Shown piece by piece: positions 1 through 64,000 of a stretch of 64,000 nucleotides of DNA; within the stretch, counting starts at the first letter, position 1; every line of letters begins with the position of its first letter. Position numbers and translations under genes: made by a program. The notes below the pieces were generated by a model. The model was given only the letters and a program-made list of their open reading frames with translations, did not search any database and was not told where the DNA came from. The stretch spans positions 96,001-160,000 of the forward strand of contig CAVVUS010000030.1 in assembly GCA_963751345.1 (NCBI GenBank). The letters are read 5' to 3'. The DNA is from an uncultured Chloroflexia bacterium (GTDB taxonomy: Bacteria; Chloroflexota; Anaerolineae; B4-G1; SLSP01).

Positions 1-358
1 GCATCAACGCCATACCGACGGCAGTGATCGTGCCGAAGGTGATAAACAACACGTTGAGAAAGAGGGTATTGCGCACAATGCGCCAGAGAACGGGCGAGCC
101 AAAAAGCAGACGGAAATTGTCCAATCCCACCCAAGGGCTGAAAAATCCGGTCTGTGCTCGGAAATCCTCGAAAGCCACAACGATCCCGAACATAGGGACG
201 TACTTGAGCAGGAAAATCAGCGCGACGCCCGGCAGCGCCAGTAACAATATCAACCGGCTCCTGTAAAGACTACGCAGCAGTTGCCAGATGGGGCCCTGTT
301 TTGGCTGAGGTGTCGGGGTTGTCAGTTGGCCTGGCCTCGATCTCGATAGTTGGATCAT
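1..358 (-). CDS. Carbohydrate ABC transporter permease, LplB-like (5' part; runs off the window)
   Basis: Manual translation from ATG at 358: MIQLSRSR...LLLALPGVALIFLLKYVPMFGIVVAFEDFRAQTGFFSPWVGLDNFRLLF...IVRNTLLLN. The PWVGLxNF motif is typical of sugar ABC permeases. Confidence 0.85.
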   Translation of the reverse strand, partial: MIQLSRSRPGQLTTPTPQPKQGPIWQLLRSLYRSRLILLLALPGVALIFLLKYVPMFGIVVAFEDFRAQTGFFSPWVGLDNFRLLFGSPVLWRIVRNTLFLNVLFITFGTITAVGMALM

Positions 359-439
359 ATCTGGAGTCACCTTTGGTGATATGAGTATAGGGCAAGCGAA
401 ACAGGAAACTGGGAGAAATCCGGCACAAACCGACAGAGG

Positions 440-468
440 TTGAACCCTCGCTATCTATCCAGTATAAT
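440..468 (+). promoter_or_regulatory. Putative sigma70-type promoter
   Basis: TTGAAC-N17-TATAAT upstream of the ATG at 525. Confidence 0.55.
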
Positions 469-524
469 CGACCTTGACTCGGATTTGGTATGGAAATCGG
501 ACAGCCACAGGACAGCTAGCGGAC

Positions 525-1802
525 ATGGCAGAACAACAGGACACGGATTTGTTCGAGGAGGAGCTGCGCCATGCGCTACAGTCTCTGTACGATCCATCCG
601 AACTCCGCAAGAGCCGGTTGCTTGGCCTTCTCCAACTCGATGATGGACACAGCCCCCTCACGCAAGTTCGGCGAGCGCTGGCCGAGTCCATCGAGGCGCT
701 TCACCCGGAGAGCCACGTCCCCCCTGATGCCGCCGCCTGGCGCATCTACAACGTCCTCACGTATCGCTACATTGAGCAGTTGGGCCAAAGGGAGGCCGCT
801 GCCGATCTGTGTCTGAGTGTACGGCAATTGCGTCGTGACGAACACGCCGCGATACGAGTCCTGGCCGATCACCTCAGGCATCGATTCAACATCCGGCCCG
901 AAACACCCCAGGCGGACGACGGGATGGCAGGCAAATCGGACACCTTTCTCACCGGAACAAAGCAGGAACTGGATTGGCTGCGCCTCACCTTTCCCCAGGA
1001 GACCGTCAGCGTCCACACAATCATCGAAACTGCCCTGGCTACGGCGGCCCCCTTGATCAATGCCTCGCGCGTTAAGGTCAGCTATGACCTTCCGCCGGAT
1101 CTTGCGCCTGTCGTAGGGCAACTGAATACGGCCCGCCAGGCGCTTCTCAACGTCTTATCCGCCACTGTGCCGGCAGCGGCAGGCGGGGAAATCGAGATCA
1201 AGGCAGCAGAACTTCGAGACCGATCGCAACAGACCGAACTCACCATCTGCGCACAGCTAGAGGACGGCACGCCGGTCACGAAAGACGTACAGATGGCCGA
1301 GGCGTTTGCGGTCAGCCGGCAGCTTCTGGCGTTAGCGGGCGGTGCCTTGCGGATCGACAATGCCTGCTGCGAATGCCTCGTCACGCTCTCCCTTCCAACG
1401 GCACTTCCACAACGGGTACCCATTCTCGTGGTGGACGACAACGTCGATACCCTCCAGCTATTCCGCCGCTATCTTGCGGAGAACGCCTTTGACCTCGTCA
1501 GCGTTTCAGATCCCGAGATGGCCCTAAGTCGGGCGGTTGACGTTCAGCCCGACATCATCGTCCTCGACGTCATGTTGCCGGGTATCGATGGGTGGGAACT
1601 GTTGGGCCGGCTCCGGGAACATCCCGATACCCGCGAGATTCCCGTCATCATCTGCACCATCCTGCCCCAGGAGAAACTCGCCATGGCCCTGGGCGCGGCG
1701 GGTTTCCTGCAAAAGCCCTTCAGTCGGGAATCCTTGTTTGCCGTTCTGGCCGATCTGGTAGATCAGACGGACTCTCCCGAGTCCCTGATGGAACAGCCAT
1801 AG
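525..1802 (+). CDS. Response regulator: N-terminal HTH-type domain, degenerate HATPase-like middle, C-terminal receiver domain
   Basis: The receiver has ILVVDDN, IVLDVMLPGIDGW and FLQKPF. The N-terminus has an HTH-like segment (QREAAADLCLSVRQLRR). The middle resembles HATPase_c (RQALLNVL, GGEIEI, SRQLLALAGG) without intact G boxes. ATG at 525 preferred over TTG at 474. Confidence 0.8.
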   Translation: MAEQQDTDLFEEELRHALQSLYDPSELRKSRLLGLLQLDDGHSPLTQVRRALAESIEALHPESHVPPDAAAWRIYNVLTYRYIEQLGQREAAADLCLSVRQLRRDEHAAIRVLADHLRHRFNIRPETPQADDGMAGKSDTFLTGTKQELDWLRLTFPQETVSVHTIIETALATAAPLINASRVKVSYDLPPDLAPVVGQLNTARQALLNVLSATVPAAAGGEIEIKAAELRDRSQQTELTICAQLEDGTPVTKDVQMAEAFAVSRQLLALAGGALRIDNACCECLVTLSLPTALPQRVPILVVDDNVDTLQLFRRYLAENAFDLVSVSDPEMALSRAVDVQPDIIVLDVMLPGIDGWELLGRLREHPDTREIPVIICTILPQEKLAMALGAAGFLQKPFSRESLFAVLADLVDQTDSPESLMEQP

Positions 1803-4014
1803 GATCACCAGGCGTTCGGGGCATGCCGGGGGACAGCATCGTCGTCAGCATCTTCAGCGTGGTCAGAATCTGATTGACGGATAGCCCGTTCGCCGAGGTG
1901 ACGGCGAGCGAATTGCTGACAATCGGATGCCCCAAAGGATCGCGGGCAGAGATCAGGATGATCGGGATATCCTGCCACGGAGCACCTTCCCTCAGCCTGA
2001 GGAACTCAAATCCATCCATCTCCGGCATCGTCAAGTCCAGTAGAATCACGTCGGGAAGCTGTTGTTGGAGGATCCCGATGGCCTGATGGCCATTCCGCGC
2101 CCGTAGGACCCGATAGGGCCTTTCAGCAGATGAAAGCATCCGGCGGAAGAGCATTAGAGCTTCACGCTCGTCATCGACAATCAGCACAGTCTCCACCGGG
2201 GGATCAAGCTGCTCCAAAGCCGACAGCAGAGACTCTCGGGAGATGGGCTTTACCAGATATCCGGAAACGCCGAGTTCGTTGACCGCTTGCTCCACCCCGG
2301 GTACCGAACAGACAATGACCGGAACACCGTAGGGCAAACGGGGCTGATTGTGCATTCGCTGAAGCATCTGTCCCACATCCAGTTCGTTGATGAGGAGCGC
2401 CTGACTGGGTGTCGTCGTCAGCGCGCCAATCGCGGCCTCCATTGTCCGAACGGATACCAGGTCAATCCCCTCCAAATGCCTCGCCAGCAGGCGCCGCATG
2501 GCGTCCCCCCGTTCGAGGATGACCCAGCGCGGCTGCACTTGCACCCGGGGGAGCCTGAGCGGACGGGAACGAGGCTCATAGGGGTTGTAGGGGCTCATCC
2601 AGCGCATGAAGCTATCGTCAGAAGGGGACGGTGAAGTGACAGGCAGGCTGAATGAAAAGACCGTTCCCTTCCCTTCCTGGCTCTCGACCCACATCTTTCC
2701 GCCATGAAGCTCGACAAAGCTCCGGCTGATGCTGAGTCCCAGACCCGTCCCACCATAGCGCCGGCGAATCGTGCCGTCCAGTTGCTCAAAGGGCCGGAAG
2801 AGCCGGGCCTGCTGCCCTTCCGGAATCCCAGGCCCGGTATCGGCGATGCTTACCACAAGCTGAGCCCCGTCTTCCCTGACCTTTATCTTGACGCCACCCT
2901 TCTCGGTAAAGCGTCCCGCATTGCTCAGCAAGTTCAGCATCACCTCACGTATACGAATGCGGTCACAGAACACGGGGAGGAGATCCGTGGGCACGTCGAT
3001 GTCAAGGTAGAGCGCTTTCGACTGGTAGAGAGGTCGTACGGCAGTCACTGCCGAGTTCAGGATCTCCTGGAATCCGACGTGCTCGCGGACAAGCGCCATC
3101 TGTCCCGCCTCGATCTGGCTGAGGTCGAGCACATCGTCGACTAACCCCGAAAGATGCTGGCTGTTCCGGAAGACGACATCCAGATCGGCAAGCAGCTTGG
3201 GAGACAGCGACCCACCGTAAGCTTCCGGCGTCTCCATGATCATCTCGCAGAAGCCTACAATCATATTCAGGGGAGTCCGCAACTCGTGGCTCACGTTAGC
3301 CACAAACTGCTCTTTTGTGCGGCGCTCTTCGTCCGCCGTCTGGCGCAATGCCTGGGCGAGCCGATTCAGCCTCATCAACTGAGCATTTGCCTCGGTCAGG
3401 TCCTCCAGGGTCTCGTGCAATTGCTGCTGGTAGGTCCGCGCCTCTTCGAGGCTCTCACGACCGCGCTCGTAGCCAAACCACGCCCATTCCACAGTCCTCA
3501 AGAGTGGGCGCAGCGTCATGACCAACGCACCCTCGATCGACCATATGGTGACTATGGCAATGGCGCGCAGGCCAACGTCCACCGGTGGGAGTGCTCCGGA
3601 TGGCACGACCAGCAAGAGCGTCGCTAACATCGATGCGGTCAGGCCCAGAGGGATGCTGATCAAGATCGTGGCAATGGCAGCCGGCAGCGCGAGAAGACAG
3701 ACCAGAGGGGCATAGGCCGTCCAATGGATGATGAGCCCCAACAGAGCGGCGGAACCCAGGGTGAGCAGCCAGGCTGCCGCATCGTTCCGCCAGCGACGGG
3801 CAAAAAAGGCAAGCGTCACCACCGCAAATGCCAGGGCTGCAGAGACCAGGCTCCGCCCGACGGCAAGGAGTTCGTCAGGCACCCGCAGCAGCAGCACCCC
3901 GATGCATGCGATGGCGACCATCACAGCATAGAGCGCATCTGTTTGGAGTTGTTGAAGGCGCGCTTCCAACTCAGCCGTCAGGTCGGGAGCAGGAGGCGCA
4001 GACTCTGTGGTCAT
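1720..4014 (-). CDS. Membrane hybrid sensor histidine kinase (TM-HisKA-HATPase-REC-REC)
   Basis: H-box FVANVSHELRTPL, N-box NLLSNAGRF, DTGPGI, GGTGLGLSI, and two receiver-like domains (the second has LLDLTMP). Its 3' end overlaps the convergent regulator by 83 bp. Confidence 0.92.
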   Translation of the reverse strand: MTTESAPPAPDLTAELEARLQQLQTDALYAVMVAIACIGVLLLRVPDELLAVGRSLVSAALAFAVVTLAFFARRWRNDAAAWLLTLGSAALLGLIIHWTAYAPLVCLLALPAAIATILISIPLGLTASMLATLLLVVPSGALPPVDVGLRAIAIVTIWSIEGALVMTLRPLLRTVEWAWFGYERGRESLEEARTYQQQLHETLEDLTEANAQLMRLNRLAQALRQTADEERRTKEQFVANVSHELRTPLNMIVGFCEMIMETPEAYGGSLSPKLLADLDVVFRNSQHLSGLVDDVLDLSQIEAGQMALVREHVGFQEILNSAVTAVRPLYQSKALYLDIDVPTDLLPVFCDRIRIREVMLNLLSNAGRFTEKGGVKIKVREDGAQLVVSIADTGPGIPEGQQARLFRPFEQLDGTIRRRYGGTGLGLSISRSFVELHGGKMWVESQEGKGTVFSFSLPVTSPSPSDDSFMRWMSPYNPYEPRSRPLRLPRVQVQPRWVILERGDAMRRLLARHLEGIDLVSVRTMEAAIGALTTTPSQALLINELDVGQMLQRMHNQPRLPYGVPVIVCSVPGVEQAVNELGVSGYLVKPISRESLLSALEQLDPPVETVLIVDDEREALMLFRRMLSSAERPYRVLRARNGHQAIGILQQQLPDVILLDLTMPEMDGFEFLRLREGAPWQDIPIILISARDPLGHPIVSNSLAVTSANGLSVNQILTTLKMLTTMLSPGMPRTPGDPMAVPSGTRESPSDLPDRPERQTRIPD

Positions 4015-4080
4015 CGGACGCTCAGTTCTCCACCGGCGAATGAAAGGCAACGGCCCGAGCATAAGCCCGGGCCGCCTAGG

Positions 4081-4153
4081 CTGGGGCGGTAGGATTCGAA
4101 CCTACGATACACGGATTCAAAGTCCGTTGCCTTGCCAACTTGGCCACGCCCCA
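4081..4153 (-). tRNA. tRNA-Gln (anticodon UUG); CCA not encoded
   Basis: The reverse complement TGGGGCGTGGCCAAGTTGGCAAGGCAACGGACTTTGAATCCGTGTATCGTAGGTTCGAATCCTACCGCCCCAG folds as a cloverleaf with a TTG anticodon and GGTTCGAATCC T-loop. Confidence 0.96.
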
Positions 4154-4164
4154 ACACTGATTCC

Positions 4165-4192
4165 ATTATACCGTAGGATCTGGCAGCGACAA
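4165..4192 (-). promoter_or_regulatory. Putative promoter of tRNA-Gln
   Basis: Minus strand TTGTCG-N16-TATAAT, ending 11 nt before the tRNA 5' end. Confidence 0.55.
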
Positions 4193-4199
4193 GCGACAA

Positions 4200-4247
4200 T
4201 CGAGCTCCGCGGTCTCAGTTCATAGGTGTCGAGCTCCGCGGTCTCAG
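4200..4247. repeat. Two exact 19-bp direct repeats TCGAGCTCCGCGGTCTCAG (period 29)
   Basis: Copies at 4200-4218 and 4229-4247, each followed shortly by ATAGGTG. Confidence 0.8.
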
Positions 4248-5482
4248 CTAGCGATAGGTGGCGATGCACTCCAGGCTTGATCCGCATCGGCATCGCGCAC
4301 CACCGCGGGGACCGATCGCCAACCGAGTTGCTTGCACGCTGCAACCCGCATGTGACCGACTACGACCCGATAGGCCCCACCCGGCACCGGGCTGACGACA
4401 ACAGGTTGGATCAGCCCCTCGGTCTTGATCCGCTCGGCCAGGTCGTCGATCTCGTCCTCGTTGGCCCTGAGATAAGCTTTGTCTTCCTCGCCAAAGACGA
4501 TCTCGCTGAGCTGCAAGTCGATGGTGGCCTTGGACTGCTCGGCCTCACCGAAGCGCGCCGAGGCCTGCACACCCTTACGAAACGAGTAGATATAGGGAAT
4601 CGCGAAGTCAATCTGCGCGTTCTCCTGGAAGCCCTGGAAGATCAGCTTGATGATCTGATAGCTGATCCGGGGGCGATCCGTCGCGCTGGTCGTATAACGG
4701 AGTCGCATATAGATGCCGTAATCGTACATATCCGCGCGGACGTATGGCTCATGCCCCGTCTGCTCAATGATGTTCGCAGTCACCTGACGCGCAGCCGAAA
4801 GAAGGATCTCCTCGGCCAAATCCCAGTTCGTGTCATACGTGATACGGATCACCACCTCATCCAGAATGAAGGCGGCATCCTGCCGCGCCGTGTAATTGAT
4901 CACCACATTGCTGAAGAGCATAGCGTTGGGAATCAAAATCGGCCGGCCGACCGCCTCTTCGCTGCCCACCGCCCCGCCTACCTGGTTGAGCTCGGTGTAC
5001 ATCGGGCTCAAGTTGACGACATCCCCAACCAGGCCCAGGGAGGGCAGTTGGATGCGATCGCCGACCCGGAAGGGCCGCTTCAGCGAGATCATGATCCAAG
5101 CCGCCATACCGCTGACCGGTGCCTGCAGGGACCAACCCAGAAGTAGGCCGCTGAACGCTCCCACTGCCGTGCCAACGGTTTGGAGCTGACCGAAAAACGC
5201 GAGGAGCAAGGCGATCACAGCAACACCCGCGACAAGGCGGAGAACGCCGGAGAGCATCGTAACCTCCCCGGGGGCCCCCTTCTTGACGTGCACGCTCCCC
5301 TTGATCATCAGTACACCCAATTGATACCCCGCCAGGATCGCGAACAGAAACATTAACCCCTTGCTCAACGAGACCCCATTGGGCAGGGATGCAAATCGGA
5401 TGCCCTGGGCGTCCAAGATGCCAAATAGGGCAGCCAACACACACCACCCCGTGAGTATCAATAGGTTTCGCTTATAGCGCAT
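4244..5482 (-). CDS. MscS-family mechanosensitive channel with C-terminal ParB/Srx-like domain
   Basis: TM helices followed by the MscS core (KRPFRVGDRIQL, GDVVNL, IPNAML..VINYT, IDFAIP). The C-terminus LAERIKTEGLIQPVVV..YRVVVGHMRVAACKQLGWRSVPAVVR matches the ParB N-terminal pattern. AAGGAG RBS before the ATG at 5482. Confidence 0.85.
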   Translation of the reverse strand: MRYKRNLLILTGWCVLAALFGILDAQGIRFASLPNGVSLSKGLMFLFAILAGYQLGVLMIKGSVHVKKGAPGEVTMLSGVLRLVAGVAVIALLLAFFGQLQTVGTAVGAFSGLLLGWSLQAPVSGMAAWIMISLKRPFRVGDRIQLPSLGLVGDVVNLSPMYTELNQVGGAVGSEEAVGRPILIPNAMLFSNVVINYTARQDAAFILDEVVIRITYDTNWDLAEEILLSAARQVTANIIEQTGHEPYVRADMYDYGIYMRLRYTTSATDRPRISYQIIKLIFQGFQENAQIDFAIPYIYSFRKGVQASARFGEAEQSKATIDLQLSEIVFGEEDKAYLRANEDEIDDLAERIKTEGLIQPVVVSPVPGGAYRVVVGHMRVAACKQLGWRSVPAVVRDADADQAWSASPPIAS

Positions 5483-5716
5483 AGGGTCTCCTTGCATCCG
5501 AACCTCCGCCAACCATGCCGCCGATGCTGCACTAGGTATGATATGCGGCTCGCCGCTTGGGACAAGCTCTCGATGCCCTGATGGCCCTGCGTAGGCTGAC
5601 CGTATGGAACTTCCTGAAGGGGATGTGCGTCTTAGGTAGTGAGAGGCACAAGACAGTCGGCCTCAAACATACAGTGTCTGACACCGTCAGATGAGAGAAA
5701 TATCAGGAGGACAGGA

Positions 5717-6505
5717 ATGAAGAAGTTGCATTGGCCCTTCGCAGGCCTAATCGTAGTGGCTGTGGCCGTCGCACTGAGCGCGTGTGGTTCGCTCTTACCC
5801 CCAGCTACGCTGGCATCCAGTCAGGCTGCACCGCTGGCCGGCGGCGGCACGGCGGCCGTAGTCAACGGGCAGTACCAGGAAGGCGTGGTCGTCTCCGGGA
5901 CGGGTGTGGCCAGCGCGGACCCCGAGATCGCCCAGGTCACCTTTGGAATTGAGCTCCAGGGAGCGAATCCCGACGAGCTCGTCTCGCAGGCCGCAACGAA
6001 GATGGATGCGGCGATGGCGGCAGCGACGAGCTTTGGTATCCTTGAGGACAAGACCCAGACCGTAACCTACAACCTTTGGGTCGAGACCGTCCGCGATCCT
6101 GACACGGGTCGCCCTACCGGAGAGATCGTCTATCACCTGTCCCATCAGGTGCAGGTGACGACGGATCGCATCGGCTCTGTCGGTGAGCTTCTGGCCGGCG
6201 TCGTCGATGCGGGGATGAACGTCGTCAACGGTGTCAACTTCACGCTTCAGGACCCCAGCGCTCTTGAGGAGCAGGCCCGGAACGCAGCGCTGACTGACGC
6301 CCAGGGGAAGGCTCAGCAGATGGCCGATCAACTGGGGATCACGCTCGGTAAGCCGGCCCTGGTGATGGAGACAGGGAATAACGTTCCGGTCTACGCAGCT
6401 CAGGGCATTGGTGGCGGCGCGATGATGGAAGCGGCCGCTCCCAACGTTACACCCGGATCGTTCTCGGTTACGGTGAGTGTGCAGATCGTCTACACCATCC
6501 AATAA
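5717..6505 (+). CDS. SIMPL/DUF541 domain lipoprotein
   Basis: Lipobox ALSACG; VVVSGTGVASADPEIAQVTFGI and ARNAALTDAQGKAQQMADQLGITLG are SIMPL-like; AGGAGG RBS. Confidence 0.88.
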   Translation: MKKLHWPFAGLIVVAVAVALSACGSLLPPATLASSQAAPLAGGGTAAVVNGQYQEGVVVSGTGVASADPEIAQVTFGIELQGANPDELVSQAATKMDAAMAAATSFGILEDKTQTVTYNLWVETVRDPDTGRPTGEIVYHLSHQVQVTTDRIGSVGELLAGVVDAGMNVVNGVNFTLQDPSALEEQARNAALTDAQGKAQQMADQLGITLGKPALVMETGNNVPVYAAQGIGGGAMMEAAAPNVTPGSFSVTVSVQIVYTIQ

Positions 6506-6540
6506 CGGTTGAGCCTGACGCCGATAGCGTGGGACAACAC

Positions 6541-6577
6541 AAGAGGGCCTGCGGTCATCAAGATCGCAGGCCCTTTT
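6541..6577 (+). terminator. Intrinsic terminator
   Basis: Hairpin AGGGCCTGCGGTC/GATCGCAGGCCCT followed by T-tract. Confidence 0.7.
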
Positions 6578-6631
6578 GGTTGGGGCCGACCTGGGCTACA
6601 ATGGCACCCATACCGCACATAAGGAGGCCTT

Positions 6632-7693
6632 GTGATAGTCACACATCTGGAGATCACGCTGCACCGCCGTGAACCGAATCCCAATCCTATCCGCGACGCC
6701 CTGCAGAGTCTGCCCGGTGCCGGTTCGGTCGAGGTCACCGTCCACACGGACACGTCCGTGCACGGTATGGCCATCACCGGCACCGGTGAAGCCGGGTTCG
6801 GCCGCATCGCCGGGGCGCCCGACGCCTTGGCTGCTCTCATCAAGCACGAACTGGAGCCCCTGGTGGTGGGTACCGACCCCGCTTTCGTCACGGCGACGCA
6901 CGAGGCGATGGTACGCGAGACCGAGTATCATGGCACCTTCGGCCTGGCGACCTTTGGCATTGCTGCGATCGATACGGCCCTGTGGGACTGCCAGGGCAGG
7001 GCGCTGGATGTTCCGTGCTGGCACCTATGGGGCGGCGTCCACACGCGAATCCCCGCCTACGCGATGGTCGGTTGGCTCAACTTCGAGGTCGATCGTCTCA
7101 AGGACATCGCGGCGCAGGCCGTAGATCAAGGCTTCCGTGGGGTGAAGATGAAGGTGGGAGCGCCTACTCTCAAGGAGGATGTCGCTCGGGTTGAGGCCGT
7201 GCGCGCCGTCATCGGCGATACCACCGACCTGATGGTCGATGCCAACCAGTCTCTGTCGACCGCAGAGGCCATCCGCCGAGGTCGCGCCTTCCAGGATCTC
7301 GGCTGTCTGTGGTGGGAAGAGCCCATCGCGGCGGACGACGTCGACGGCTACGCGGCACTCGTCCGCGCGCTGGATATCCCTATCGCGACCGGCGAAAACC
7401 TCTATACGCGGGCGGACTTCGCCCGCTTCCTCCGCCGCGATGCGGTGGATGTGATTCAGCCTGACCTGCGTCGCGCCGGGGGCCCTACCGCGATGCTGCA
7501 GGTCGGGACGATGGCAGCGGCATTCCGTCGTTCCTACGCTTCCCACGGCGGCGGCCCCGTGCAGCTCAACGTGATGGCGTCTCTGTCGAATGCGATCTAC
7601 CTGGAGACAGGTCTCATCGGCCCCAATTCGCCCTTCGAGCTTGAAGAGGGGTGCGCCCCGGTGCCGCAGGGGCCGGGGTTTAGCTGGGCGTAG
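6632..7693 (+). CDS. Mandelate racemase/muconate lactonizing enzyme family (enolase superfamily)
   Basis: AIDTALWD, KMKVG (KxK), LMVDANQ, WWEEP, IATGEN, IQPD. Confidence 0.92.
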   Translation: MIVTHLEITLHRREPNPNPIRDALQSLPGAGSVEVTVHTDTSVHGMAITGTGEAGFGRIAGAPDALAALIKHELEPLVVGTDPAFVTATHEAMVRETEYHGTFGLATFGIAAIDTALWDCQGRALDVPCWHLWGGVHTRIPAYAMVGWLNFEVDRLKDIAAQAVDQGFRGVKMKVGAPTLKEDVARVEAVRAVIGDTTDLMVDANQSLSTAEAIRRGRAFQDLGCLWWEEPIAADDVDGYAALVRALDIPIATGENLYTRADFARFLRRDAVDVIQPDLRRAGGPTAMLQVGTMAAAFRRSYASHGGGPVQLNVMASLSNAIYLETGLIGPNSPFELEEGCAPVPQGPGFSWA

Positions 7694-7923
7694 GGAGAGA
7701 ATAAGAGGGGATGAGGAAATCAGGGGATAAGGAGAGCTCGCGGCTTGCCCCCCTTATCCCTATCCGTAAAGTACGCACCCAATGGTCGTAGTCGGGTGTA
7801 AGCCACGGCGGGTCCTCCTCATCGAAGATGTCGGGCCGCATCGCTTTTCGACCGTGTGCTTCGTTCACCATAGGACTGATAGCCGGAAATTGGCAACCCC
7901 GCGAGCGGACTGACCGCCGGAAT

Positions 7924-8814
7924 CTAACCATAGAGCCCGTCGAAGACGATCTGCAGATCGGCGAGCATCCTAGGGTCAATGGGGTGTACCGGACCGCGCA
8001 CCACACTGGTCCGGATGACACCCCGCTGGCGCAGAATCTCCTTGTGGACACTGTAGAACGCGCCCCAACCCTGCTCCGCGACACGGTTAATGGGGACGAT
8101 GTTGCGGTAGAAGACCTCAATGGCTCCCGGCTCATCGCCGGCGCGATACCTCTGCCACAGTTCGACAAAGGCTTCGGGATTGGAGCATCCGGGCATGGTG
8201 CCCTGCGACCCACGACGCAGCTCTTCGATGATGAAGTGCCCACCGGCACCGCCGAAGACCGTGAGGACGTCGGAGGCCGTCCGCACGACCTCATCGACCA
8301 TCACCGGCGTGGGATGGCTCTCCACCTTGATATAGCGCACCTGGGAGCACGCCTCGGCGATGCGCCGCGCCGTACCCGCCGAGACGTGTGCATTGCTCAC
8401 ATCCTGGATAAAGATCGGCAGGTCAACAGCCTCAGCCACAGCCTCGTAGTACGCCACCAGCCCTTCTGCTCCTACGTCGGAGGAAGGAGGGATGATCATC
8501 ACGGCATCGGCCCCGTTTTCCTGGGCCTGACGGCTGTTGTGCACCGTGATCACGGTGCTCGCGCCGCCGGTATTCACGACGACGGGCACCCGACCGGCGA
8601 CGCGCTCGGTCACAGTGCGCGTCACCAACACGCGTTCGGCCTCGGTCAGCATCATCACCTCGCTGCCCAGGGCGATCCCCATCCCGTGTACACCTGCCGC
8701 CAACAGGAAATCCACGAGACTCTGTAGGCTATCGATATCGACACGTTCATCCGTGTCAAACGGAGTCAAAAGGATCGGGAACACGCCTTCCACAGGGTGT
8801 TGGGTCATCACCAT
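7924..8814 (-). CDS. Dihydrodipicolinate synthase (DapA)-like class I aldolase
   Basis: GVFPILLTPF, VAGRVPVVV, GADAVMIIPP, Schiff-base YIKVES; GGAGG RBS before the ATG at 8814. Confidence 0.88.
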   Translation of the reverse strand: MVMTQHPVEGVFPILLTPFDTDERVDIDSLQSLVDFLLAAGVHGMGIALGSEVMMLTEAERVLVTRTVTERVAGRVPVVVNTGGASTVITVHNSRQAQENGADAVMIIPPSSDVGAEGLVAYYEAVAEAVDLPIFIQDVSNAHVSAGTARRIAEACSQVRYIKVESHPTPVMVDEVVRTASDVLTVFGGAGGHFIIEELRRGSQGTMPGCSNPEAFVELWQRYRAGDEPGAIEVFYRNIVPINRVAEQGWGAFYSVHKEILRQRGVIRTSVVRGPVHPIDPRMLADLQIVFDGLYG

Positions 8815-9045
8815 TGATCTCCTCCCAGACGCTGCCCGGATCGTAGTGGCTGTGCAATTGTGGCATCCTAGTGGTCGCACTATAATGTCATGTTATTCAT
8901 ACTTTCGGCATAGGCAAGTTCGCGCTTTCTTGATCTACACTTCATAAAATGGACAATGGCATCGCGAGAGAGTACAATGCCTTGATTCATCCCCTCGGGG
9001 CTCCGCTCCCGATCGAGGGTTCGAGTGGCACAAGGAGATACGCAT

Positions 9046-10532
9046 ATGCCGTTGACTAAGATTGTCTGTACCCTGGGGCCGGCCACAGAAGACCCCGAAG
9101 TGATTCGAGCCATGATCGATGCCGGAATGACCGTGGCGCGTCTGAACTTCTCCCACGGTACCCCAGATCAGAAACGCAGCACAGCCGAGATGGTCCGGCG
9201 GGTTGCGGCCGAAGAGGGCCACTACATCGCGTTGATGGGCGACCTCCAGGGACCCAAGATCCGGGTAGGCACGCTCCCGGAAGATGGGGTGCTGCTGGTC
9301 GAGGGCAGTGAGATCATGCTCACATCCGGCACCGTCCACGACCCGCAGCGAGAGATTCCTTTTCCACATCCCGACATTATCGAGGACGTCAAGGCAGGAG
9401 ATCATTTGCTCCTCGATGACGGAACGTTGGAACTGGTGGCTGTCGCTTCAGATCCGCCCCGGCTCACGTGCCGCGTCGTGGTGGGTGGGATTCTGACGTC
9501 ACATAAAGGTGTGAATCTTCCCGGTGTGAAACTCAGGATCGAGGCACTGACCGAAAAGGACAAGCAGGATGCCCTCGTCGCCCTCGAGCTCAAGGTGGAC
9601 TACCTGGCGCTCTCCTTTGTTCGCAGGGCAACGGATGTCACAGCGCTGCGGGATTACCTGCTCGCGCACGTCGATGCACCCACGACACGTCACGTTGGAG
9701 AAGACCCCCACCAGATCCCGGGGTTGGTCGCGAAGATTGAGAAGCCCGAGGCCCTGGACGATCTTGAGGGCATCGTGCGTGCCTCGGATGGTGTGATGGT
9801 CGCGCGGGGCGATCTTGGCGTCGAAATTGCACCCGAACGAGTGCCCCTGGTCCAGAAACACCTCATCCACCTGAGCAATGTGCTCGGCAAACCCGTCATC
9901 ACCGCGACACAGATGCTCCAGTCGATGATTGATCTACCGCGCCCTACCCGCGCCGAGGCCTCGGACGTGGCAAACGCGATCCTCGACGGCAGCGATGCCG
10001 TGATGCTCTCGGGGGAGACCTCCGTCGGCAAGTATCCTGTCGAGGCAGTCCAGATGATGGCTCGCATCGCCGAGAACGTCGAGGCTGCCGAGGACTTCCC
10101 CTACGACCAGATGCTCGATCTGCCTATCGACGGCGACCAGGCCAACGCCGAGATGGTCACAACGGCCATCAGCAGCGCGACGGTGGCCCTTTCCAAGACC
10201 GCCAGAGTCGCCGCTATCCTCTGCTCCACCGAATCAGGACGCACGGCCCGCATCGTCGCGCGGCACAGGCCCAGAGTGCCCTCTATTGGGGATCACGCCC
10301 TTCCCGACGACGGCCTGCCGTATGCAGTTGATGTGGGGGGTGATCCCAATCGTCGTTGCAGCTTTCCATACCACCGATGAGATGATCCAACGCATGGTCA
10401 ACGCCGCCAACCAGCGTGAGCACGCCAACGTGGGCGACAATATCGTGCTTGACGGCCGGCATCCCGCTTGAGATACACGGCGTGACCAACATGATCAAGG
10501 TGCACACCATCCGCGAGGCCGATCTCGGCTAG
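9046..10532 (+). CDS. pyk: Pyruvate kinase (two apparent frameshifts near 10282 and 10450)
   Basis: TKIVCTLGPA, ARLNFSHG, DLQGPKIR, VAKIEK, MVARGDLG, TATQMLQSM, PTRAEASDVANA. The C-terminus continues in other frames as LGITPF..LMWGV and TAGIPLEIHGVTNMIKVHTI to TAG at 10532. Confidence 0.93.
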
Positions 10533-10545
10533 ACTCAAACCCAAC

Positions 10546-10578
10546 AAAAAGACACCGGGACTTCAAAGTCCCGGTGTC
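10546..10578. terminator. Terminator between convergent genes
   Basis: 12-bp perfect stem GACACCGGGACT/AGTCCCGGTGTC with an A5 tract on the left (T-tract on the minus strand). Confidence 0.8.
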
Positions 10579-10603
10579 CGTACAAACTGACCTGCGCAGT
10601 TGC

Positions 10604-11116
10604 TTAAGCCTGGATCGGGGCCTCAGGCTCCGGCGCGAGATCAACCTCACGATCCATCACAGGCTCGACGACCTTACTGCCTTGTGAGGTACCGCAGTAG
10701 GGGCAGATGTTCCAATCGAGGGCCAGGACCGCGTCGCAGGCGACGCACTTCTTCTTCAGGTGTGTGTGGCAATAGGGGCAATAGATGAAGTCGTCCCGGA
10801 TCTTGGCGCCACAACCGGGACACACCTCGGGTTCTTCGATGGCCTGAAGCAGCGCTTCCTGTTCCAGTGCGTGCTCATACGCCTCGGCGAGCGTTTCACG
10901 GGGGCGGATCAGGAAGTAGACAATCAGACCGGGCAACGTGAGCACGCCGACCATGAAGGTCGCCATAATCTGGACCACGATATCCCGGGTGCGGGCGCGA
11001 ATGTCGCGGAAGGTCCACAAGACCATGCCCAGCCACAGACTGGTGACAAAAACCGCGGTGACCAACGTAAGGACCGTCACCACCTGCGGCAGGATTTCCA
11101 GAAGTTGGTCGATCAT
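10604..11116 (-). CDS. Membrane protein with double zinc ribbon (DZR)
   Basis: Two TM helices, then CPGC..CPYC..CVAC..CPYC. Confidence 0.85.
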   Translation of the reverse strand: MIDQLLEILPQVVTVLTLVTAVFVTSLWLGMVLWTFRDIRARTRDIVVQIMATFMVGVLTLPGLIVYFLIRPRETLAEAYEHALEQEALLQAIEEPEVCPGCGAKIRDDFIYCPYCHTHLKKKCVACDAVLALDWNICPYCGTSQGSKVVEPVMDREVDLAPEPEAPIQA

Positions 11117-11235
11117 TTACTAAGGACTCCTTCGGCCGAATTAGGGACGCAATGAGACCCCGGCCAGGATATTAGAGGCGTTGCGCTAGCTTAAGCGCAG
11201 AAAATTATACCATCGCCCATAGGGGAGGCAAGCCG

Positions 11236-11931
11236 ATGAGCTATATCACGGTCAAAGAGATGCCGATCGAAGAGCGACCTCGCGAGCGTCTGATGCGTGC
11301 GGGACCTCAAGCGCTCTCCACCGCGGAGCTTCTGGCGATCATCCTGCGCGTGGGCGTTGGCGGTGAGAATGTGCTGACTATGGCAAGCCGCATCCTCGCC
11401 AACCACAATGGGCTCAGCGGACTTGCGCGGGCTGACTTCGCCCAGCTTGCCGCCGAGCGGGGGCTTGGTCCGGCAAAGACGGCGCAGATCCTGGCAGCCC
11501 TCGAACTTGGCCGGCGCCTGATGGCAGAAAGCCCGGAAGAGCGCTGGCAGATCCGGGCGCCCAGCGATGCTGCGCATGTCCTGATGCCGAAAATCGGCTT
11601 CCAGCAGCAGGAACACTTCGTCGTCCTCTACCTGGATACGCGCAATCGCGTCATCGACCAGGAGGTCCTCTACGTGGGCAGCCTCAACACGTCGTTGGTG
11701 CGCATCGCCGAGGTATTCCGCGGCGCGGTTCGGCGCAATTGCGCAGCCGTGATCGTGGCCCACAATCACCCGTCGGGTGATCCCAACCCATCGCCCGAGG
11801 ATGTGGCACTGACCCGGCGGCTCGTCGATGCAGGCAAGCTGCTCGAGGTGGATGTCCTCGATCACCTCGTGATCGGCCAGAATCGATATGTGAGCCTGCG
11901 TGAGCGCGCCCTGGGCTTTGAGGCCGCGTGA
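11236..11931 (+). CDS. radC: RadC/UPF0758 JAB-domain protein
   Basis: ERPRERL, LSTAELLAIIL, HhH GLGPAK, AHNHPSGDPNPSPED, VLDHLVIG. Confidence 0.95.
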   Translation: MSYITVKEMPIEERPRERLMRAGPQALSTAELLAIILRVGVGGENVLTMASRILANHNGLSGLARADFAQLAAERGLGPAKTAQILAALELGRRLMAESPEERWQIRAPSDAAHVLMPKIGFQQQEHFVVLYLDTRNRVIDQEVLYVGSLNTSLVRIAEVFRGAVRRNCAAVIVAHNHPSGDPNPSPEDVALTRRLVDAGKLLEVDVLDHLVIGQNRYVSLRERALGFEAA

Positions 11932-11934
11932 GAA

Positions 11935-11994
11935 AAACCTTTGGGGTTTCCCTGTAGTGTAAGCACCTGCTTAACAGAGAAACCCCAAAGGTTT
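11935..11994. terminator. Long inverted repeat, likely a bidirectional terminator
   Basis: 16-bp perfect arms AAACCTTTGGGGTTTC/GAAACCCCAAAGGTTT enclosing an inner stem TAAGCA/TGCTTA, between convergent genes. Confidence 0.75.
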
Positions 11995-12015
11995 CTTCCC
12001 TACGGACCCGCCTGC

Positions 12016-13203
12016 TCAGAAGCGTAACTCGGGATCGACCGGATAACGGGCGCGGAAGATCGTGCCCTCATCTGGCTGCGAGGTAAAGGTAATCTTGCCC
12101 TCAAGATAGCGCTCGGTGAGCATTCTCATACTGTAGGTACCCAGCCCGCGGCCCTCGCCCTTCGTCGTAAAAGAGCGGTGAAAGATCTGCCGCTGCACGG
12201 ACTCACTCATCACGGTCAGGTTACGCACCCAGAACTCGACCGCGGCTATGTGGGTATGCGGCTTGCCGTTTGTAACGCTTAGCGGGCGACACCCGACGAT
12301 GATGGTCGAATCCGGCGCTTCCGCATCCAGAGCGTTTCGAATCATATTGTCCAGGACGCGCCGCAATTTGACCGGATCGATGACGAACGTCACGTCGTCG
12401 CTATCAGGATCAAGCAGCAACCGGCCCCTCTGCGCTTCACTGTAGTCCGGATAAGATTGCAGAAGATCCTCGAGGAATGCTCGCGATCTCACCTCAACCG
12501 GTCTCAACTTGAGTTCGTTGCGCTCCATCGTTGCCAGGTCGCGTTGGGCCTGGATCTCCTCGGTCAGTCGCAAGACCGCTTTTCGGATCGTCCCCCACGC
12601 CAGCCCCGTTTCGTCCCCTCCCGCCTCATCCACAAGATCAACGGCGGCGCGCAGCTTCTGCACAGTATTCAGGACATCGTGAAAGAAGATCCGCTCCAGC
12701 GCTTGCCGGCGTTTCTGATCGCTGATATCGGTGATCGTCAGCATTGTGAAGACGTCGCCGCCCACCTGAAAGGTCCTGCTTGAGACCCGCACGTCAAGGG
12801 CTTCCGGAGGCTCGTCAGGCGGTCTGACGATGTGTGCCTCTTCCGCCTGCAATGCCCGGATCGTGGACTCTTCCATGGCACGTGCCGCACCACAATAGCG
12901 GCAGAAAGGTGACGTGCCGCATCCACCCTCTCCCTGCAGCACGTGGCTACACCCAAGCGCCTCACCCGGGCGCAATCCAATCAACGACTCTGCCGCGTCA
13001 GCACCGACGAAGCCTACCATCGCCTCGTTGGCGTAGACGATCTGGCGATTGGCGTTCACCGCCACGATAGGGACCGGCACGGCAGCGAGGGCCGCGGTCA
13101 CCGCACTCAAACAAGAGACAGCAATCGCTTGTCTCCGGAGATCATCCTCCGGCGTGCGCTCCAACGACGCCAGCTTAACTGGCGATACCTCTGATAGAGC
13201 CAT
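12016..13203 (-). CDS. Cytoplasmic sensor histidine kinase with Cys-rich PAS-like domain
   Basis: PAS-like region with GEALGC..GCGTSPFCRYCG; H-box IFFHDVLN; NMIRNALDA; FTTKGEGRGLG. Confidence 0.88.
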   Translation of the reverse strand: MALSEVSPVKLASLERTPEDDLRRQAIAVSCLSAVTAALAAVPVPIVAVNANRQIVYANEAMVGFVGADAAESLIGLRPGEALGCSHVLQGEGGCGTSPFCRYCGAARAMEESTIRALQAEEAHIVRPPDEPPEALDVRVSSRTFQVGGDVFTMLTITDISDQKRRQALERIFFHDVLNTVQKLRAAVDLVDEAGGDETGLAWGTIRKAVLRLTEEIQAQRDLATMERNELKLRPVEVRSRAFLEDLLQSYPDYSEAQRGRLLLDPDSDDVTFVIDPVKLRRVLDNMIRNALDAEAPDSTIIVGCRPLSVTNGKPHTHIAAVEFWVRNLTVMSESVQRQIFHRSFTTKGEGRGLGTYSMRMLTERYLEGKITFTSQPDEGTIFRARYPVDPELRF

Positions 13204-13247
13204 TTTACTTCCTCATCATCGGGCCCGAGACCGCGGTGCCCTGTAGT

Positions 13248-13898
13248 TTACCCAACCTCACCCGCGTCTTCATCAATCAACTGGGGGTATGCGGCCTTGA
13301 CCTCGGCCAGAGCGTCACCGAAGACGGTCGGGGCATAGGGCACAAGCTGCTTGAGCATCTCGATCGCCATCCGGCGTATCTCCCATTGTGCCTCCGGCGA
13401 GATGCGCAGCCGGAAAAAGTGGCGCAGCTCGCGGAAGTTCATCGTCACGATGATGCGCGTCTCCACAGCATTCGGAAGAACGAAGCGGGCGTCCTCTTTT
13501 CGCACGCCTCGCGCCCGAAGCTTGCGGTAAGTATCCTTGACATAAGCCTGGAACTCGGCCCAGGTCGCACGGGATTCCTCGTCCTCTTCGATCGCATCGG
13601 GAACTACCAGCACCGGCTCCGACATATCGACGTACCGCTGGCTCTCCTGGCTATAGGAGGCCAGACGGTGACGCACGAGCTGGTGGGAGCAAGCACGGCT
13701 GATCCCGGATATCTCAAAAGTGGCGCTCGCGTGTTCGATGATGCTCTCGTGACCTTCTTTCAGTCGTGCCCGGAGAAACGCAGCCGGATCGCCCTTGCCT
13801 CGGCTACGATAGCAGACACGGCCGGCATGCTCGATCAGGCGCTCGGCACCTCCACTGTCTCGAAGGTATTGGGTAATGGCGATGAGTTCAACCTTCAT
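13248..13898 (-). CDS. thyX: FAD-dependent thymidylate synthase
   Basis: GHESIIEHAS, HQLVRHRLASYSQESQRY, EDARFVLP, MNFRELRHF, AQWEIR. Confidence 0.96.
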   Translation of the reverse strand: MKVELIAITQYLRDSGGAERLIEHAGRVCYRSRGKGDPAAFLRARLKEGHESIIEHASATFEISGISRACSHQLVRHRLASYSQESQRYVDMSEPVLVVPDAIEEDEESRATWAEFQAYVKDTYRKLRARGVRKEDARFVLPNAVETRIIVTMNFRELRHFFRLRISPEAQWEIRRMAIEMLKQLVPYAPTVFGDALAEVKAAYPQLIDEDAGEVG

Positions 13899-13908
13899 AT
13901 CTGGCCCC

Positions 13909-15252
13909 TTAGGACATCTCGATAGCGACTGCGCGTTGTGCCATCTCAGATCGCAGCCGGGATGAGTCTTTCGGGTAGGTGAAATAGAACCCCGAATAGA
14001 GGACAGCACAGATGATCCAGGGGAAGGGGATGGTCCAGAGCAACGCCCGGGTGAGTCCCATTGCATCGGCCAAGCTCCCGGCAACATACGCAGCCAATGC
14101 AGCGAAGCCGCTCTCGATGAACGTCGTCATGGCGAAAGCAGTCGCGCGAAGTTCGGGCGTCACCACACCCTGCATCATGGGCTCCTTGGCTCCCTTCCCG
14201 GGCCAACTGATCAGCAGCGCCGTGAGAAAACAGAGCGCAAAAAGCCGCCAGAAGCCCCAGGTTGCTGTCTGGGTGAAGAGGACATAGGTCAGCGGAATCC
14301 CGCTCACAATTGAGATCTGCCCGACGATCGTCCGTCCATACTTGGGATTCCTGCCCTCGGCCCAGTCTCCCAGGACCCCACCGATGACGTTGCTGATTGC
14401 CGTACCGACGACGATGGCAGCAAAGGCCAACGTCGCACTGCCCACCGGGTGGTTGAAGGTGATCGCCTCAGTCATCCCCCGTACGTCGACCAACCACGTG
14501 ATGAGGTAGAGGCCCAGCACCACCCACGGCATACTGCCTGCCAATCCCTGCGCAATCGCCACCCAGATTGTGGGAATCGAGAGCACCCGCCACACGTCAG
14601 AGAGCTGTGCGCGGTAGTGTGCGGCAGCGGCCTCCGTAATCTTGCCGGCCAACTCCGGCTCGGCGCTCCCACGGACAGGCTCTTTGACAAACACCGCGAC
14701 GAAGAGACCGGAGACAACGCTGAAGCCGCCCAGAAGGAAGAAACCCCAACGCCACAGCGTGGGTGTCGCGAGCATACCCAGGCCCAGTGTGCCCACGATG
14801 ATGCCCGTCACGCCGACCGACTCAAGCGTTCCCAACGCCCTGCCCCGGCGGTGGGGCGGGAAAATGTCCGACATCAGCGAGAAAGTGGCAGGCATCAGAC
14901 AACCCAGCCCAATCCCAGAAACAGCACGAATCGCCAGCAGTTGGCCGAAGTTCTGGGCAAGCCCGCAGGCTAACGTCCAGAGCCCCCAGATCCCGGTGCC
15001 GAAGATGATGACCTTCTTGCGTGAGAACCGGTCCGCAGCGAAGCCCCAGAACGGCGCGCTGATCGACTGAAGGATATTACGAACTGTGCCAATGGCGCCC
15101 AGCGCGGTGTAATCCAGCCCCCATAGCACCTTGATCGTCGGGAAGAGAACGGACATGGCCTGCCCTTCCCCTTGATCGATGAAATAGCCGAAAGCCAGTG
15201 CGATAAGCGTCCAAACGCGAGATCGTTTTTCGGGGACGGTTTCGGAAGCCAT
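13909..15252 (-). CDS. MFS transporter
   Basis: About 12 hydrophobic segments; motif A-like WGFAADRFSRKKV. Confidence 0.9.
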   Translation of the reverse strand: MASETVPEKRSRVWTLIALAFGYFIDQGEGQAMSVLFPTIKVLWGLDYTALGAIGTVRNILQSISAPFWGFAADRFSRKKVIIFGTGIWGLWTLACGLAQNFGQLLAIRAVSGIGLGCLMPATFSLMSDIFPPHRRGRALGTLESVGVTGIIVGTLGLGMLATPTLWRWGFFLLGGFSVVSGLFVAVFVKEPVRGSAEPELAGKITEAAAAHYRAQLSDVWRVLSIPTIWVAIAQGLAGSMPWVVLGLYLITWLVDVRGMTEAITFNHPVGSATLAFAAIVVGTAISNVIGGVLGDWAEGRNPKYGRTIVGQISIVSGIPLTYVLFTQTATWGFWRLFALCFLTALLISWPGKGAKEPMMQGVVTPELRATAFAMTTFIESGFAALAAYVAGSLADAMGLTRALLWTIPFPWIICAVLYSGFYFTYPKDSSRLRSEMAQRAVAIEMS

Positions 15253-15294
15253 GTCACCTCGTAGAGACTGGAGTAGGAGGGTTGGGCTGGAACC

Positions 15295-18200
15295 TTACTT
15301 GACCACGATGCTCACGAGCTGCCCGCGGGGAACAATAATCTTGAGAACCCTCTTGCCTTCCAGGTAACGCTGGACGTTGGCATCGGCGAGCGCGGCGGCC
15401 TTGATCGCCTCCTCGTCCGCCTGCGCCGGCAGCGTGACGCGTCCGCGCACCTTGCCGTTGACCTGGACGGGGATCTCCACCGTATCCTCAACCAACATCG
15501 CTTCGTCCCAGGTAGGCCACGCCTGCTGGTGAATGCTGTAGGGCTGCCCCTGTCTCGCCCAAAGCTCCTCCGCGAAGTGCGGCGCAATCGGGGCCAGTAG
15601 CAACAGGAGCGTGTTGACACTTTCGTGCCAGAGATCGCTCTGCCAATAGGCAGGCTTCGCCTTGCCGAGAGCATTGGTCAGCTCCATCAACCGGGCAATC
15701 GTCGTGTTGAAGCTGAAAGTCTCCATATCCTCGGTAACGCTCTGGATCCCATAGTGCACGGCACGCAGCAGTTCCCGCGCGGCGGCATCGTCCGGCACGT
15801 CAGTCTCGCCCGGAGCCTCCAGTACCAGGTTCCAGATACGGTTGAGCCACCTGGACACACCCCCGATGCCCTGGCTATCCCAGGGTCCGCCCTGCTCCCA
15901 GCGCCATCCGAACATCAGGTAGGCCCGGACGGTATCAGCCCCGTACACGGCCACGAGGTCATCAGGCGATACGACGTTCTTCTTGCTCTTGGACATCTTC
16001 TCGACATCCAGGTGATAGAGCACGTCGCCCATACTCCCATGGCCTTCCTTGCCGGGAATCAGGACCTCCATCTCCTCGTCCACCAGCACCACCACCAGAT
16101 TGCCGGCCTCGCTCGTCCGCACCTTCAGGCTGACCTCGTCGCGATCCATCACCTCACCGCAGACACGACCGTCATCTCGCGCGAAGGCGGGCCAGGCAGC
16201 CTGATCCTCGAAGCTGTAGACGGTGATGCTCTTGGCCTGAAAGGCGGCACCATCCCAGCTCCCCCGAACGTCAACACAATCACCGGAACGGGGCTCGCCC
16301 AGGATGATGCCCTGGTTGCGCAGTTGCAGCATCGGCTCATCGAAGTTCAACACGCCGGCATCTCGCAGCGCCTTGGTGAAGAACCGAGTGTAGAGCAGAT
16401 GCAGCACCGCGTGCTCGGCCCCTCCCGTATACGTGTCGACGGGGGCCCAATAGGCCTGCTCCACCGGGTCCCAGGGCATTGCGTCGCCGGTCACCGGTTC
16501 GCCCTCGCGATAGTAGGGGCTCAGGTAGGCGTACTGGTACCAGGAAGAGCAGACAAAAGTGTCCATCGTGTCCGTCTCGCGGGTTGCGGGTCCGCCGCAC
16601 TGCGGACAGGTCGTGTTCAAGAAGCCCTCATGGTACTTGAGAGGACTCTCGCCGGTAGGCATGAAATCGACGTCATCGGGCAGCAGGACCGGCAGATCCT
16701 CATAGGGCACAGGGACAATGCCGCATTTGTCGCAATAGACGATAGGAATCGGAGCGCCCCAATAGCGCTGGCGGCTTACCAGCCAGTCACGCAACCGGTA
16801 GTTGATCGCGGCCTCGCCCACTCCCTTATCGGCCAACCAAGCCGTGACCTTGGCCACGGCTTCCTCGCCGGGAGTGCCGCCGAAGGGGCCCGAGTTAATC
16901 ATCATACCGTGCTCGTGGTGGAAGAGCACGTCGCTATAGAACTCACAGTGCTGGAGCATCTCCATCACCGTACGATTGTCGCCGACCGGCGGATAGAGCG
17001 CCTTGCAGCGCTCCAGGATCTCCTGGTCGGACGCTACGGAGTCCAGCTGCTTGACCCCATCCTCGAAGATGAAATACCAACCGGTGCCGACCACCTCGTT
17101 CCAGTTGCCCGGAAGCAGATGATCGCGCACGAGCTGCACATAGCGGTCGATTTCGTCGTCGCCCTGGAGGCTGACGTAGAGACCCTCGCCGACGTCGCCC
17201 ACAGGCCCGGGCTTATACTCGATGCCGGCGTCGTCCAGCTTGGCAGCAAATCCCTCGGGCACCGAACCCGGCCACACGAGGCTCTTGGCCCTGCGATCAG
17301 GCCGTGCAATAACCGGGATGACCGGAAGACCAAACTTCACGGCGAACGCCAAGTCGCGTTCGTCGTGCGCGGCCACGGCCATGATCGCGCCCGTCCCGTA
17401 ACCCATCATCACGTAATCGGCCACCCAGATGGGGATATGCGCTCCGTTGACCGGGTTGATGGCGTACGCCCCGGTGAAGACCCCCGTCTTCTCCTTTTCG
17501 GTGCTCAGTCGCTCGATCTCGCTCTGCCGTCCGGCCTGGAACTGGTACTCGTGGATTGCAGCGTGATATTCGGACTTGGTGATCACATTGACCAGGGGAT
17601 GCTCCGGAGCCAGCACCATAAAGGTGGCGCCCCACAGCGTGTCCGGACGCGTGGTGAACACGACCAGGTCACCGGTTCCGGGCTCCGCATCCTCGGGCAG
17701 ATCCTCAGGCGCGACCTTGAAGACGACCTCGGCTCCCTCGCTGCGTCCGATCCAGTTGGTCTGCAACAGCCGAATGCGCTCGGGCCAGTCAATCTTCGAG
17801 AAGTCCAGCAGCTCCTCGGTATAGTTCGTGATCTTCCAGAACCACTGTTCCAGGTCCTTCTTGATGACCGGGGACCCGCAGCGTTCGCAGATACGCTCCT
17901 CACCGATAACCTGTTCCCGCGCCAGCGTCGTCTTACACGAGGGACAGTAGTCTACGGGCGACATCTTGCGATAGGCGAGCCCCATATCGTAGAACTTGCG
18001 GAAGAACCACTCGCTCCAGCGATAGTAACCGGGCAGGCAAGAGATCGCCTCACGGTCCCAATCGATCATCGCGCCCATCGTGTGAAGCTGCTGTCGCTCG
18101 CGATCGATGTTGGCCAGCGTCCACTCCTTGGGGTGGATCCCACGCTGGATCGCCGCGTTCTCGGCCGGCAGGCCAAAGGCATCGAACCCCATGGGGAACA

Positions 18201-18420
18201 TCACGTTGAATCCCTGCATCCGCTTGAACCGGGCCCGCACATCGCTCGGCGCCATGGCATACCAGTGGCCGATGTGGATGTCGCCGCTGGGATACGGAAG
18301 CATCGTAAGGGCATAGAACTTGGGGCGCGTCTCGTCAATGACGGCCTTGTAGAGCTCGTCATGCTCCCATTTCTGCTGCCACTTCGGCTCGATCTCCCGC
18401 GGATTATAGGGCTCCGGCAT
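15295..18420 (-). CDS. leuS: Leucine--tRNA ligase with two extra insertions
   Basis: MLPYPSG, HIGH, GFDAFGLPAENAA, FTTRPDT, GTGAIMAV, DWLVSRQRYWG, KMSKS, PVQVNGKVRG; AAGGAGG RBS before the ATG at 18420. Confidence 0.97.
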   Translation of the reverse strand: MPEPYNPREIEPKWQQKWEHDELYKAVIDETRPKFYALTMLPYPSGDIHIGHWYAMAPSDVRARFKRMQGFNVMFPMGFDAFGLPAENAAIQRGIHPKEWTLANIDRERQQLHTMGAMIDWDREAISCLPGYYRWSEWFFRKFYDMGLAYRKMSPVDYCPSCKTTLAREQVIGEERICERCGSPVIKKDLEQWFWKITNYTEELLDFSKIDWPERIRLLQTNWIGRSEGAEVVFKVAPEDLPEDAEPGTGDLVVFTTRPDTLWGATFMVLAPEHPLVNVITKSEYHAAIHEYQFQAGRQSEIERLSTEKEKTGVFTGAYAINPVNGAHIPIWVADYVMMGYGTGAIMAVAAHDERDLAFAVKFGLPVIPVIARPDRRAKSLVWPGSVPEGFAAKLDDAGIEYKPGPVGDVGEGLYVSLQGDDEIDRYVQLVRDHLLPGNWNEVVGTGWYFIFEDGVKQLDSVASDQEILERCKALYPPVGDNRTVMEMLQHCEFYSDVLFHHEHGMMINSGPFGGTPGEEAVAKVTAWLADKGVGEAAINYRLRDWLVSRQRYWGAPIPIVYCDKCGIVPVPYEDLPVLLPDDVDFMPTGESPLKYHEGFLNTTCPQCGGPATRETDTMDTFVCSSWYQYAYLSPYYREGEPVTGDAMPWDPVEQAYWAPVDTYTGGAEHAVLHLLYTRFFTKALRDAGVLNFDEPMLQLRNQGIILGEPRSGDCVDVRGSWDGAAFQAKSITVYSFEDQAAWPAFARDDGRVCGEVMDRDEVSLKVRTSEAGNLVVVLVDEEMEVLIPGKEGHGSMGDVLYHLDVEKMSKSKKNVVSPDDLVAVYGADTVRAYLMFGWRWEQGGPWDSQGIGGVSRWLNRIWNLVLEAPGETDVPDDAAARELLRAVHYGIQSVTEDMETFSFNTTIARLMELTNALGKAKPAYWQSDLWHESVNTLLLLLAPIAPHFAEELWARQGQPYSIHQQAWPTWDEAMLVEDTVEIPVQVNGKVRGRVTLPAQADEEAIKAAALADANVQRYLEGKRVLKIIVPRGQLVSIVVK

Positions 18421-18508
18421 TGATGTTCCTCCTTGGAAAACAATACGATATCCGCGCCATTGTACCGCAGCGGATGGAAATTGCCAGATAAGCGTGCGTC
18501 GGCATGCG

Positions 18509-19069
18509 TCAGAGGACAAACTGGGGCAGGACGGCTTCGCAGAGATAGACCGCGTCGGCGGGATGGTAGAACCGCATGCCGGCAGCAGATGCTGCAGCGG
18601 CATCTATGGTGAGGACAACCGGTTCAGAGGCATACCGGAGCGCGTCCTCTCGCGCGAGGTCCGGATTCGAGGTGAGGTGAACGTACTGCCGCTCCCCCGG
18701 CTGCAGCCCCTGGCGGCGGATCCCGTCCACGTCCTCGGGCACAGCCCCATAGTAAAGCTTCTCAGGGGGATCGACCGGCTCATACGTTGGACGGAGCGCC
18801 GTATGGCCATAGAGCGCACGGATCCGGCGGGTGCCGGTCTCCGTCTCGACCACCTCGAAGCGCGCGCGACCGGGGAGGTCAAGCACGGCCTCGATATCCC
18901 GCAAGCCGGCCCACCGGAAATTGGGCAGCGCATGTACGATGTGCAGCACCTCATCAAGGTCTGCAAAACCCTGCGCGTCCAGACGAATGGGAAAGCGGGC
19001 CGGTTGGTGGCGCAGCAGCATCGAGAGAAAGCGGCTGAGTTTGGTCAACTGGTAGTGGTGCTTATTCAC
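18509..19069 (-). CDS. kptA: RNA 2'-phosphotransferase, Tpt1/KptA family
   Basis: LSRFLSMLLRH, RFE, RIRALYGH, GLQPGERQYVHLT; GTG start. Confidence 0.88.
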   Translation of the reverse strand: MNKHHYQLTKLSRFLSMLLRHQPARFPIRLDAQGFADLDEVLHIVHALPNFRWAGLRDIEAVLDLPGRARFEVVETETGTRRIRALYGHTALRPTYEPVDPPEKLYYGAVPEDVDGIRRQGLQPGERQYVHLTSNPDLAREDALRYASEPVVLTIDAAAASAAGMRFYHPADAVYLCEAVLPQFVL

Positions 19070-19110
19070 GCCCGCACACCTTCCCGGCCCTTCTCAGCCC
19101 TTCGCCCTCG

Positions 19111-20139
19111 TCAGGCCTCCTCCAGTCGCTTGCCGTACTGCTGAGCGTAATAGGTCTTGTAGAGGTCCCCACTCTTGATAGGACGCCACCACCAGGGGTT
19201 GTCCGCATACCAGCGGGTCGTCCTCTCAATGGACTCCTCGCAGGTGAAGTCATTCGTCCACCCAAGTCCCCGGAGCTTAGAGACGTCGAGCGCGTAACGC
19301 CGATCGTGACCCGGACGGTCTTCCACATACTTGATGAGGCTCTCCGGCTTGCCGAGCGTCGAGAGGACGATCCGGGTCATCTCCAGGTTGGTCATCTCCG
19401 CGCCCGTGCCCACGTTGTAGACCTCGCCTAACTCACCCCTATGGAGCACCAGGTCGATGCCGGAACAGTGGTCAAGCACGTGCTGATAGTCTCGCATCTG
19501 CCTGCCATCGCCGTAGACCGGGAGGGGTTGATCGTCCAGAGCATTGGTGGCGAAGAGAGGTACCACTTTCTCGGGATACTGATAGGGGCCGATATTGTTG
19601 GCGCCCCGCGTGATGGTCACGGGGAGCCCCCAGGACTCACGATAGGCCAGAACCATAAGATCCGCGCCGGCCTTACTGGCTGAGTAGGGGCTGCGGGGCT
19701 CCAGAGGGTCGGTTTCGCACGAACGCCCATCCAGGACCTGCCCATAGACCTCATCAGTGCTGATCTGATGATAGCGCTCGATGCCAAACTTGCGGGCGGC
19801 CTCCAGCAACACATACGTACCGTACACGTCGGTCTGTATGAAGGAACCCGGTTCCATCAGCGAGCGGTCGACGTGTGTTTCGGCTGCGAAATTGACGATG
19901 GTGTCGATCTCCTGAGCCTGAACCGTCTGCTCCACCGCCTGGACGTCACAGATATCCCCCTTGACGAAGGTGTAGCGGTCGGCGAAGTTCTCGGCCACGT
20001 CTTGCAGATTCTCCAGGCGCCCGGCATACGTGAGTTTGTCATAGACCACCATATGGTAGTCAGGGTGAGTCTCAAGCATGTAGCGGGCGAAGTTTGAGCC
20101 GATGAACCCTGCTCCACCCGTCACCATGAGTCGACGCAT
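19111..20139 (-). CDS. rfbB: dTDP-glucose 4,6-dehydratase
   Basis: TGGAGFIGSNF, DKLTYAG, NFAAETHVDRS, STDEVYG, YSASKA, DRPGHDRRY. Confidence 0.96.
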   Translation of the reverse strand: MRRLMVTGGAGFIGSNFARYMLETHPDYHMVVYDKLTYAGRLENLQDVAENFADRYTFVKGDICDVQAVEQTVQAQEIDTIVNFAAETHVDRSLMEPGSFIQTDVYGTYVLLEAARKFGIERYHQISTDEVYGQVLDGRSCETDPLEPRSPYSASKAGADLMVLAYRESWGLPVTITRGANNIGPYQYPEKVVPLFATNALDDQPLPVYGDGRQMRDYQHVLDHCSGIDLVLHRGELGEVYNVGTGAEMTNLEMTRIVLSTLGKPESLIKYVEDRPGHDRRYALDVSKLRGLGWTNDFTCEESIERTTRWYADNPWWWRPIKSGDLYKTYYAQQYGKRLEEA

Positions 20140-20265
20140 AGATTGGCCTCCTCAATCTGAACTACAGCAAGGTCGCGCGTAGATGCTCAGCGCGCCGACC
20201 GCATTCTATCATAAAGAGGAGTGCGTGTCATTCCAGATCATAGTGTTGTCGAAGGGCGTCCGGCG

Positions 20266-20293
20266 TTGACTAAGACACCTTGTTAGGTAGAAT
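20266..20293 (+). promoter_or_regulatory. Putative promoter of the XPB operon (near-leaderless)
   Basis: TTGACT-N16-TAGAAT, 9 nt before the ATG; no Shine-Dalgarno sequence. Confidence 0.55.
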
Positions 20294-20302
20294 GTATAGG
20301 TT

Positions 20303-22051
20303 ATGAATTACAGGATTGATGCCCCGCTGATTGTCCAGGGGGACAGAACCGTCCTCCTGGAAGTCAATAGCCCGGACTACGAAGCCGCTCGCGATCACTT
20401 GGCAAGATTCGCTGAACTGGAGAAGAGTCCGGAGTACATCCATACCTATCGCATCTCCTCCCTCTCCCTTTGGAACGCTGCAGCGGCGGGCTTCGATGCG
20501 GACGAGATCATCGAAGGGCTGCAGCACTTCGCCAAGTATCCGCTGCCTGACAACGTCGTCTTTGAGATACGCGACGCCATCGAACGTTACGGCAGGGTCC
20601 GCCTGACTCGCGATCCCTACGACCCCGAACGGCTGCGGCTGATGTCCGACGAGCCACTGCTGCTCATCGAGCTGGAACGCAATCGCTATCTCAAGCCCTA
20701 CGTGCTGGAGCGACTCGGGCCGCACACCCTTCAGGTCCCCTCCTCGCGACGCGGGCATGTGAAGCAAGCGCTGGTCAAGGCAGGCTATCCGGCCGAGGAC
20801 CTGGTCGGCTACATGATAGGCGCCGCACTTCCCCTGCAACTGCGCGAGGTGATGGTCGAGGGAGCGCCGTTCGTGGTCCGTGACTACCAGCGCGACGCGG
20901 CGGAGATCTTCTGGGCCAACGGCTCCGATGCGGGCGGCGCCGGGGTGATCGTGCTGCCTTGCGGCGCCGGCAAGACGATCGTGGGGATGGCTGCGATGGC
21001 GCAGATCCAGATGAACACATTGATCCTGACCCCAAGTACGGTCGCTGCGCGTCAGTGGCGAGAGGAGCTACTCGACAAGACGACGCTCTCCGAGGAGATG
21101 ATCGGTGAGTATACCGGGCAGCGCAAGCAGATCCGCCCGGTTACGGTGACGACGTACCAGATTCTCACCCACCGGAAGCGCGGGACCAAGGACAACGATC
21201 ACCTTCCCCTGTCTGAGCAGTACCCGCATTTCGCGCTCTTTAGCGAGGGCAATTGGGGACTGATCATCTACGACGAGGTACATCTGCTACCGGCCCCGGT
21301 CTTCCGCATCACGGCAGAGCTCCAGGCTCGCCGCCGGCTGGGTCTGACAGCGACCTTGGTCCGCGAGGACCAACGAGAAGAGGATGTCTTTTCACTGATC
21401 GGGCCGAAAAAGTACGACGTCCCCTGGCACGATCTGGAGCGCCAGGGATGGATCGCGCCGGCCATCTGCTACGAGATACGCGTCCCGATGCCGGAAGTCG
21501 AGCGGATGGAGTACATCATGGCCGAGACGCGCCAGAAGTACCGCGTCGCCGCCGACAACTCCGTCAAACTGGACATGCTTGACCGCCTCTTGACCTATCA
21601 CGCGGGCGACCGCATTCTCATCATCGGCATGTATCTCGACCAGCTGGAGCAGATCGCCCAGCACTACGGCTACCCGATCATCACGGGCAAGACCAAGGTC
21701 GCCGAGCGAGAGGAGCTCTACGAGAAATTCCGCACTGGGGAGATCACGACGCTCGTCGTCTCCAAAGTCGCCAACTTCTCCATTGACCTCCCGGATGCAA
21801 ACGTGGCCATCCAGATCTCGGGCACCTTCGGATCGCGGCAGGAGGAGGCACAGCGCCTCGGTCGGATCTTGCGGCCCAAGTCGGATGGCAGTCAGGCCTA
21901 CTTTTACAGCATCGTGACAAAAGAGACCGTCGACCAGGACTACAGCGCAAATCGTCAACGCTTCCTGACAGAACAGGGCTACCGCTATCTGATCCTCTAC
22001 GGTGAGGAGATTCCCGGGGCGCTGGCCCATACCCAGACGAGACATGGTTAA
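20303..22051 (+). CDS. Bacterial XPB/Ssl2/Rad25-type SF2 helicase
   Basis: N-terminal PLIVQGDRTVLLEV..FAELEKSPEYIHTYRI; Walker A LPCGAGKT; DEVH; LGLTATLVRED (RED motif); SRQEEAQRLGRILR. Confidence 0.95.
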   Translation: MNYRIDAPLIVQGDRTVLLEVNSPDYEAARDHLARFAELEKSPEYIHTYRISSLSLWNAAAAGFDADEIIEGLQHFAKYPLPDNVVFEIRDAIERYGRVRLTRDPYDPERLRLMSDEPLLLIELERNRYLKPYVLERLGPHTLQVPSSRRGHVKQALVKAGYPAEDLVGYMIGAALPLQLREVMVEGAPFVVRDYQRDAAEIFWANGSDAGGAGVIVLPCGAGKTIVGMAAMAQIQMNTLILTPSTVAARQWREELLDKTTLSEEMIGEYTGQRKQIRPVTVTTYQILTHRKRGTKDNDHLPLSEQYPHFALFSEGNWGLIIYDEVHLLPAPVFRITAELQARRRLGLTATLVREDQREEDVFSLIGPKKYDVPWHDLERQGWIAPAICYEIRVPMPEVERMEYIMAETRQKYRVAADNSVKLDMLDRLLTYHAGDRILIIGMYLDQLEQIAQHYGYPIITGKTKVAEREELYEKFRTGEITTLVVSKVANFSIDLPDANVAIQISGTFGSRQEEAQRLGRILRPKSDGSQAYFYSIVTKETVDQDYSANRQRFLTEQGYRYLILYGEEIPGALAHTQTRHG

Positions 22052-23978
22052 GGCCCCACACTCTCTGAAACCCCAGCTTGGCTACAAGCGGATCAGTCCA
22101 CTGCCCCCAGAGGAGGTCCAGGACCAGGCCTTCTGGCAGTCGGATCCGGAGGACCCGGTCGAGACAATTGTCGATGAGATTGTCAGGGCAGAGTGGCGAG
22201 TGAACCATCTCCGCGAGGAAATTGAGACGCTCGGCCTAGAGCCCAAGGGCCGTACACGTCACAACCTGGCACAACAGATGGCCAAGCGCTTCCTGGACCC
22301 GACCCGGCTGGTCAAGGCCATCCAGCAGCTCTCTGACGAGGAGTTCCGTTACTACGTCACCTTGCAGCTTCAAGCTAACCTCGCCAGCTACTATACCAAC
22401 CCACAGGGGCAGAAGCTGTGGCAGGGGTTCTCGACATCCTGGTCCACGATGTCCGCGCGAATTACAAAACTCGGTCTTGCCCTCACCATGGAGGATGGAC
22501 AGCTCTTCCTACCGAGGGCTTCCCGCCGGTGGCTCACGACACTTCAGCTTCCGTTTCCGGCGACGGCGCCGCCAACATCGTCTGCGCAGCCTGCAGACCC
22601 CCGGGAAATCCTGATGCAGATCCAGCAGTTGCTCAACCTGCTCCAGGTTGAGCGGTTCAAGCTCAGAGATCATCTCGTGTGGGAAGCACCCGACTACCCC
22701 TATGCAGAGCCGGTCGTCTGTTGGCCCTTGATGCCGGAAGATGCACAGAAGCTCAAAGCTAACGTTAACATAGAGACAATCATTGGATTGTACCCGCCTG
22801 AACCCTCTCTGGACGGCGCCTCGCTCAAACGATGGGCCGAAGTGCTCAGCGTGACGGAAGATCGGGCGGAGTTCCTGTACCACATTCTGGTGGTGGCAGG
22901 GCTCATCCTGCGGGGCAGTCCCCTCACCGTGGACCCTGACCGCGTCCGTGATTGGATGGCACTCACGCCGAGCCGGCAACTGGGCGTCCTGTTTCATTCG
23001 TATCTCTATATCACGCCATGGGCCGTGTGGTGGCCCCTCTGGCGCGAGGGTAGCGTACGGGTGTCCCGAGCCTATCATGGATATTGGGGCCTGGTGTCGA
23101 TCGACCAGGCCGTGTTCCAAAGCGCGAATCACCTTCGATGGACATTGATCGAGCTGCTCTCCTTCCTGCCGGAGGGCACCTGGCTGGCGACCGAGGACGT
23201 CACACGGTGGATTGTTGACCTCTTTCCTACCTCCGACAGCCACAACTATCTGATGGGTCTGAATCTTGAGGATACGCAGGGTGGGTGGCCGAAGTTTCTC
23301 GAGGAGGCTCTGCTGTTGACCATTGCCGGGCCCCTCCAGACCCTGGGGCTGGCGGACGTCGGACCGTCGCCAGAGATCCCGACACCCCTGCAGAGTGGTC
23401 AGGCCTTCCGCCTGCATGGCTTGAGGGACCTGCATTGGGGGCGTGTCGAGGAAGTATCCCTGGAGGCCCCAACCCCTTTGAATGCCGCGGGGCGACTGAG
23501 TCGCCAGGTCCTACGATTCATACCGTCGGAGTCGGTGCTTGAGGTCGAATCGCCTGTGCCGCCGGCTTTCCTGACCTTTCTGCTCAAGTGGTCGCGGCCG
23601 GTGGGATTCTCCCGGAACTTGGTGCGTTACCAATTGGACGTGCCGCAGCTACACCAGGCTTTCGAAGAGGGAGAGGATCCGGCATCTCTGGGGAACACGT
23701 GGAAGTCGAGTATCGAGGTTGAGCCTCTCCCGGAGATCACGGGATGGTGGGCCTACTGGTGGGAGCGCTATGGGCACGTCAGGCTCTATCCCGCTCAAGC
23801 GATGCTCCAGACCCGCGATGCTTTGACGATGCACGAATTACAGGTAGCTCTGCCGGTCCTGGAGACTGCGTTCCAGGGAATGCTCACGCCCAACGCAGCT
23901 CTGCTGCGAGACGAGGACGTCGACCGGGTCCTCGACGATCTGATGCGGCAGGGCTATATGCCGAAGGAGACCTCATAG
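22044..23978 (+). CDS. XPB-associated protein with a C-terminal XPB-NTD-like (helicase-associated) module
   Basis: The C-terminus (VRYQLD..AFEEGEDP..WERYGHVRL..LMRQGYMP) aligns by eye with the XPB N-terminus (HTYRIS..AAAAGFDA..IERYGRVRL..LVKAGYPA). Its ATG lies just inside the XPB 3' end (8-nt overlap). Confidence 0.75.
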   Translation: MVKAPHSLKPQLGYKRISPLPPEEVQDQAFWQSDPEDPVETIVDEIVRAEWRVNHLREEIETLGLEPKGRTRHNLAQQMAKRFLDPTRLVKAIQQLSDEEFRYYVTLQLQANLASYYTNPQGQKLWQGFSTSWSTMSARITKLGLALTMEDGQLFLPRASRRWLTTLQLPFPATAPPTSSAQPADPREILMQIQQLLNLLQVERFKLRDHLVWEAPDYPYAEPVVCWPLMPEDAQKLKANVNIETIIGLYPPEPSLDGASLKRWAEVLSVTEDRAEFLYHILVVAGLILRGSPLTVDPDRVRDWMALTPSRQLGVLFHSYLYITPWAVWWPLWREGSVRVSRAYHGYWGLVSIDQAVFQSANHLRWTLIELLSFLPEGTWLATEDVTRWIVDLFPTSDSHNYLMGLNLEDTQGGWPKFLEEALLLTIAGPLQTLGLADVGPSPEIPTPLQSGQAFRLHGLRDLHWGRVEEVSLEAPTPLNAAGRLSRQVLRFIPSESVLEVESPVPPAFLTFLLKWSRPVGFSRNLVRYQLDVPQLHQAFEEGEDPASLGNTWKSSIEVEPLPEITGWWAYWWERYGHVRLYPAQAMLQTRDALTMHELQVALPVLETAFQGMLTPNAALLRDEDVDRVLDDLMRQGYMPKETS

Positions 23979-23979
23979 C

Positions 23980-26299
23980 GTGGAGCGTCTTTCGACAGCC
24001 TTACAAGCCTATCACATTAACGCGCTCCAACAGATCGCGGACCAACTGGCGCTCACCCCGGACCGAACGCCGGTGCGCAAGGAGTGGCTGGTTAAAGAAC
24101 TCAGCCGACTGATTCCCAAGATGGCGCGGTCCAAGGAGTATATCGGCTCACTCTCAGAGGCCGAGCGGGCCACCCTCGCGATCGTGCAGCACCAGGAAGG
24201 CACCGCCTTGCTCAGAGATGTCGCCGTTCCGCTCGTGTTGGCAGGTCTGGTCCGCGTCGATGAGTACCCGGAGACTGCCGGTCGACCGAAGGTCGATGAC
24301 GTGCTCGCGGCGCTGATGAGCAAGGGACTGCTGGTCAACCTATCCGCTCCTCGCAGCTCGTCAACCTTGCGCACATTTGCGGCGCCCTACCGTTTCGGCA
24401 TTCCGGCTGAGGTGCAGAATGCGCTGCCCTCGGCTATGTTCTCATTTCCGACGCCTCAACCGCAGGTCTCCACCACCTCAGATAGCTCGATCCCTGTGGG
24501 CATAGGACGTATGGTTCCCCCGGCTGCATCACAAGTAGCCTCACGTGACGTGCAGCAGTTTCTGCGCGAGCTGCTCTTTGCGTGGACGGAGCTCCGACGA
24601 CAGCCGGCACGACAGCTCAAAGCCGGCGGTATGGGCAAACGGGATAGCCGGAGGTTGGCTGAAGCGCTTGGATTTGAGGGTGAGCCAGGGCTGGAGCGGG
24701 TTGCACGGCTCTACGATATGTTGGTGGCCCTAAACTTGGTCGACCAAGATGGAGAGAGTATCACGGCAGTCGAGGGCAACGCCGTTACCCTCTTCTGGGG
24801 CGCCAAACCCGTTCAGCACTGGCGCCAGCTTATTCGGGCCTACACTCGCCTTTCGACACCGTTGGTCCAAGGATCGGCTTCCAGCTACCTGCCCGGATAC
24901 TATCAAGGGGCGACGCAACGCCCGTCGACCGAGATGCGACAGTACGTCCTCGACACACTTGAGCGGATCGCAGACCTGGGCTGGCTATCCTTCCCGTTCT
25001 TTGTGAGACTTCTCACGGGGGGGCAGTCGGGCACCCTGTTGTTCGACGAAGAGATCCTGGAAATCCTCTCCGAGCACATGCGGTGGTATGGTGGCGCCTA
25101 CAGGGGTGAGATGGAAACCGCCATCCAGGGCGTTGAGTACCAGATCGCACGGACGGCCATCGAGGAACTGCGATGGATGGGCATCGTCGACGTGAGCTAT
25201 CAGACGTCAGATGGATGCCGAAATCGCAGCCATCCGTGCCACTCCCGTGATTCGTGCCCCTTCCGATTCTCCCTCCCCCTCCAAGGGAGCAAAGTCCTCG
25301 GTTCAGGGGAGGTCGGGGAGGAGGACACCCGCGGCAATGAGCGAAGAACCGCCCTGGCAGGTGATTCTCCAGCCCGACTTCCAACTGCTTGCGCTGGGTC
25401 CGGTACCGCTCCGAGTGCTGGCCAACCTCGAGCAATTCACCGAGCGGGAGAAGATCGATGAGAGCGTGATCACGTATCGTCTCACACGTGACGTCGCATA
25501 CCAAGCTCTCCAGCGCGGGGAGACGGCGGAATCCATCCTTGTCTATCTGCAGGAGGCCACGGAGCAACCCGTCCCTCAAAACATACAGCGCTCTCTGGAG
25601 GACTGGAGCCGCCTTTACGAACGCATTATTGTCAGGCGCCAGGCCAGGATTCTCCAGGTCGACAACGCCGAGCTCCTCGATCAATTGACATCCGATCCTG
25701 AGCTGTCACAGTGCCTCCACCCGCTCAATGACCGCACAGCCTGGTTCCGACCCGAGGACACCCAACAGATCGAGAAGCGGCTCTTCGACCACGAGATCCT
25801 GGTAGCCCAATCGCGTGGGGCCCAGGCGGATCTGCCCAACAGCCTGAGGTGGCAGGACAACGAGCTGATGCCACGTGCCGCATTGCCGAGCCTTTATGTG
25901 ACGGGGCAGTTGCGCCGCATCGCCGAAGCTCGCGACGGGCGGTGGGCGCTGACCCCGGAAAGCATACAGGCAGCCATCGTTACGGGCTCAGATTCGCTAA
26001 AGATCATCGCAGAGCTCGAGGAAATGACCGGTTCTGACCTGTCGGATGACTGGAAAAAGCGGTTGAAGTCCTGGGGTGGCTACTTTGGCAATGGGGAGAC
26101 GGCGGAGGTCAGGCTACTGCACCTCAAGCGTAAGGACGCCCTTGATGAACTCCGCAATGCCGATGCCGATCTACATCGTTGGCTGCGCCCGCTGGCCGGT
26201 GACGGCAATCTCGCGGTGGTGAACCAGGCGCACTGGCAAGAAGTCCTCGAACTACTGGCTACCTGGGGTGTGGAGATAGAGCCGGACCACTGGTGGTAA
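23980..26299 (+). CDS. XPB-associated protein with two tandem XPB-NTD-like modules (apparent frameshift near 25205)
   Basis: ORFs 23980-25461 and 25211-26299 join. Contains VILQPDFQLL..YRLTRDVAYQALQRG..VPQNIQRSLEDW and a second copy WALTPESIQAAIVTG..LKSW. Confidence 0.78.
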
Positions 26300-26420
26300 C
26301 CTCGAGCGTCTCTGGTAGCCTCCTACGTCGATGATATAATGGCCACTGTAGAGGTCGTCAGCTACTCCAGGGGATGTCCTGAGCATATCCCCACTGCATG
26401 GCGGCAGCGAAGGAGTCGTG

Positions 26421-27091
26421 ATGAGTCCTGAACAATCAGCGGCGGTAAAGCGACGTAAAGCGCAGGGGCTGTACGACAGGCCATCGCGTCATATGAGCAC
26501 TGGGATGTCGAAGACGCGATCAAGGGCTTGGAGGAGGTCATTGCCCTCCATCCTGATAACGCGACTTACCAGATGAGTTTGGCCCAGGTGCTCTCCCGTT
26601 CCGGGGACTTCGACCGCGCGCTTCACGCGCTGGCGAACTATCTGAGGCTGGAGCCGGATTCAAAGGTCGCCGATCGCATCGAGCAGCTATTTGGCAGCGG
26701 CATGGACCCGGTTGAGGGCCACCTCACCGACGGGATGACGACTGCCCATCTGCCCATCGACTTGATCGGCGCGGCCATCCAGATGTGGCTTGAATTCCGG
26801 ATCGCCCTGGGTGAAGAGCCCCTCAATATCCCAAAACCTGAAGCCTGGGCAGCCGCCTTGGACTACACGGTCTGCAAAGTCAACCTCCGCGATGTGCCGA
26901 TGGAGGAGTTGGCCTCGCACTACGGTGTCTCGCCTGATACGCTGCGCAAGCACCACAACACGCTGGTAGAGCGGTTGGACGTCATGCCCTGCGACTACCG
27001 GTATTTCACGGGCAAGCAGAATCCCCTCGATAAGCTGATTGAGGCCGCCGAACTTCTGGAGGAACTGGAAGCTCGCTTTAGCCAGGAATAG
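26421..27091 (+). CDS. TPR protein with C-terminal helical, TFIIB-cyclin-like domain (apparent frameshift near 26478)
   Basis: AAGGAG RBS and ATG at 26421. TPR repeats (ALHPDNATYQMSLAQVL..GDFDRAL..YLRLEPD); C-terminal KPEAWAAALDY..EELASHYGVSPDTLRKH. Confidence 0.75.
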
Positions 27092-27096
27092 GCCCC

Positions 27097-28016
27097 TTGG
27101 AATTGCCGGACCCGGTCACCATCGGCCAAGCTCTGCGTTGGGCCGCGGGGCAACTGGCAAGCGCAACAGATCGTCCCCACACTGAGGCCGAACGCCTCCT
27201 TGCGCACGTGCTGCAGATCGAACGGACCACGCTCCTGGCTCATCCCGAATGGGCCTTGAAGCAAGCTGAGAGGCACACGCTACGTCAACATCGTTGATCA
27301 GCGGGCGACAGGGGTGCCGCTACCCTATCTCCTGGAGGAAGTCGGAGTTCTACGGCCTCACCTTCTCAGTTACCCCGGACGTTCTCATTCCCAGACCGGA
27401 GACCGAGCGTCTGGTCGACCTCGCTCTGGCGTGGATTCAGGGGCACCGGCAGCCTCGCGTGATCGATGTCGGCACCGGCTCCGGATGCATCGCGGTGACC
27501 TTGGCGGTGATGGCACCGGGACTAAGGGTCTATGCCACAGACATTTCGGCGGAAGCATTGCACGTTGCCCGGGCAAACGGTCGGCGCAACAGCGTGGATG
27601 CCCGCGTGACGTGGCTCCAGGCCGACCTTTTGACGCCCCTCGCATTCCCTCTCGACCTGATCGTGAGCAACCCACCCTACGTTGCCGATGGGGAGTGGGA
27701 GCACCTCCCGACATCCGTGCGCAGCGAACCCAGCCTAGCGCTCCTCGCCGGGACCGAGGGGCTTGACGTGATCCGGCGTCTCCTCGTCCAGGCCGCTCGA
27801 CGCCTCTCAGCAACGGGATGTCTCCTCGTTGAGATTGGCGAAGAGCAAGGCCGCGCCGTCTGCTCGCTCGCCCGGGCGGCATTTTCCGGACCGCCCCACC
27901 GCGACGTCGATATCCGTCTGCATCGCGATCTTGCCGGAAAAGATCGTATCCTTGAAGTCTCGATGGCTCCGACTGGCTCGCTATCCGGCCCAGCGAATGA
28001 ACCCACGCTGAAATAG
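27097..28016 (+). CDS. prmC: Release factor glutamine N5-methyltransferase (frameshifts near 27275 and 27343)
   Basis: EAERLLAHVL, PLPYL, VLIPRPETE, DVGTGSGCIA, SNPPY. Confidence 0.92.
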
Positions 28017-30555
28017 CGTGACCAGATCCGGATGGTAGGGCAGGACCCGCACCGTAAACCCGTGGAGGCCGCTCATCGTACACGCCGTCCGGGCCTCGTA
28101 GAGATAGCCGTGATCGTCGCGGGTCTCGACGACTGCCATCGGCACCGATCTACCCAGAACGAGTTCTCCGCTCGGATTCACCATACCCACGTATAGCTCC
28201 ACGCGAACGTCCTCGGGCTTGACCTCCCCAAGGAAGACCGTCGCGTGAGCTACGAACGTCTCGCCAACGTGAAGCTCGCCGGACAAATCTGCGTGAACCG
28301 ACTCCACACGAATCTGGGACCAGACACCCGAGAGCCTCGCACGCCACGCCGCGAGGTCCTTGGTCGCCCCGAAGTCGTTCTCGGCCAATCCCTGATAACG
28401 AGCCATCAACGGCACGTAGAAATTGTCAGCATACTCCGCCACCATCCGGTTCGTGTTAAAGTAATGGGAAAGCGAGCCGATGCTGGCCTTCATCTTCTCT
28501 GCCCAACGCCTGGGCACCCGACCCGTACGATCGTAGAACATAGGTACAACGTCGCGCTCTAGCAGATCGTAAAGCGCTTCGGCCTCGACCTTGTCCTGAT
28601 AGGCCGAATCCTCATATACTTCACCCCTACCGATGGCCCATCCCGCTTCAGGCGTGTAGGCCTCCGCCCACCACCCGTCCAGGGTACTGAGATTGAGCAC
28701 CCCATTGGCGGCAGCTTTCATGCCGCTGGTCCCACTGGCCTCCCGCGGACGACGTGGGTTGTTGAGCCATATATCGCAGCCCTGGACCAGATATCGAGCG
28801 GTGATCATGTCATAGTCTTCCAGGAAGACTATCCGGTTGCGAAAGCGATCCTGCCTCGCAAGGCTGGCGATCTCCTGGATCATGGCCTTCCCCGGATTGT
28901 CCAGCGGATGGGCCTTGCCCGAGAAGATGATCTGAACAGGGTGATCGGGATCGTTCAGAATCCGGGCCAGTCGATCGGGATCCCACAGGACTAACGTGGC
29001 ACGTTTGTAGGTAGCAAAACGGCGGGCAAAGCCGATGGTCAAGGCCTCGGGATCGAGAACTTCCTCAGCGGCTTGCACTTCACTCGGAGAGGCGCCTCGC
29101 CCTGCCAACTGCTGGCGAAGTCGCATGCGCGCAAATGACACCAGCCGCTCACGGCGGCGCTCGTGGGTCCGCCATAGCTCATCCGGCGCGATGTCCGCGG
29201 CGAGGTGCCACGCCTCCCGGTCCCCGTGTTCTTCTCGCCACCGCGGCCCGAGATAGCGATCGTACAGCACCTTCATATCCCGCGAAATCCAGGAAAGAAT
29301 GTGCACACCGTTGGTGACGTGTGAGATTGGGATCTCATCTTGGGGCACACCGGGCCACAATCCTTGCCACATCTGACGTGTGACCTCACCGTGCAGTTCG
29401 CTCACGCCGTTGGTACCCGACGAGAGCTGAATCGCCAGGACCGTCATGCAGAAGGATTCGTTATAATCAAATGGATTCTCACGCCCCAGCGCCATGAAAC
29501 CATTCCAGTCCAGCTTCAGGTCGTTAGCGGCATAGTCGCCGAAATAGCGCTGCATCAACTGCGGCGGGAACCGGTCGTGCCCCGCGGGAACCGGCGTATG
29601 CGTCGTGAAGACACAGCCGGCGGATGCTGCCTCCCGCGCTTGCGCGAACGTGAGATCGTGATCAACCATCAACTGCCGAATGTGCTCTAGTGCCAGGAAC
29701 GCCGAGTGTCCTTCGTTCATATGGTAGACGACCGGCGCCAAATGGAGTGCTCGGAGCGCACGATATCCACCGATACCCAGCAGAATCTCCTGGCGAATGC
29801 GGAGGTCCTGATCGCCCCCATAAAGTTGGTCGGTGATGTCCCGGTCCTGGGGCCTGGTGTTTTCGGGGACGTTCGTATCCAGCAGATAGAGTGGAATCCG
29901 CCCCACCTGGATGCGCCAGATCTGGGCCGTGACCTTGCGACCGGATATCTGAACGTCGATCGTCAGCGCCCGACCATCATCTCCCCGCTCGAGGGTGAGT
30001 GGCAGGTTGTCAAAATGATTGTCTTCGTAAGCCTCCTGCTGCCACCCGGCCTGATTCAGGTATTGCCGAAAATACCCCTGTTGGTAAAGCAGACCGATAC
30101 CTACCAGGGGAACACCAAGGTCGCTGGACGACTTCAGGTGGTCGCCTGCAAGCACCCCGAGGCCGCCGGCGAAGATCATCAAGCGACTCCGTCAGGCCGA
30201 ACTCAAGGGAGAAGTACGCGATCAAGGGCTTCTCGGAGTGACCATAGACGCGTGGGAACCAGGTGGCATCGCCTACGGTCATATAGTTGTCAAGGTAACT
30301 CGTAACCCGCTCCAAATGAGCCACGAAACCAGCATCCGTGGCGAGCTTCTCCAGGCGTTCCTGCTCGATCATACCCAGCATCCGGACAGGATTGTGATTG
30401 GTCTCTTCCCATAGGTCGCTGTCGAGACGCTGGAAAAGCTCGATGATGTCGTGCTTCCAGGACCAAAGCAAGTTGTAGGCCAGCTTCCACAGGGGTTGAA
30501 GAGGCTCAGGCAAGAGCGGAATAACCGAAACCGTTCGGATAGGCTTAGGCTTCAT
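27981..30555 (-). CDS. glgP: Alpha-glucan phosphorylase (frameshift near 30182)
   Basis: LAYNLLWSW, IAYFSLEFG, GGLGVLAGDHLK, HMNEGH, FARRFATYKR, EASGTSGMK. Confidence 0.95.
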
Positions 30556-30782
30556 ATCCAGGTACCCTCCTTGGTGACCACGTGACGCAAACCCGCCTGT
30601 CGACGTCCGCAGTAGTAGCAGGACCTACCTTACCACGCTTTGCGACCAGAGCAAAAAGGGAACCGCAGAGAGGGCTGGCGCATTTTGGAGGCGATATCGC
30701 TGTCACGGGTGCCGGGCGCAAGCCTTCCGAGGCACTTCGCCACGGCATCCAACGTCTGAAGCCCGCAGCTTGGGTCGTGCCC

Positions 30783-31364
30783 TTACAGAACGTCGCGGCG
30801 CGTCACCTCCCAACCAGCCAGGACCGCGGCTATGAGGCCACCTACGCTTCCGACCAGCAGTTCCTTCACGGGGCGAACGCCCTCCTCCAGGATGTTGAGG
30901 GGCCGGATAGTGTCACTGAAACCGTTCGCGACCAGGACCGGCAGGGTGTAGGGATAGAAGCCGGCGTAGTCGCTTTGGATGACCATCACGCCGATGATGG
31001 TCATGGCCACGCCCACGGCACTGGCGACGAGTTCGCGCATGCTGAAAGGCTTGGTCAAATAGTCGTCTGCTCCCACCTCCAGGCCGATGACCCGATCAGC
31101 CTCCTCGCCGCGGGCCGTCAACATGAGGATAGGTACCGGCGAGGTTTGCCTAATCTGGCGCAAAACCTCCAGGCCATCAAGGCCCGGCAGCATCCAGTCA
31201 AGGATGATCAGATCGGGGTCGTGCCTGGCGTGAAGCTGCAGTGCCGAGAGTCCATCACCGGCGTGGACGACATCGTAGCCAAAGCCCTGCAGTTCCCGAT
31301 GGATGACCTCCGCAAGCTCAAAGGCATCCTCTACGAGCAAGATCGTGGTCATGGATGTCATCAC
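30783..31364 (-). pseudogene. Chimeric remnant: OmpR-type receiver domain fused in frame to the C-terminus of an ABC-2 permease
   Basis: The receiver ends at GADDYLTKPFSMRELVA (about 31023) with no winged helix, then two TM segments end in WEVTRRDVL, typical of ABC-2/lantibiotic-immunity permease termini. Confidence 0.7.
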
Positions 31365-31462
31365 TTCGTTTCTATCCTAAATGAATCGAGACCATCGTCC
31401 CACGAAGGATCTGCATAGCGCCATCTTGAGCTTGCATGCACTCATGTTAGAATACACCCCTG

Positions 31463-32675
31463 ATGCATATCCGAAACCTGAGCTTGCGGCAATTCCGCAC
31501 GTACAATCGTCTGGAGCTAGATCTGCCCGCCGCCCCCATTCTCCTCTTGGGTGCAAATGCACAAGGCAAAACCAGCCTTCTTGAGGCCATGGCCTTCCTT
31601 GCACTCGGATCCTCTCCCCTCACCAGTGTTGACCAACAGGTGATCCATTGGAACGCGGAAGAGGCAATGCTACCCTACTCCCACTTGAGGGCAGAGGTCA
31701 CCCACAAAGATCGGACGGAAACCCTGGAAGTTGCTCTTGAGCGGAAGTCCCTGGCCAATGGGCAGCGAAGGATGCAGAAAAGCTTCCGTATCGATCAACG
31801 CTCGGTGCGGCGCTCCGACCTTGCCGGGCACCTGAACGTGGTGCTTTTCCTGCCCGAGGACTTGATGCTCGTCCACGGGCCGCCATCGGATCGCCGTCGA
31901 TACCTGGACAACCTCCTCTCGCAAGTCTACCCTTCCTACGTTGAGGTATACGCAGTCTACCGCAACGCAGTTTCGCGGCGCAATGCCCTGCTCCGGCATC
32001 TACGCAAACGCGGTGGCGATCCCGGTGCAGCTCACGCCGCTGGAGGAGAGAATCGTTCGGGCCGGCGTCACGATTTCTCTTTTCCGCAGGCGCGTGATCC
32101 GGGAACTCACCCTCCATATAGACCATATTCATCGGGATCTCACTGGGGACCAGGCCTGGCTCAAGCTGCAATACGAGCCCGATTTCGAACCGGTACGACT
32201 GCCGGGATCGGCCAATCAGATGGATTACCTCAGTGAACCGCAGGAAGAATCCCCTGTCGACATCGATGCGCTCTACGAGGCGTACCGGCAGCAATTCGCC
32301 CTAAGGCGTCGCCACGAGATCGAGCGCGGGATGACCCTTGTAGGACCACACCGTGATGAGATGCGCTTCATCTCCAACGAACGGGATATGGGCATCTACG
32401 GCTCACGGGGGCAGCAGCGTACGGCAGTGCTTGCCCTCCACCTGGCCGAACTGCAGTGGCTGAAGGAGATCAGTGGAGAGTCGCCGGTGCTATTGCTGGA
32501 CGAGGTATTGGCGGAACTGGATCGTGCGCGCCGCGGGTATCTCCTGGAATTACTGGGGGGGGTCGAACAGACGATCCTCGCGACGACGGATGCCGAGATG
32601 TTCCCGGAGAGCTTCCGCCGGCGAATGACGACCTTCCGAGTCGCCGAAGGCATTGTGACGCCGGTGGACTCTTAG
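31463..32675 (+). CDS. recF: DNA replication/repair protein RecF (frameshift near 32025)
   Basis: FRTY, GANAQGKT, VVLFLPEDL, RRRYLD, RNALL, GPHRDE, SRGQQR, LLLDEVLAELD. Confidence 0.95.
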
Positions 32676-33523
32676 GCCACCACCAGCTTGGCCAGCGGTT
32701 CCACCGTCTCGGGATAGTCCGGTAGGGCGATCCCCTTACCGTCCAACCAGCTCCAACGGCCCGATAGACCCAGGACCTCTATCGCCATCATCATATTGGC
32801 CATACAGGTGCCCGCATCGAAGTGGCGGTATTCCTGGAGCACCGGCTTGCTGCCATACCTGGCATTCTGCTTCTTGAGAAAGAGGTATAGCGCCTCGTCG
32901 TGCCACAGAAAACGCCATGGCTGGACATTGTTGGCAGAAGGTGCGTGCCGACCGGCCTCAATCACCTTGGCCAGGTGCTTGGGAGGAGTGCCGGGCCTAT
33001 CGAACGAGCCATCGAAGAAGATCTCCTGGACGGACAGCTTTTTCGCGCCGCCGGACGTCCTGCGGATCACGGCGTTGATCGTTCTACCGGTAGCCGTCTC
33101 TGCGGCGCGCCCGAAGATCAGGAACGCGCCCGTACGTCCGCCACGGGCCAACCTGAAGCGCACGCGGACGTTATCCTCCCGCCCCATACTACCGATAAAA
33201 CACACACTGATGCCGAGCTGTACCATCTGCACGGCGATTTGTTCCATCCGGTAGCCCAGATCGACCAAGGGCATCCTGTCGCCCATCGCGTAGGCGACCA
33301 GGTAATGAGGAGGCGACAGGATCCTGCCATAGCCCCCCATCGCCGCGATGAGATCCTCACCACTGACGACGTCACGTCGCATCACGCGAAAACGGTTCTC
33401 AGGGACTAAGGGCTGAGCGTGGCGAATGATGTCATCAATCATCGCCAGCGCATCCTTATCCAACGGCTCATCTCTGTAGCGTCGCGTTGAGTGCCGGTTT
33501 AGGATTGCCTGGTATAGGTCCAT
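32672..33523 (-). CDS. Nitroreductase family protein
   Basis: AILNRHSTRRY and APSANNVQPWRF. Confidence 0.88.
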   Translation of the reverse strand: MDLYQAILNRHSTRRYRDEPLDKDALAMIDDIIRHAQPLVPENRFRVMRRDVVSGEDLIAAMGGYGRILSPPHYLVAYAMGDRMPLVDLGYRMEQIAVQMVQLGISVCFIGSMGREDNVRVRFRLARGGRTGAFLIFGRAAETATGRTINAVIRRTSGGAKKLSVQEIFFDGSFDRPGTPPKHLAKVIEAGRHAPSANNVQPWRFLWHDEALYLFLKKQNARYGSKPVLQEYRHFDAGTCMANMMMAIEVLGLSGRWSWLDGKGIALPDYPETVEPLAKLVVA

Positions 33524-33556
33524 AGATCATCGCCCCTCATGCAGCAAATAAGTGCG

Positions 33557-33588
33557 AAAAAGACGCCGGCCTCTTAGGGCCGGCGTCT
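33557..33588 (-). terminator. Intrinsic terminator after infA
   Basis: 11-bp stem AGACGCCGGCC/GGCCGGCGTCT with a T-tract on the minus strand. Confidence 0.8.
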
Positions 33589-33618
33589 GACTTCACTCTG
33601 TGGCGCCAACGTGCGCTT

Positions 33619-33673
33619 TCGTCGTCCGAGACGCTCTCGTCGTCCGAGACGCTTACTCGTCGTCCGAGCCGCC
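33619..33673. repeat. Three copies of hairpin unit TCGTCGTCCGAG(A/C)CGC, a variant of the 18-bp family
   Basis: Copies start at 33619, 33637 and 33657; the last overlaps the infA 3' end. Confidence 0.75.
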
Positions 33674-33904
33674 GGCGCGCTGTTTCTTATGACGATAGAC
33701 GATACGTCCTCGAGTTAGATCGTAAGGGGAAAGCTCCACACGAACGCGATCGCCCAGAAGAATACGGATGTAGTACTTGCGCATCTTGCCGGACAGATAG
33801 GCGAGAACCTCATGGCCGGTCTCCAGCTTGACGCGAAATTGCGTGGCAGGGAGGGCTTCAACAACCGTTCCCTCGACTACTATCTTCTCTTCTTTGGTGG
33901 TCAT
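33653..33904 (-). CDS. infA: Translation initiation factor IF-1
   Basis: [61 protein letters not shown]. Confidence 0.97.
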
Positions 33905-33914
33905 AACGCGGGCA

Positions 33915-35574
33915 CTAATCCTCTGGCTCTGCTTCGCCGCTCGAAAGCGACTCATCGGCAGAAGCGGCATCGTCGTCAGGCGCTTCGTCGTCAGGCATTT
34001 CGTCTTCAGACACTTCGTCGCCGGACGCCTCGTCCGCAGACACTTCGTCTTCAGGCGCTTCGTCTTCAGACGCCTCGTCTTCAGACGCCTCGTCCGCACT
34101 CGTCGTCGAACTCCTCGTCCTCGTCCATCTCCTCGACGTCGTCCTCTTCAATGAGGCCCTCGTCGTCACCGAAATCGTCGAAATCGAGATCGTCCTCAAC
34201 CGCGTCGTCTTCTTCCACTTCTGCGGCAGCGGCAGCTTCAGCTTCCTCTTGAATTTGGGTGAGCGCCCACTCTTCCCATTCGTCGGGGCGAACCTGCCGA
34301 ACGCTCAAGCCGATACGACGGCGATCCGGCTCGACTCGGATGATCTTTACAAGAATACTATCGCCCGTAGAAAGCTCTTCACGCTGCGCGATATCGCGCA
34401 ACTCGGAGTTGTGCAGCAGGCCCTCGACGCCAGGCTCAAGCTCGATAAAGACACCAAAGTCGACTACCTGTGTGACCTTGCCCTCGACAAGCCGCCCGAC
34501 CGTGTAGCGTTCGACCACGCTCTCCCACGGATCAGGCGTAAGCGCCTTGATACTCAGCGCAATCCTCTGTCGGTCATTGTCGACGTTCAGCACCTTGACC
34601 TTGACCCGCTGGCCCGCGTGGTAGATTTCCCCAGGGTTCTCAATTCGCCCCCAGGAGAGCTCGGAAATGTGCACCAGGCCATCCATACCGCCCAAGTTGA
34701 CGAACAGACCGAAGTCCGTAATCTGGCTAATCCGGCCACGGCGAACCTGACCGGCCTCAAGTTCCTCAAGCAACGACTGACGTCGAATCGTGCGCCATTC
34801 CTTCGCAGCAGCCCGCTGCGACAGAATCAGTCGGCGCCGGCGGCGATTGACTTCGATCACCTTAAGCATGATCTCCTCGTCAACCATCGCCTCCAAACGC
34901 CGCTGTCGCTCTGCGGGTTGACGGATGCGGTTGAAGCCAATCAACTGCGACATCGGGACGAAACCTCGCAGACGACCGAAGTCGACTGTTAGACCACCCC
35001 GGTTAGAGCCGTTAACGCGAGACTCGTAAACCTCCTGGCTCTCGAGAAGCTTCTCGGCAATCAGCCAGTCCTCCTGAAGCAAAGCCTGAGAGATGGAAAG
35101 CTCAACGTTGCCATCGGAATCCCGGAACTGGGCAATCACGACAGGGACTTCGTCCCCGACATTGAACTCCCTACCCACAACGTCCTGGATATCCTCGATC
35201 GGCACAAACCCGTCACGTTTTCCGCCGATGCTGACGACAAATCCATCGTTCCTGCGATACAGGATCGTCCCCTCGCGCAGCTCACCACGCTTCAGCGTGC
35301 TGCCGGAGAGAGATTCCTCAAGCTGGTCTTCCCAAGAAGCAGCCGAATCCATAGTTGGAGGGGCCGCGTCGGGGGATGCAGAGGTCTTGCCCGTGTCTGC
35401 AGGGGTCATTTCAGGCGAGGACGCGGATGTCTTTGCAGGCACCGCCGCCACCGGCGAAGATGATTCCGCTACAGCAGTCTCCGGCGCGGTCGACGTATCT
35501 TCCGCCTCGTCGGGCATCTCGGTCTGGGTTTCCACGGGCTCAGAAGGCACAGGGGTGTGATTCAATTCTTCCAC
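33915..35574 (-). CDS. rpsA: 30S ribosomal protein S1 (four S1 domains) with long acidic tail (frameshift near 34098)
   Basis: [47 protein letters not shown]; the tail continues in the frame of ORF 33915-34199. Confidence 0.85.
33967..34100. repeat. About nine degenerate 15-bp tandem repeats encoding [15 protein letters not shown]
   Basis: Plus strand CTCGTCTTCAGACGC-like units, several forming a CGTC-N4-GACG mini hairpin. Confidence 0.85.
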
Positions 35575-35690
35575 ATGAACTCCTATTCCACTCAGTTTTG
35601 CAGAAATTCTGTATCGCGCAACTTAAGTGGGTCTAATAAACTCCAGATATTGTATCATACCTGAGCGCAAAGTCAACATAAGTGCTACCA

Positions 35691-36524
35691 TCAACCGGCA
35701 GCAACAACAGCCTCTCCGCCATCGACAGGGATCACAGCGCCCGATATCCACGTCAGGCGCGGATCCGCGAGCGCCACCAAGGCTTGCGCAACGTCCTCAG
35801 GCTGCGTCAGCCTGCCTGCCGGATGGAATTGGTGAACCTGTTCCAGAATCGCTTCGTGCCCGGGGATGGCACGCAGCGCGGGCGTATCGGTGACCCCCGG
35901 CATCAGACAGTTCGCCACGATTCCGCGAGGTGCCAACTCTACCGCAAGCTGGCGAACATGCGCCTCCAGGGCTGCCTTTGCCGCCGACACCGGCCCGTAG
36001 TGCGATGAAACGCGCTGCGACCCGATGCTGGTCATCGCGTAGATCCGGCTGCCGCGCCGCAGTAGGTTGGCCGCGATGAGATCCTGCGTCCAGTAAACCA
36101 GACTGTGCGCCATCACCCGCAGCGTCATCTCCATCTGGCTCTCGTCAACTGCCGTGCCAGGATCCTCGGCGATATACGGGCGGAGGCTCCCAAACGCGAG
36201 CGTGTGCACGAGCATATGGATACTGCCCACCGGATCCGACGACAATGCCTCGCCGACGCTCGCGATCACGCGGGCCCGTCGCCTCGGGTCAGCAGCATTC
36301 GTATTGAAGAACAGCGCCTGCCGTCCGGCGGTCTCGATGTCGGCGACCACCGCCTCGGCTCGCTCAAGCGTCCGGCGGGGATCGAGATGGATGCCGATGA
36401 TGTGCATACCCTCCCGGGCCAGGGCCCTGGCCGCGGCCGCGCCGAACCCACTGGAGGCGCCCAGGATCAGAGCCCAGCGCCCTGTCAGAGAGCCACTCCA
36501 CGCGTTCCATAGGCCCCCCAACAC
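35691..36524 (-). CDS. SDR oxidoreductase, enoyl-ACP reductase (FabL/FabI)-like
   Basis: LGASSGFG, YGPVSAAKAALE (Yx6K), PGVTDTPAL, ISGAVIPVDGG. Confidence 0.85.
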   Translation of the reverse strand: MLGGLWNAWSGSLTGRWALILGASSGFGAAAARALAREGMHIIGIHLDPRRTLERAEAVVADIETAGRQALFFNTNAADPRRRARVIASVGEALSSDPVGSIHMLVHTLAFGSLRPYIAEDPGTAVDESQMEMTLRVMAHSLVYWTQDLIAANLLRRGSRIYAMTSIGSQRVSSHYGPVSAAKAALEAHVRQLAVELAPRGIVANCLMPGVTDTPALRAIPGHEAILEQVHQFHPAGRLTQPEDVAQALVALADPRLTWISGAVIPVDGGEAVVAAG

Positions 36525-36973
36525 TAGTCGTCGAAATCCGAGCCACTGTAGAAGTCCTCACCCCCGCCCGGACCCATCCCGCCTCCGGGACCCCCACCTT
36601 CACCCATCAGGTCGGGTAATTCCTTCTCGATATCCTCGGGGTTTTGGCCCGCCTCGAGGCGGTCGACGACTTCCTCGAATTCCGGCCCCATCTCGCCGGC
36701 TTCATCACCCATTTCGTTCATCATCTTGCGCATAAATCGCCCCATACTCTTGGGATCGTTCTCGTCGAAGTCACCCCAAGCAGTAGGATCGGCCATATCT
36801 TCCAGGCGACTATCTTCGGACCTAACCACGCGCACGCGGGAGACCAGGCGCCGGACCTCCTCACTCCCGCATCGCTTGCACTTTATCTTGTTCTCTTCAA
36901 CGTCCGAAAAGGAGCGCCAGAACACCGAGAAGCGGCGACCGCAATCGGCGCAACGGTATTCATAGATCGGCAT
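36524..36973 (-). CDS. FmdB-family zinc ribbon regulatory protein
   Basis: MPIYEYRCADCG..CKRCGS..RRLVSR. Confidence 0.88.
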   Translation of the reverse strand: MPIYEYRCADCGRRFSVFWRSFSDVEENKIKCKRCGSEEVRRLVSRVRVVRSEDSRLEDMADPTAWGDFDENDPKSMGRFMRKMMNEMGDEAGEMGPEFEEVVDRLEAGQNPEDIEKELPDLMGEGGGPGGGMGPGGGEDFYSGSDFDD

Positions 36974-37187
36974 CTTTCCTCTCCTTATTCAATTGTGGTA
37001 TAGTAAGACCTGCTCACGGGATTTGTGAATCACGAGAGCGACGGACCGATGTTCTGACCGCCTCCCTATTCCAAACCCGCAATCGGCAATCGAAGATGCA
37101 GACTTATCCGAGCGTCACTCAAGGGCCAACGAGCCCTCAAAACACAACTCGGCCAGGTCTGAAACGCGATCTAGCCAGAGCGAGGTC

Positions 37188-37216
37188 ATTATACCGGGAA
37201 TGGCGGCTGGGAGCAA
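37188..37216 (-). promoter_or_regulatory. Putative sigma70 promoter driving a long leader upstream of the FmdB-like gene
   Basis: Minus strand TTGCTC-N17-TATAAT. Confidence 0.55.
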
Positions 37217-37220
37217 ATAA

Positions 37221-37853
37221 ATGAGCCACGACATCGCTATCGATCCCTACCATCCGAAGGCTTCGCCCCTACTCGTCGTCATTTCCGGCCCCTCCGGGGT
37301 GGGTAAGGACAGCTTGGTTGAGTGGATGAAGACCCGCGGGGCGCAATTCCACTTCGTGGTGACCGCCACCTCCCGCCCACCGCGGCCTAGCGAAGTGCAC
37401 GGGGTGGATTATCTCTTCGTCTCGCAGGAAGTCTTTGAGGCAATGATTGAAGCTGACGAACTACTGGAGTATGCCGTTGTCTACGGGCAGTACAAGGGCA
37501 TTCCAAAGGAACAGGTACGCGAGGCATTGGCAAGCGGGCAGGACGTCGTCATGCGGCTCGATGTCCAGGGGGCTGCTACGATCCGGCGTCTCATTCCGGA
37601 GGCCATCCTCATCTTCCTGAGCGCGTCATCAGAAGGGGAGCTGGTCGAACGGTTGCGGAAGCGCAGGACCGAATCCGACTCGCAGCTCCAGCGACGCATT
37701 GAGACCGCCCGACAGGAAATGGGACATATTACTGACTTCGACTACGTTGTCATCAACCGCGAGTGCGAGCTCGACCGGGCTGTCGACCAGGTCCTCAATA
37801 TCATTGACGCGGAGCACCATCGCGTGATCCCGAGGCGGGTCTCGCTGTCATGA
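37221..37853 (+). CDS. gmk: Guanylate kinase
   Basis: ISGPSGVGK, TSRPPRPSEVHGVDYLF, DVQGA, FDYVVIN. Confidence 0.96.
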   Translation: MSHDIAIDPYHPKASPLLVVISGPSGVGKDSLVEWMKTRGAQFHFVVTATSRPPRPSEVHGVDYLFVSQEVFEAMIEADELLEYAVVYGQYKGIPKEQVREALASGQDVVMRLDVQGAATIRRLIPEAILIFLSASSEGELVERLRKRRTESDSQLQRRIETARQEMGHITDFDYVVINRECELDRAVDQVLNIIDAEHHRVIPRRVSLS

Positions 37854-38665
37854 CCCCTGAACATGAGCTGTATCCGCCGACCAGCCCCCCTCCACAGCGG
37901 TTGCGACTGCCGAGCTTTCCCGGCAGCCGCCGGTCTGCCACCGCCCGCCGGCCCGGCGCCGTGGCGACCTACGTACTGATCGGGTTCAATGTGCTGGTGT
38001 TCCTCGCTGACTATGCCCTTGGCCGCGCCGTCACGGCCTATGGGGCGCTGGTCCCTCGCCTGGTGTTGCAGTATGGGCAGTGGTGGCGGCTCATCGCGGC
38101 AGCTTTTCTACACGCGAATATCATCCACATTAGCCTCAATCTCTACGCCCTCTATGGATTGGGACGGCTGACAGAGCGCTTCTTTGGCCTGAAACGGTTC
38201 CTGATCATCTATGGCCTCGCGCTCTTGGGATCCGGTGTCCTGGTCACGCTATTCTCGCCGATGAATACCCCGTCGGTGGGCGCCTCCGGCGCCATCATGG
38301 GTGTGCTCGGCGCTCTCGTCGTCTACTTCTGGTTCTACCGGGACCTTCTTGTCGGAGGTCGAGGCTTCCTGGGACAACTGGCGCGAATGGCACTGATCAA
38401 CATCGGGATAGGACTGCTGCCTGGCATCAGTTTGTGGGGACACCTTGGAGGCTTTGTGACCGGCGCGGTAGCCGGTTTCGTCTTGGTCCCCCGGTATGTC
38501 TTGTTGGATGCCACGAACCTGCAAGAGGCCGATCGACCTGCGGACGGCTCGCCCGGCGGAAGCCTGGCTGTCCGGGCACTGCACGTGCGCGCATGGCTAG
38601 GCATCTTGCTGGTGGGCGCCGGGGAGCTGGGGCTGCTCGCACTCGCTTTCCAGATACGGGGATAG
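37850..38665 (+). CDS. Rhomboid intramembrane serine protease
   Basis: WWRLI..FLHANIIHI..N, VGASGAI, GHLGG. Confidence 0.93.
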   Translation: MTPEHELYPPTSPPPQRLRLPSFPGSRRSATARRPGAVATYVLIGFNVLVFLADYALGRAVTAYGALVPRLVLQYGQWWRLIAAAFLHANIIHISLNLYALYGLGRLTERFFGLKRFLIIYGLALLGSGVLVTLFSPMNTPSVGASGAIMGVLGALVVYFWFYRDLLVGGRGFLGQLARMALINIGIGLLPGISLWGHLGGFVTGAVAGFVLVPRYVLLDATNLQEADRPADGSPGGSLAVRALHVRAWLGILLVGAGELGLLALAFQIRG

Positions 38666-38671
38666 CTGTCA

Positions 38672-38881
38672 ATGCCCGGGCCTATAGAGCTGCGAATTGG
38701 GGACCTCGTGGAGCTGCGTAAGGCCCATCCCTGTGGTGGGAACACGTGGAGGGTCCTGCGGGTCGGGCTGGATATCGGGATAGAATGTACAACATGTCGA
38801 CGGTATGTCTTGGTGCCGCGACATCGGTTTGAGGGCAGGATCAAGCGTTTTGTTGAAAGAGGAGAACGTTCTGACGTCTGA
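38672..38881 (+). CDS. DUF951 family protein
   Basis: GDLVELRKAHPCGGNTWRVLRVGLDIGIECTTC. Confidence 0.9.
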   Translation: MPGPIELRIGDLVELRKAHPCGGNTWRVLRVGLDIGIECTTCRRYVLVPRHRFEGRIKRFVERGERSDV

Positions 38882-38904
38882 ACGTATTAGCGTGACAACG
38901 TTCC
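38864..38904. repeat. 8-bp-period ACGT array
   Basis: ACGT/GCGT cores at 38866, 38874, 38882, 38890 and 38898. Confidence 0.7.
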
Positions 38905-38915
38905 GAGGAGAATCA

Positions 38916-40136
38916 ATGAGACGATTCCTTTTTCTGTTCTCCGATACCGGCGGGGGACACCGTGCCGCTGCCCAGGCCGTCAAGGACGAGATGGAACGCC
39001 TCTACGGGGCAGGTGCTGAGATCGACATGGTCGATGTCTTCGTCGAGCTTGGCCGGTGGCCCTTTCGCCGCTTCCCGGATTGGTACCCTACCTGTGTCGC
39101 CCTCAGCGGAATCCCCTGGGGCGTGGGATTCCACCTCTCCGACGGTGTCAAACTTATGCAGACCATGTCCAAGATCGTCTGGCCCTATGCCCGCACACCT
39201 ATGTGCAGCCTCCTGCGGCATCATCCCGCGGATGTCATTGCCTCCTTCCATCCGATCCCAAACTATGCACTCTTCCTGGGGCTGCGACAGATGGGGTGGC
39301 AGACCCCGGTGGCCGTTGTGGCTCTCGACCTCGTTACCACTCACGCTGGTTGGTTCGTGCCGGGGGCTGAGGCCTACCTCGTGCCCACCTACGCCGCAAA
39401 GGCACGCGCGCTCCGCTGGGGCGTCCCCCAGGAGCGCGTCCGTGTGAGGGGAATGCCCACCCGCCACGCCTTCCTCTCTGCGATGAACCTACAGAAATCG
39501 GAGGCGCGGGCACGTCTGGGGCTGCCCCAGGACAAGGACATCGTTCTTGTTGTAGGCGGCGGTGAGGGGATGGGCCCCATAGCACCGGTCGTGCGGGCCA
39601 TTGCTCGCCTTCCGCGACGTCCCCCTCCCTACACCGTCGTCATCACCGGCAAGAACCATGCTCTCTACGAGGAACTCACCCAGCTTGGTCTGCCCGCGTC
39701 GATCAGGATCGAGGGCTTTGTCGGCGATATGGAAGTCTGGATGCGTGCAGCCGACCTCCTGGTGACCAAGGCCGGGCCGAACTCGTTAGCTGAGGCCTTT
39801 ATCGTCGGCTTGCCGGTCGTGCTCTATGCCGCTCTCCCCGGTCAGGAAGAGGGCAACGTAAGCCACGTCGTCGAAAACGGCGCCGGCGTTTTCGCGCCCT
39901 TTCCGAAACAGGCCGCACGGGCGGTTGCGCGGCTGCTCGACCGGCCCGAGGAGCGCCTGGCCATGGCCAAACGCTCACGAGCCCTGGGGCGCCCTCTGGC
40001 CTCGGAACAGATCGCCCGCGACCTGTGGGAAATGGCCACCCGAAAGAGCTACGTCCACCGCCCATTCAGGGTGACGGCTGAGATGAGCACAGATGGCGAA
40101 CGGACGTGGCGCAACACAGACGCAGGGGATCTCTAA
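38916..40136 (+). CDS. MGDG synthase/UgtP-like GT28 glycosyltransferase
   Basis: SDTGGGHRAAA, VGGGEGMG, DLLVTKAGP, PGQEEGN; GAGGAG RBS. Confidence 0.92.
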   Translation: MRRFLFLFSDTGGGHRAAAQAVKDEMERLYGAGAEIDMVDVFVELGRWPFRRFPDWYPTCVALSGIPWGVGFHLSDGVKLMQTMSKIVWPYARTPMCSLLRHHPADVIASFHPIPNYALFLGLRQMGWQTPVAVVALDLVTTHAGWFVPGAEAYLVPTYAAKARALRWGVPQERVRVRGMPTRHAFLSAMNLQKSEARARLGLPQDKDIVLVVGGGEGMGPIAPVVRAIARLPRRPPPYTVVITGKNHALYEELTQLGLPASIRIEGFVGDMEVWMRAADLLVTKAGPNSLAEAFIVGLPVVLYAALPGQEEGNVSHVVENGAGVFAPFPKQAARAVARLLDRPEERLAMAKRSRALGRPLASEQIARDLWEMATRKSYVHRPFRVTAEMSTDGERTWRNTDAGDL

Positions 40137-40139
40137 CTT

Positions 40140-41141
40140 ATGGATTCCCTGATTCGACGCTTCGTCGACCACCTCAGATTCGAGCGAGGTTACTCACCGA
40201 ACACCCTGGCGGCCTACGAACGTGATTTGCGGCAATTTCAGGCATACCTTTTCCACGCATCCGTGCTTCCTCTACCTCCTGAGGCATATCCCGAGCAAAG
40301 TCGGGGGAAGGGCCTGGGAGGGGACACAGACACCTGGCTCGCCGCGCTGAAGCCCGGCCACTTGGACGACTTTGTCACCTCGCTGCAGGAGGAGGGCTAC
40401 AAATCCGCGACGGTGGCCCGGAAGATTGCGGCGACCCGCGCATTCCTCAAGTTCCTCTACACGGAGGGTCTCACCGGACCTGAACTGCTCGATTGGCTGC
40501 ACCAGCCGAAAACGGAGAAACGGCTGCCCAAGGCCCTGACGCAGGATCAGGTCACCCGCTTGCTCGATGCGACTGCCGTAGAGGACACACCCTTGGCCCT
40601 TCGCGACCGAGCCCTCCTGGAGACGCTCTATGCAACCGGCATGCGAGCGTCAGAGATCATCAGCGTCCTGACCAGGGATGTAGACTTCGAGGCCGGGACC
40701 GTTCGCTGTTTCGGGAAGGGAAGCAAGGAGCGCATCATCCCCTTGCACGCCAAGGCTTGCAGGATCCTGGCCGCCTATATCGAGAAAGGACGGCCCTTTC
40801 TGCTTCGCGACATCGGTGAGCAGACGCTTTTTGTCAGCAACCTGGGGCAACCCCTGACGCGTCAGGGGTTGTGGTTTCTGGTCCAGCACTACGTCGAAGC
40901 CGCCGGACTCGCATCCTGGATCACGCCGCACTCATTGCGCCACACCTTTGCCACGCACCTGTTGGAAGGCGGCGCGGAACTGAGGGAAGTTCAGCAGCTA
41001 TTGGGACACGCCAGTATCACCACCACCCAGATCTACACAGAGGTTTCGAGTCGCCGCAAGCGCGAGGCCTACAACCATGCACATCCGCGGGCGCAGTACA
41101 ACAAGGAGCGCGACGATGGAAACGTTCGTCACGATGGATGA
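40140..41141 (+). CDS. xerD: Tyrosine recombinase XerD
   Basis: SPNTLAAYERDL, RDRALLETLYATGMR, GKGSKERIIP, TPHSLRHTFATHLL, LLGHASITTTQIYT; short repeat-derived insertion at about 40261-40325. Confidence 0.88.
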   Translation: MDSLIRRFVDHLRFERGYSPNTLAAYERDLRQFQAYLFHASVLPLPPEAYPEQSRGKGLGGDTDTWLAALKPGHLDDFVTSLQEEGYKSATVARKIAATRAFLKFLYTEGLTGPELLDWLHQPKTEKRLPKALTQDQVTRLLDATAVEDTPLALRDRALLETLYATGMRASEIISVLTRDVDFEAGTVRCFGKGSKERIIPLHAKACRILAAYIEKGRPFLLRDIGEQTLFVSNLGQPLTRQGLWFLVQHYVEAAGLASWITPHSLRHTFATHLLEGGAELREVQQLLGHASITTTQIYTEVSSRRKREAYNHAHPRAQYNKERDDGNVRHDG

Positions 41142-42024
41142 CCTGCAGGAAGCCGTATCGGCTATCCGCAAGCAGACGGACCTGGTACCGCGGGTAGGGC
41201 TGATCCTTGGATCGGGACTCAATCCTCTGGCTAACGCCGTCCGAGGCGCTACCGCCGTCCGAGGCGCTTCCCCCTCCCCGGCCCTCCCCCAAGAGGGGAG
41301 GGAGGACCCGGTGCGGATCGACTTCGACCGCATCCCTCACTTCCCCGTCTCCACCGTGCAGGGGCACCAGGGCAAGCTCATCCTCGGTGCCCTGGAGGGA
41401 CAGCCTGTGATCGTGATGCAAGGGCGCACGCACTACTACGAGGGCTACAGCATGGGCCAGATCGGACTCCCGGTGCGTGTGATGGCCCTATTGGGAGCCA
41501 AAACACTCATCGTCACCAATGCAGCCGGTGGGCTCAACATGGCCTATCGCCCCGGCGAGGTGATGATCATCCGGGACCACATCAACCTGCTCGGCATGGC
41601 GGGGCCAAACCCGCTGCGTGGGCCTAACCTCGACCATTTCGGACCACGCTTTCCCAACATGAACGACGCTTACGATCCGGAACTCCGCGAGGCAGCCAGA
41701 CAGATCGCCCTTGAGGCAAAGATCCCGATTCAGCAGGGCGTCTATATCTGTCTGGCAGGACCGAACTTCGAGACTCCCGCGGACGTACGCTTCCTTCGCG
41801 CTATTGGGGCCGACGCGGTCGGTATGTCCACGGTTCCCGAGGTGATCACGGCGCGCCACAGCGGCATGCGGGTGTTGGGACTCTCCGGCATCACCAACAC
41901 ACTCTCGGGTGAAGAGGGCGGCGCAGGGCCGGATCACGAGGAAGTCATCGAGGCCGGACAGACCTTGGTGCCGCGACTGGAGACGATTGTACGGGGCATC
42001 CTTCGAAAGCAGATTGCTGCCTGA
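41116..42024 (+). CDS. punA: Purine-nucleoside phosphorylase (trimeric PNP type) with a 20-aa repeat-derived insertion
   Basis: LILGSGL, IPHFPVSTVQGHQG, QGRTHYYEG, TNAAGG, DHIN, GPNFETPA, VGMSTVPE. Confidence 0.93.
   Translation: METFVTMDDLQEAVSAIRKQTDLVPRVGLILGSGLNPLANAVRGATAVRGASPSPALPQEGREDPVRIDFDRIPHFPVSTVQGHQGKLILGALEGQPVIVMQGRTHYYEGYSMGQIGLPVRVMALLGAKTLIVTNAAGGLNMAYRPGEVMIIRDHINLLGMAGPNPLRGPNLDHFGPRFPNMNDAYDPELREAARQIALEAKIPIQQGVYICLAGPNFETPADVRFLRAIGADAVGMSTVPEVITARHSGMRVLGLSGITNTLSGEEGGAGPDHEEVIEAGQTLVPRLETIVRGILRKQIAA
41235..41304. repeat. Two 18-bp hairpin units plus a CCCTCCCC/GGGGAGGG element inside PNP
   Basis: CGCCGTCCGAGGCGCT at 41235 and 41253; stem CCCTCCCC-CAAGA-GGGGAGGG at 41282-41302. 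Confidence 0.85.
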
Positions 42025-42027
42025 CCT

Positions 42028-42828
42028 ATGAACGTTATCCTCAACTGGCTCAGCCAACAGGTCATCTGGATCTCTGTGATCAGCCTGATTGGAGCGCTGG
42101 GCTATGTGATGGCAGCGTTGCTGTCGAAACGCAGGCGTGACACAGCGCAGTTCACGCTGGAGCGCGAGGTCTACCACCAGCGCATGGCGCGTGCGTGGCT
42201 CGTAGCGGCGCTATTCCTGACCCTGGCTGCGATGATCTTTACTATCAGTATCTATTGGGCCCCCTCCGGCGCCCTCTCCTCCTCTGGGGGAGGACCGGGG
42301 AACGGAACGGCCACACCCAGCAACGGGCTTTTCACCTTGACACCGGCACCCAATCAGTTCATCCCCAACGCCACACTGACGGCTTCCGGAGCGGTGACGG
42401 ATGTCGTGGTCACCGCCCCGGACCTTCTCGTCCCCTCACCCACGCCTCCTCCAGGAGCGGTCGGGGGCGGGAGCACGCCCATACCGCAAGAGCTCCTGCA
42501 ACCCGACTGCCCAAGCCCTGGGGCCCAACTCACCTTTCCCGTAGCAGGCGGCGGTTTGTCAGGCATCGTCGAAGTGTTGGGCACAGCCCAGGTCAACGCG
42601 TTCTCCTACTACCGGTTCGAGGTGATCTTCCCCGGTTCCGACACGCCCAATTTCATCGCTCAGATCGACCAACCGGTTGAGAACGGCTCGCTTGGGCAAT
42701 GGGACGTGTCGGACGCGTCCCGCTATCCGCCCGGCGGCCCCTATCGGTTCCGTCTTGTCGTCGTGGATATCTATGGGAATACGGCATCGTGTACCATCCC
42801 GGTAAACATTGGAACTGAAGAACGTTAG
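42028..42828 (+). CDS. Hypothetical membrane protein with Pro/Thr linker and C-terminal Ig-like beta domain
   Basis: Two TM helices, a PT-rich linker, then VEVLGTA..FSYYRFE..GSLGQWD..YRFRLVVVD. Confidence 0.7.
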   Translation: MNVILNWLSQQVIWISVISLIGALGYVMAALLSKRRRDTAQFTLEREVYHQRMARAWLVAALFLTLAAMIFTISIYWAPSGALSSSGGGPGNGTATPSNGLFTLTPAPNQFIPNATLTASGAVTDVVVTAPDLLVPSPTPPPGAVGGGSTPIPQELLQPDCPSPGAQLTFPVAGGGLSGIVEVLGTAQVNAFSYYRFEVIFPGSDTPNFIAQIDQPVENGSLGQWDVSDASRYPPGGPYRFRLVVVDIYGNTASCTIPVNIGTEER

Positions 42829-42898
42829 CACAAGGGTTGGCACGCGAGAGCGCGGAGACGGCCCGCCCTGAGCGCATCGCGGGGCCTCTAGCCGGTAA

Positions 42899-42940
42899 TA
42901 TGCAAACGTGCAAACGTGCTAACATGCCAACGTGCAAACG
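42899..42940. repeat. 8-bp tandem array (AACGTGCA)n
   Basis: Cores at 42906, 42914, 42922, 42930 and 42938. Confidence 0.8.
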
Positions 42941-42952
42941 CAGGAGGTAATC

Positions 42953-43519
42953 GTGCTTGTTCGAATCGCCCGTGATGATGATTGGGAGCCTTGTCTCGAC
43001 ATCGATCTCTCGTATGAGACTGACATGGCCTGGCAGATGGACGAACGTCAGGAGGGGGGAGAATGGCGCGTCTCGTTCCGTGAGATCCGATTACCCCGCA
43101 CCCTGCACATACAATCTGCCGTACTGGACAGCGCACAGACGCCCTCCGAGGCGCGTGAAGAGCGCTCGAACTTGCTCAAGACGTGGCAAAGTCGGGACCA
43201 ATTCTGGGTCGCCGTGGAGCACAGGCAGATCATCGGGTACATCGGGCTGGACATCGATCAGGCCCGGCATCAGGCTCGAATCAGCGATCTGGCAGTCGCC
43301 TCTGACGAACGTCGCCAGGGAATGGCAACGGCGATGCTGCAGCGTGCGACAGAATGGTGCAACCGCCAGCATATCGACCAACTCGTCCTCGTCTGTCCGC
43401 TCAAGGCCTACCCCGCCATCAATTTCGCGCTCAAACACCGGTTTGCCTTCTGCGGGTTCCAGGACGCTTACTGGCCCGGTCAGGAAGTGGCGCTTTTCTT
43501 CCGACAGAGAATCCGCTGA
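42953..43519 (+). CDS. GNAT N-acetyltransferase
   Basis: AGGAGG RBS then GTG; ISDLAVASDERRQGMATAML; FAFCG. Confidence 0.85.
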   Translation: MLVRIARDDDWEPCLDIDLSYETDMAWQMDERQEGGEWRVSFREIRLPRTLHIQSAVLDSAQTPSEAREERSNLLKTWQSRDQFWVAVEHRQIIGYIGLDIDQARHQARISDLAVASDERRQGMATAMLQRATEWCNRQHIDQLVLVCPLKAYPAINFALKHRFAFCGFQDAYWPGQEVALFFRQRIR

Positions 43520-43602
43520 CTTATTACGATAGCCTGATGGAGCGGAGCATCCGTTAGCAGCTTGACGAGGGTTTGTCAGGCTCGATTGGGGTAACAGCTT
43601 TT

Positions 43603-45631
43603 ATGGATTGGTTGCACTTCTTGAGCGGGGCCAGCGACGTCCTCACAGCCGGTGTCGGCGTGACGGCGTTAGCCCTTGTCCTCTATCTAACCGTCTACAA
43701 TCACAGGAGCAAGGTCGCCCAGACCTTTGTGGGCCTGTTGAGTTGTGTGATCGTCGTCTACCTGGTGGACCTGCTGTTGCGTAACATCACGGGTCCCGGG
43801 GAAGCGGAGAGCTTGCTCCGTCTCCAGTGGATCGGCATCGCCTTCACCCCGCCGCTGTACCTCGAATTCGTGCGTGCAATACGCAGCCGGCTTCTGAACC
43901 GTACCGTTCTGAGGGGTAGCTTTCCCGATTGGCTGCGAGCCGTGAGCCTGGGGTTGGGGGGCGTCATCACCGTCTTGGCCCTCTATACCGACACTGTCGT
44001 CCGGTCCCCCTCTGCCGTTCCTTCTCCCCTCGTGGGAAGCCCGGGGACGAGGACTACCGCTGCATCTGCAGCCGGGCCCGTTATTCTACCCTTTCGCGCT
44101 CTTCTTTGCGGTCGTCGCGCTCTGGGGTTTGCGCGAGACCCTGATTGCCCGTGAGCGCTGCTATACCCGCGCTGCCCGGCGGCGTATGGGCTATCTGGCC
44201 ATCGGCTTTGCGGCACCGGCGATGGGAGTCTTTCCTTACCTGCTCCTCTCGGGGTGGCCCGCTGGATTGGGCGAGCGGCTCCTGGGCGGCGGCATCCTTC
44301 AGGGATTCCTCATCACGGGCAACCTCGCGGTGGGTGTAATGCTCGCAATGGTCGCTTACAGTGTAGCATTCTTCGGCACGTTGATGCCGGATCGGGTCAT
44401 TAAGCATCGTATGGTGCGGTTCCTCTTGCGCGGTCCCGTGACAGCCATCCTGGCACTCATCGCGTTCGGCCTCGGCCTTACGCTCGAACCCGCGCTTGGC
44501 CTCGGTCAGTACACCCTGTCCCTCATCTTTCTCGCCGTTGCCATCATCGTTGCACAACTCGGCGTCGAGTTGTTAAAACCCTTGATTGACCTCTTGCTCT
44601 ATCGCGGGGGCGCACTGGAGGTAGCCCAGGTCCAGGAGCTCAGCCAACGCTTGCTCACTACTGCCGACGTCAACCAATTCCTTGAGAACGTTCTCGCCGC
44701 CATCTGCGAACTTATGCGCAGCGACGGCGGCTTTTTGGCCATCCTCGAGGACGGCAAGCTGCGCTGGGAGATCTGGTGCGACCTCTCCATGTCTGAGGAC
44801 GAGATCGCCGGCGTCCCCCTCAGCGAGGTCACCCAATTGCGTGAGGAGGATGACTTCATCCGCTGGGATGGCCATTGGGTCCTGCCGCTCCGCGCCAAGC
44901 CTGCCCCGAGCAGCGTCGAAGCGATCGCCCTCGACGAAGCGGTGGAGCAGACGCAGGGCCGGGAAACCACGGCTTCCCCGGCTCCGCTTCTGGGCCTGGT
45001 CGGTCTCAGGACCCCTGACATCCAAACCCCGCTCTCGCCCGACCAGCAAAGTGTGCTCGACCAACTGCTGTTGCAGGCCTCCGCGGCGCTGGCCGACCGG
45101 CGTCTCCAACAGGTCGTCTTTGACGCCTTTACCCCTCTGTTGCCCGAGCTCAGGGACATCCAAATGCGCGGCGGTATGCTGCGCTACGAGGCCGAATCCG
45201 TCGTGGGATTCTCTCTCGTCCAATCGCCGGAGCTGCCTCAATGGGTACACGATGCCCTGGCGCACTACTGGGGAGGTCCCAGGCTCACCGAGAATCCGCT
45301 TCTAGAGCTTCACATCGTTCGACAGGCCGCTTCAGAGTACGAGGGCGACGTTGTTAAGGGGCTGCGCGCTGTCTTGGCCAATGCAATTGAGCGATTGCGT
45401 CCTGACGGCGAGCGGAAGTTGACAGCTCCCGAGTGGCTGTTATACAATATCCTAGAGATGAAGTTCCTGCGAGGGCAAAAAGTGCGGCACGTCGCAATGC
45501 GCTTGGCGGTCAGCGAATCGGACCTTTACCGCAAGCAGCGTGTTGCGATAGAAAACCTTGCCGGTATCCTGACGGAGATGGAAAAGGATGCGGTCCAGGA
45601 CACAGGCGCCGTCTCGAGGCGCAGATGTTAG
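43603..45631 (+). CDS. 7TM (HisKA_7TM-like) membrane protein with GAF-like region and C-terminal HTH (frameshift near 44040-44070)
   Basis: Multiple TM helices (LRLQWIGIAFTPPLY); C-terminal VRHVAMRLAVSESDLYRKQRVAI; no kinase H-box found. Confidence 0.75.
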
Positions 45632-45688
45632 ACCGTCTGAACATTCAAACGTTCAGAACGTTAACGTAGAAACGTTCAGACGTTCCAA
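45625..45688. repeat. 8-bp-period ACGTTC array
   Basis: Cores at 45625, 45633, 45641, 45649, then 45664, 45672 and 45680. Confidence 0.75.
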
Positions 45689-45699
45689 GGAGTGGCCGA

Positions 45700-46695
45700 A
45701 TGGACTCATACGTTCCTCCGTATTCCCCCCTCTGCGAGCCGTACTGGCAGGCATTGCTGGAGCAAGGCCCTGTCAGCGTGGGTACTGTCCCTGGGGTATG
45801 GGAGTGGATAGAGCTGCCCGCGGTGCCACTTGAGATTTGGGATGAGGCCCGTGAACTACAGCAGCACCATACGATCATGAACCTCACGGTCGACAGCTAC
45901 AATCGCGGCGGCCTCATCGCCCACTGGAAGGACATCGAGTGCTTCGTTCCGGCGTCTCACCTCGTTGCCTATCCCTTCCCAGCAGATCCAGACATTCGCG
46001 AGTCCTGCTTTGCCGGTTATCTTGGCAAGGAGCTACGTCTTTGCCTCATCGAGGTTGAGCCTACCCGTAACCGCATCCTCCTCTCCGAGCGCCAGGTCGC
46101 CGAGTGCGAGCTCGAAGAGCCCGAGTGGCCCGACTGGCTATGCATAGGCAGCACCTGCGAGGGAACCATTACCAGCGTTCGACCCTTCGGTGCCTTCGTC
46201 GACATCGGCCCCATCGAGGGCATGGTCCATATTTCCGAGATCTCCTGGGGCCGCGTTCGCCACCCCCAGGACTTCGTCCAGCCTGGCCAACGCGTGCGCG
46301 TCAGGATCCTCAACGTGAACCTGGAGCACCAGCGTGTCGGGCTCAGCCTCAAGCGACTCCGGCCCAATCCATGGGCCAGCGTTGAGGATTACCTGCAACC
46401 CGGCGACGTGGTCACCGGCAAGATCGCGAGTATCGAGCGCTTTGGCATTTTCGTCGAACTCATGGACGGCATCGAGGGGCTGCTCCACATCTCGGAACTG
46501 GATAACGCCACCTGTGCTGACGAAATCCATAGCGCTTACCAGGCTGGAGAGACCATTTGCGTCCGTATTCTGGATATGACACCCAGCGACCATCGCATCG
46601 CACTGGCGCTCGTTCCCAAGAGCGAGATCCCTCACCTATCTGCCGGCGCCCACCGCTCGGCAGACAACCGTCCCCAGGGGGAGCTTGATGCCTAA
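45700..46695 (+). CDS. S1 RNA-binding domain protein (second, three-domain RpsA paralogue)
   Basis: NRGGL..FVPASHL, PFGAFVDIGPIEGMVHISEISW, FGIFVELMDGIEGLLHISEL. Confidence 0.88.
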   Translation: MDSYVPPYSPLCEPYWQALLEQGPVSVGTVPGVWEWIELPAVPLEIWDEARELQQHHTIMNLTVDSYNRGGLIAHWKDIECFVPASHLVAYPFPADPDIRESCFAGYLGKELRLCLIEVEPTRNRILLSERQVAECELEEPEWPDWLCIGSTCEGTITSVRPFGAFVDIGPIEGMVHISEISWGRVRHPQDFVQPGQRVRVRILNVNLEHQRVGLSLKRLRPNPWASVEDYLQPGDVVTGKIASIERFGIFVELMDGIEGLLHISELDNATCADEIHSAYQAGETICVRILDMTPSDHRIALALVPKSEIPHLSAGAHRSADNRPQGELDA

Positions 46696-49328
46696 GCGCA
46701 CCTATGCGCGCAAGGGAATGGCCCATCCGCGTGCGTCATCCCAGGCGCGCACGCCGTCCCAGGCGCGTACGCCGTCGTCCTCGAGTAAGGCGAAGACCCC
46801 TTCTTCCTCCGGGGGAGGTAGTCGCCAGGCTGCTGGTGCGGGGAAGGGAAGTGGGAGTCTCGGTCGATGGCTGTTGGCCTGGCTCACGGGCCCGGCGGGC
46901 CAGCAAATCCTGTCTCTGGTCCTGATCGCCATTGGTATTTTGACACTGATCACCCTGATTCCGGGCGTCAACATTGTCCCAGGCGCGCACGCCGTCCCGG
47001 GCGCAGACGCCGTCCCAGGCGCGGACGCCGTCCCAGGCGCTGACGCCAGCCCCACACCAGGGTCGACCTCGGGCGCCCTTGTAGGTGCCTGGGTGCGCCT
47101 TCTCGTCTTCATCTTCGGCTGGGCCGCCTACCCGGTTGCGACACTTATCACACTCATAGGGCTCCTCTGGCTGCGTCACCTCGTCCACCAGGCTACGGCG
47201 TGGCGATGGCGTCCCTTCCTGGGCCTGGAACTTGTCCTGCTCGGGCTGCAGGCGCTCACCTATACCCTCATCAACCAGCACAGTTGGAGCCTCGTCGAGT
47301 CGGGAAAAGGTGGCGGCGTGATCGGCTGGGCGCTCTATCTCTTCTTCAGCGACTATCTGGGGCCGCTCATCACAGGACTCCTGATGGGCCTCGTCGTGAT
47401 CGTGGGCATCGCCCTGGCCTTCGACCTCACGCGCCGAGATCTGGCACTCTTCGGCAATCGCATATCAGAAGTGTGGTCGGCGTACCGGGCAGCCCGCGAA
47501 GCTCGACTCCGAGCACGGGAGCGTATGGCTTCGCAGATGCGGATACCCTCCCAGGCACAGTTCCGTCCCAGGCGCCGATGCCTTCGGAGGCACAGAGGAT
47601 TGGTAACGCAGGCAAAGGAAGCTACCTGACGACCCAATCATCTGGCCCCGCACTCACTCAACAACCCACCTTGAGCAAGTCCGCCCGAGGTGCAGAGGCG
47701 CAAAGCAGACGGCAGCCAAACCCCGCCGCTCCTTATCCCTCGTCCCGCATACCGCCTCTCCTGTACCCTTGACCATTCTCCAAGAGTCGCGCACTGCCGG
47801 CATGGATCCGCAGGAGATCGAGCGCAAGAGCCGCATCATCGAGGAGACCCTCGAACAGTTCGGGGTTCCAGCACGCGTCACCGAGGTGCGCCCGGGACCA
47901 ACGGTCACGCAGTTTGGGGTCTCTCCCGGCTACATCAGTCGCGGGTCCGCTTCCGGCGACAGCGAATCGCCGACGCCTTCCGCTTCTGGGGGGAAGAGCC
48001 CTCTCCCATGGGGGAGAGCCGGGGAAGGGCGACGGAAGGTACGTGTGAGCCAGATCGCCTCCCTGTCCGACGACCTCGCGTTGGCCTTGGCGGCCCGCTC
48101 CCTCCGCGTAGAAGCCCCGGTCCCGGGCCGAGCGGTCGTGGGCATCGAGGTACCTAATGCCGATACCAGCATCGTCCGGCTGCGGTCGGTGCTGGAAAGC
48201 GAGGCGTTTCGCAAGTGTGGACGGCCGCTCTGCTTTGCCGTGGGACTCGACGTCGCCGGCGGCCCCCAAGTCGCCGATCTCTCGCGAATGCCTCACCTGC
48301 TCGTCGCAGGCACCACCGGGAGCGGGAAGTCGATCTTCATCAAAGCCGTGGCTGCAAGCCTCGTCATGAATAACACGCCCGACGACTTACGGCTGATTGC
48401 GATCGATCCCAAGATCGTGGAGCTAAGTCATCTCAACGGCCTACCCCATCTGCTCGGGAGCACTGAGACCGACATAGAACGCGGACTGCGGGTACTGCGC
48501 TGGGTTGCTCACGAGATGGACGAACGTTACAAACTCTTCGCCAAGTCGGTAGCGCGGAATCTCGAGGATTACAACGCGCGGTTGGCGCGGCGCCGCACTT
48601 CCCAAACCTCCTCCAAGGGCGGCGCGAGTTTTCCCGCTGGAGGGGAGGACGACGGCAAGCCCTTGCCACGCATCGTTGTTCTCATCGATGAGCTCGCGGA
48701 TATGATGATGTCCGCGCCCGAGGAAACCGAGCGCACGCTGACGCGAATCGCGCAGATGGCGCGCGCCACCGGGATCCACCTCATCGTCGCGACGCAGCGT
48801 CCGAGCACCGACGTGGTCACAGGTCTGATCAAAGCCAATTTCCCCGCGCGCGTGAGCTTCGCCACGGCGAGTGGCGTCGACTCGCGGGTCATCATTGACA
48901 GCCCAGGGGCCGAGTCACTGCTTGGTTCGGGCGACATGCTCTTCCTGCCGCCGGATGCATCGGCTCCAATTCGCGTCCAGGGATGCTATATCTCAGACAA
49001 CGAGCTGGAGGCAATCATCCAATTCTGGCAGCAAGAGGCCGGAGCCACTCCCGCGAAGGCGCCCTGGGACATCCTTGCCGAGGCCCGGGGTCCTGACAAC
49101 TGGCGCATCGAGGGACTGGATGAGGATGCGGATCTGCTGGAACAGGCGATCGCTTACGCCAAAAACCGGGGCAAAGTGACCACGTCAGGGATCCAGAGGC
49201 GCCTGCGCATCAGCTACCCGCGGGCGGCCCGCCTGATGGAACAAATGGAGGCGATGGGGCTCGTGGGCCCTCAGGAAAGCGCCGGTCGAAAGCGTGCCGT
49301 CATCCTCGGCGGCGACGATGATAGCTGA
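46688..49328 (+). CDS. ftsK: DNA translocase FtsK/SpoIIIE (frameshifts near 47562 and 47720-47770)
   Basis: 4TM N-terminus (GGGVIG), GPTVTQF, PHLLVAGTTGSGKS, IDELADMMM, ATQRPS, gamma domain IQRRLRISYPRAARL. Confidence 0.93.
46733..46776. repeat. 18-bp unit array in ftsK, read as TPSQAR
   Basis: GCGTCATCCCAGGCGCGC / ACGCCGTCCCAGGCGCGT / ACGCCGTC. Confidence 0.85.
46971..47047. repeat. 18-bp unit array in ftsK, read as VPGADA
   Basis: Four units of ACGCCGTCCCAGGCGCNN-type sequence starting at 46971, 46989, 47007 and 47025. Confidence 0.92.
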
Positions 49329-49408
49329 AGCAGGCAGGCGCTGTAAGTCCTACAGCGATGCTGATTATCGCTCTCTCGCTAACTGCTGACCGGTAGAGGC
49401 TGCCTGAC

Positions 49409-50988
49409 TCACCCCGCCCGTGCTCGCCGCAAATGCACGGGAAAGCGGCTGCGAAGTCGGTTGCCGTCGCGCTTGGCCCAACCAAGGGGAAAGCCATCCA
49501 CCGTCACCAACACATAGCCGGGCCTGCCGGCGTCCGCCCAGAAACCCCCGTCGAGGAAGCGATCCACCCGTGGATCGTCCGGAGAGAGCCGCAGGGACGC
49601 CCGGACGTCCTCCGGCCCCAGGGCCATGGCCAGTGCGTGATCGGGCTGCACCTTGTTGTGTCGTAGCGACGCCACCCACCACCCCTGCCGTAGTATGGGG
49701 ACCTGTCCAAGGAGTGCCGGCTCCATCGGCGTGATATAGCATTGATCGTCTTTGGCAAGGACAAGCCCCGCTTCGGGAGGGTCGCCTCGCAACACCTCAC
49801 CTAACGTCCTTTCATAGAGTCGCAGGACGCGTCCCGGAATCTCCTGACCGGTCCACTGAGCAGGCAGATCATCAGGTGGCTCCCCTCGCCGCCGCATCAT
49901 CGCGTAGAAATGTCCGTGTCCGGGGCCGGTGTGGGGCCAATATCGTCCGGCCCGCCGCAGATCCGCAGCAGCCTCCCCGGTACCCTGGCGCTCGACAGTA
50001 CTCTGGCGCTCGAGCCACTCCGGATGTCCTGGGCCCATGCCGGGCAAACGTGGGAGATCGATCAACTCGAAGTCGGGTCGTTCCTCCAAGAAAGCGGCAA
50101 TGACTCCCTCGTTCTCCTCCGGAGAAAAAGTACAGGTCCCGTAGAGGATCCGCCCTCCCGCCCGTACCAGATCCGCGGCCTGGGCCAGAATGCGCTTCTG
50201 TCGGCCTGCATACGCCTGCACGGTTGCGACGCTCCACTCCTGAAGCGATCTGGGGTCCCTGGAAAAAGTCCCCTCGCCGGAGCACGGAGCGTCGACCAGC
50301 ATTGCGTCGAAGAGTCCCTTTCTTTCCATGGACACGTCACGAGCGAAGTCGAGGGAAGGGTCGACGAAAGAGGGCGCGCGACGCCGTCTGAGGCGCGGAC
50401 GCCGTCCGAGGCGCGGACGCCGCCCACACCTCCGCCAAGCGATCCGGATGCGCATTGGTGACAATAGCGTTGGTGACGCCCATGCGCTCCAAATTCATCG
50501 CGAGGATCGTCGCACGGCGCCGCGAAACCTCATTCGCCACCAGGACCCCCTCGCCGTTCATCCGGGCGGCGATATGCGAAGCCTTGCTTCCCGGTGCGGC
50601 AGCCAGATCGAGTACCCACTCCCCAGGCTGCGGGTCGAGAAGCATCGCAGCCGCCATCGCGCTGGGATCCTGAATATAGTACACGCCGGCGGTGTGATAG
50701 GGATGCTTGCCGACAGGGGTTTCATCCTCGGCCTCCTCGCCGGAAGCCCCATCCGCCCTGAGCACGAGCCCCTCGGGGCACCAGGGTACCGGCTCAGTCG
50801 CCCACGGCAGGGCCGCCCTAAGCGTCTCGAGCGCTACCCCGGCGGGGATTCAGCCTCAGCCCCACGTCACGTTTGACGAGAGCCGCGAAAAAGGCCTCAC
50901 TTTCGTCACCCAGCCACCCGCGCATGCGCGCGACGAACTCCGGCGGAAGGGCGAGAGCGTTAGAACGTTCGAACGTTTCCAAGTTCAC
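49409..50988 (-). CDS. RsmB/NOP2/RsmF-family rRNA m5C methyltransferase (frameshifts near 50835 and 50420; repeat insertion)
   Basis: LPPEFVARM, YYIQDPSAM, VLDLAAAPGSK, LVDAPCSGEG, YGTCTFSPEENE, RsmF-like C-terminus VDGFPLGWAK. Confidence 0.88.
50335..50425. repeat. Composite repeat insertion in the methyltransferase gene
   Basis: GAGCGAAGTCGAGGG at 50341 plus 18-bp units ACGCCGTC(T/C)GAGGCGCGG at 50381 and 50399 and a partial unit at 50417. Confidence 0.85.
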
Positions 50989-51075
50989 TCGTTACCACGT
51001 TGGAACGTTAACACGTCTCAACAGCTTGCCCTACCGCAGTTCGGTAGGGTTCCCACGTGGTAACTTTCGAACGCT
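50956..51075. repeat. ACGT octamer array with embedded REP-like hairpin CCCTACCG-CAGTT-CGGTAGGG
   Basis: Hairpin at 51029-51049 flanked by AACGTT-type 8-mers. Confidence 0.8.
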
Positions 51076-51078
51076 CCC

Positions 51079-52332
51079 CTACTCTTTCTCATACGGCACC
51101 CCGTCTGCGGCAGGCGCGCGGGACTGCCCAACGACCCCGGCCAGCACGATCATCGTGACCAGATAGGGCGCCATCAACAGGAACTGCGAGGGAATCGGCA
51201 CCGCCAGAATCGCCAGCTTCGTCTGCAGAGAGTCGGCAAACCCGAAAATCAGAGAGGATCCCAAGGCGCCGACCGGATTCCACTTGCCGAAGATCATCGC
51301 AGCGAGGCCTATGTAGCCCTTGCCCGCAGTCATCAGCTCATCGAAGCGCGCCACAGAGCTCAGAACCAGGTAGGCCCCTCCCAACCCCGCGATCGCCCCG
51401 CCGATCAGGACGTTCGCGTAGCGTGTCCTGAAGACATTGATCCCTAACGTATCGGCGGCCCGCGGGTGTTCACCCACAGCCCGCGTGCGCAGCCCCCAGC
51501 GCGTATAGAACAGCATCCACTGGATGACGACCACAAGAATCAGGGCCAGATATACCACGAAGGTGTTGCTGAAGAGCGCCGGCCCAAGGATCGGGATACG
51601 CGACAACCCCGGAATCAGAAGAGGGGCAAAGGTAGGAGGGCTGTTCAGCGCCGCATTCTTCTGCAAGTAGCGGGAACTGAAGTAACTCGTCAATCCGGTC
51701 GCCAGGATATTGATCGCCGTACCGGCGATGATCTGATTCACCTTGTACTTGATCGCTAGCACTGCGAGCAGACCGCCCATGAGCGCGCCACCGATCATCG
51801 CCCCTGCCAGCCCGATCCAGACACTTTCGGCCAAGCTGCCGATAAGCGCTGAAAAGAACGCCCCCACCAACATCATGCCCTCAATTCCGATATTCACGAC
51901 CCCACAACGCTCGCACATTACACCGCTCAGCGCGGCCAAAATGATGGGAATGGCACGCAACAACGAGGAGTTGATCATACCCGAGAGGTTCATAGACTTG
52001 CCACGGGCGGCCCACGCCAAGAAAGCCAGGACAAACAGGCCCACGACCACACCCAGCATCCCATTCGCGTGGGCAAATCCTCTTGCCAATTGCCAGATAC
52101 CGGCGAGAAGTGCCAGTGCAGCCAGCAAATAGAGCCCGATCTGCGTAGAAAAGACCAGGTCCCCGACGGGCATAGCCTCGCCGCGCAACTCCGTGAAGGT
52201 AAAGGTCGTCCTTTCGTTGGCCTGGGTTCCGGGCAAGAAAAGTAGCACGATGGCCAGTGCAAAGCCACAGAAGACGATACCCAGCGTCCGCGCCCTTCGC
52301 CGGGCCTTGTCAGATGCCGTCATGAAAGCCAT
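51079..52332 (-). CDS. Nucleoside/sugar (CUT2, Nup/Rns-type) ABC permease
   Basis: ERCGVVNIGIEG, GLRTRAVGEHPRAADTLGI, GKGYIGLAAMIFGKW, PYLVT. Confidence 0.92.
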   Translation of the reverse strand: MAFMTASDKARRRARTLGIVFCGFALAIVLLFLPGTQANERTTFTFTELRGEAMPVGDLVFSTQIGLYLLAALALLAGIWQLARGFAHANGMLGVVVGLFVLAFLAWAARGKSMNLSGMINSSLLRAIPIILAALSGVMCERCGVVNIGIEGMMLVGAFFSALIGSLAESVWIGLAGAMIGGALMGGLLAVLAIKYKVNQIIAGTAINILATGLTSYFSSRYLQKNAALNSPPTFAPLLIPGLSRIPILGPALFSNTFVVYLALILVVVIQWMLFYTRWGLRTRAVGEHPRAADTLGINVFRTRYANVLIGGAIAGLGGAYLVLSSVARFDELMTAGKGYIGLAAMIFGKWNPVGALGSSLIFGFADSLQTKLAILAVPIPSQFLLMAPYLVTMIVLAGVVGQSRAPAADGVPYEKE

Positions 52333-52389
52333 CCTTCCCTCCTGTAGAGACGTGGCGATGCCCCGTCTGAGGCGCAAACGCAGTCTGTT

Positions 52390-53686
52390 TCAGATCTCAC
52401 CCCAGCCGCGGGTCGAAACGAGCTCCTCTCCCTCCAGCGGTTGGCGCAGTCGATAGAGGGCCCGCACAATCTCCGGCGCTGCAATGAAGACGATGATCAA
52501 CCCCTGCACAATCGAGGTGAGGTCGAGCGGTACTTGAGCAATGCCCTGCATATTCTGCGCGCCCGCCCGCAGCGCGCCGAAGAGAAGCGAAGCCAGTACC
52601 ACTCCCAGGGGATGGCTTTTGCCCAGCAGCGCCAGCGCGATCGCATCGAAGCCATAGCCTGAGGAGAAAGCGTTGGGCATGAAGTGCAGCACGCCCAGGA
52701 TGTCCGTTGCCCCCGAAAGCCCGGCCAACGCCCCGCTTAGCGCCATCGTGATCACGATGGTTCGCGCGACATTCATGCCGGCATAGCGCGACGCCCGCGG
52801 GTTCTGCCCCACCGTCCGGATTTCGTACCCGACCGTCGTCTTGTACAGCAGCCACCAGACCACGAACGCGAAGATCAGGGCCAGCGGGAAGCCGAGATTG
52901 ACCCGGAGTTCGACGCGGTTCGGGAAGAACTGCGGGAGGTAGGCACCCGGCAAGATCTCGGGGCTGACCGGGCGGCCATCGCCGCGAGCCATCGGTCCCC
53001 CCACATCCAGCAGATAATCCGCCAGGCGGAAAGCAATGTAGTTCATCATAATGGTGTTGATGACCTCGTGTGCTCCCGTCTTGGCCTTGAGATACCCCGG
53101 AATCGCCCCCCAGATGCCGCCGCCGACCATTCCGGCAAGCAACGCCAAGCGGAACGTGGATAATGCCCGGCAAGCCCTTGAAACTGTAACCCACAAAGAC
53201 AGTCGCCAGCCCCGCCACGAAATACTGGCCCTCGGCGCCAATGTTGAACAGACCGCCCTGGAAACCCAGGGCGACGCCAAGGCCCGCGAAGATGTAGGGC
53301 GTCGCGATGCGGAGGGTCTCGGTCAAGGGATAGATCGCACGCAGAATCTGGCTTCTTTGGCCGCTGGCCAGCGCCGTGACCAGGGTCACAGGATTGCCGA
53401 AGGCACCCGTAAAGAACGCACCGTAAGCACGGCCGATGACGATCAGTGCCTGCAGGAGGCCGCGTCCAACCCCGGTCCTGAAAGCCGCGTAGACCGAATC
53501 GTCGGTGAACGCGATCAACAAGGCGCCAATGATCAGCGCCGTAACGATCGCCAGAAACGGGACCAGCAGGGACCTCCACCATTGCCGTGAGCTGGGCCGC
53601 AGGTCCTGTTGCGATGGCTCTGTGGCTTCCGGCTTAGCCTCGCGGCGGCGCTTCCCGTTCTCCCCTTCCGCGGTCTTTTCGTCCAT
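52390..53686 (-). CDS. Nucleoside/sugar ABC permease (frameshift near 53155)
   Basis: GLFNIGAEGQ, HEVINTIMMNY, GQNPRASRYAG, GFDAIALALLG. Confidence 0.9.
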
Positions 53687-53743
53687 GGACACTCCTTTGC
53701 CGAAGAGGCGATCGCCATAACAGAGACTGGGCGACGCCCTGTC

Positions 53744-55261
53744 CTACGCCTTCGCCGCAATACCCGCCATCAGCAGCCCCAACTGCTCCTTCGTCGCGAC
53801 CTTGGCGTCCACCGTCCCCATGACCTTGCCCTCGTACATGACCATAATCCGATCCGCCAAGGCCATCACCTCATCGAGCTCTGCGGAGACCACAAAGACG
53901 GCCGCGCCTTCATCTCGCTTCTTGACCAACTGCGCGTGGATATACTCTATCGATCCGACATCCAGCCCTCGCGTCGGCTGCGCTGCAATCGTCAACCTCA
54001 CCGAGCGGCTTAGCTCTCGGGCAACGATGACCTTCTGCTGGTTGCCCCCGGACAAATCGCCCACGGGGGTAGCAGGACTCGGCGTGCGCACGTCATACTC
54101 TGCGATCAGGCGCTCAGCCCGTTCCATGATCACCGACTCTTGCATCACCAGACCCTTGGCCACCGGCGGACGGTAGTATGTATTGAGGATCATGTTGTCG
54201 GCGACCGAGTAACTCAGAACGACCCCGTCTCGCTGCCGATCCTCCGGAATGTGTGCGGTCCCCTGCTCGGTAATCGCCCGCGGGGAGGCATTCGCCAACT
54301 GCTTGCCGGCAATCTCGATGTGCCCGCTCTCCACCCCTCGCAGCCCCGTCAGCGCCTCGACCAGCTCTGTCTGCCCGTTCCCCTGGACCCCGGCGACCCC
54401 CACGATCTCCCCGCCCCTTACCTGGAACGTGATCCCGGCGACCGCGCCCTTTCCTTGGTCACCCCTCACGTAGAGATCCTCGACGTTCAGCATGACATCG
54501 CCCGTCTTGGCGGGTCCCTTCGGTACCTGCAGAATCACCTCGCGCCCTACCATCATCGAGGCCAGACTTCGCTCGTTGCTCTCCTGTGGCGTCGTCGACC
54601 CCACGGACCGGCCTCGCTGCAACACCACGATCCGGTCGGAGATCTCCAGGACTTCCTTGAGCTTATGCGAGATGAAGATGATCGACTTCCCCTGGGCCAC
54701 CAAAGACCTGATCACCTCAAACAGACCTTCGACCTCCTGCGGCGTCAGGACTGCCGTAGGTTCATCCAGGATCAGGATGTCGGCGTTCCGATAGAGCAGC
54801 TTGATGATCTCCACACGCTGCTGAATGCCTACGGGTAGATCCTCCACCTTCGTCGCGGGCTCGACCTGGAGGCCATGTTGGTCGGAAATCTCTCGAATCC
54901 GGTCCGCGGCTGTGGCCCGATCCAACACAACCCCATACTTGATGGACTCCATGCCGAGCATCACGTTTTCGGTCACGCTCAGCACGGGGACCAACATGAA
55001 GTGCTGGTGCACCATCCCGACGCCCAGGGCAATGGCATCGCTCGGACTGTGGATTTCGGCCTTCTTGCCTCGTACGAAGATCTCGCCCTCATCCGGGGTA
55101 TACAGGCCATAGAGGATGTTCATCAGCGTGCTCTTGCCTGCACCGTTCTCACCTAGCAGGCCAAGAACCTGACCTTCCTCAAGTCGCAGGTCAATGGCAT
55201 CGTTTGCCAGCACCCCGGGGAAGCGTTTGGTAATCCCTTTGAGTTCCAGCACAGGAGGCAT
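53744..55261 (-). CDS. ABC transporter ATP-binding protein (double ATPase, CUT2)
   Basis: GENGAGKSTL, ILDEPTAVL, LSGGNQQK, QPTRGLDVG. Confidence 0.95.
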   Translation of the reverse strand: MPPVLELKGITKRFPGVLANDAIDLRLEEGQVLGLLGENGAGKSTLMNILYGLYTPDEGEIFVRGKKAEIHSPSDAIALGVGMVHQHFMLVPVLSVTENVMLGMESIKYGVVLDRATAADRIREISDQHGLQVEPATKVEDLPVGIQQRVEIIKLLYRNADILILDEPTAVLTPQEVEGLFEVIRSLVAQGKSIIFISHKLKEVLEISDRIVVLQRGRSVGSTTPQESNERSLASMMVGREVILQVPKGPAKTGDVMLNVEDLYVRGDQGKGAVAGITFQVRGGEIVGVAGVQGNGQTELVEALTGLRGVESGHIEIAGKQLANASPRAITEQGTAHIPEDRQRDGVVLSYSVADNMILNTYYRPPVAKGLVMQESVIMERAERLIAEYDVRTPSPATPVGDLSGGNQQKVIVARELSRSVRLTIAAQPTRGLDVGSIEYIHAQLVKKRDEGAAVFVVSAELDEVMALADRIMVMYEGKVMGTVDAKVATKEQLGLLMAGIAAKA

Positions 55262-55371
55262 GCTTGCTCCTTGCGTATCCACCCACTGCGGTGGGTGCGG
55301 AATATAGAGCAAGGAGTAGGGAATAAGGACCTAGCCTTACTCCCTACTCCTACTTGCTGACTCCGTGTTCC

Positions 55372-56424
55372 CTACAGGCCGGCCAGATACGCAGCCCAGC
55401 CCGTGTCGATCGTACCGTCGATCAGCCCCTGGCGGATGTCCTGGAGCTCGCTCAGCACCTCGGCGGAGACCGTCCCCGCGGCGACGTCGGCCAGGCCTAC
55501 GCCGTCATTTTCCAGCGTGCCGACGTAGGTCTCCCCACCAAAACTGGTGAAACCACTCGCCATCGCGATCTTGATCGTGTCGAAGACCGCCACATCCATG
55601 TTCTTCTTGACACTCGTCAACACGACGTCCGCATACTCAGGCGCGCTGACCGTCCAGTCGGTGTCGACCCCGACCACCCACGCATTTCCCGCCGCCTTCA
55701 CTGCCTCAGCTGTGCCCAGGCCCACCGGACCGGCAACCGGCATGATGATATCGGCACCCTCAGAGAGCAACTCCTCCCCCGTGCGCCGGCCATCGTCCGT
55801 GGACTCGAAGTTACCCACAAAGACACCGTTGTTGTCAGCCGTACTCCAGCCCAGGACCTCGACGCTCGTACCGTGCTGCTGATTGTAGTAGTTGACGCCG
55901 CTCTCAAAGCCCACCATAAAGATGGACACAGTGGTAATGTTGATCCCACCGAAGGTGGCCACCTTGCCGGTCTTGGTCGCAGCAGCGGCAGCATAACCGC
56001 CCATGAAGGCAGCCTGATCGGTCGAGAAGGTCAGACCGCGGACGTTGTCGATAGGCGGATCATACGCGTAGTCCACGATCGCGAAATTGCGGTCGGGATT
56101 CTCCTTCGCGAAAGCAGCCGTATCATCGCCCAACAGGAACCCCACCGTGACGATCAGGTCGGTCCCCTGGTTGAGATACTGCGTGATGTTGGGGGCATAG
56201 TCCGTCTGCTGCTTGGACTCAAGATATGATCCCTCAACTCCCAACTCCTGCTCCGCTCGCACGACGCCCTGCCAGGACGTCGCATTGAACGACTTGTCAT
56301 CAATACCGCCGAGGTCGGTCACCATCCCAACGGTGAATTTGCCGCTCGCCCCACCACCGCACGCCGCCAGGACGAGACTGACCAGCAGGACGGGGACCAA
56401 CATGAATGAAAGACGCTTTTGCAT
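55372..56424 (-). CDS. BMP-family ABC substrate-binding lipoprotein (nucleoside-binding)
   Basis: Lipobox LAACG; TDLGGIDDKSFN; GADIIMPVAG; VGVDTD. Confidence 0.93.
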   Translation of the reverse strand: MQKRLSFMLVPVLLVSLVLAACGGGASGKFTVGMVTDLGGIDDKSFNATSWQGVVRAEQELGVEGSYLESKQQTDYAPNITQYLNQGTDLIVTVGFLLGDDTAAFAKENPDRNFAIVDYAYDPPIDNVRGLTFSTDQAAFMGGYAAAAATKTGKVATFGGINITTVSIFMVGFESGVNYYNQQHGTSVEVLGWSTADNNGVFVGNFESTDDGRRTGEELLSEGADIIMPVAGPVGLGTAEAVKAAGNAWVVGVDTDWTVSAPEYADVVLTSVKKNMDVAVFDTIKIAMASGFTSFGGETYVGTLENDGVGLADVAAGTVSAEVLSELQDIRQGLIDGTIDTGWAAYLAGL

Positions 56425-56540
56425 TGGATTCAACCTCCCGAGTCTGAATAGAAGCTTGATTGGGTCCGCACTTTTGCTCCGGTGCCTGGGCTGGTCCCCA
56501 AGCTAGGGGATATCGGTCAATTCACCTCCTTTCGAAAAGG

Positions 56541-56607
56541 CGTTGGAACGTCTCCACGTCCTAACCGCTTGCCCTACCGAGCGGTGGGCTTGCGCAGTTC
56601 GGTAGGG
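56541..56607. repeat. Second copy of the octamer + CCCTACCG/CGGTAGGG REP-like element
   Basis: 33 of 39 nt identical to 50998-51036; the loop carries a 15-nt insertion. Confidence 0.8.
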
Positions 56608-56624
56608 CTTGCCTTGAGGATGCC

Positions 56625-59099
56625 TCAGGACTCTACGTTCAAACGTTCCAGCTTGTCGACGTTCCCACGCTCCCCTGTCTTGAATTCCAGCCCCTCTTCC
56701 CCCAAATCCACCAGCACTTCCGTCTCCCCCACAAACTGTCCCCGCAGCAGATCAATGCTCAACGGACTCTCTACGTAGCGCTGGATCACGCGCCGCAACG
56801 GCCGTGCGCCGAACTGCGGATCGAATCCTTGCTCCGCCAGCCACCGCTTCGCCTCCTCCGTCAACGTCACGTCCAGCCCGTGTTCCAGCAGCCGCTCGCG
56901 AATCTCCTTCATCTGCAGATCGACGATCTGCTCGACATCCGCTCGCGTCAGATTGTTGAAGATAATGATCTCGTCGACCCGGTTGATAAACTCAGGACGG
57001 AAGGTCTCCCGCAGCGCGGCCAACGTCCTCCGCCCGGCCTCCTCTTCCGCGTCGTCCCTGCCCCTTGCAAAGCCCAGCGCCCCGCCGCGCCGCATGTAGT
57101 CCGTGCCCACGTTCGACGTCATGATCACGACCGTATTGCGGAAATCCACCGTCCGTCCCTGGCCATCGGTCAACCGTCCCTCATCCAGGATCTGCAACAG
57201 CGCGTTCCACACATCCGCATGCGCCTTCTCTATCTCGTCAAACAACACCACCTGGTAAGGCCTGCGCCGCACCGACTCAGTGAGCTGTCCGCCCTGATCA
57301 TATCCCACGTATCCCGGAGGCGCCCCAAAGAGCCGCGACACTGTATGCGCCTCGCGATACTCGCTCATATCCACCCGCAGCAGCGCATCCTCATCGTCGA
57401 ATAGAAACGCCGCCAGCGCCTTCGCCGTCTCCGTCTTGCCCACACCCGAGGCGCCCAGGAACACGAAGCTGCCAATCGGACGTCGCGGATCCTTCAGTCC
57501 CGCGCGTGCCCGCCGGATCGCATCCGCGATCACCCCGATCGCCTCGGCCTGACCCACGATCCGCTCCTCCAGCGCCTCCTCCATCCGCAGCAGCTTGTCC
57601 GCCTCCCGCTCCATCACCTGCGTCAGCGGGATTCCCGTCCACGCCGCCACTACCTCCGCGATGTCCTCCGCCTCCACCGTCTCGTCGATCTGGTGGCTGC
57701 TCAGCCACGCATCGCGCTCCTCGGCGAACACTTGCTCCGCCCGCAGCCGCTCCGTCTTTGCCTCCGCCGCCCGCTCGTACTCCCGCGTGTTCCCCGCCGC
57801 CTCCTCCTCCACCCGCAGCCGCGTGATCTCCGCCTCCATCCGCTTCAGCTCGGGCGGCAGCGTGAACAGCGCTACCCGCAGCTTCGCCGACGCCTCATCC
57901 ATCAGATCGATGGCTTTGTCCGGCAGATGCCGGTCCGTCACATACCGGTGCGAGAGCCGCGCCGCCGCCACCAGCGCATCATCGCTGATCACGACCTTGT
58001 GGTGCGCCTCATAGCGATCGCGCAACCCCCGCAGCATCTCGATCGTGTCCTCCACAGACGGCTCCTCGACGAAGACCGGCGCAAACCGCCGCTCCAGCGC
58101 CCCGTCTTTCTCGATATACTGCCGGTACTCGTCCAACGTCGTCGCGCCGATGCACTGCAGCGTCCCGCGGGCCAGCGCCGGCTTGATCATATTCGACGCA
58201 TCCAGCGCCCCCTGCGCATTCCCCGCCCCGACCACCGTGTGCAGTTCATCGATAAACAGGATGTTCTCGCCCTCCGACCGCTGCAGTTCCTCCAGGATCG
58301 ACTTCAGCCGCTCCTCGAACTCCCCCCGGAATCGCGTGCCTGCTACCAACGCGCCAAGGTCCAGCAACAGCAACCGCCGATGTTTCAGAATCTCCGGCAC
58401 GTCGTCCGCTGCAATGTCCTGGGCCAGTCCCTCCACGATCGCGGTCTTGCCCACCCCCGGCTCACCGATCAGCACCGGGTTGTTCTTCGTACGTCGCACC
58501 AGGATCTGGATCACCCGCTTGATCTCCTGGGATCGCCCGATCACCGGGTCCAACTTGTGTTCCCGGGCCAACTGCGTCAGATCTCGGCTAAACCGCTCTA
58601 GCGTGTGAAACTTGCTCTCAGCCTGAGCAGTGGTCAGATGCTGGCCCCCGCGCATCTGCAGAATTGCCTCCTTCACCCGCTCGTGCGTGATGTTGCTCTC
58701 CGTCAACAGCCGCCCCACGGGCGTGTTGCGCTCCTGCGTGATCGACAGCAGCAGATGCTCCGTTGAGATATATTCATCCTGGAGCGCCGTTGCTTCCTCC
58801 TGGCTGGAGTCCAGCACACGCTTCACCCGCGGTGTGATGAACACCTGCTGGTTGCCCCGTGCACCGTAAATGCCCGGGCGCGGATTGTCGCGCAGCAACG
58901 CATCCAGCGCATCCGTCATCGCCACAGGATCCGCACCCAACTCTGCCAACAGCGCCGGCACCGTGCCATCTTTCTGCTGCACCAACGCCAGCAGGAGGTG
59001 CTCGACGTCCACCTGACTATGGCCGTAGCGGGTCATCAGCTCCACGGCTCTCTGAGCCGCTTCCTGCGCCCGCTCTGTAAAGCGATCAAAACGCATCAT
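56625..59099 (-). CDS. clpC: Clp protease ATP-binding subunit, ClpC type
   Basis: Clp-N repeats, GEPGVGKT, short coiled-coil middle domain, [21 protein letters not shown] ClpP-docking loop, FGARPL. Confidence 0.88.
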
Positions 59100-59126
59100 A
59101 GGTAAAACACCAGCTTTCAGGAAAAA

Positions 59127-59192
59127 ACGTTACCGCGTCGACACATTGGAACGTCTTCACCGTTTTAGCGTTCCAATGTACTTCTGAACGCT
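59127..59192. repeat. 8-bp-period ACGT array overlapping the rnc 3' end
   Basis: Cores at 59127, 59135, 59143, 59151, then 59160, 59168 and 59176. Confidence 0.65.
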
Positions 59193-59891
59193 ACCAGCGC
59201 CGCGCGAGCCGCCGCCTGCTCTGCCATCCGCTTGCTTGCCCCGACGCCCTGCCCGGCGATTGACTGTCCCACCAGGACCTGAGCCGTAAACGTCTTCGCG
59301 TGATCCGGCCCTTCCTCGGCCACAATCTGATACGCCGGCGTCTCGCCAAGCTCAGCCTGGGTCCATTCCTGGAACCGTGACTTCGCATCCACGTAAGACT
59401 CGGCCTCCAGGATCGTATCGGCCTTGCGCGCAAACCACGCCTCCAGCCGCGACCAGACGATCTCCAGTCCCCCATCCAGATACAGCGCCCCGACCGTCGC
59501 CTCCAGCGCATCACACAGATTCGCCGGTCGTCCATCTCCGCCGCTGTCCTCCTCGCCCCGCCCCAGCCGCAGCGCATCCCCAAGCTCCAACTCACCCGCT
59601 AGATCAGCCAGCGACGTCGTGCGCACCAAAGTAGCCCGCAACCGTGTCAGCGGGCCTTCGGGAAAGTCGGGGTACTTGCGATAGAGCCACGCCGCTACCA
59701 GGAAATCCAACACAGCATCGCCCAAGAAACTCGAGGCGTTGATTGTGATGTTCCTCCCCCCCTTCTTCCGGGTGCTCGTGAGCATAGGAGGGGTGGGTGA
59801 GGGCAAGCTCAAGTAACGCTGGGTCCCGGAATTGGTGGTTCAGGTTGGCTTGGACCTTGGTCAAGGCGGCCGTGTCCTCACGCTTACCCAT
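59165..59891 (-). CDS. rnc: Ribonuclease III (frameshift near 59727)
   Basis: ALTHPSY, NQRLEFLG|DAVL, DALEATVGALYLDGG, dsRBD DAKSRFQEW..GPDHAKTF..SKRMAEQ. Confidence 0.95.
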
Positions 59892-60047
59892 GAAGTCTCC
59901 TCAACAACCATATACGGAGTAGGATGTGATTTCCTCTCCCTGTCTCGATTATAGCACACTCACGCTTGCGAGGGTAGGAAGGAGAGCGCTACAGCGTTTG
60001 CAGATTGATACGTTCACACGGTAGGTTGTCTCAACGTGCGAACGCCG

Positions 60048-60872
60048 CTACAACCCGTAGTACTTCATGATGAGCCACTCAAATAGAATCCCGGGCAACA
60101 CTCGGCTTGCCCACACAGCGACCTTTTCGTAAAACGGTCCGACAACGTAGCGGGGCTTTGGAGTCCGCTGCCTCATAATCCGAACCAGTGTGCGGGCGAC
60201 CAAATCGGGGTTCGGCCCACCTTGCTCATCGGCCTCGATCCTGGCCAGCGCCTTCTCGTATTGTTCGCGGTACGGCGTATACTCCCGCGTCGCCAACGTC
60301 GGTCGCCGGTTAGCGGTAAAAGACGTCCGGATGTCGCCTGGCTCTATGAGGACCACATGAATACCAAAGGACTTGACCTCCATACGTAAGGACGCCGTCA
60401 GCCCCTCCAACGCGAACTTGCTCGCACTGTAGATCCCCTGAAACGGCAGTCCCATCAGCCCTCCAATGGAACTTATGTTCACAATCAGGCCCTGCCCACG
60501 CTCGCGCATATGTGGGAGCACCGCGTGGCAGACCCGCGATACGCCGAAGAAGTTCGTCTCGAAGAGCTGCTTTGCCTCTGCCACAGAGCTGTCCTCGACT
60601 GCGCCCCCGTACCCGAAACCCGCATTGTTCACGACCACGTCCAATCGCCCTTCCTCTGCCAGGATGCCCTCGATCCCCTCCGTCACAGAGCGGGCATCGT
60701 CAACGTTCATCCCAATCAGGCTGAAGTTGGGATCCGTCACATCCGCAGTCGAGGGCGTGCGGCTGGTACCATAGACGCGATGGCCTAGAGTGGAGAGGCG
60801 CCGCGCACAGGCATTGCCAATGCCTGTACGTGCACCGGTGACCAAGATGACTTTGAAGTCTGTGTTGTCCAT
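60048..60872 (-). CDS. Short-chain dehydrogenase/reductase
   Basis: TGARTGIG, NNAG, ISSIGG, YSASK. Confidence 0.92.
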   Translation of the reverse strand: MDNTDFKVILVTGARTGIGNACARRLSTLGHRVYGTSRTPSTADVTDPNFSLIGMNVDDARSVTEGIEGILAEEGRLDVVVNNAGFGYGGAVEDSSVAEAKQLFETNFFGVSRVCHAVLPHMRERGQGLIVNISSIGGLMGLPFQGIYSASKFALEGLTASLRMEVKSFGIHVVLIEPGDIRTSFTANRRPTLATREYTPYREQYEKALARIEADEQGGPNPDLVARTLVRIMRQRTPKPRYVVGPFYEKVAVWASRVLPGILFEWLIMKYYGL

Positions 60873-61024
60873 GCCGTCCTTCCTCACGGGTCTGGTGAAT
60901 TCAGGCCGCATCATATCCCAAGCGGTGGCAAGTGCAACCCTCCACAATCAACTCACGCCTCATTCGACGCAGACTCAATTCCGTGTACAATGGGTAGCGT
61001 ATGTTCCACCGTCGTCGAGGAAAA

Positions 61025-64000
61025 ATGAACCGAACTCCAATCTCCTTCGCCTGGGTTGCGCTGCTGGGTATCACGATGGTCGCATTTGCAGTGATCCCCA
61101 TCCGTGGCGCATTGCCCGCGACGGCGGATGCCCAGCCCGATACACGTACGGACGGCGAATCATCCTTTCTGGTCGATGCGGATGCATCGGCCCCGCGCTT
61201 GCGGCTACGAGTAGGGACATTCGATCCTCTGCAGCATGCGATTCCGGTGCCGCAGGGCCAGTCGCGCTATCTGCCCACGTCGCAACCCGCCCTGCGGTTG
61301 ATCCAGTTCCCCGGCCCCATCCAAGACGCCTGGTATGACGAGATGGTTCGAGCCGGCCTGGAGATCGTGACTTATGTGCCGGACTATGCCTACCTCGTGT
61401 GGGGCACCGGCGATGCGGTAGGGCGCGTAGCCTCACGCTCACCGGTGCGCTGGACGGGGGACTACCTCCCGACCTACGCGCTCTATCCGGGGCTTCTCAA
61501 CTCCGCCGACTCCGCCATTGATGTGTCCGTGAACGTCCAGGTCTATCAGCACGACAACGCGAAATCGACGCTCGCTTTGATCGTGGGAGAGGCTACCCGG
61601 GTCGTGCGTGCGCCATCCACACTCCGCAGCAAGACCACACTGGGGATTGAGATCGCGGCGAAGAAGTTGGCATGGCTTGCCAAGCTCCCGGATGTAATCA
61701 CCGTCGAGCCGCTCCTGCAGCCGCAGCCCCTGGACGAGATCCAGGGCCAACTCGTCGCGGGGCAACTGACCCTCGATGGCGCGCAGCCTTCCGGACCTGG
61801 CTATCTCCACTGGCTCACCGCCACGGTAGGGTTCACCACCGTGGCAGATGCCTACCCCATCGTCGACATCACCGATGATGGCATCGATGACGGTGACGCT
61901 ACCCCCCAGCATCCGGACTTCTACGAACTTGGCGACACCAACTTGGCCGATCGCCTGATCTACAACTATAACTGGACGCAGGACCCCGCTGCCGATGGCG
62001 GAGGCGGCCACGGAAACCTTAACGCGTCCATCGTTGGCGGATACAACGCGCTGACCGGCTATCCCTATGAGGATGGCGGGGGCTACAATTACGGGCTGGG
62101 AATCAGTCCCTTCGGACGAATTGCGGGCTCGAAAGTCTTTGGAAATTCGAGCGGGTGGTCTGCCCCAAGCTACTCGGTGCTTGTGGCTAACGCGTATACG
62201 TTAGGTGCACGCATCATCTCGAATTCGTGGGGCGAGCAGCCCGGCACGGGCGAATACCTGGTGGATGACCAAGCCTATGACGCCCTGGTACGCGACGCGG
62301 ACCCGCTGACACCCGGGGAACAGCCTGTCACCATCATCTTCTCGGCGGGCAACTCGGGGCCCAACGCTACCACGACAGGCTCGCCTGCAAACGCAAAGAA
62401 TGTCATCTCGGTGGGCGCATCGGAGAACTATCGGCCAACGTGGACCGATGGTTGTGGCTTCGGCCCAGCCGCGGCCAACAATGCTAATGACATCGCGAGC
62501 TTTTCCAGCCGGGGGCCCACGGTTGACGGGCGGATGAAACCCGAGTTGGTCGCGCCGGGCACACACATTCAGGGAGCCGCAACCCAGAGCACCTCATATA
62601 CCGGTGCCTACGTCTGTGACACCTACCACCCCATCGGACAGACGCTCTATGCAGCGTCGTCCGGAACCAGCCATTCCGCGCCGGCTGTGGCCGGGGCTGC
62701 CTCCCTATTCTTCCGCTTCTACCAGGATCACTACGCCGACACGCCACCCAGCCCGGCTATGGTGAAGGCTTACCTCGTCAACGCAGCGCGCTACCTTGAT
62801 GGAGTCAGCTCGGGCGATACGCTTCCGTCCTATCAACAGGGCTACGGCGCTCTTGACTTGGGCTCAGCCTTTGAAGATGTCCCGCGGATCGTGCAGGATC
62901 AGGAAACGGTACTCCATTCCACCGGCGAATCCGTGGTACTTGAGGGATCCATCGCTCGAAACGACATTCCGTTTCGGGTAACCCTTGCCTGGACCGATGT
63001 CCCCGGCCCGACGACGGCCGCGGCGTACGTCAATAATCTCGATCTCGTGGTCACCGTCGGAGGACAGACCTACCGCGGCAACAGCTTCTCGGGTGCCACG
63101 TCAATCCCCGGGGGCAGCGCCGATCCTCGCAACAACGTGGAGAGCGTCTTCCTGCCGGCGGGCGTGCAAGGCACTTTCGTGATCTCGGTCGAAGGCACAA
63201 ACGTTGCCGGTGACGGGGTACCCGGCAATGGAGATCCCACAGACCAGGATTTCGCCCTGGTCTGCACCAACTGCCAGCGATCCTCCGGCTTCGCCTTTCA
63301 GGTGACACCGTACCACCCAGGCGGTCTGCCGGCCCAGCTCCGCGATCTTACACGGTGAGCACGACCGCGTTTGCCGGCTACGTGGAAGAGATCGCGCTGC
63401 AGACAGCCGGACAGCCTGCCGGCGCCACGACGGTCTTCACCCCTAATCCCGTCGTGGCGGGTATGGAAAGCACACTGACGATCGATCCGGCGGAACAGGC
63501 TGCCCCGGGCAACTATCTCATCGATGTGACAGGCGCCACTCCGACACAGGTCCAGACGGTGACGATCGGCCTCGATCTCTTTGTGTCCTCGCCCGGCACA
63601 CCCGGGCCGGTCAGCCCGATCGATGGCGCAGAGAACGTGTCGCTACGACCGACGCTCTCCTGGGCATCCGTGCCACAGGCTCAGCTCTATACCGTCGAGG
63701 TCTCGATGGATTCGACTTTCTCAAACCTCGTCTACACCGCTACATCAAAGACGGTCAGCCACACCCTGACGCAGGCGTTGGCACAGGACACCCTCTATTA
63801 CTGGCGCGTCATCGCGGAGAATGTCTGTGGGCCGGGCACGGCCTCCGAGGCCTATGGCTTCACGACGCAACCCAACGCCCTCCCGCTGTGTAGCGAACCG
63901 CACCTGGGAATCCCGGATGCCAATGCTGTAGGTGTCACAGATCTTCTTCAGGTCCCGTCGGATGGCGCACTGACCGACCTGAATGTCGAGATCTCCCTGA
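61025..64000 (+). CDS. Secreted S8 (subtilisin-like) serine protease with C-terminal Ig/FN3-like and probable P-domain modules (frameshifts near 63310-63350; runs off the window)
   Basis: Signal peptide; triad D (DITDDG), H (GGHGNLNAS), S (SGTSHSAP); oxyanion SAGNSG. The downstream frame reads PTLSW..YYWRVIAENVCG..IPDAN..LTDLNVEISL. Confidence 0.88.

Follow-up and report, generated by a model that had tools for sequence, protein, structure and literature searches.

The window analysed here, a 64,000-nucleotide stretch of DNA from an uncultured Chloroflexia bacterium (GCA_963751345.1 CAVVUS010000030.1:96001-160000), carries a three-gene operon that probably represents, in both assembly and role, the bacterial equivalent of the TFIIH 'bottom lobe' of XPB, p52 and p8. 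In the proposed mechanism, XPB would be the ATP-driven DNA translocase of the complex. ORF2 and ORF3 would be non-enzymatic paralogues of the p52/Tfb2 type, each with winged helices, a clutch and a small p8-like domain. The ORF2 clutch and the XPB N-terminal domain (NTD) would form a pseudo-symmetric pair, like that of p52, and the p8-like end of ORF2 would pair with the first of the p8-like domains in ORF3, in the way that the p52 C-terminal domain pairs with p8/Tfb5. With these two pairings, one paralogue would act as p52 and the other would take the place of p8. Anchored by the two partners, which would also modulate its ATPase and translocase activities, XPB would open or remodel duplex DNA in repair or a related DNA transaction. 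The features of the locus are as follows.

20266-20293, plus strand: promoter-like site (TTGACT, 16 nt, TAGAAT), 10/12 consensus matches, 10 nt upstream of the XPB start
20303-22051, plus strand: XPB helicase, 582 aa; N-terminal module (aa 9 to about 175), then two RecA-like domains
22044-23978, plus strand: ORF2, 644 aa, p52-like paralogue of the short type, without SWIM zinc-finger extension
23481-23783, plus strand: ORF2 clutch-like (XPB-NTD-like) domain, aa 480-580, from VIA-align, hhalign and the complex model
23778-23963, plus strand: ORF2 C-terminal p8/Tfb5-like domain, aa 579-640, from VIA-align; main ORF3 interface in the complex model
23980-25212, plus strand: ORF3 N-terminal part, about 411 codons, frame 1; winged-helix region of a p52-like protein
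25213-25216, plus strand: extra single base, shifting ORF3 from frame 1 to frame 2, from the P0013 and P0083 alignments and the X5 contig
25217-26299, plus strand: ORF3 C-terminal part, frame 2; disordered linker, module 1, module 2
about 25349-25630 (clutch) and about 25637-25795 (p8-like domain), plus strand: ORF3 module 1, Helicase_C_3 81.5 bits
about 25850-26296, plus strand: ORF3 module 2, from hhalign against module 1 (98.6%)

XPB (20303-22051), ORF2 (22044-23978) and ORF3 (23980-26299) follow one another in this order. ORF2 starts at the ATG at 22044, so that ATGGTTAA is common to the end of XPB and the start of ORF2, an 8-nt overlap. The ORF2 stop codon (23976-23978) and the GTG start of ORF3 at 23980 leave a 1-nt gap. 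The tight coupling described in the initial annotation is thus borne out by the gene coordinates. The promoter-like site is the sole plus-strand match within 19900-27400; it counts as weak evidence because three sites were found as compared to 1.7 expected from shuffled sequences.

Judged from its profile matches, ORF1 is XPB. NCBIfam NF045503 gave 857.8 bits (cut-off 610) over profile positions 1-547 of 548, and Pfam recognised Helicase_C_3 (aa 9-138, 117.1 bits), ResIII (aa 191-353, 69.8 bits) and ERCC3_RAD25_C (aa 378-565, 165.8 bits). The translation contains the helicase motif strings GAGKT, DEVH and RED. No second full XPB was found in the bacterium's own genome.

The likeness of both partners to p52/Tfb2 is supported by predicted structures over nearly the whole of p52, beyond the repeated module. 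In Foldseek searches of the PDB, the best 17 matches of the ORF2 AF2 model (pLDDT 90.3, pTM 0.77) were all p52/Tfb2 chains, as were the best 16 of the ORF3 orthologue P0013 (pLDDT 88; E 4e-9 to 2e-6, 435-650 columns). VIA-align superposed residues 169-640 of the ORF2 model on p52 128-462 (Z 8.5-8.9), residues 54-611 of the P0013 model on p52 44-458 (6nmi_D; Z 12.8, 365 aligned) and residues 176-612 on human p52 131-460 (Z about 14). Single domains were matched as well. ORF2 aa 480-580 aligned with XPB NTD chains (Z 8.9-9.2, rmsd 3.3-4.0 Å, 94-96 residues) and P0013 464-554 with human XPB 72-164 (Z 14.4, rmsd 2.0 Å, 91 residues), while ORF2 579-637 aligned with Tfb5 (3dom_B; Z 6.2, rmsd 2.8 Å, 57/58 residues) and the same p8-like end with p52 405-458 (5of4_D; Z 4.6). 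By predicted fold, ORF2 and the ORF3 orthologue therefore have their domains in the order of p52, from winged helices through an XPB-NTD-fold clutch to a p8-like C-terminal domain. The earlier proposal that both partners are p52/Tfb2-like was in this way upheld by Foldseek and VIA-align on the AlphaFold models.

Identity to p52 in the structural alignments is 8-18%. Global TM-scores to p52 are low (0.16-0.34), so that a shared overall shape is not shown by this measure; we attribute the low values to a differing domain arrangement. The Pfam Tfb2 family (PF03849, cut-off 34.5) gave 17.2 bits with the ORF3 C-terminal part and 16.6 bits with P0013, TIGR00625 gave 12.2 bits (cut-off 320.7), and ORF2 matched neither family. 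A precomputed PF03849 match exists in 8/69 rows of ORF3 homologues. With the Pfam Tfb2 score below threshold, the term 'p52-like' is used here on the strength of folds and profiles and does not denote membership of the family. Searched against PDB sequences, the ORF3 family profile found Tfb2 of 6trs best (E 1.8e-4) with human XPB NTDs next, and the ORF2 family profile found no match at E 10 or better. ORF2 itself has no Pfam or NCBIfam match; the SWIM motif occurs in 0/37 of its short relatives as compared to 37/37 of the long ones. A search of the own genome (93.4% complete) for a separate p8/Tfb5 (PF06331) gave no match at E 0.01 or better, and p8-like folds are present only as domains within ORF2 and ORF3. 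The genome also carries a third p52-like paralogue, unlinked to the trio.

The initial annotation had placed the XPB N-terminal module once in ORF2 and twice in ORF3, and this was confirmed. Helicase_C_3 was found in the ORF3 C-terminal part (81.5 bits, aa 51-169 of the ORF starting at 25211; cut-off 34.2). This family, PF13625, is the XPB/Ssl2 N-terminal domain of InterPro. Among the window's proteins, Helicase_C_3 detected neither ORF3 module 2 nor ORF2, and ORF2-type relatives reached 21.5-26.4 bits (cut-off 34.2). Module 2 and ORF2 are tied to module 1 by hhalign only, with probabilities of 98.6% (E 8e-16) and 95.1% (E 3e-8, ORF2 C-terminus), respectively. Module 2 against the ORF2 C-terminus gave just 32% (E 5e-4). 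These comparisons used family alignments, and four controls of a module against an N-terminal region all stayed below 1%. The N-terminal regions of ORF3 and ORF2 matched at 96.4% (E 1e-9), and by this alignment the two proteins are paralogues across 330 columns. Taken alone, pairwise BLAST gives weak evidence: the XPB NTD reached E 1e-7 with the C-terminal piece of ORF3 and, with ORF2, recovered only the shared ERYGxVRL (E 0.22). Between ORF2 and the two ORF3 pieces, BLAST found no significant similarity, so that profiles are required to see the likeness of the two partners. The proposed module positions fit: about 23510 corresponds to ORF2 aa 489, inside the predicted clutch (aa 480-580), and about 25360 and about 25885 correspond to the starts of ORF3 modules 1 and 2. 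As also proposed, no WYL domain was among the Pfam matches of ORF2, both ORF3 pieces (E 0.1) or P0013 (E 0.05); the only Pfam domain in either partner is Helicase_C_3 of ORF3 module 1.

ORF3 is interrupted, as had been suspected near 25205. Frame 1 stays open to 25461, past the break and out of register, and frame 2 opens at 25196. The orthologue P0013 is a single protein of 779 aa, 84% identical to ORF3, which measures about 770 aa once mended. Alignments with P0013 and with P0083 (452 aa), which comes from a close relative with a 97%-identical ORF2, together with a contig of sequencing run X5, place one surplus base within 25213-25216. In a protein from the relative, QTSDGAEIAAI runs uninterrupted across the break site. 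The X5 contig omits base 25213; it is a single contig of depth 2.25, and the contigs compared over the break come from other strains, this one alone spanning the frameshift. None of the sequencing runs contained at least half of the sampled words, the best share being 0.17. We discarded programmed frameshifting at 25213 as an explanation: no slippery motif is visible, and three relatives are in frame there.

Either the assembly is in error at the break or the lesion is real and recent; the site lies near a disordered linker (residues 435-457, of low confidence, in the P0013 model). P0083 carries a different ORF3 frameshift about 15 codons downstream, and with two distinct shifts in close relatives this lineage could be losing the system. 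ORF3 would then be a true pseudogene, with XPB and ORF2 still working, or nothing; the third p52-like paralogue might substitute. We regard such a decayed remnant as improbable, since both ORF3 halves are open, 84-85% identical to the intact orthologue and without further stops, and since the near-identical X5 sequence is in frame at the site. Furthermore, the shift of P0083 sits in a run of C, a typical spot for assembly errors, and in another assembly of few contigs (G070) the ORF3-type gene is also split, across three frames. These observations make an assembly artefact at least as likely as a pseudogene.

To examine the association of the three proteins, a structure was predicted for XPB residues 1-175, ORF2 and the ORF3 C-terminal part (ORF3-C). 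The ipSAE was 0.78 (runs 0.80, 0.77 and 0.78) as compared to 0.00 for the best of three controls. The pass mark is reached by 58/80 solved complexes and 2/110 mismatched pairs, in a calibration that differs from the present run with its own alignments and three chains. The runs agreed in at least 93% of contacts, with a partner pLDDT of at least 83. Two interfaces were predicted. The first joins ORF2 572-644 to ORF3-C 93-162 and 181-190, the main contact being between the p8-like end of ORF2 and the first p8-like domain of ORF3. The second joins the ORF2 clutch (504-541) to XPB 3-82. When ORF3-C was replaced, leaving the XPB NTD and ORF2, the score fell to 0.00, so that nothing independent of ORF3 supports the predicted XPB-ORF2 contact. 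Of the XPB-ORF2-ORF3 complex put forward in the initial annotation, the pairing of ORF2 with ORF3 is hence predicted, whereas the contact of XPB with ORF2 is not reproduced without ORF3. Likeness to solved TFIIH structures may account for part of this result. We infer from the model that the three proteins may form one heterotrimer, which would open DNA. The complete arrangement, in which the p8-like domains join the two p52-like paralogues into a heterodimer, one paralogue clutching XPB and the other serving as p8, is put forward tentatively, at rather less than even odds.

Within Anaerolineae, the trio is a conserved arrangement. One peptide pattern, LQPDFQxLA, retrieved 51 loci; this search covers Chloroflexota only and is silent on other phyla. 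ORF3 is preceded by an ORF2-type gene in 49/51 loci, the other two having no upstream room, and XPB lies upstream in 42/51, the remaining nine being too short. A further 15/16 primary XPB loci of the class have XPB, the ORF2-type and the ORF3-type gene in order. The sixteenth lineage, a genus of Anaerolineae, has an ORF3-type gene that is not linked to the other two but is present in 5/5 genomes searched. The expected synteny over Chloroflexota was accordingly kept in every one of the 42 loci whose upstream DNA suffices and in 15/16 others. In one genome (G192), XPB and the ORF2-type gene are joined in a frame of 1245 aa; we gave this little weight as evidence of a fusion, because in that assembly the gene carries a frameshift further along and its relatives are unfused.

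Outside this lineage, Deinococcus aquaticus pDATS01 and a Paenibacillus cellulosilyticus plasmid carry XPB followed by one Helicase_C_3-bearing partner of 657-805 aa, annotated 'helicase-associated domain-containing protein'. These single partners resemble the ORF3 type, scoring 64.6 bits with the ORF3 profile versus 29.1 with that of ORF2, and 41.5 versus none; Anaerolineae add the ORF2-type paralogue. In Deinococcus, an ORF of 115 aa between XPB and the partner falls on the p8-like region of the ORF3 profile with 19.2 bits, 7 sequences having been searched. The better ORF3 score of lone partners, the unlinked ORF3-type gene of one Anaerolineae genus, and the presence of a full clutch and p8-like unit in both partners beside one NTD in XPB would suit a different arrangement: ORF2 and ORF3 would be alternative partners, each clutching the single XPB NTD, in two complexes with different targets. 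We consider this unlikely, as the complex model joins ORF2 to ORF3 with high confidence (0.78 versus 0.00), the two genes are translationally coupled by the 1-nt gap, and they were found together wherever an XPB-bearing locus or genome of Anaerolineae was examined for both.

XPB was found in 96/301 genomes of the class, and in 0/3 genomes of the same family and 0/7 of the same order sampled. Such a patchy distribution indicates that it is dispensable or mobile over long time scales. Together with the related pairs on large plasmids and a partial match of XPB to the PADLOC helicase PbeA, it could point to an anti-phage defence or conflict system, a helicase motor guided by sensor or scaffold proteins, and not to housekeeping repair. 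This reading appears improbable to us. The XPB matches are partial and limited to the generic helicase core of PbeA and others, ORF2 and P0013 match 0 families of PADLOC-DB 2.0, and Pfam and NCBIfam show no nuclease or other effector domain. GC content of the operon is the same as that of its surroundings, and XPB is 71-97% identical over the 42 trio loci, which looks, from these sequences, like strong purifying selection. Synteny with housekeeping neighbours is also kept in many relatives, an rmlB-like gene lying upstream of the trio in 17/51 loci and a TPR gene (26528-27091) 3′ of ORF3 in 27/46 loci with room. Neighbouring genes in the window are the housekeeping genes rmlB-like, Tpt1 and PrmC. 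The TPR gene was rejected as a fourth subunit: it is absent from more distant trios, and its identity of 72-95% exceeds the conservation of the partners, as plain synteny would predict.

The operon can be compared with systems already described. According to an excerpt of PMC6422496, the TFIIH p52 clutch is folded like the XPB NTD, and a module that binds p8 comes after it, in agreement with the initial annotation. As in the eukaryotic bottom lobe (XPB/Ssl2, p52/Tfb2, p8/Tfb5; PDB 6NMI, 8EBS-8EBU, 7O4I, 6TRS, 3DOM), XPB here has the same N-terminal domain, the partners are modelled with winged helices, an XPB-NTD-fold clutch and a p8-like end domain, and the predicted p8-like/p8-like and clutch/XPB NTD pairings mirror those of TFIIH. 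Unlike TFIIH, a separate p8 gene and Ssl1/p44 were not found in the own genome (93% complete), and a second full-length p52-like paralogue seems, from the model, to supply the p8-like partner. ORF3 also differs from p52 by what its sequence indicates to be an additional clutch and small domain. In archaea, excerpts of PMC7293015 and PMC7672443 describe an XPB-family helicase encoded with a dedicated partner, Bax1, thought to direct repair. Bax1 is a nuclease, whereas the partners here have a p52-like fold and no nuclease or other enzymatic domain, and no Bax1 chain was among the 50 best rows of each of four fold searches.

M. tuberculosis XPB, with a eukaryote-like N-terminal domain as here, was studied alone and is described in the available part of PMC3353954 as a 3′-5′ helicase with DNA-dependent ATPase and strand-annealing activities. 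The same part of this 2012 paper asserts that p52 has no homologue in bacteria, which probably lack a TFIIH-like complex as well. For the present lineage, the operon argues against the absence of p52. The remark in the initial annotation that little is settled about bacterial XPB function agrees with an excerpt of a 2026 review, where the role of XPB in archaea and bacteria is called 'more elusive' (PMC13024598). The open-access literature yielded no description of a two-partner bacterial XPB operon.

Part of a machine regarded as eukaryotic thus seems to be present in bacteria. The conserved operon names concrete co-expression partners for bacterial XPB, and it can now be tested whether bacterial XPB is weak alone because its activators were omitted, which DNA transaction the complex serves and how the XPB-p52-p8 part of TFIIH arose. 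With its two paralogues, the system provides a natural experiment on how p52 and p8 divide their labour. If the proposed arrangement is true, p8/Tfb5 would be a pared-down C-terminal domain of the p52 type, and the XPB-activating module would be older than eukaryotes or would have been exchanged with bacteria. Bacterial XPB, hitherto studied alone, would then need its partners for its real activity.

The three genes of the trio were described in the initial annotation as tightly coupled, and the reading of the window bears this out. All three are on the same strand, in DNA with a GC content of about 0.60 throughout the window. The features of the operon and of its surroundings are as follows.

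18509-19069, minus strand: Tpt1/KptA RNA 2'-phosphotransferase, upstream of XPB on the opposite strand
19111-20139, minus strand: rmlB-like dTDP-sugar dehydratase, upstream of XPB on the opposite strand
20266-20293, plus strand: promoter-like site, immediately 5' of XPB
20303-22051, plus strand: XPB (ORF1), identified with NF045503 and Pfam
22044 (ATG) to 23978, plus strand: ORF2, starting within the XPB stop region (ATGGTTAA, 8-nt overlap)
23980 (GTG) onward, plus strand: ORF3, after a 1-nt gap
26528-27091, plus strand: TPR protein of 187 aa with a weak DUF6398-like tail, directly 3' of ORF3

The promoter-like site is the sole one on the plus strand in 19900-27400, and the same scan found no terminator-like site near the operon; both results are weak evidence. 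ORF1 encodes an XPB helicase, as shown by its NF045503 score (857.8 bits for a cut-off of 610) and by its matches to Pfam Helicase_C_3, ResIII and ERCC3_RAD25_C. It is the sole full XPB of the genome.

ORF3 was suspected to be broken near 25205. Its frame 1 is open until 25461 and frame 2 is open from 25196. With the C-terminal piece as query, all 69 homologues were single proteins of 657-794 aa, many of them named 'helicase-associated domain-containing protein'. P0013, an intact orthologue (779 aa, 84% identical), covers both pieces as one protein. P0001, a 97%-identical homologue of ORF2, and the ORF3-type protein P0083 are encoded on one 1.69-Mb contig. P0083 is in frame across the break site (...QTSDGAEIAAIRATP...) and has a shift of its own about 15 codons later, in a C run. 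Finally, base 25213 is absent from one contig of the sequencing run X5 (94 nt, depth 2.25), which is thereby in frame. The P0013 and P0083 alignments, together with this contig, lead us to place one extra base of the window within 25213-25216, and ORF3 is one gene, broken by this base. The break lies near residue 412, some 20 residues ahead of the disordered segment of the P0013 model (435-457, pLDDT below 50). The source sequence was not found in any sequencing run searched (best share of words, 0.17), and the extra base is either an assembly error or a real lesion. Frameshifts split the ORF3-type gene in two further assemblies, that of genome G070 (L083:4561-7108, three frames) and that of P0083. 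Such genes are either error-prone in assembly or repeatedly broken. A decaying locus is an alternative reading of the trio.

The XPB N-terminal module had been noticed to recur once in ORF2 and twice in ORF3. Pfam Helicase_C_3 matches XPB at aa 9-138 and the first module of ORF3 (81.5 bits); neither this model nor any other Pfam entry matches ORF2. Family alignments (69 ORF3-type and 13 ORF2-type sequences) were compared with hhalign. Modules 1 and 2 of ORF3 matched each other at 98.6% (E 8e-16). The C-terminus of ORF2 matched module 1 at 95.1% (E 3e-8) and module 2 at 32%. All four controls, with a module set against an N-region, stayed below 1%, so that the observation of a repeated module was right. 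The N-regions of ORF2 and ORF3 also matched (96.4%, E 1e-9, 330 columns). Judged from these profiles, the two partners are paralogous over most of their length. An N-terminal SWIM-type CxC...CxH motif occurs in 37/37 ORF2 relatives of at least 700 aa and in 0/37 of the short type, to which the ORF2 of the window belongs. In one genus, the ORF2-type gene has only 314-336 aa (L085:6577-7518, L091:6760-7740, L094:6629-7636), with a SWIM-bearing N-terminus joined straight to the C-terminal module and the winged-helix middle absent. A third, unlinked p52-like paralogue of 564 aa occurs in the genome of the window (L003:238-1932, contig C14). Its scores are 70 bits with the wide ORF2 profile and 39 bits with that of ORF3, and Helicase_C_3 matches it below threshold at aa 423-509.

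AlphaFold2 models were obtained for P0013 (pLDDT 88.4, pTM 0.71) and for the ORF2 of the window (75-row alignment; pLDDT 90.3, pTM 0.77). In Foldseek searches of the PDB, p52/Tfb2 chains of TFIIH occupied the top 16 places for the ORF3 type and the top 17 for ORF2 (E 4e-9 to 9e-4, 318-665 columns), with XPB chains next. The TM-scores were low (0.16-0.34), as expected of flexible multi-domain proteins. With VIA-align, residues 464-554 of the ORF3 type superimposed on positions 72-164 of human XPB over 91 residues, with Z 14.4 and rmsd 2.0 A. Residues 176-612 matched positions 131-460 of human p52 (Z about 14, 292-311 aligned), and residues 54-611 matched p52 44-458 (Z 12.8, 365 aligned). Likewise, ORF2 480-580 superimposed on XPB NTDs (Z 8.9-9.2), ORF2 169-640 on p52 128-462 (Z 8.5-8.9) and ORF2 579-637 on Tfb5 (3dom_B, Z 6.2, 57/58 residues). 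Against PDB sequences, the best match of the ORF3 family profile was Tfb2 of 6trs (E 1.8e-4), extending about 60 residues upstream of the ORF3 module, followed by human XPB NTDs; the ORF2 family profile had no match. Overall, the proposal that the partners resemble p52/Tfb2 is upheld. In the models, each module would consist of a clutch that has the XPB-NTD fold and, after it, a small p8-like domain; ORF3 would correspond to an entire p52 with one additional module. The order of folds is that of TFIIH p52/Tfb2; however, the Pfam Tfb2 model scores below threshold on the partners, and we therefore term them p52-like rather than members of the Pfam family.

A three-chain prediction was made with XPB 1-175, the C-part of ORF3 (ORF3-C, 320 aa) and ORF2 478-644, each with its own alignment and with ORF2 as the scored partner; the XPB helicase lobes lie outside these chains. 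The ipSAE was 0.78 (runs 0.80, 0.77 and 0.78), as compared to 0.00 for the best of three controls. In calibration, 58/80 solved complexes and 2/110 mismatched pairs reached the ipSAE mark, a rough fit to a three-chain case, and likeness to solved TFIIH structures may have raised the value. At least 93% of contacts agreed between runs, with a partner pLDDT of at least 83. The confident predicted interface joins ORF2 572-644, the p8-like end, to ORF3-C 93-110, 130-162 and 181-190, which belong to the first p8-like domain and to the beginning of module 2. In the model, the ORF2 clutch (504-541) also contacts XPB residues 3, 10, 12-13, 18, 20, 46, 48, 79 and 82. Replacing ORF3-C brought the score down to 0.00, which leaves the XPB-ORF2 contact with no support of its own. 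In TFIIH, the p52 CTD pairs with p8 and the clutch with the XPB NTD (PMC6422496). The predicted ORF2-ORF3 and ORF2-XPB contacts would mirror these two pairs. Alternatively, there may be two separate XPB complexes, one per partner.

The three-gene synteny is conserved in Anaerolineae. An ORF3 alignment search with a single peptide pattern gave 51 loci, all from Chloroflexota MAGs. An ORF2-type gene lies ahead of ORF3 in 49 of them, the other two beginning at a contig end, and XPB in 42, the other nine having no upstream DNA. Identity to the window proteins was 71-97% for XPB, 32-85% for ORF2, 27-85% for the N-part of ORF3 and 42-84% for its C-part. XPB was found at E 1e-100 or better in 96 of 301 genomes sampled from the class, and in none of the three same-family and seven same-order genomes of this sample. 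We also profile-scanned 18 XPB regions, mostly from genomes without a match to a single ORF2 query; the order XPB, ORF2-type, ORF3-type was found at 15/16 primary XPB loci. In the exceptional genus, only the ORF2-type gene adjoins XPB and the ORF3-type gene is elsewhere (5/5 genomes searched), 53 kb away and unlinked in the single-contig genome G013. With the ORF2 profile, 553 representative proteins were retrieved (E 0.001 or better). A second, more divergent copy of XPB occurs in some Anaerolineae (L097 and L099, from G039 and G122; also G082), scoring 641-655 bits on the XPB profile. Two such copies showed no partner genes; one of the two regions ends 266 nt past the gene, and the other alone is long enough to be informative. 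In genome G192 (L086:942-4676), a single 1245-aa frame, uninterrupted by a stop, covers XPB together with most of an ORF2-type gene, of which the ORF2-type part contains a frameshift further on. The joined frame is due to gene fusion or to an assembly error.

A tblastn search of plasmids gave five records. In Deinococcus aquaticus (pDATS01), XPB is accompanied by an ORF of 115 aa and a single partner of 805 aa; in Paenibacillus cellulosilyticus, XPB is overlapped by a single partner of 657 aa. This two-gene form has one partner, whereas the Anaerolineae form has two. For both single partners, the ORF3 profile gives a higher score than that of ORF2. The hypothetical 115-aa ORF of Deinococcus (L079:5439-5786) aligns with the p8-like portion of the partner profiles, with 19.2 bits (ORF3 profile) and 11.6 bits in a search of seven sequences, and is a possible free-standing p8 analogue of bacteria. 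Singulisphaera acidiphila pSINAC01 carries an orphan 342-aa 'helicase-associated domain-containing protein' (L081:5473-6501) beside an IS66 transposase; no XPB lies in its vicinity.

The neighbours of the operon are the rmlB-like dehydratase, Tpt1/KptA, the TPR protein and PrmC. The rmlB-like gene has the same position in 17/51 related loci. The TPR gene directly follows ORF3 in 27 of the 46 loci with room for it, is 72-95% identical, above the conservation of the XPB partners, and is absent from more distant trios. A defence role is an alternative for the trio; no PADLOC model matched ORF2- or ORF3-type partners, and the trio has no enzymatic domain besides the helicase. No Tfb5 or Ssl1 family member was found in the genome (93% complete). 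The helicase as sole enzymatic domain, the PADLOC result, these neighbours and the Tfb5/Ssl1 result lead us to favour a housekeeping role.

The role of XPB in bacteria is called elusive in PMC13024598, and our search of the open-access literature, with subscription journals outside its scope, found no published description of a bacterial p52-like XPB partner. Our analysis adds a domain-level reading, with a clutch and a p8-like domain in every module, a predicted pairing of ORF2 and ORF3 via their p8-like domains, a resolution of the frameshift in ORF3 and a comparison of the one-partner and two-partner forms. In the favoured reading, the trio would be a housekeeping XPB machine akin to the bottom lobe of TFIIH, in which ORF2 and ORF3 would anchor and regulate the XPB translocase.

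Follow-up and report, generated by a model that had tools for sequence, protein, structure and literature searches.

We identified a very small dispersed repeat in the genome of an uncultured Chloroflexia bacterium, both in a 64,000-nucleotide stretch of its DNA (the window) and throughout the 5.4-Mb assembly (G000), where it occurs inside and outside genes and changes in copy number by whole units. It is probably a lineage-specific repeat of the REP/SDR kind, shaped by unit slippage, copying to new sites and selection for in-frame versions. The conserved core comprised 15 nt, CGCC-GTCYSA-GGCG-C, with a 4-bp inverted repeat around a 6-nt loop. Cores were separated by linkers of 2–5 variable bases, and arrays had a period of 17–20 nt, mostly 18 (57 spacings of 18 nt, 13 of 17 nt and 6 of 20 nt genome-wide).

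The 15-mer CGCCGTCYSAGGCGC had 123 exact matches in G000 versus none for the reversed pattern. The 123 loci comprised 81 single copies and 42 arrays; 66 were located in confident ORFs and 57 outside, the latter including REP-like hairpin loops and a 3' UTR. The G-version 14-mer was matched exactly 57 times, versus 0–2 times for eight permuted 14-mers of the same composition, and the two 12-mers of the core (67 and 60 copies) formed the most abundant 12-mer family of the genome, poly-C runs (141) excepted. Within the window, CGCCGTCCSAGGCG had 15 matches with at most two mismatches, all on the plus strand, whereas dinucleotide shuffles gave 3.73 ± 1.67 (largest 9; none of 100 reached 15). A preliminary description of the window had named a frequency no higher than the GC content predicts as grounds for rejecting it; these counts show an excess. 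Against Rfam, the window and two RAYT loci yielded a single match above the gathering score, a tRNA, and none for the repeat. Genes were called from ORFs and codon scores in a metagenome-assembled genome (MAG) that is 93% complete and probably has indel errors.

Each site named in the preliminary description, in PNP, GNAT, the end of a 500-aa "7TM" gene, ftsK (three sites), the RsmF-like gene and infA, carried the unit (Table 1). The variant reported after infA was present twice, but a third unit was imperfect and the array overlaps the stop codon instead of lying wholly downstream. Pfam searches confirmed PNP, GNAT, FtsK (4TM and motor domains), RsmB/F and IF-1 in the window and returned no match for the "7TM" gene.

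Table 1. Repeat loci in the window (positions count from its first nucleotide; TRF, reported by TRF as an 18-nt array)
Feature	Position	Strand	Description
infA array	33614..33672	+	TRF; three variant units, CGTC-GTCCGA-GACG twice, third (CGTC...GCCG) imperfect; covers 3' end and stop (33653-33655) of minus-strand infA, upstream of infA terminator-like hairpin
PNP units	41230..41268	+	TRF; two canonical units in gene, peptide AVRGAT
PNP insertion	41242..41301	+	60 nt (20 aa); units plus second small palindrome
PNP second palindrome	41282-41302		CCCTCCCC-CAAGA-GGGGAGGG
GNAT insertion	43139..43174	+	36 nt, 12 aa (TPSEAREERSNL); one unit with one mismatch, core 43140-43153, reads TPSEAR
500-aa ("7TM") gene end	45605..45622	+	Variant single unit in final codons
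ftsK site 1	46728..46776	+	TRF; 2.7 units, TPSQAR, phase 1
ftsK site 2	46976..47047	+	TRF; four units, VPGADA, phase 0
ftsK site 3	47525..47595	+	Degenerate units in linker; ftsK frame broken here in assembly
RsmF-like gene insertion	50327..50417	+ (gene minus)	91 nt: 51–54-nt unique segment plus two units, cores 50382 and 50400; TRF at 50373-50422
Permease gene 5' end	52361..52374	+	Single variant unit CCCCGTCTGAGGCG

Comparison with orthologues revealed true insertions. The 20-aa PNP insert was missing in all 16 other aligned orthologues; G000 had two units in this gene and the sister species G002 had five. In an AlphaFold2 model the insert appeared as low-confidence coil (pLDDT <50) with no secondary structure, and the new protein loop proposed in the preliminary description is thus modelled here as a low-confidence surface loop. 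The GNAT insert was common to G000 and G002 but missing in four of four outgroups (G016, G012, G033 and G007). At the end of the 500-aa gene G002 had three units, and four outgroups stopped earlier, without a unit. The RsmF insert was missing in all five relatives compared (G002, G012, G016, G007 and G033), as judged from BLAST coordinates and an alignment with G002. Its 51–54-nt extra segment had no second copy anywhere in the genome, and therefore the insert was not simply copied from elsewhere. Other new sites included C27:98628 (18 nt), C14:300230 (54 nt) and C27:84943, where a bare 15-nt core adjoined a 21-nt unit. By eye, in an uncontrolled comparison of about five sites, empty sites partly resembled the core. 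The sequence targeting proposed in the preliminary description draws on this resemblance and is not supported.

Unit-sized differences were also found within existing arrays. At 41230 a contig of a related strain was 18 nt shorter, and at 50373 it was 19 nt shorter; the RsmF insert, which is out of frame in this assembly, is thereby 72 nt long and in frame in that strain. ftsK site 2 was represented in G002 by approximately one degenerate unit and was 45 nt shorter, and further unit-sized indels distinguished the two species. The core was present in 14 of the 40 indels of at least 9 nt in the G000–G002 regions compared, which were chosen for richness in the repeat. Adjacent linkers were identical in 14 of 22 pairs, versus 3.8% of random pairs. 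Arrays thus change by whole units through local tandem duplication and deletion, in agreement with the expansion claimed earlier, and copy number differs between strains and sister species. Slipped-strand mispairing between the short direct repeats at the ends of each unit would be the simplest explanation of such gain and loss. The core is also copied to new places, among them apical loops of longer REP-like hairpins, neighbourhoods of other small palindromes and coding sites with partial likeness to the core. As to the mechanism, which we can only infer, template switching at ectopic positions or the copying of short patches from existing arrays seems somewhat likelier than a dedicated transposase.

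The inverted repeat raised the question of hairpins. The preliminary description called the unit a hairpin; a 4-bp inverted repeat is indeed present, but when DNA folding was predicted for both strands of three arrays, it was no better than that of shuffled sequences (z from −1.2 to +1.0), and folding energetics therefore give hairpin-assisted slippage no support. Genome-wide, compensatory changes in the arms showed only a weak excess, against a noisy background (17 occurrences in 12 possible compensated classes versus 85 in 132 uncompensated ones). Approximately 18–20 of the 81 single copies occupied the tips of REP-like hairpins, which in their minimal forms had 4–6-nt loops, and five of 22 CCAGTCTGCTGG sites were within 60 nt of a core locus versus 0.07 expected. 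Nesting within other repeats is likewise a property of SDRs. We also considered an inverted target duplication, in which the 3' part of the GNAT insert pairs with the native 5' flank, and rejected it as not general. Flank pairing among the 81 single copies, outside REP-like loci, did not exceed that of shuffled flank pairs (p = 0.07).

Nesting in hairpin loops is what a dedicated mobile system might produce, for example a RAYT/IS200-type single-stranded DNA transposase that recognises the small hairpin and inserts it into single-stranded DNA, such as hairpin loops or the lagging-strand template, in a replication-tied orientation. The genome encodes RAYT-type Y1 transposase genes, one scoring 92.3 bits against the NCBIfam REP-associated cut-off of 80 and another 64 bits, and REP-like hairpins, one of them core-tipped, lie on the flanks of one RAYT gene. 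Orientation and regional clustering (described below) and the patchy spread within the genus are consistent with such a system as well. However, Y1_Tnp matches were present in 17 of 22 genus genomes irrespective of the repeat, including repeat-free ones (26 in G007 and 6 in G005), and the RAYT beside the core-tipped hairpin had its closest relative in the non-carrier G005 (61%), whereas its match in the richest carrier, G002, was only 31%. DUF559 was not found in G000 at its 93% completeness. The flanks of the 81 single copies showed no conserved tag or target (information content did not exceed 0.36 bits, a partial next unit excepted), and no target-site duplication was seen at clean insertions. 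The preliminary description had suggested looking for a co-distributed transposase, reverse transcriptase or nuclease. Searches covering Y1/RAYT and DUF559 found no co-distributed transposase, nuclease or other enzyme, and we regard a dedicated mobile system as unlikely. That neither an enzyme nor a template was found also counts against the copying in our preferred reading. Doubtful to a greater degree is a bolder version, in which an enzyme system writes the 15-nt hairpin into DNA that is single-stranded, in hairpin loops and in exposed coding sequence, in a replication-oriented manner, with parallel activity in at least two lineages of the genus; if true, no smaller autonomous-looking insertion unit would be known, and the system would be a natural source of new protein loops.

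The forward core was on the C-rich strand, relative to GC skew, at 90 of 123 loci and at 40 of the 57 non-genic ones. The bias was also seen in 50-kb bins (40 versus 14) and at the contig level, and loci were clustered (index of dispersion 2.6). Both features count against passive slippage, since slippage alone predicts neither; they would be compatible with a single-strand DNA mechanism linked to replication, or with a polar motif that has a function. In the latter case, the core would be a DNA motif under selection or a biased process (polar, protein-binding or uptake-type) and the arrays would be by-products. This could account for the strand bias at all three levels and for the very strong conservation of the 15 core positions over more than 100 loci, a figure that includes an ascertainment effect; the core also contains nine of ten bases of what we take to be the Neisseria DNA uptake sequence. 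Yet the repeat was abundant in only five of 19 genus genomes, its copy number was hypervariable between sister species and strains, its loci were clustered rather than evenly spread, approximately 200 copies per 5.4 Mb is low for uptake-type motifs, and insertions disrupted the ftsK and rsmF frames in this assembly. We consider such a function improbable.

Within genes, the core fell into five of the six frames, on either strand (the RsmF-like gene lies on the opposite one), and therefore conservation is at the DNA level and not at the peptide level, as the preliminary description had concluded. Pfam families were confirmed in 23 of 26 array-bearing ORFs; host genes included PNP, GNAT, FtsK, RsmF, dnaE, carA and proB. 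Spacings divisible by three made up 47 of 55 in genes versus 26 of 47 elsewhere (Fisher p = 0.00096). Under the reading that we prefer, a dispersed repeat with slippage and copying, these statistics, with the preference of genic arrays for one antisense frame (APxTAx, 18 of 32) and the unstructured coil of the PNP insert, suggest that selection would retain only in-frame versions in tolerated frames, located in loops, linkers and termini. This would be how the repeat comes to encode hexapeptides such as APQTAx, PSEAxx, ASDGVR and AVRGAT. The S1 tail nearby has ordinary acidic pentapeptide repeats, which can look palindromic. Alternatively, the arrays could be ordinary coding low-complexity repeats (Ala/Pro/Thr linkers) selected at the peptide level, with DNA likeness due to GC-rich codon usage. 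In its favour, those 18 of 32 genic arrays encode APxTAx-type peptides, the only matches to the two-unit tandem outside Chloroflexota were in two Myxococcota MAGs, where one of the sequences looks, on inspection by eye, like a coding repeat of Gly/Ser/Ala/Asp, and the S1 tail is a local case of palindrome-like coding repeats. This explanation is nonetheless contradicted by the use of many frames on both strands and by the non-coding copies (57 of 123 loci, hairpin loops and the 3' UTR among them), and non-genic arrays had periods of 17 and 20 nt; we find it very improbable.

The repeat had a narrow distribution. Cores were abundant in five of the 19 genus genomes searched (123 in G000, 160 in G002, 47 in G016, 34 in G012 and 24 in G004), the remaining 14 had 0–2, and 12 genomes from two other families had none. 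Of 48 two-unit tandem stretches in 185,579 species genomes, 46 were in five Chloroflexota MAGs. In a single-gene PNP tree, used to ask whether carriers form a clade, deep nodes were unresolved. The assembly has frame breaks in ftsK, rsmF and the S1 tail, located at repeats or close to them, that are not shared by the related strain or G002; in ftsK, that strain has one more nucleotide at 47562 and two fewer at 47701, which would restore one ORF. These breaks and the frequent homopolymer 12-mers might suggest that the arrays are assembly or sequencing artefacts, but five genomes, each assembled independently, carried arrays, some of them at orthologous sites, and contigs from public runs on other samples had them too, with unit-sized differences; an artefact is almost certainly not the explanation.

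In the repeat-rich regions compared, these tiny repeats are among the main causes of length differences between sister species of these Anaerolineae, and they alter housekeeping proteins including DNA polymerase III alpha, CarA, ProB, PNP, FtsK and RsmF. Repeat loci form a natural catalogue of protein sites that tolerate loop insertions, and the arrays can be used as strain-typing markers. Frame breaks gather at such repeats, which calls for caution when MAGs are annotated. Strand bias and nesting at hairpin tips provide handles on a long-standing question, the means by which REP-like and SDR-like repeats spread.

Among known systems, Rickettsia RPEs are much longer single elements. As described in excerpts of Di Nocera et al. 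2013 (PMC3733652), they are palindromes inserted in frame into coding genes and read as extra peptide, like the repeat reported here, which differs from them in its 18-nt tandem arrays with frequent copy-number change. The same excerpts describe GTAG/CGTC REPs as in-frame palindromic repeats in housekeeping genes, 20–40 bp long, with stems of 5–13 bp (GTAG) or 8–9 bp (CGTC), a terminal unpaired tag and a short tail; one of them, Thauera GTAG-1, was picked up from a tandem-repeat database, and its stems measure 5 bp (PMC3733652). Our repeat resembles these REPs in being a small GC-rich palindrome that is species-specific, unevenly spread and single, paired or clustered, and in its high dispersed copy number with some in-frame intragenic units, notably in replication/repair genes (here dnaE and ftsK). 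Unlike the REPs of these excerpts, it has a 15-nt core and a 4-bp stem, below REP size, lacks a terminal tag (an internal CGTC spans the stem-loop junction), is arranged head-to-tail with an 18-nt period instead of in head-to-head dimers, and was not seen to be co-distributed with RAYT (PMC3733652). Compared with REPIN/RAYT systems as excerpted from Bertels and Rainey 2011 (PMC3116915), the flanking of RAYT genes by hairpin repeats is REPtron-like, with the core at such a hairpin tip; however, RAYT presence does not appear to follow the repeat, and the unit is not an inverted REP doublet (the sole inverted pair was C30:16349/16365).

Excerpts of PMC2884548 cite cyanobacterial SDRs (Elhai et al. 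2008) as tandem, dispersed repeats of ~20 bp; compared by description only, they share with our repeat its size, variable-copy tandem arrangement, dispersal and suspected mobility by an unexplained mechanism, but belong to a different phylum and probably have a different sequence, and many copies here are translated in genes in several frames. Coding minisatellites/VNTRs and small variable segments, as covered in the same excerpts, also vary in length in frame by slippage, and in E. coli the largest number of variable segments falls in ftsK (Touzain et al. 2010, PMC2884548). VNTRs of the ordinary type are specific to one locus, whereas here one core occurs at more than 120 loci in different frames. 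We found no publication on this particular repeat in the literature on tandem, palindromic and intragenic repeats of Anaerolineae. The system had been called undescribed; given the GTAG/CGTC REPs and RPEs (excerpts of PMC3733652) and the ~20-bp SDRs (excerpts of PMC2884548), that description does not hold, and the repeat belongs to an already described kind, the intragenic in-frame palindromic repeats.

The repeat unit was present at every site named in the preliminary description, and the part conserved over all copies was a core of 15 nt (CGCC-GTCYSA-GGCG-C), after which came a variable linker of 2-5 bases. In the window, 15 matches to the 14-mer were found at ≤2 mismatches, on the plus strand only, compared to 3.7 ± 1.7 in dinucleotide-shuffled versions (0 of 100 shuffles reached 15), and TRF detected five 18-nt arrays. 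Over-representation also held in the 5.40-Mb assembly of the genome under study (G000; 49 contigs, 62.8% GC), in which the window spans C30:96001-160000: the G-version 14-mer had 57 exact copies versus 0-2 for eight permuted controls, and the 15-mer had 123 versus none for the reversed pattern. When one mismatch was allowed, 194 units were detected at 123 loci, 81 of which held a single copy and 42 an array of 2-6 units. In a ranking of 12-mers, poly-C runs came first (141 copies), and the two 12-mers of the core (67 and 60) together formed the top family otherwise; families ranking below it had 110, 92 (poly-A) and 82 copies. Abundant palindromic 12-mers besides the core included ACCTTGCGAAGG (110 copies) and AGACCTTTGGGG (82 copies).

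High copy number of the core was limited to a few genomes. The sister species, G002, contained 160 copies, and G016, G012 and G004 of the same genus had 47, 34 and 24, respectively; the remaining 14 same-genus genomes had 0-2, and twelve genomes of two other families had none. The two-unit tandem was further sought in 185,579 species, each represented by one genome; of the 48 stretches found, 46 were in five Chloroflexota MAGs and two in Myxococcota MAGs. Each of the latter (L137 and L160) had the exact tandem once; in L160, it was inside a longer Gly/Ser/Ala/Asp-type coding repeat, an ordinary one by eye, and this match is probably convergence through GC-rich codons.

Many copies were located in genes. 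Pfam supported the previously assigned identities of PNP, GNAT, FtsK (membrane and motor parts, matched in separate ORFs), the RsmB/F-type methyltransferase and IF-1, but the 500-aa gene designated 7TM had no match in Pfam. As previously noted, one DNA sequence yielded a different peptide at each site, i.e., AVRGAT in PNP, TPSEAR in GNAT, and TPSQAR and VPGADA at sites 1 and 2 of ftsK, and in rsmF the unit was read on the opposite strand. In G000, 66 of the 123 loci were within ORFs of good codon score. A looser search of this genome revealed 59 arrays, 32 of them genic, in which five of six frames were used; a single antisense frame (APQTAx, APRTAx or APGTAx) accounted for 18 of these 32. Pfam families were identified in 23 of 26 array-bearing ORFs submitted, including the DNA polymerase III alpha PHP domain, CarA, glutamate 5-kinase, GAF/HAMP sensors, a Ser/Thr kinase linker, alpha-2-macroglobulin, GH94 and S9 peptidase. 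Spacings that are multiples of three were more frequent in genes (47/55) than elsewhere (26/47; Fisher p = 0.00096), which we interpret as purifying selection on the reading frame.

Comparison with orthologs demonstrated both seeding of new sites and local expansion and contraction of arrays. PNP of G000 had 20 extra residues that were missing in all 16 other orthologs aligned. In an AlphaFold2 model of this protein (mean pLDDT 77, pTM 0.81), the insert coincided with residues 47-61, which had pLDDT <50 and no secondary structure. At the same site, G002 had five units with TGCC/GGCA arms, one of which was just 17 nt long. In GNAT, the unit was within a 36-nt insertion common to G000 and G002 and missing from four of four outgroups. 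The 91-nt insert in rsmF, composed of a unique segment of 51-54 nt and two units, was absent from G002 (alignment) and from G012, G016, G007 and G033 (BLAST coordinates). Further regions compared between G000 and G002 showed approximately 13 unit-sized copy-number changes and additional presence/absence events of 18, 36, 54 and 43 nt; the core was carried by 14 of 40 indels of at least 9 nt in these two genomes, in regions picked as repeat-rich. Copy number also varied between strains: in a strain of ~98% identity, represented by public-run contigs, the PNP array was 18 nt shorter and the RsmF array 19 nt shorter. Within arrays, linkers were identical in 14 of 22 neighboring pairs, compared to 3.8% of random pairs.

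Sites arose separately in different lineages, because G012 and G016, which carry the repeat, lacked the GNAT, C-terminal-tail and RsmF inserts (G012 also lacked the PNP insert). A single-gene tree does not separate the alternatives as to whether carriers form one clade.

The PNP insert contained a second small palindrome, which is a low-copy dispersed element itself, since a second copy, with 94.6% identity across 37 nt, was present elsewhere in the genome; a 42-nt insert related to it was found in G002 (contig C27, ~84830). The G002 assembly also had two versions of one 17-kb region (93-95% and 89-90% identity to G000), suggesting that two strains or species are present in this bin.

Several frames were broken in the G000 assembly. 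Its ftsK was split into two ORFs, rsmF was shifted by the 91-nt insert, and the S1 acidic tail changed frame near window position 34100. In G002, ftsK was a single 881-aa frame and rsmF one ORF. Differences in the related strain would join the ftsK frames (+1 nt at 47562 and -2 nt at 47701), would restore the rsmF frame (-19 nt) and possibly restore the S1 tail (absence of 7 nt at 34101-34108). The breaks in G000 are either assembly errors or real alleles. The annotated S1 frame has a stop at window position 34081; in the +1 frame, the 15-nt tandem repeats encode acidic pentapeptides (DEASE-like) that would extend the acidic C-terminus.

Approximately 18-20 of the 81 single copies were located at the tip of longer intergenic hairpins, which fall into two REP-like families. 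In their minimal forms, these hairpins had loops of 4-6 nt; some loops contained the core itself in either orientation, an inverted pair of cores or an array of three units. Other small palindromic repeats differed between G000 and G002 and co-localized with the core. The 8-nt-period repeats could be regulatory sites. Coordinates are shown in the table.

Coordinates of repeat-related features (C, contig of the genome named; G000, genome under study; G002, sister species)
Feature	Location	Description
REP-like hairpin families	G000 C14:142173, C34:39895, C33:72222 (examples)	ACCTTCCGGGTTGC-loop-GCAACCCGGAAGGT and GTGCCTGGCACTT-loop-AAGTGCCAGGCAC; intergenic; loop inserts variable
RAYT-type Y1 gene L001	G000 C19:138105-141362	own flanking palindromes, GTGCCGGGGA..TCCCCGGCAC-type hairpins; N-terminus apparently truncated
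RAYT-type Y1 gene L002	G000 C23:277443-280676	own flanking palindromes, GCAGGGGTCTCCCCTGC
Other small palindromes		21-nt CCAGTCTGCTGG units; GTCGAT-TCCG-ATCGAC units; CCCCTCCCC...GGGGAGGG hairpin
8-nt-period AT-richer repeats	window 42901-42940, 45640-45685, 50954-51010	TGCAAACG / AACGTTCA; intergenic, just upstream of genes; part of 52-copy ACGTTCAAACGT family
15-nt tandem repeats, S1 tail	window 33970-34122, 34081-34260	palindrome-like CGTC-TGAA-GACG
Longest core array	G000 C23:254571-254715	8 units, mixed linkers, periods 16-20 nt; intergenic
ftsK ORFs	window 46685-47629, 47769-49328	membrane part; motor part
Second palindrome of PNP insert	window 41267-41303	copy at G000 C19:6681-6716
17-kb region, two versions	G002 C2:952599-969663, C19:14768-33035	

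With regard to mechanism, a hairpin unit had been proposed, but its stem is only 4 bp, and three arrays folded like shuffled sequences on both strands (z -1.2 to +1.0). Of the compensatory stem change, what stood was that double changes kept the arms complementary in two arrays (window 33620-33651 and G002 PNP); across the genome, compensated variants were only weakly in excess. A co-distributed transposase was not supported either: Y1/RAYT (REP-associated tyrosine transposase type) genes occurred in 17 of 22 genus genomes whether or not the repeat was present. Three Y1 matches were found in G000, one of which scored above the cut-off of the NCBIfam model for REP-associated tyrosine transposases. 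Another was flanked by REP-like hairpins, one of them core-tipped, and the closest relative (61%) of the RAYT adjoining the core-tipped hairpin was in a non-carrier. DUF559 was looked for in G000 and not found, and neither a tag nor a target-site duplication was seen at core flanks of single copies and clean insertions. Simple slippage explains neither the strand bias nor the clustering of loci. Of the 123 loci, 90 had the forward core on the C-rich strand (40 versus 14 by 50-kb bins, 20 versus 8 by contigs), as did 40 of the 57 non-genic ones, and loci numbered up to 10 per 50-kb bin (mean 0.92, index of dispersion 2.6). Several empty sites (PNP, RsmF, C14:300230 and C27:84943) partly resembled half of the core, which suggests that copying may be guided by microhomology. 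At G000 C27:81413, an 18-nt insertion relative to G002 formed a perfect palindrome with adjoining native sequence (GCCACGCG, C, CGCGTGGC) and resembles the outcome of fold-back (template switching). In GNAT, too, the 3' part of the insert pairs with the native 5' flank.

Known repeat systems described in PMC3733652 include intragenic in-frame REPs, some in replication and repair genes, Rickettsia RPEs and, from a tandem-repeat database, Thauera REPs with stems of 5 bp. The core family differs from REPs in the size, stem length and terminal tag that define them. Small dispersed repeats (SDRs) of cyanobacteria, described in PMC2884548, are ~20 bp long, occur in tandem in variable number and are possibly mobile; the core family fits this loose description. 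What sets it apart is that it is very small, forms head-to-tail arrays with an 18-nt period, nests at hairpin tips and has a strand bias.
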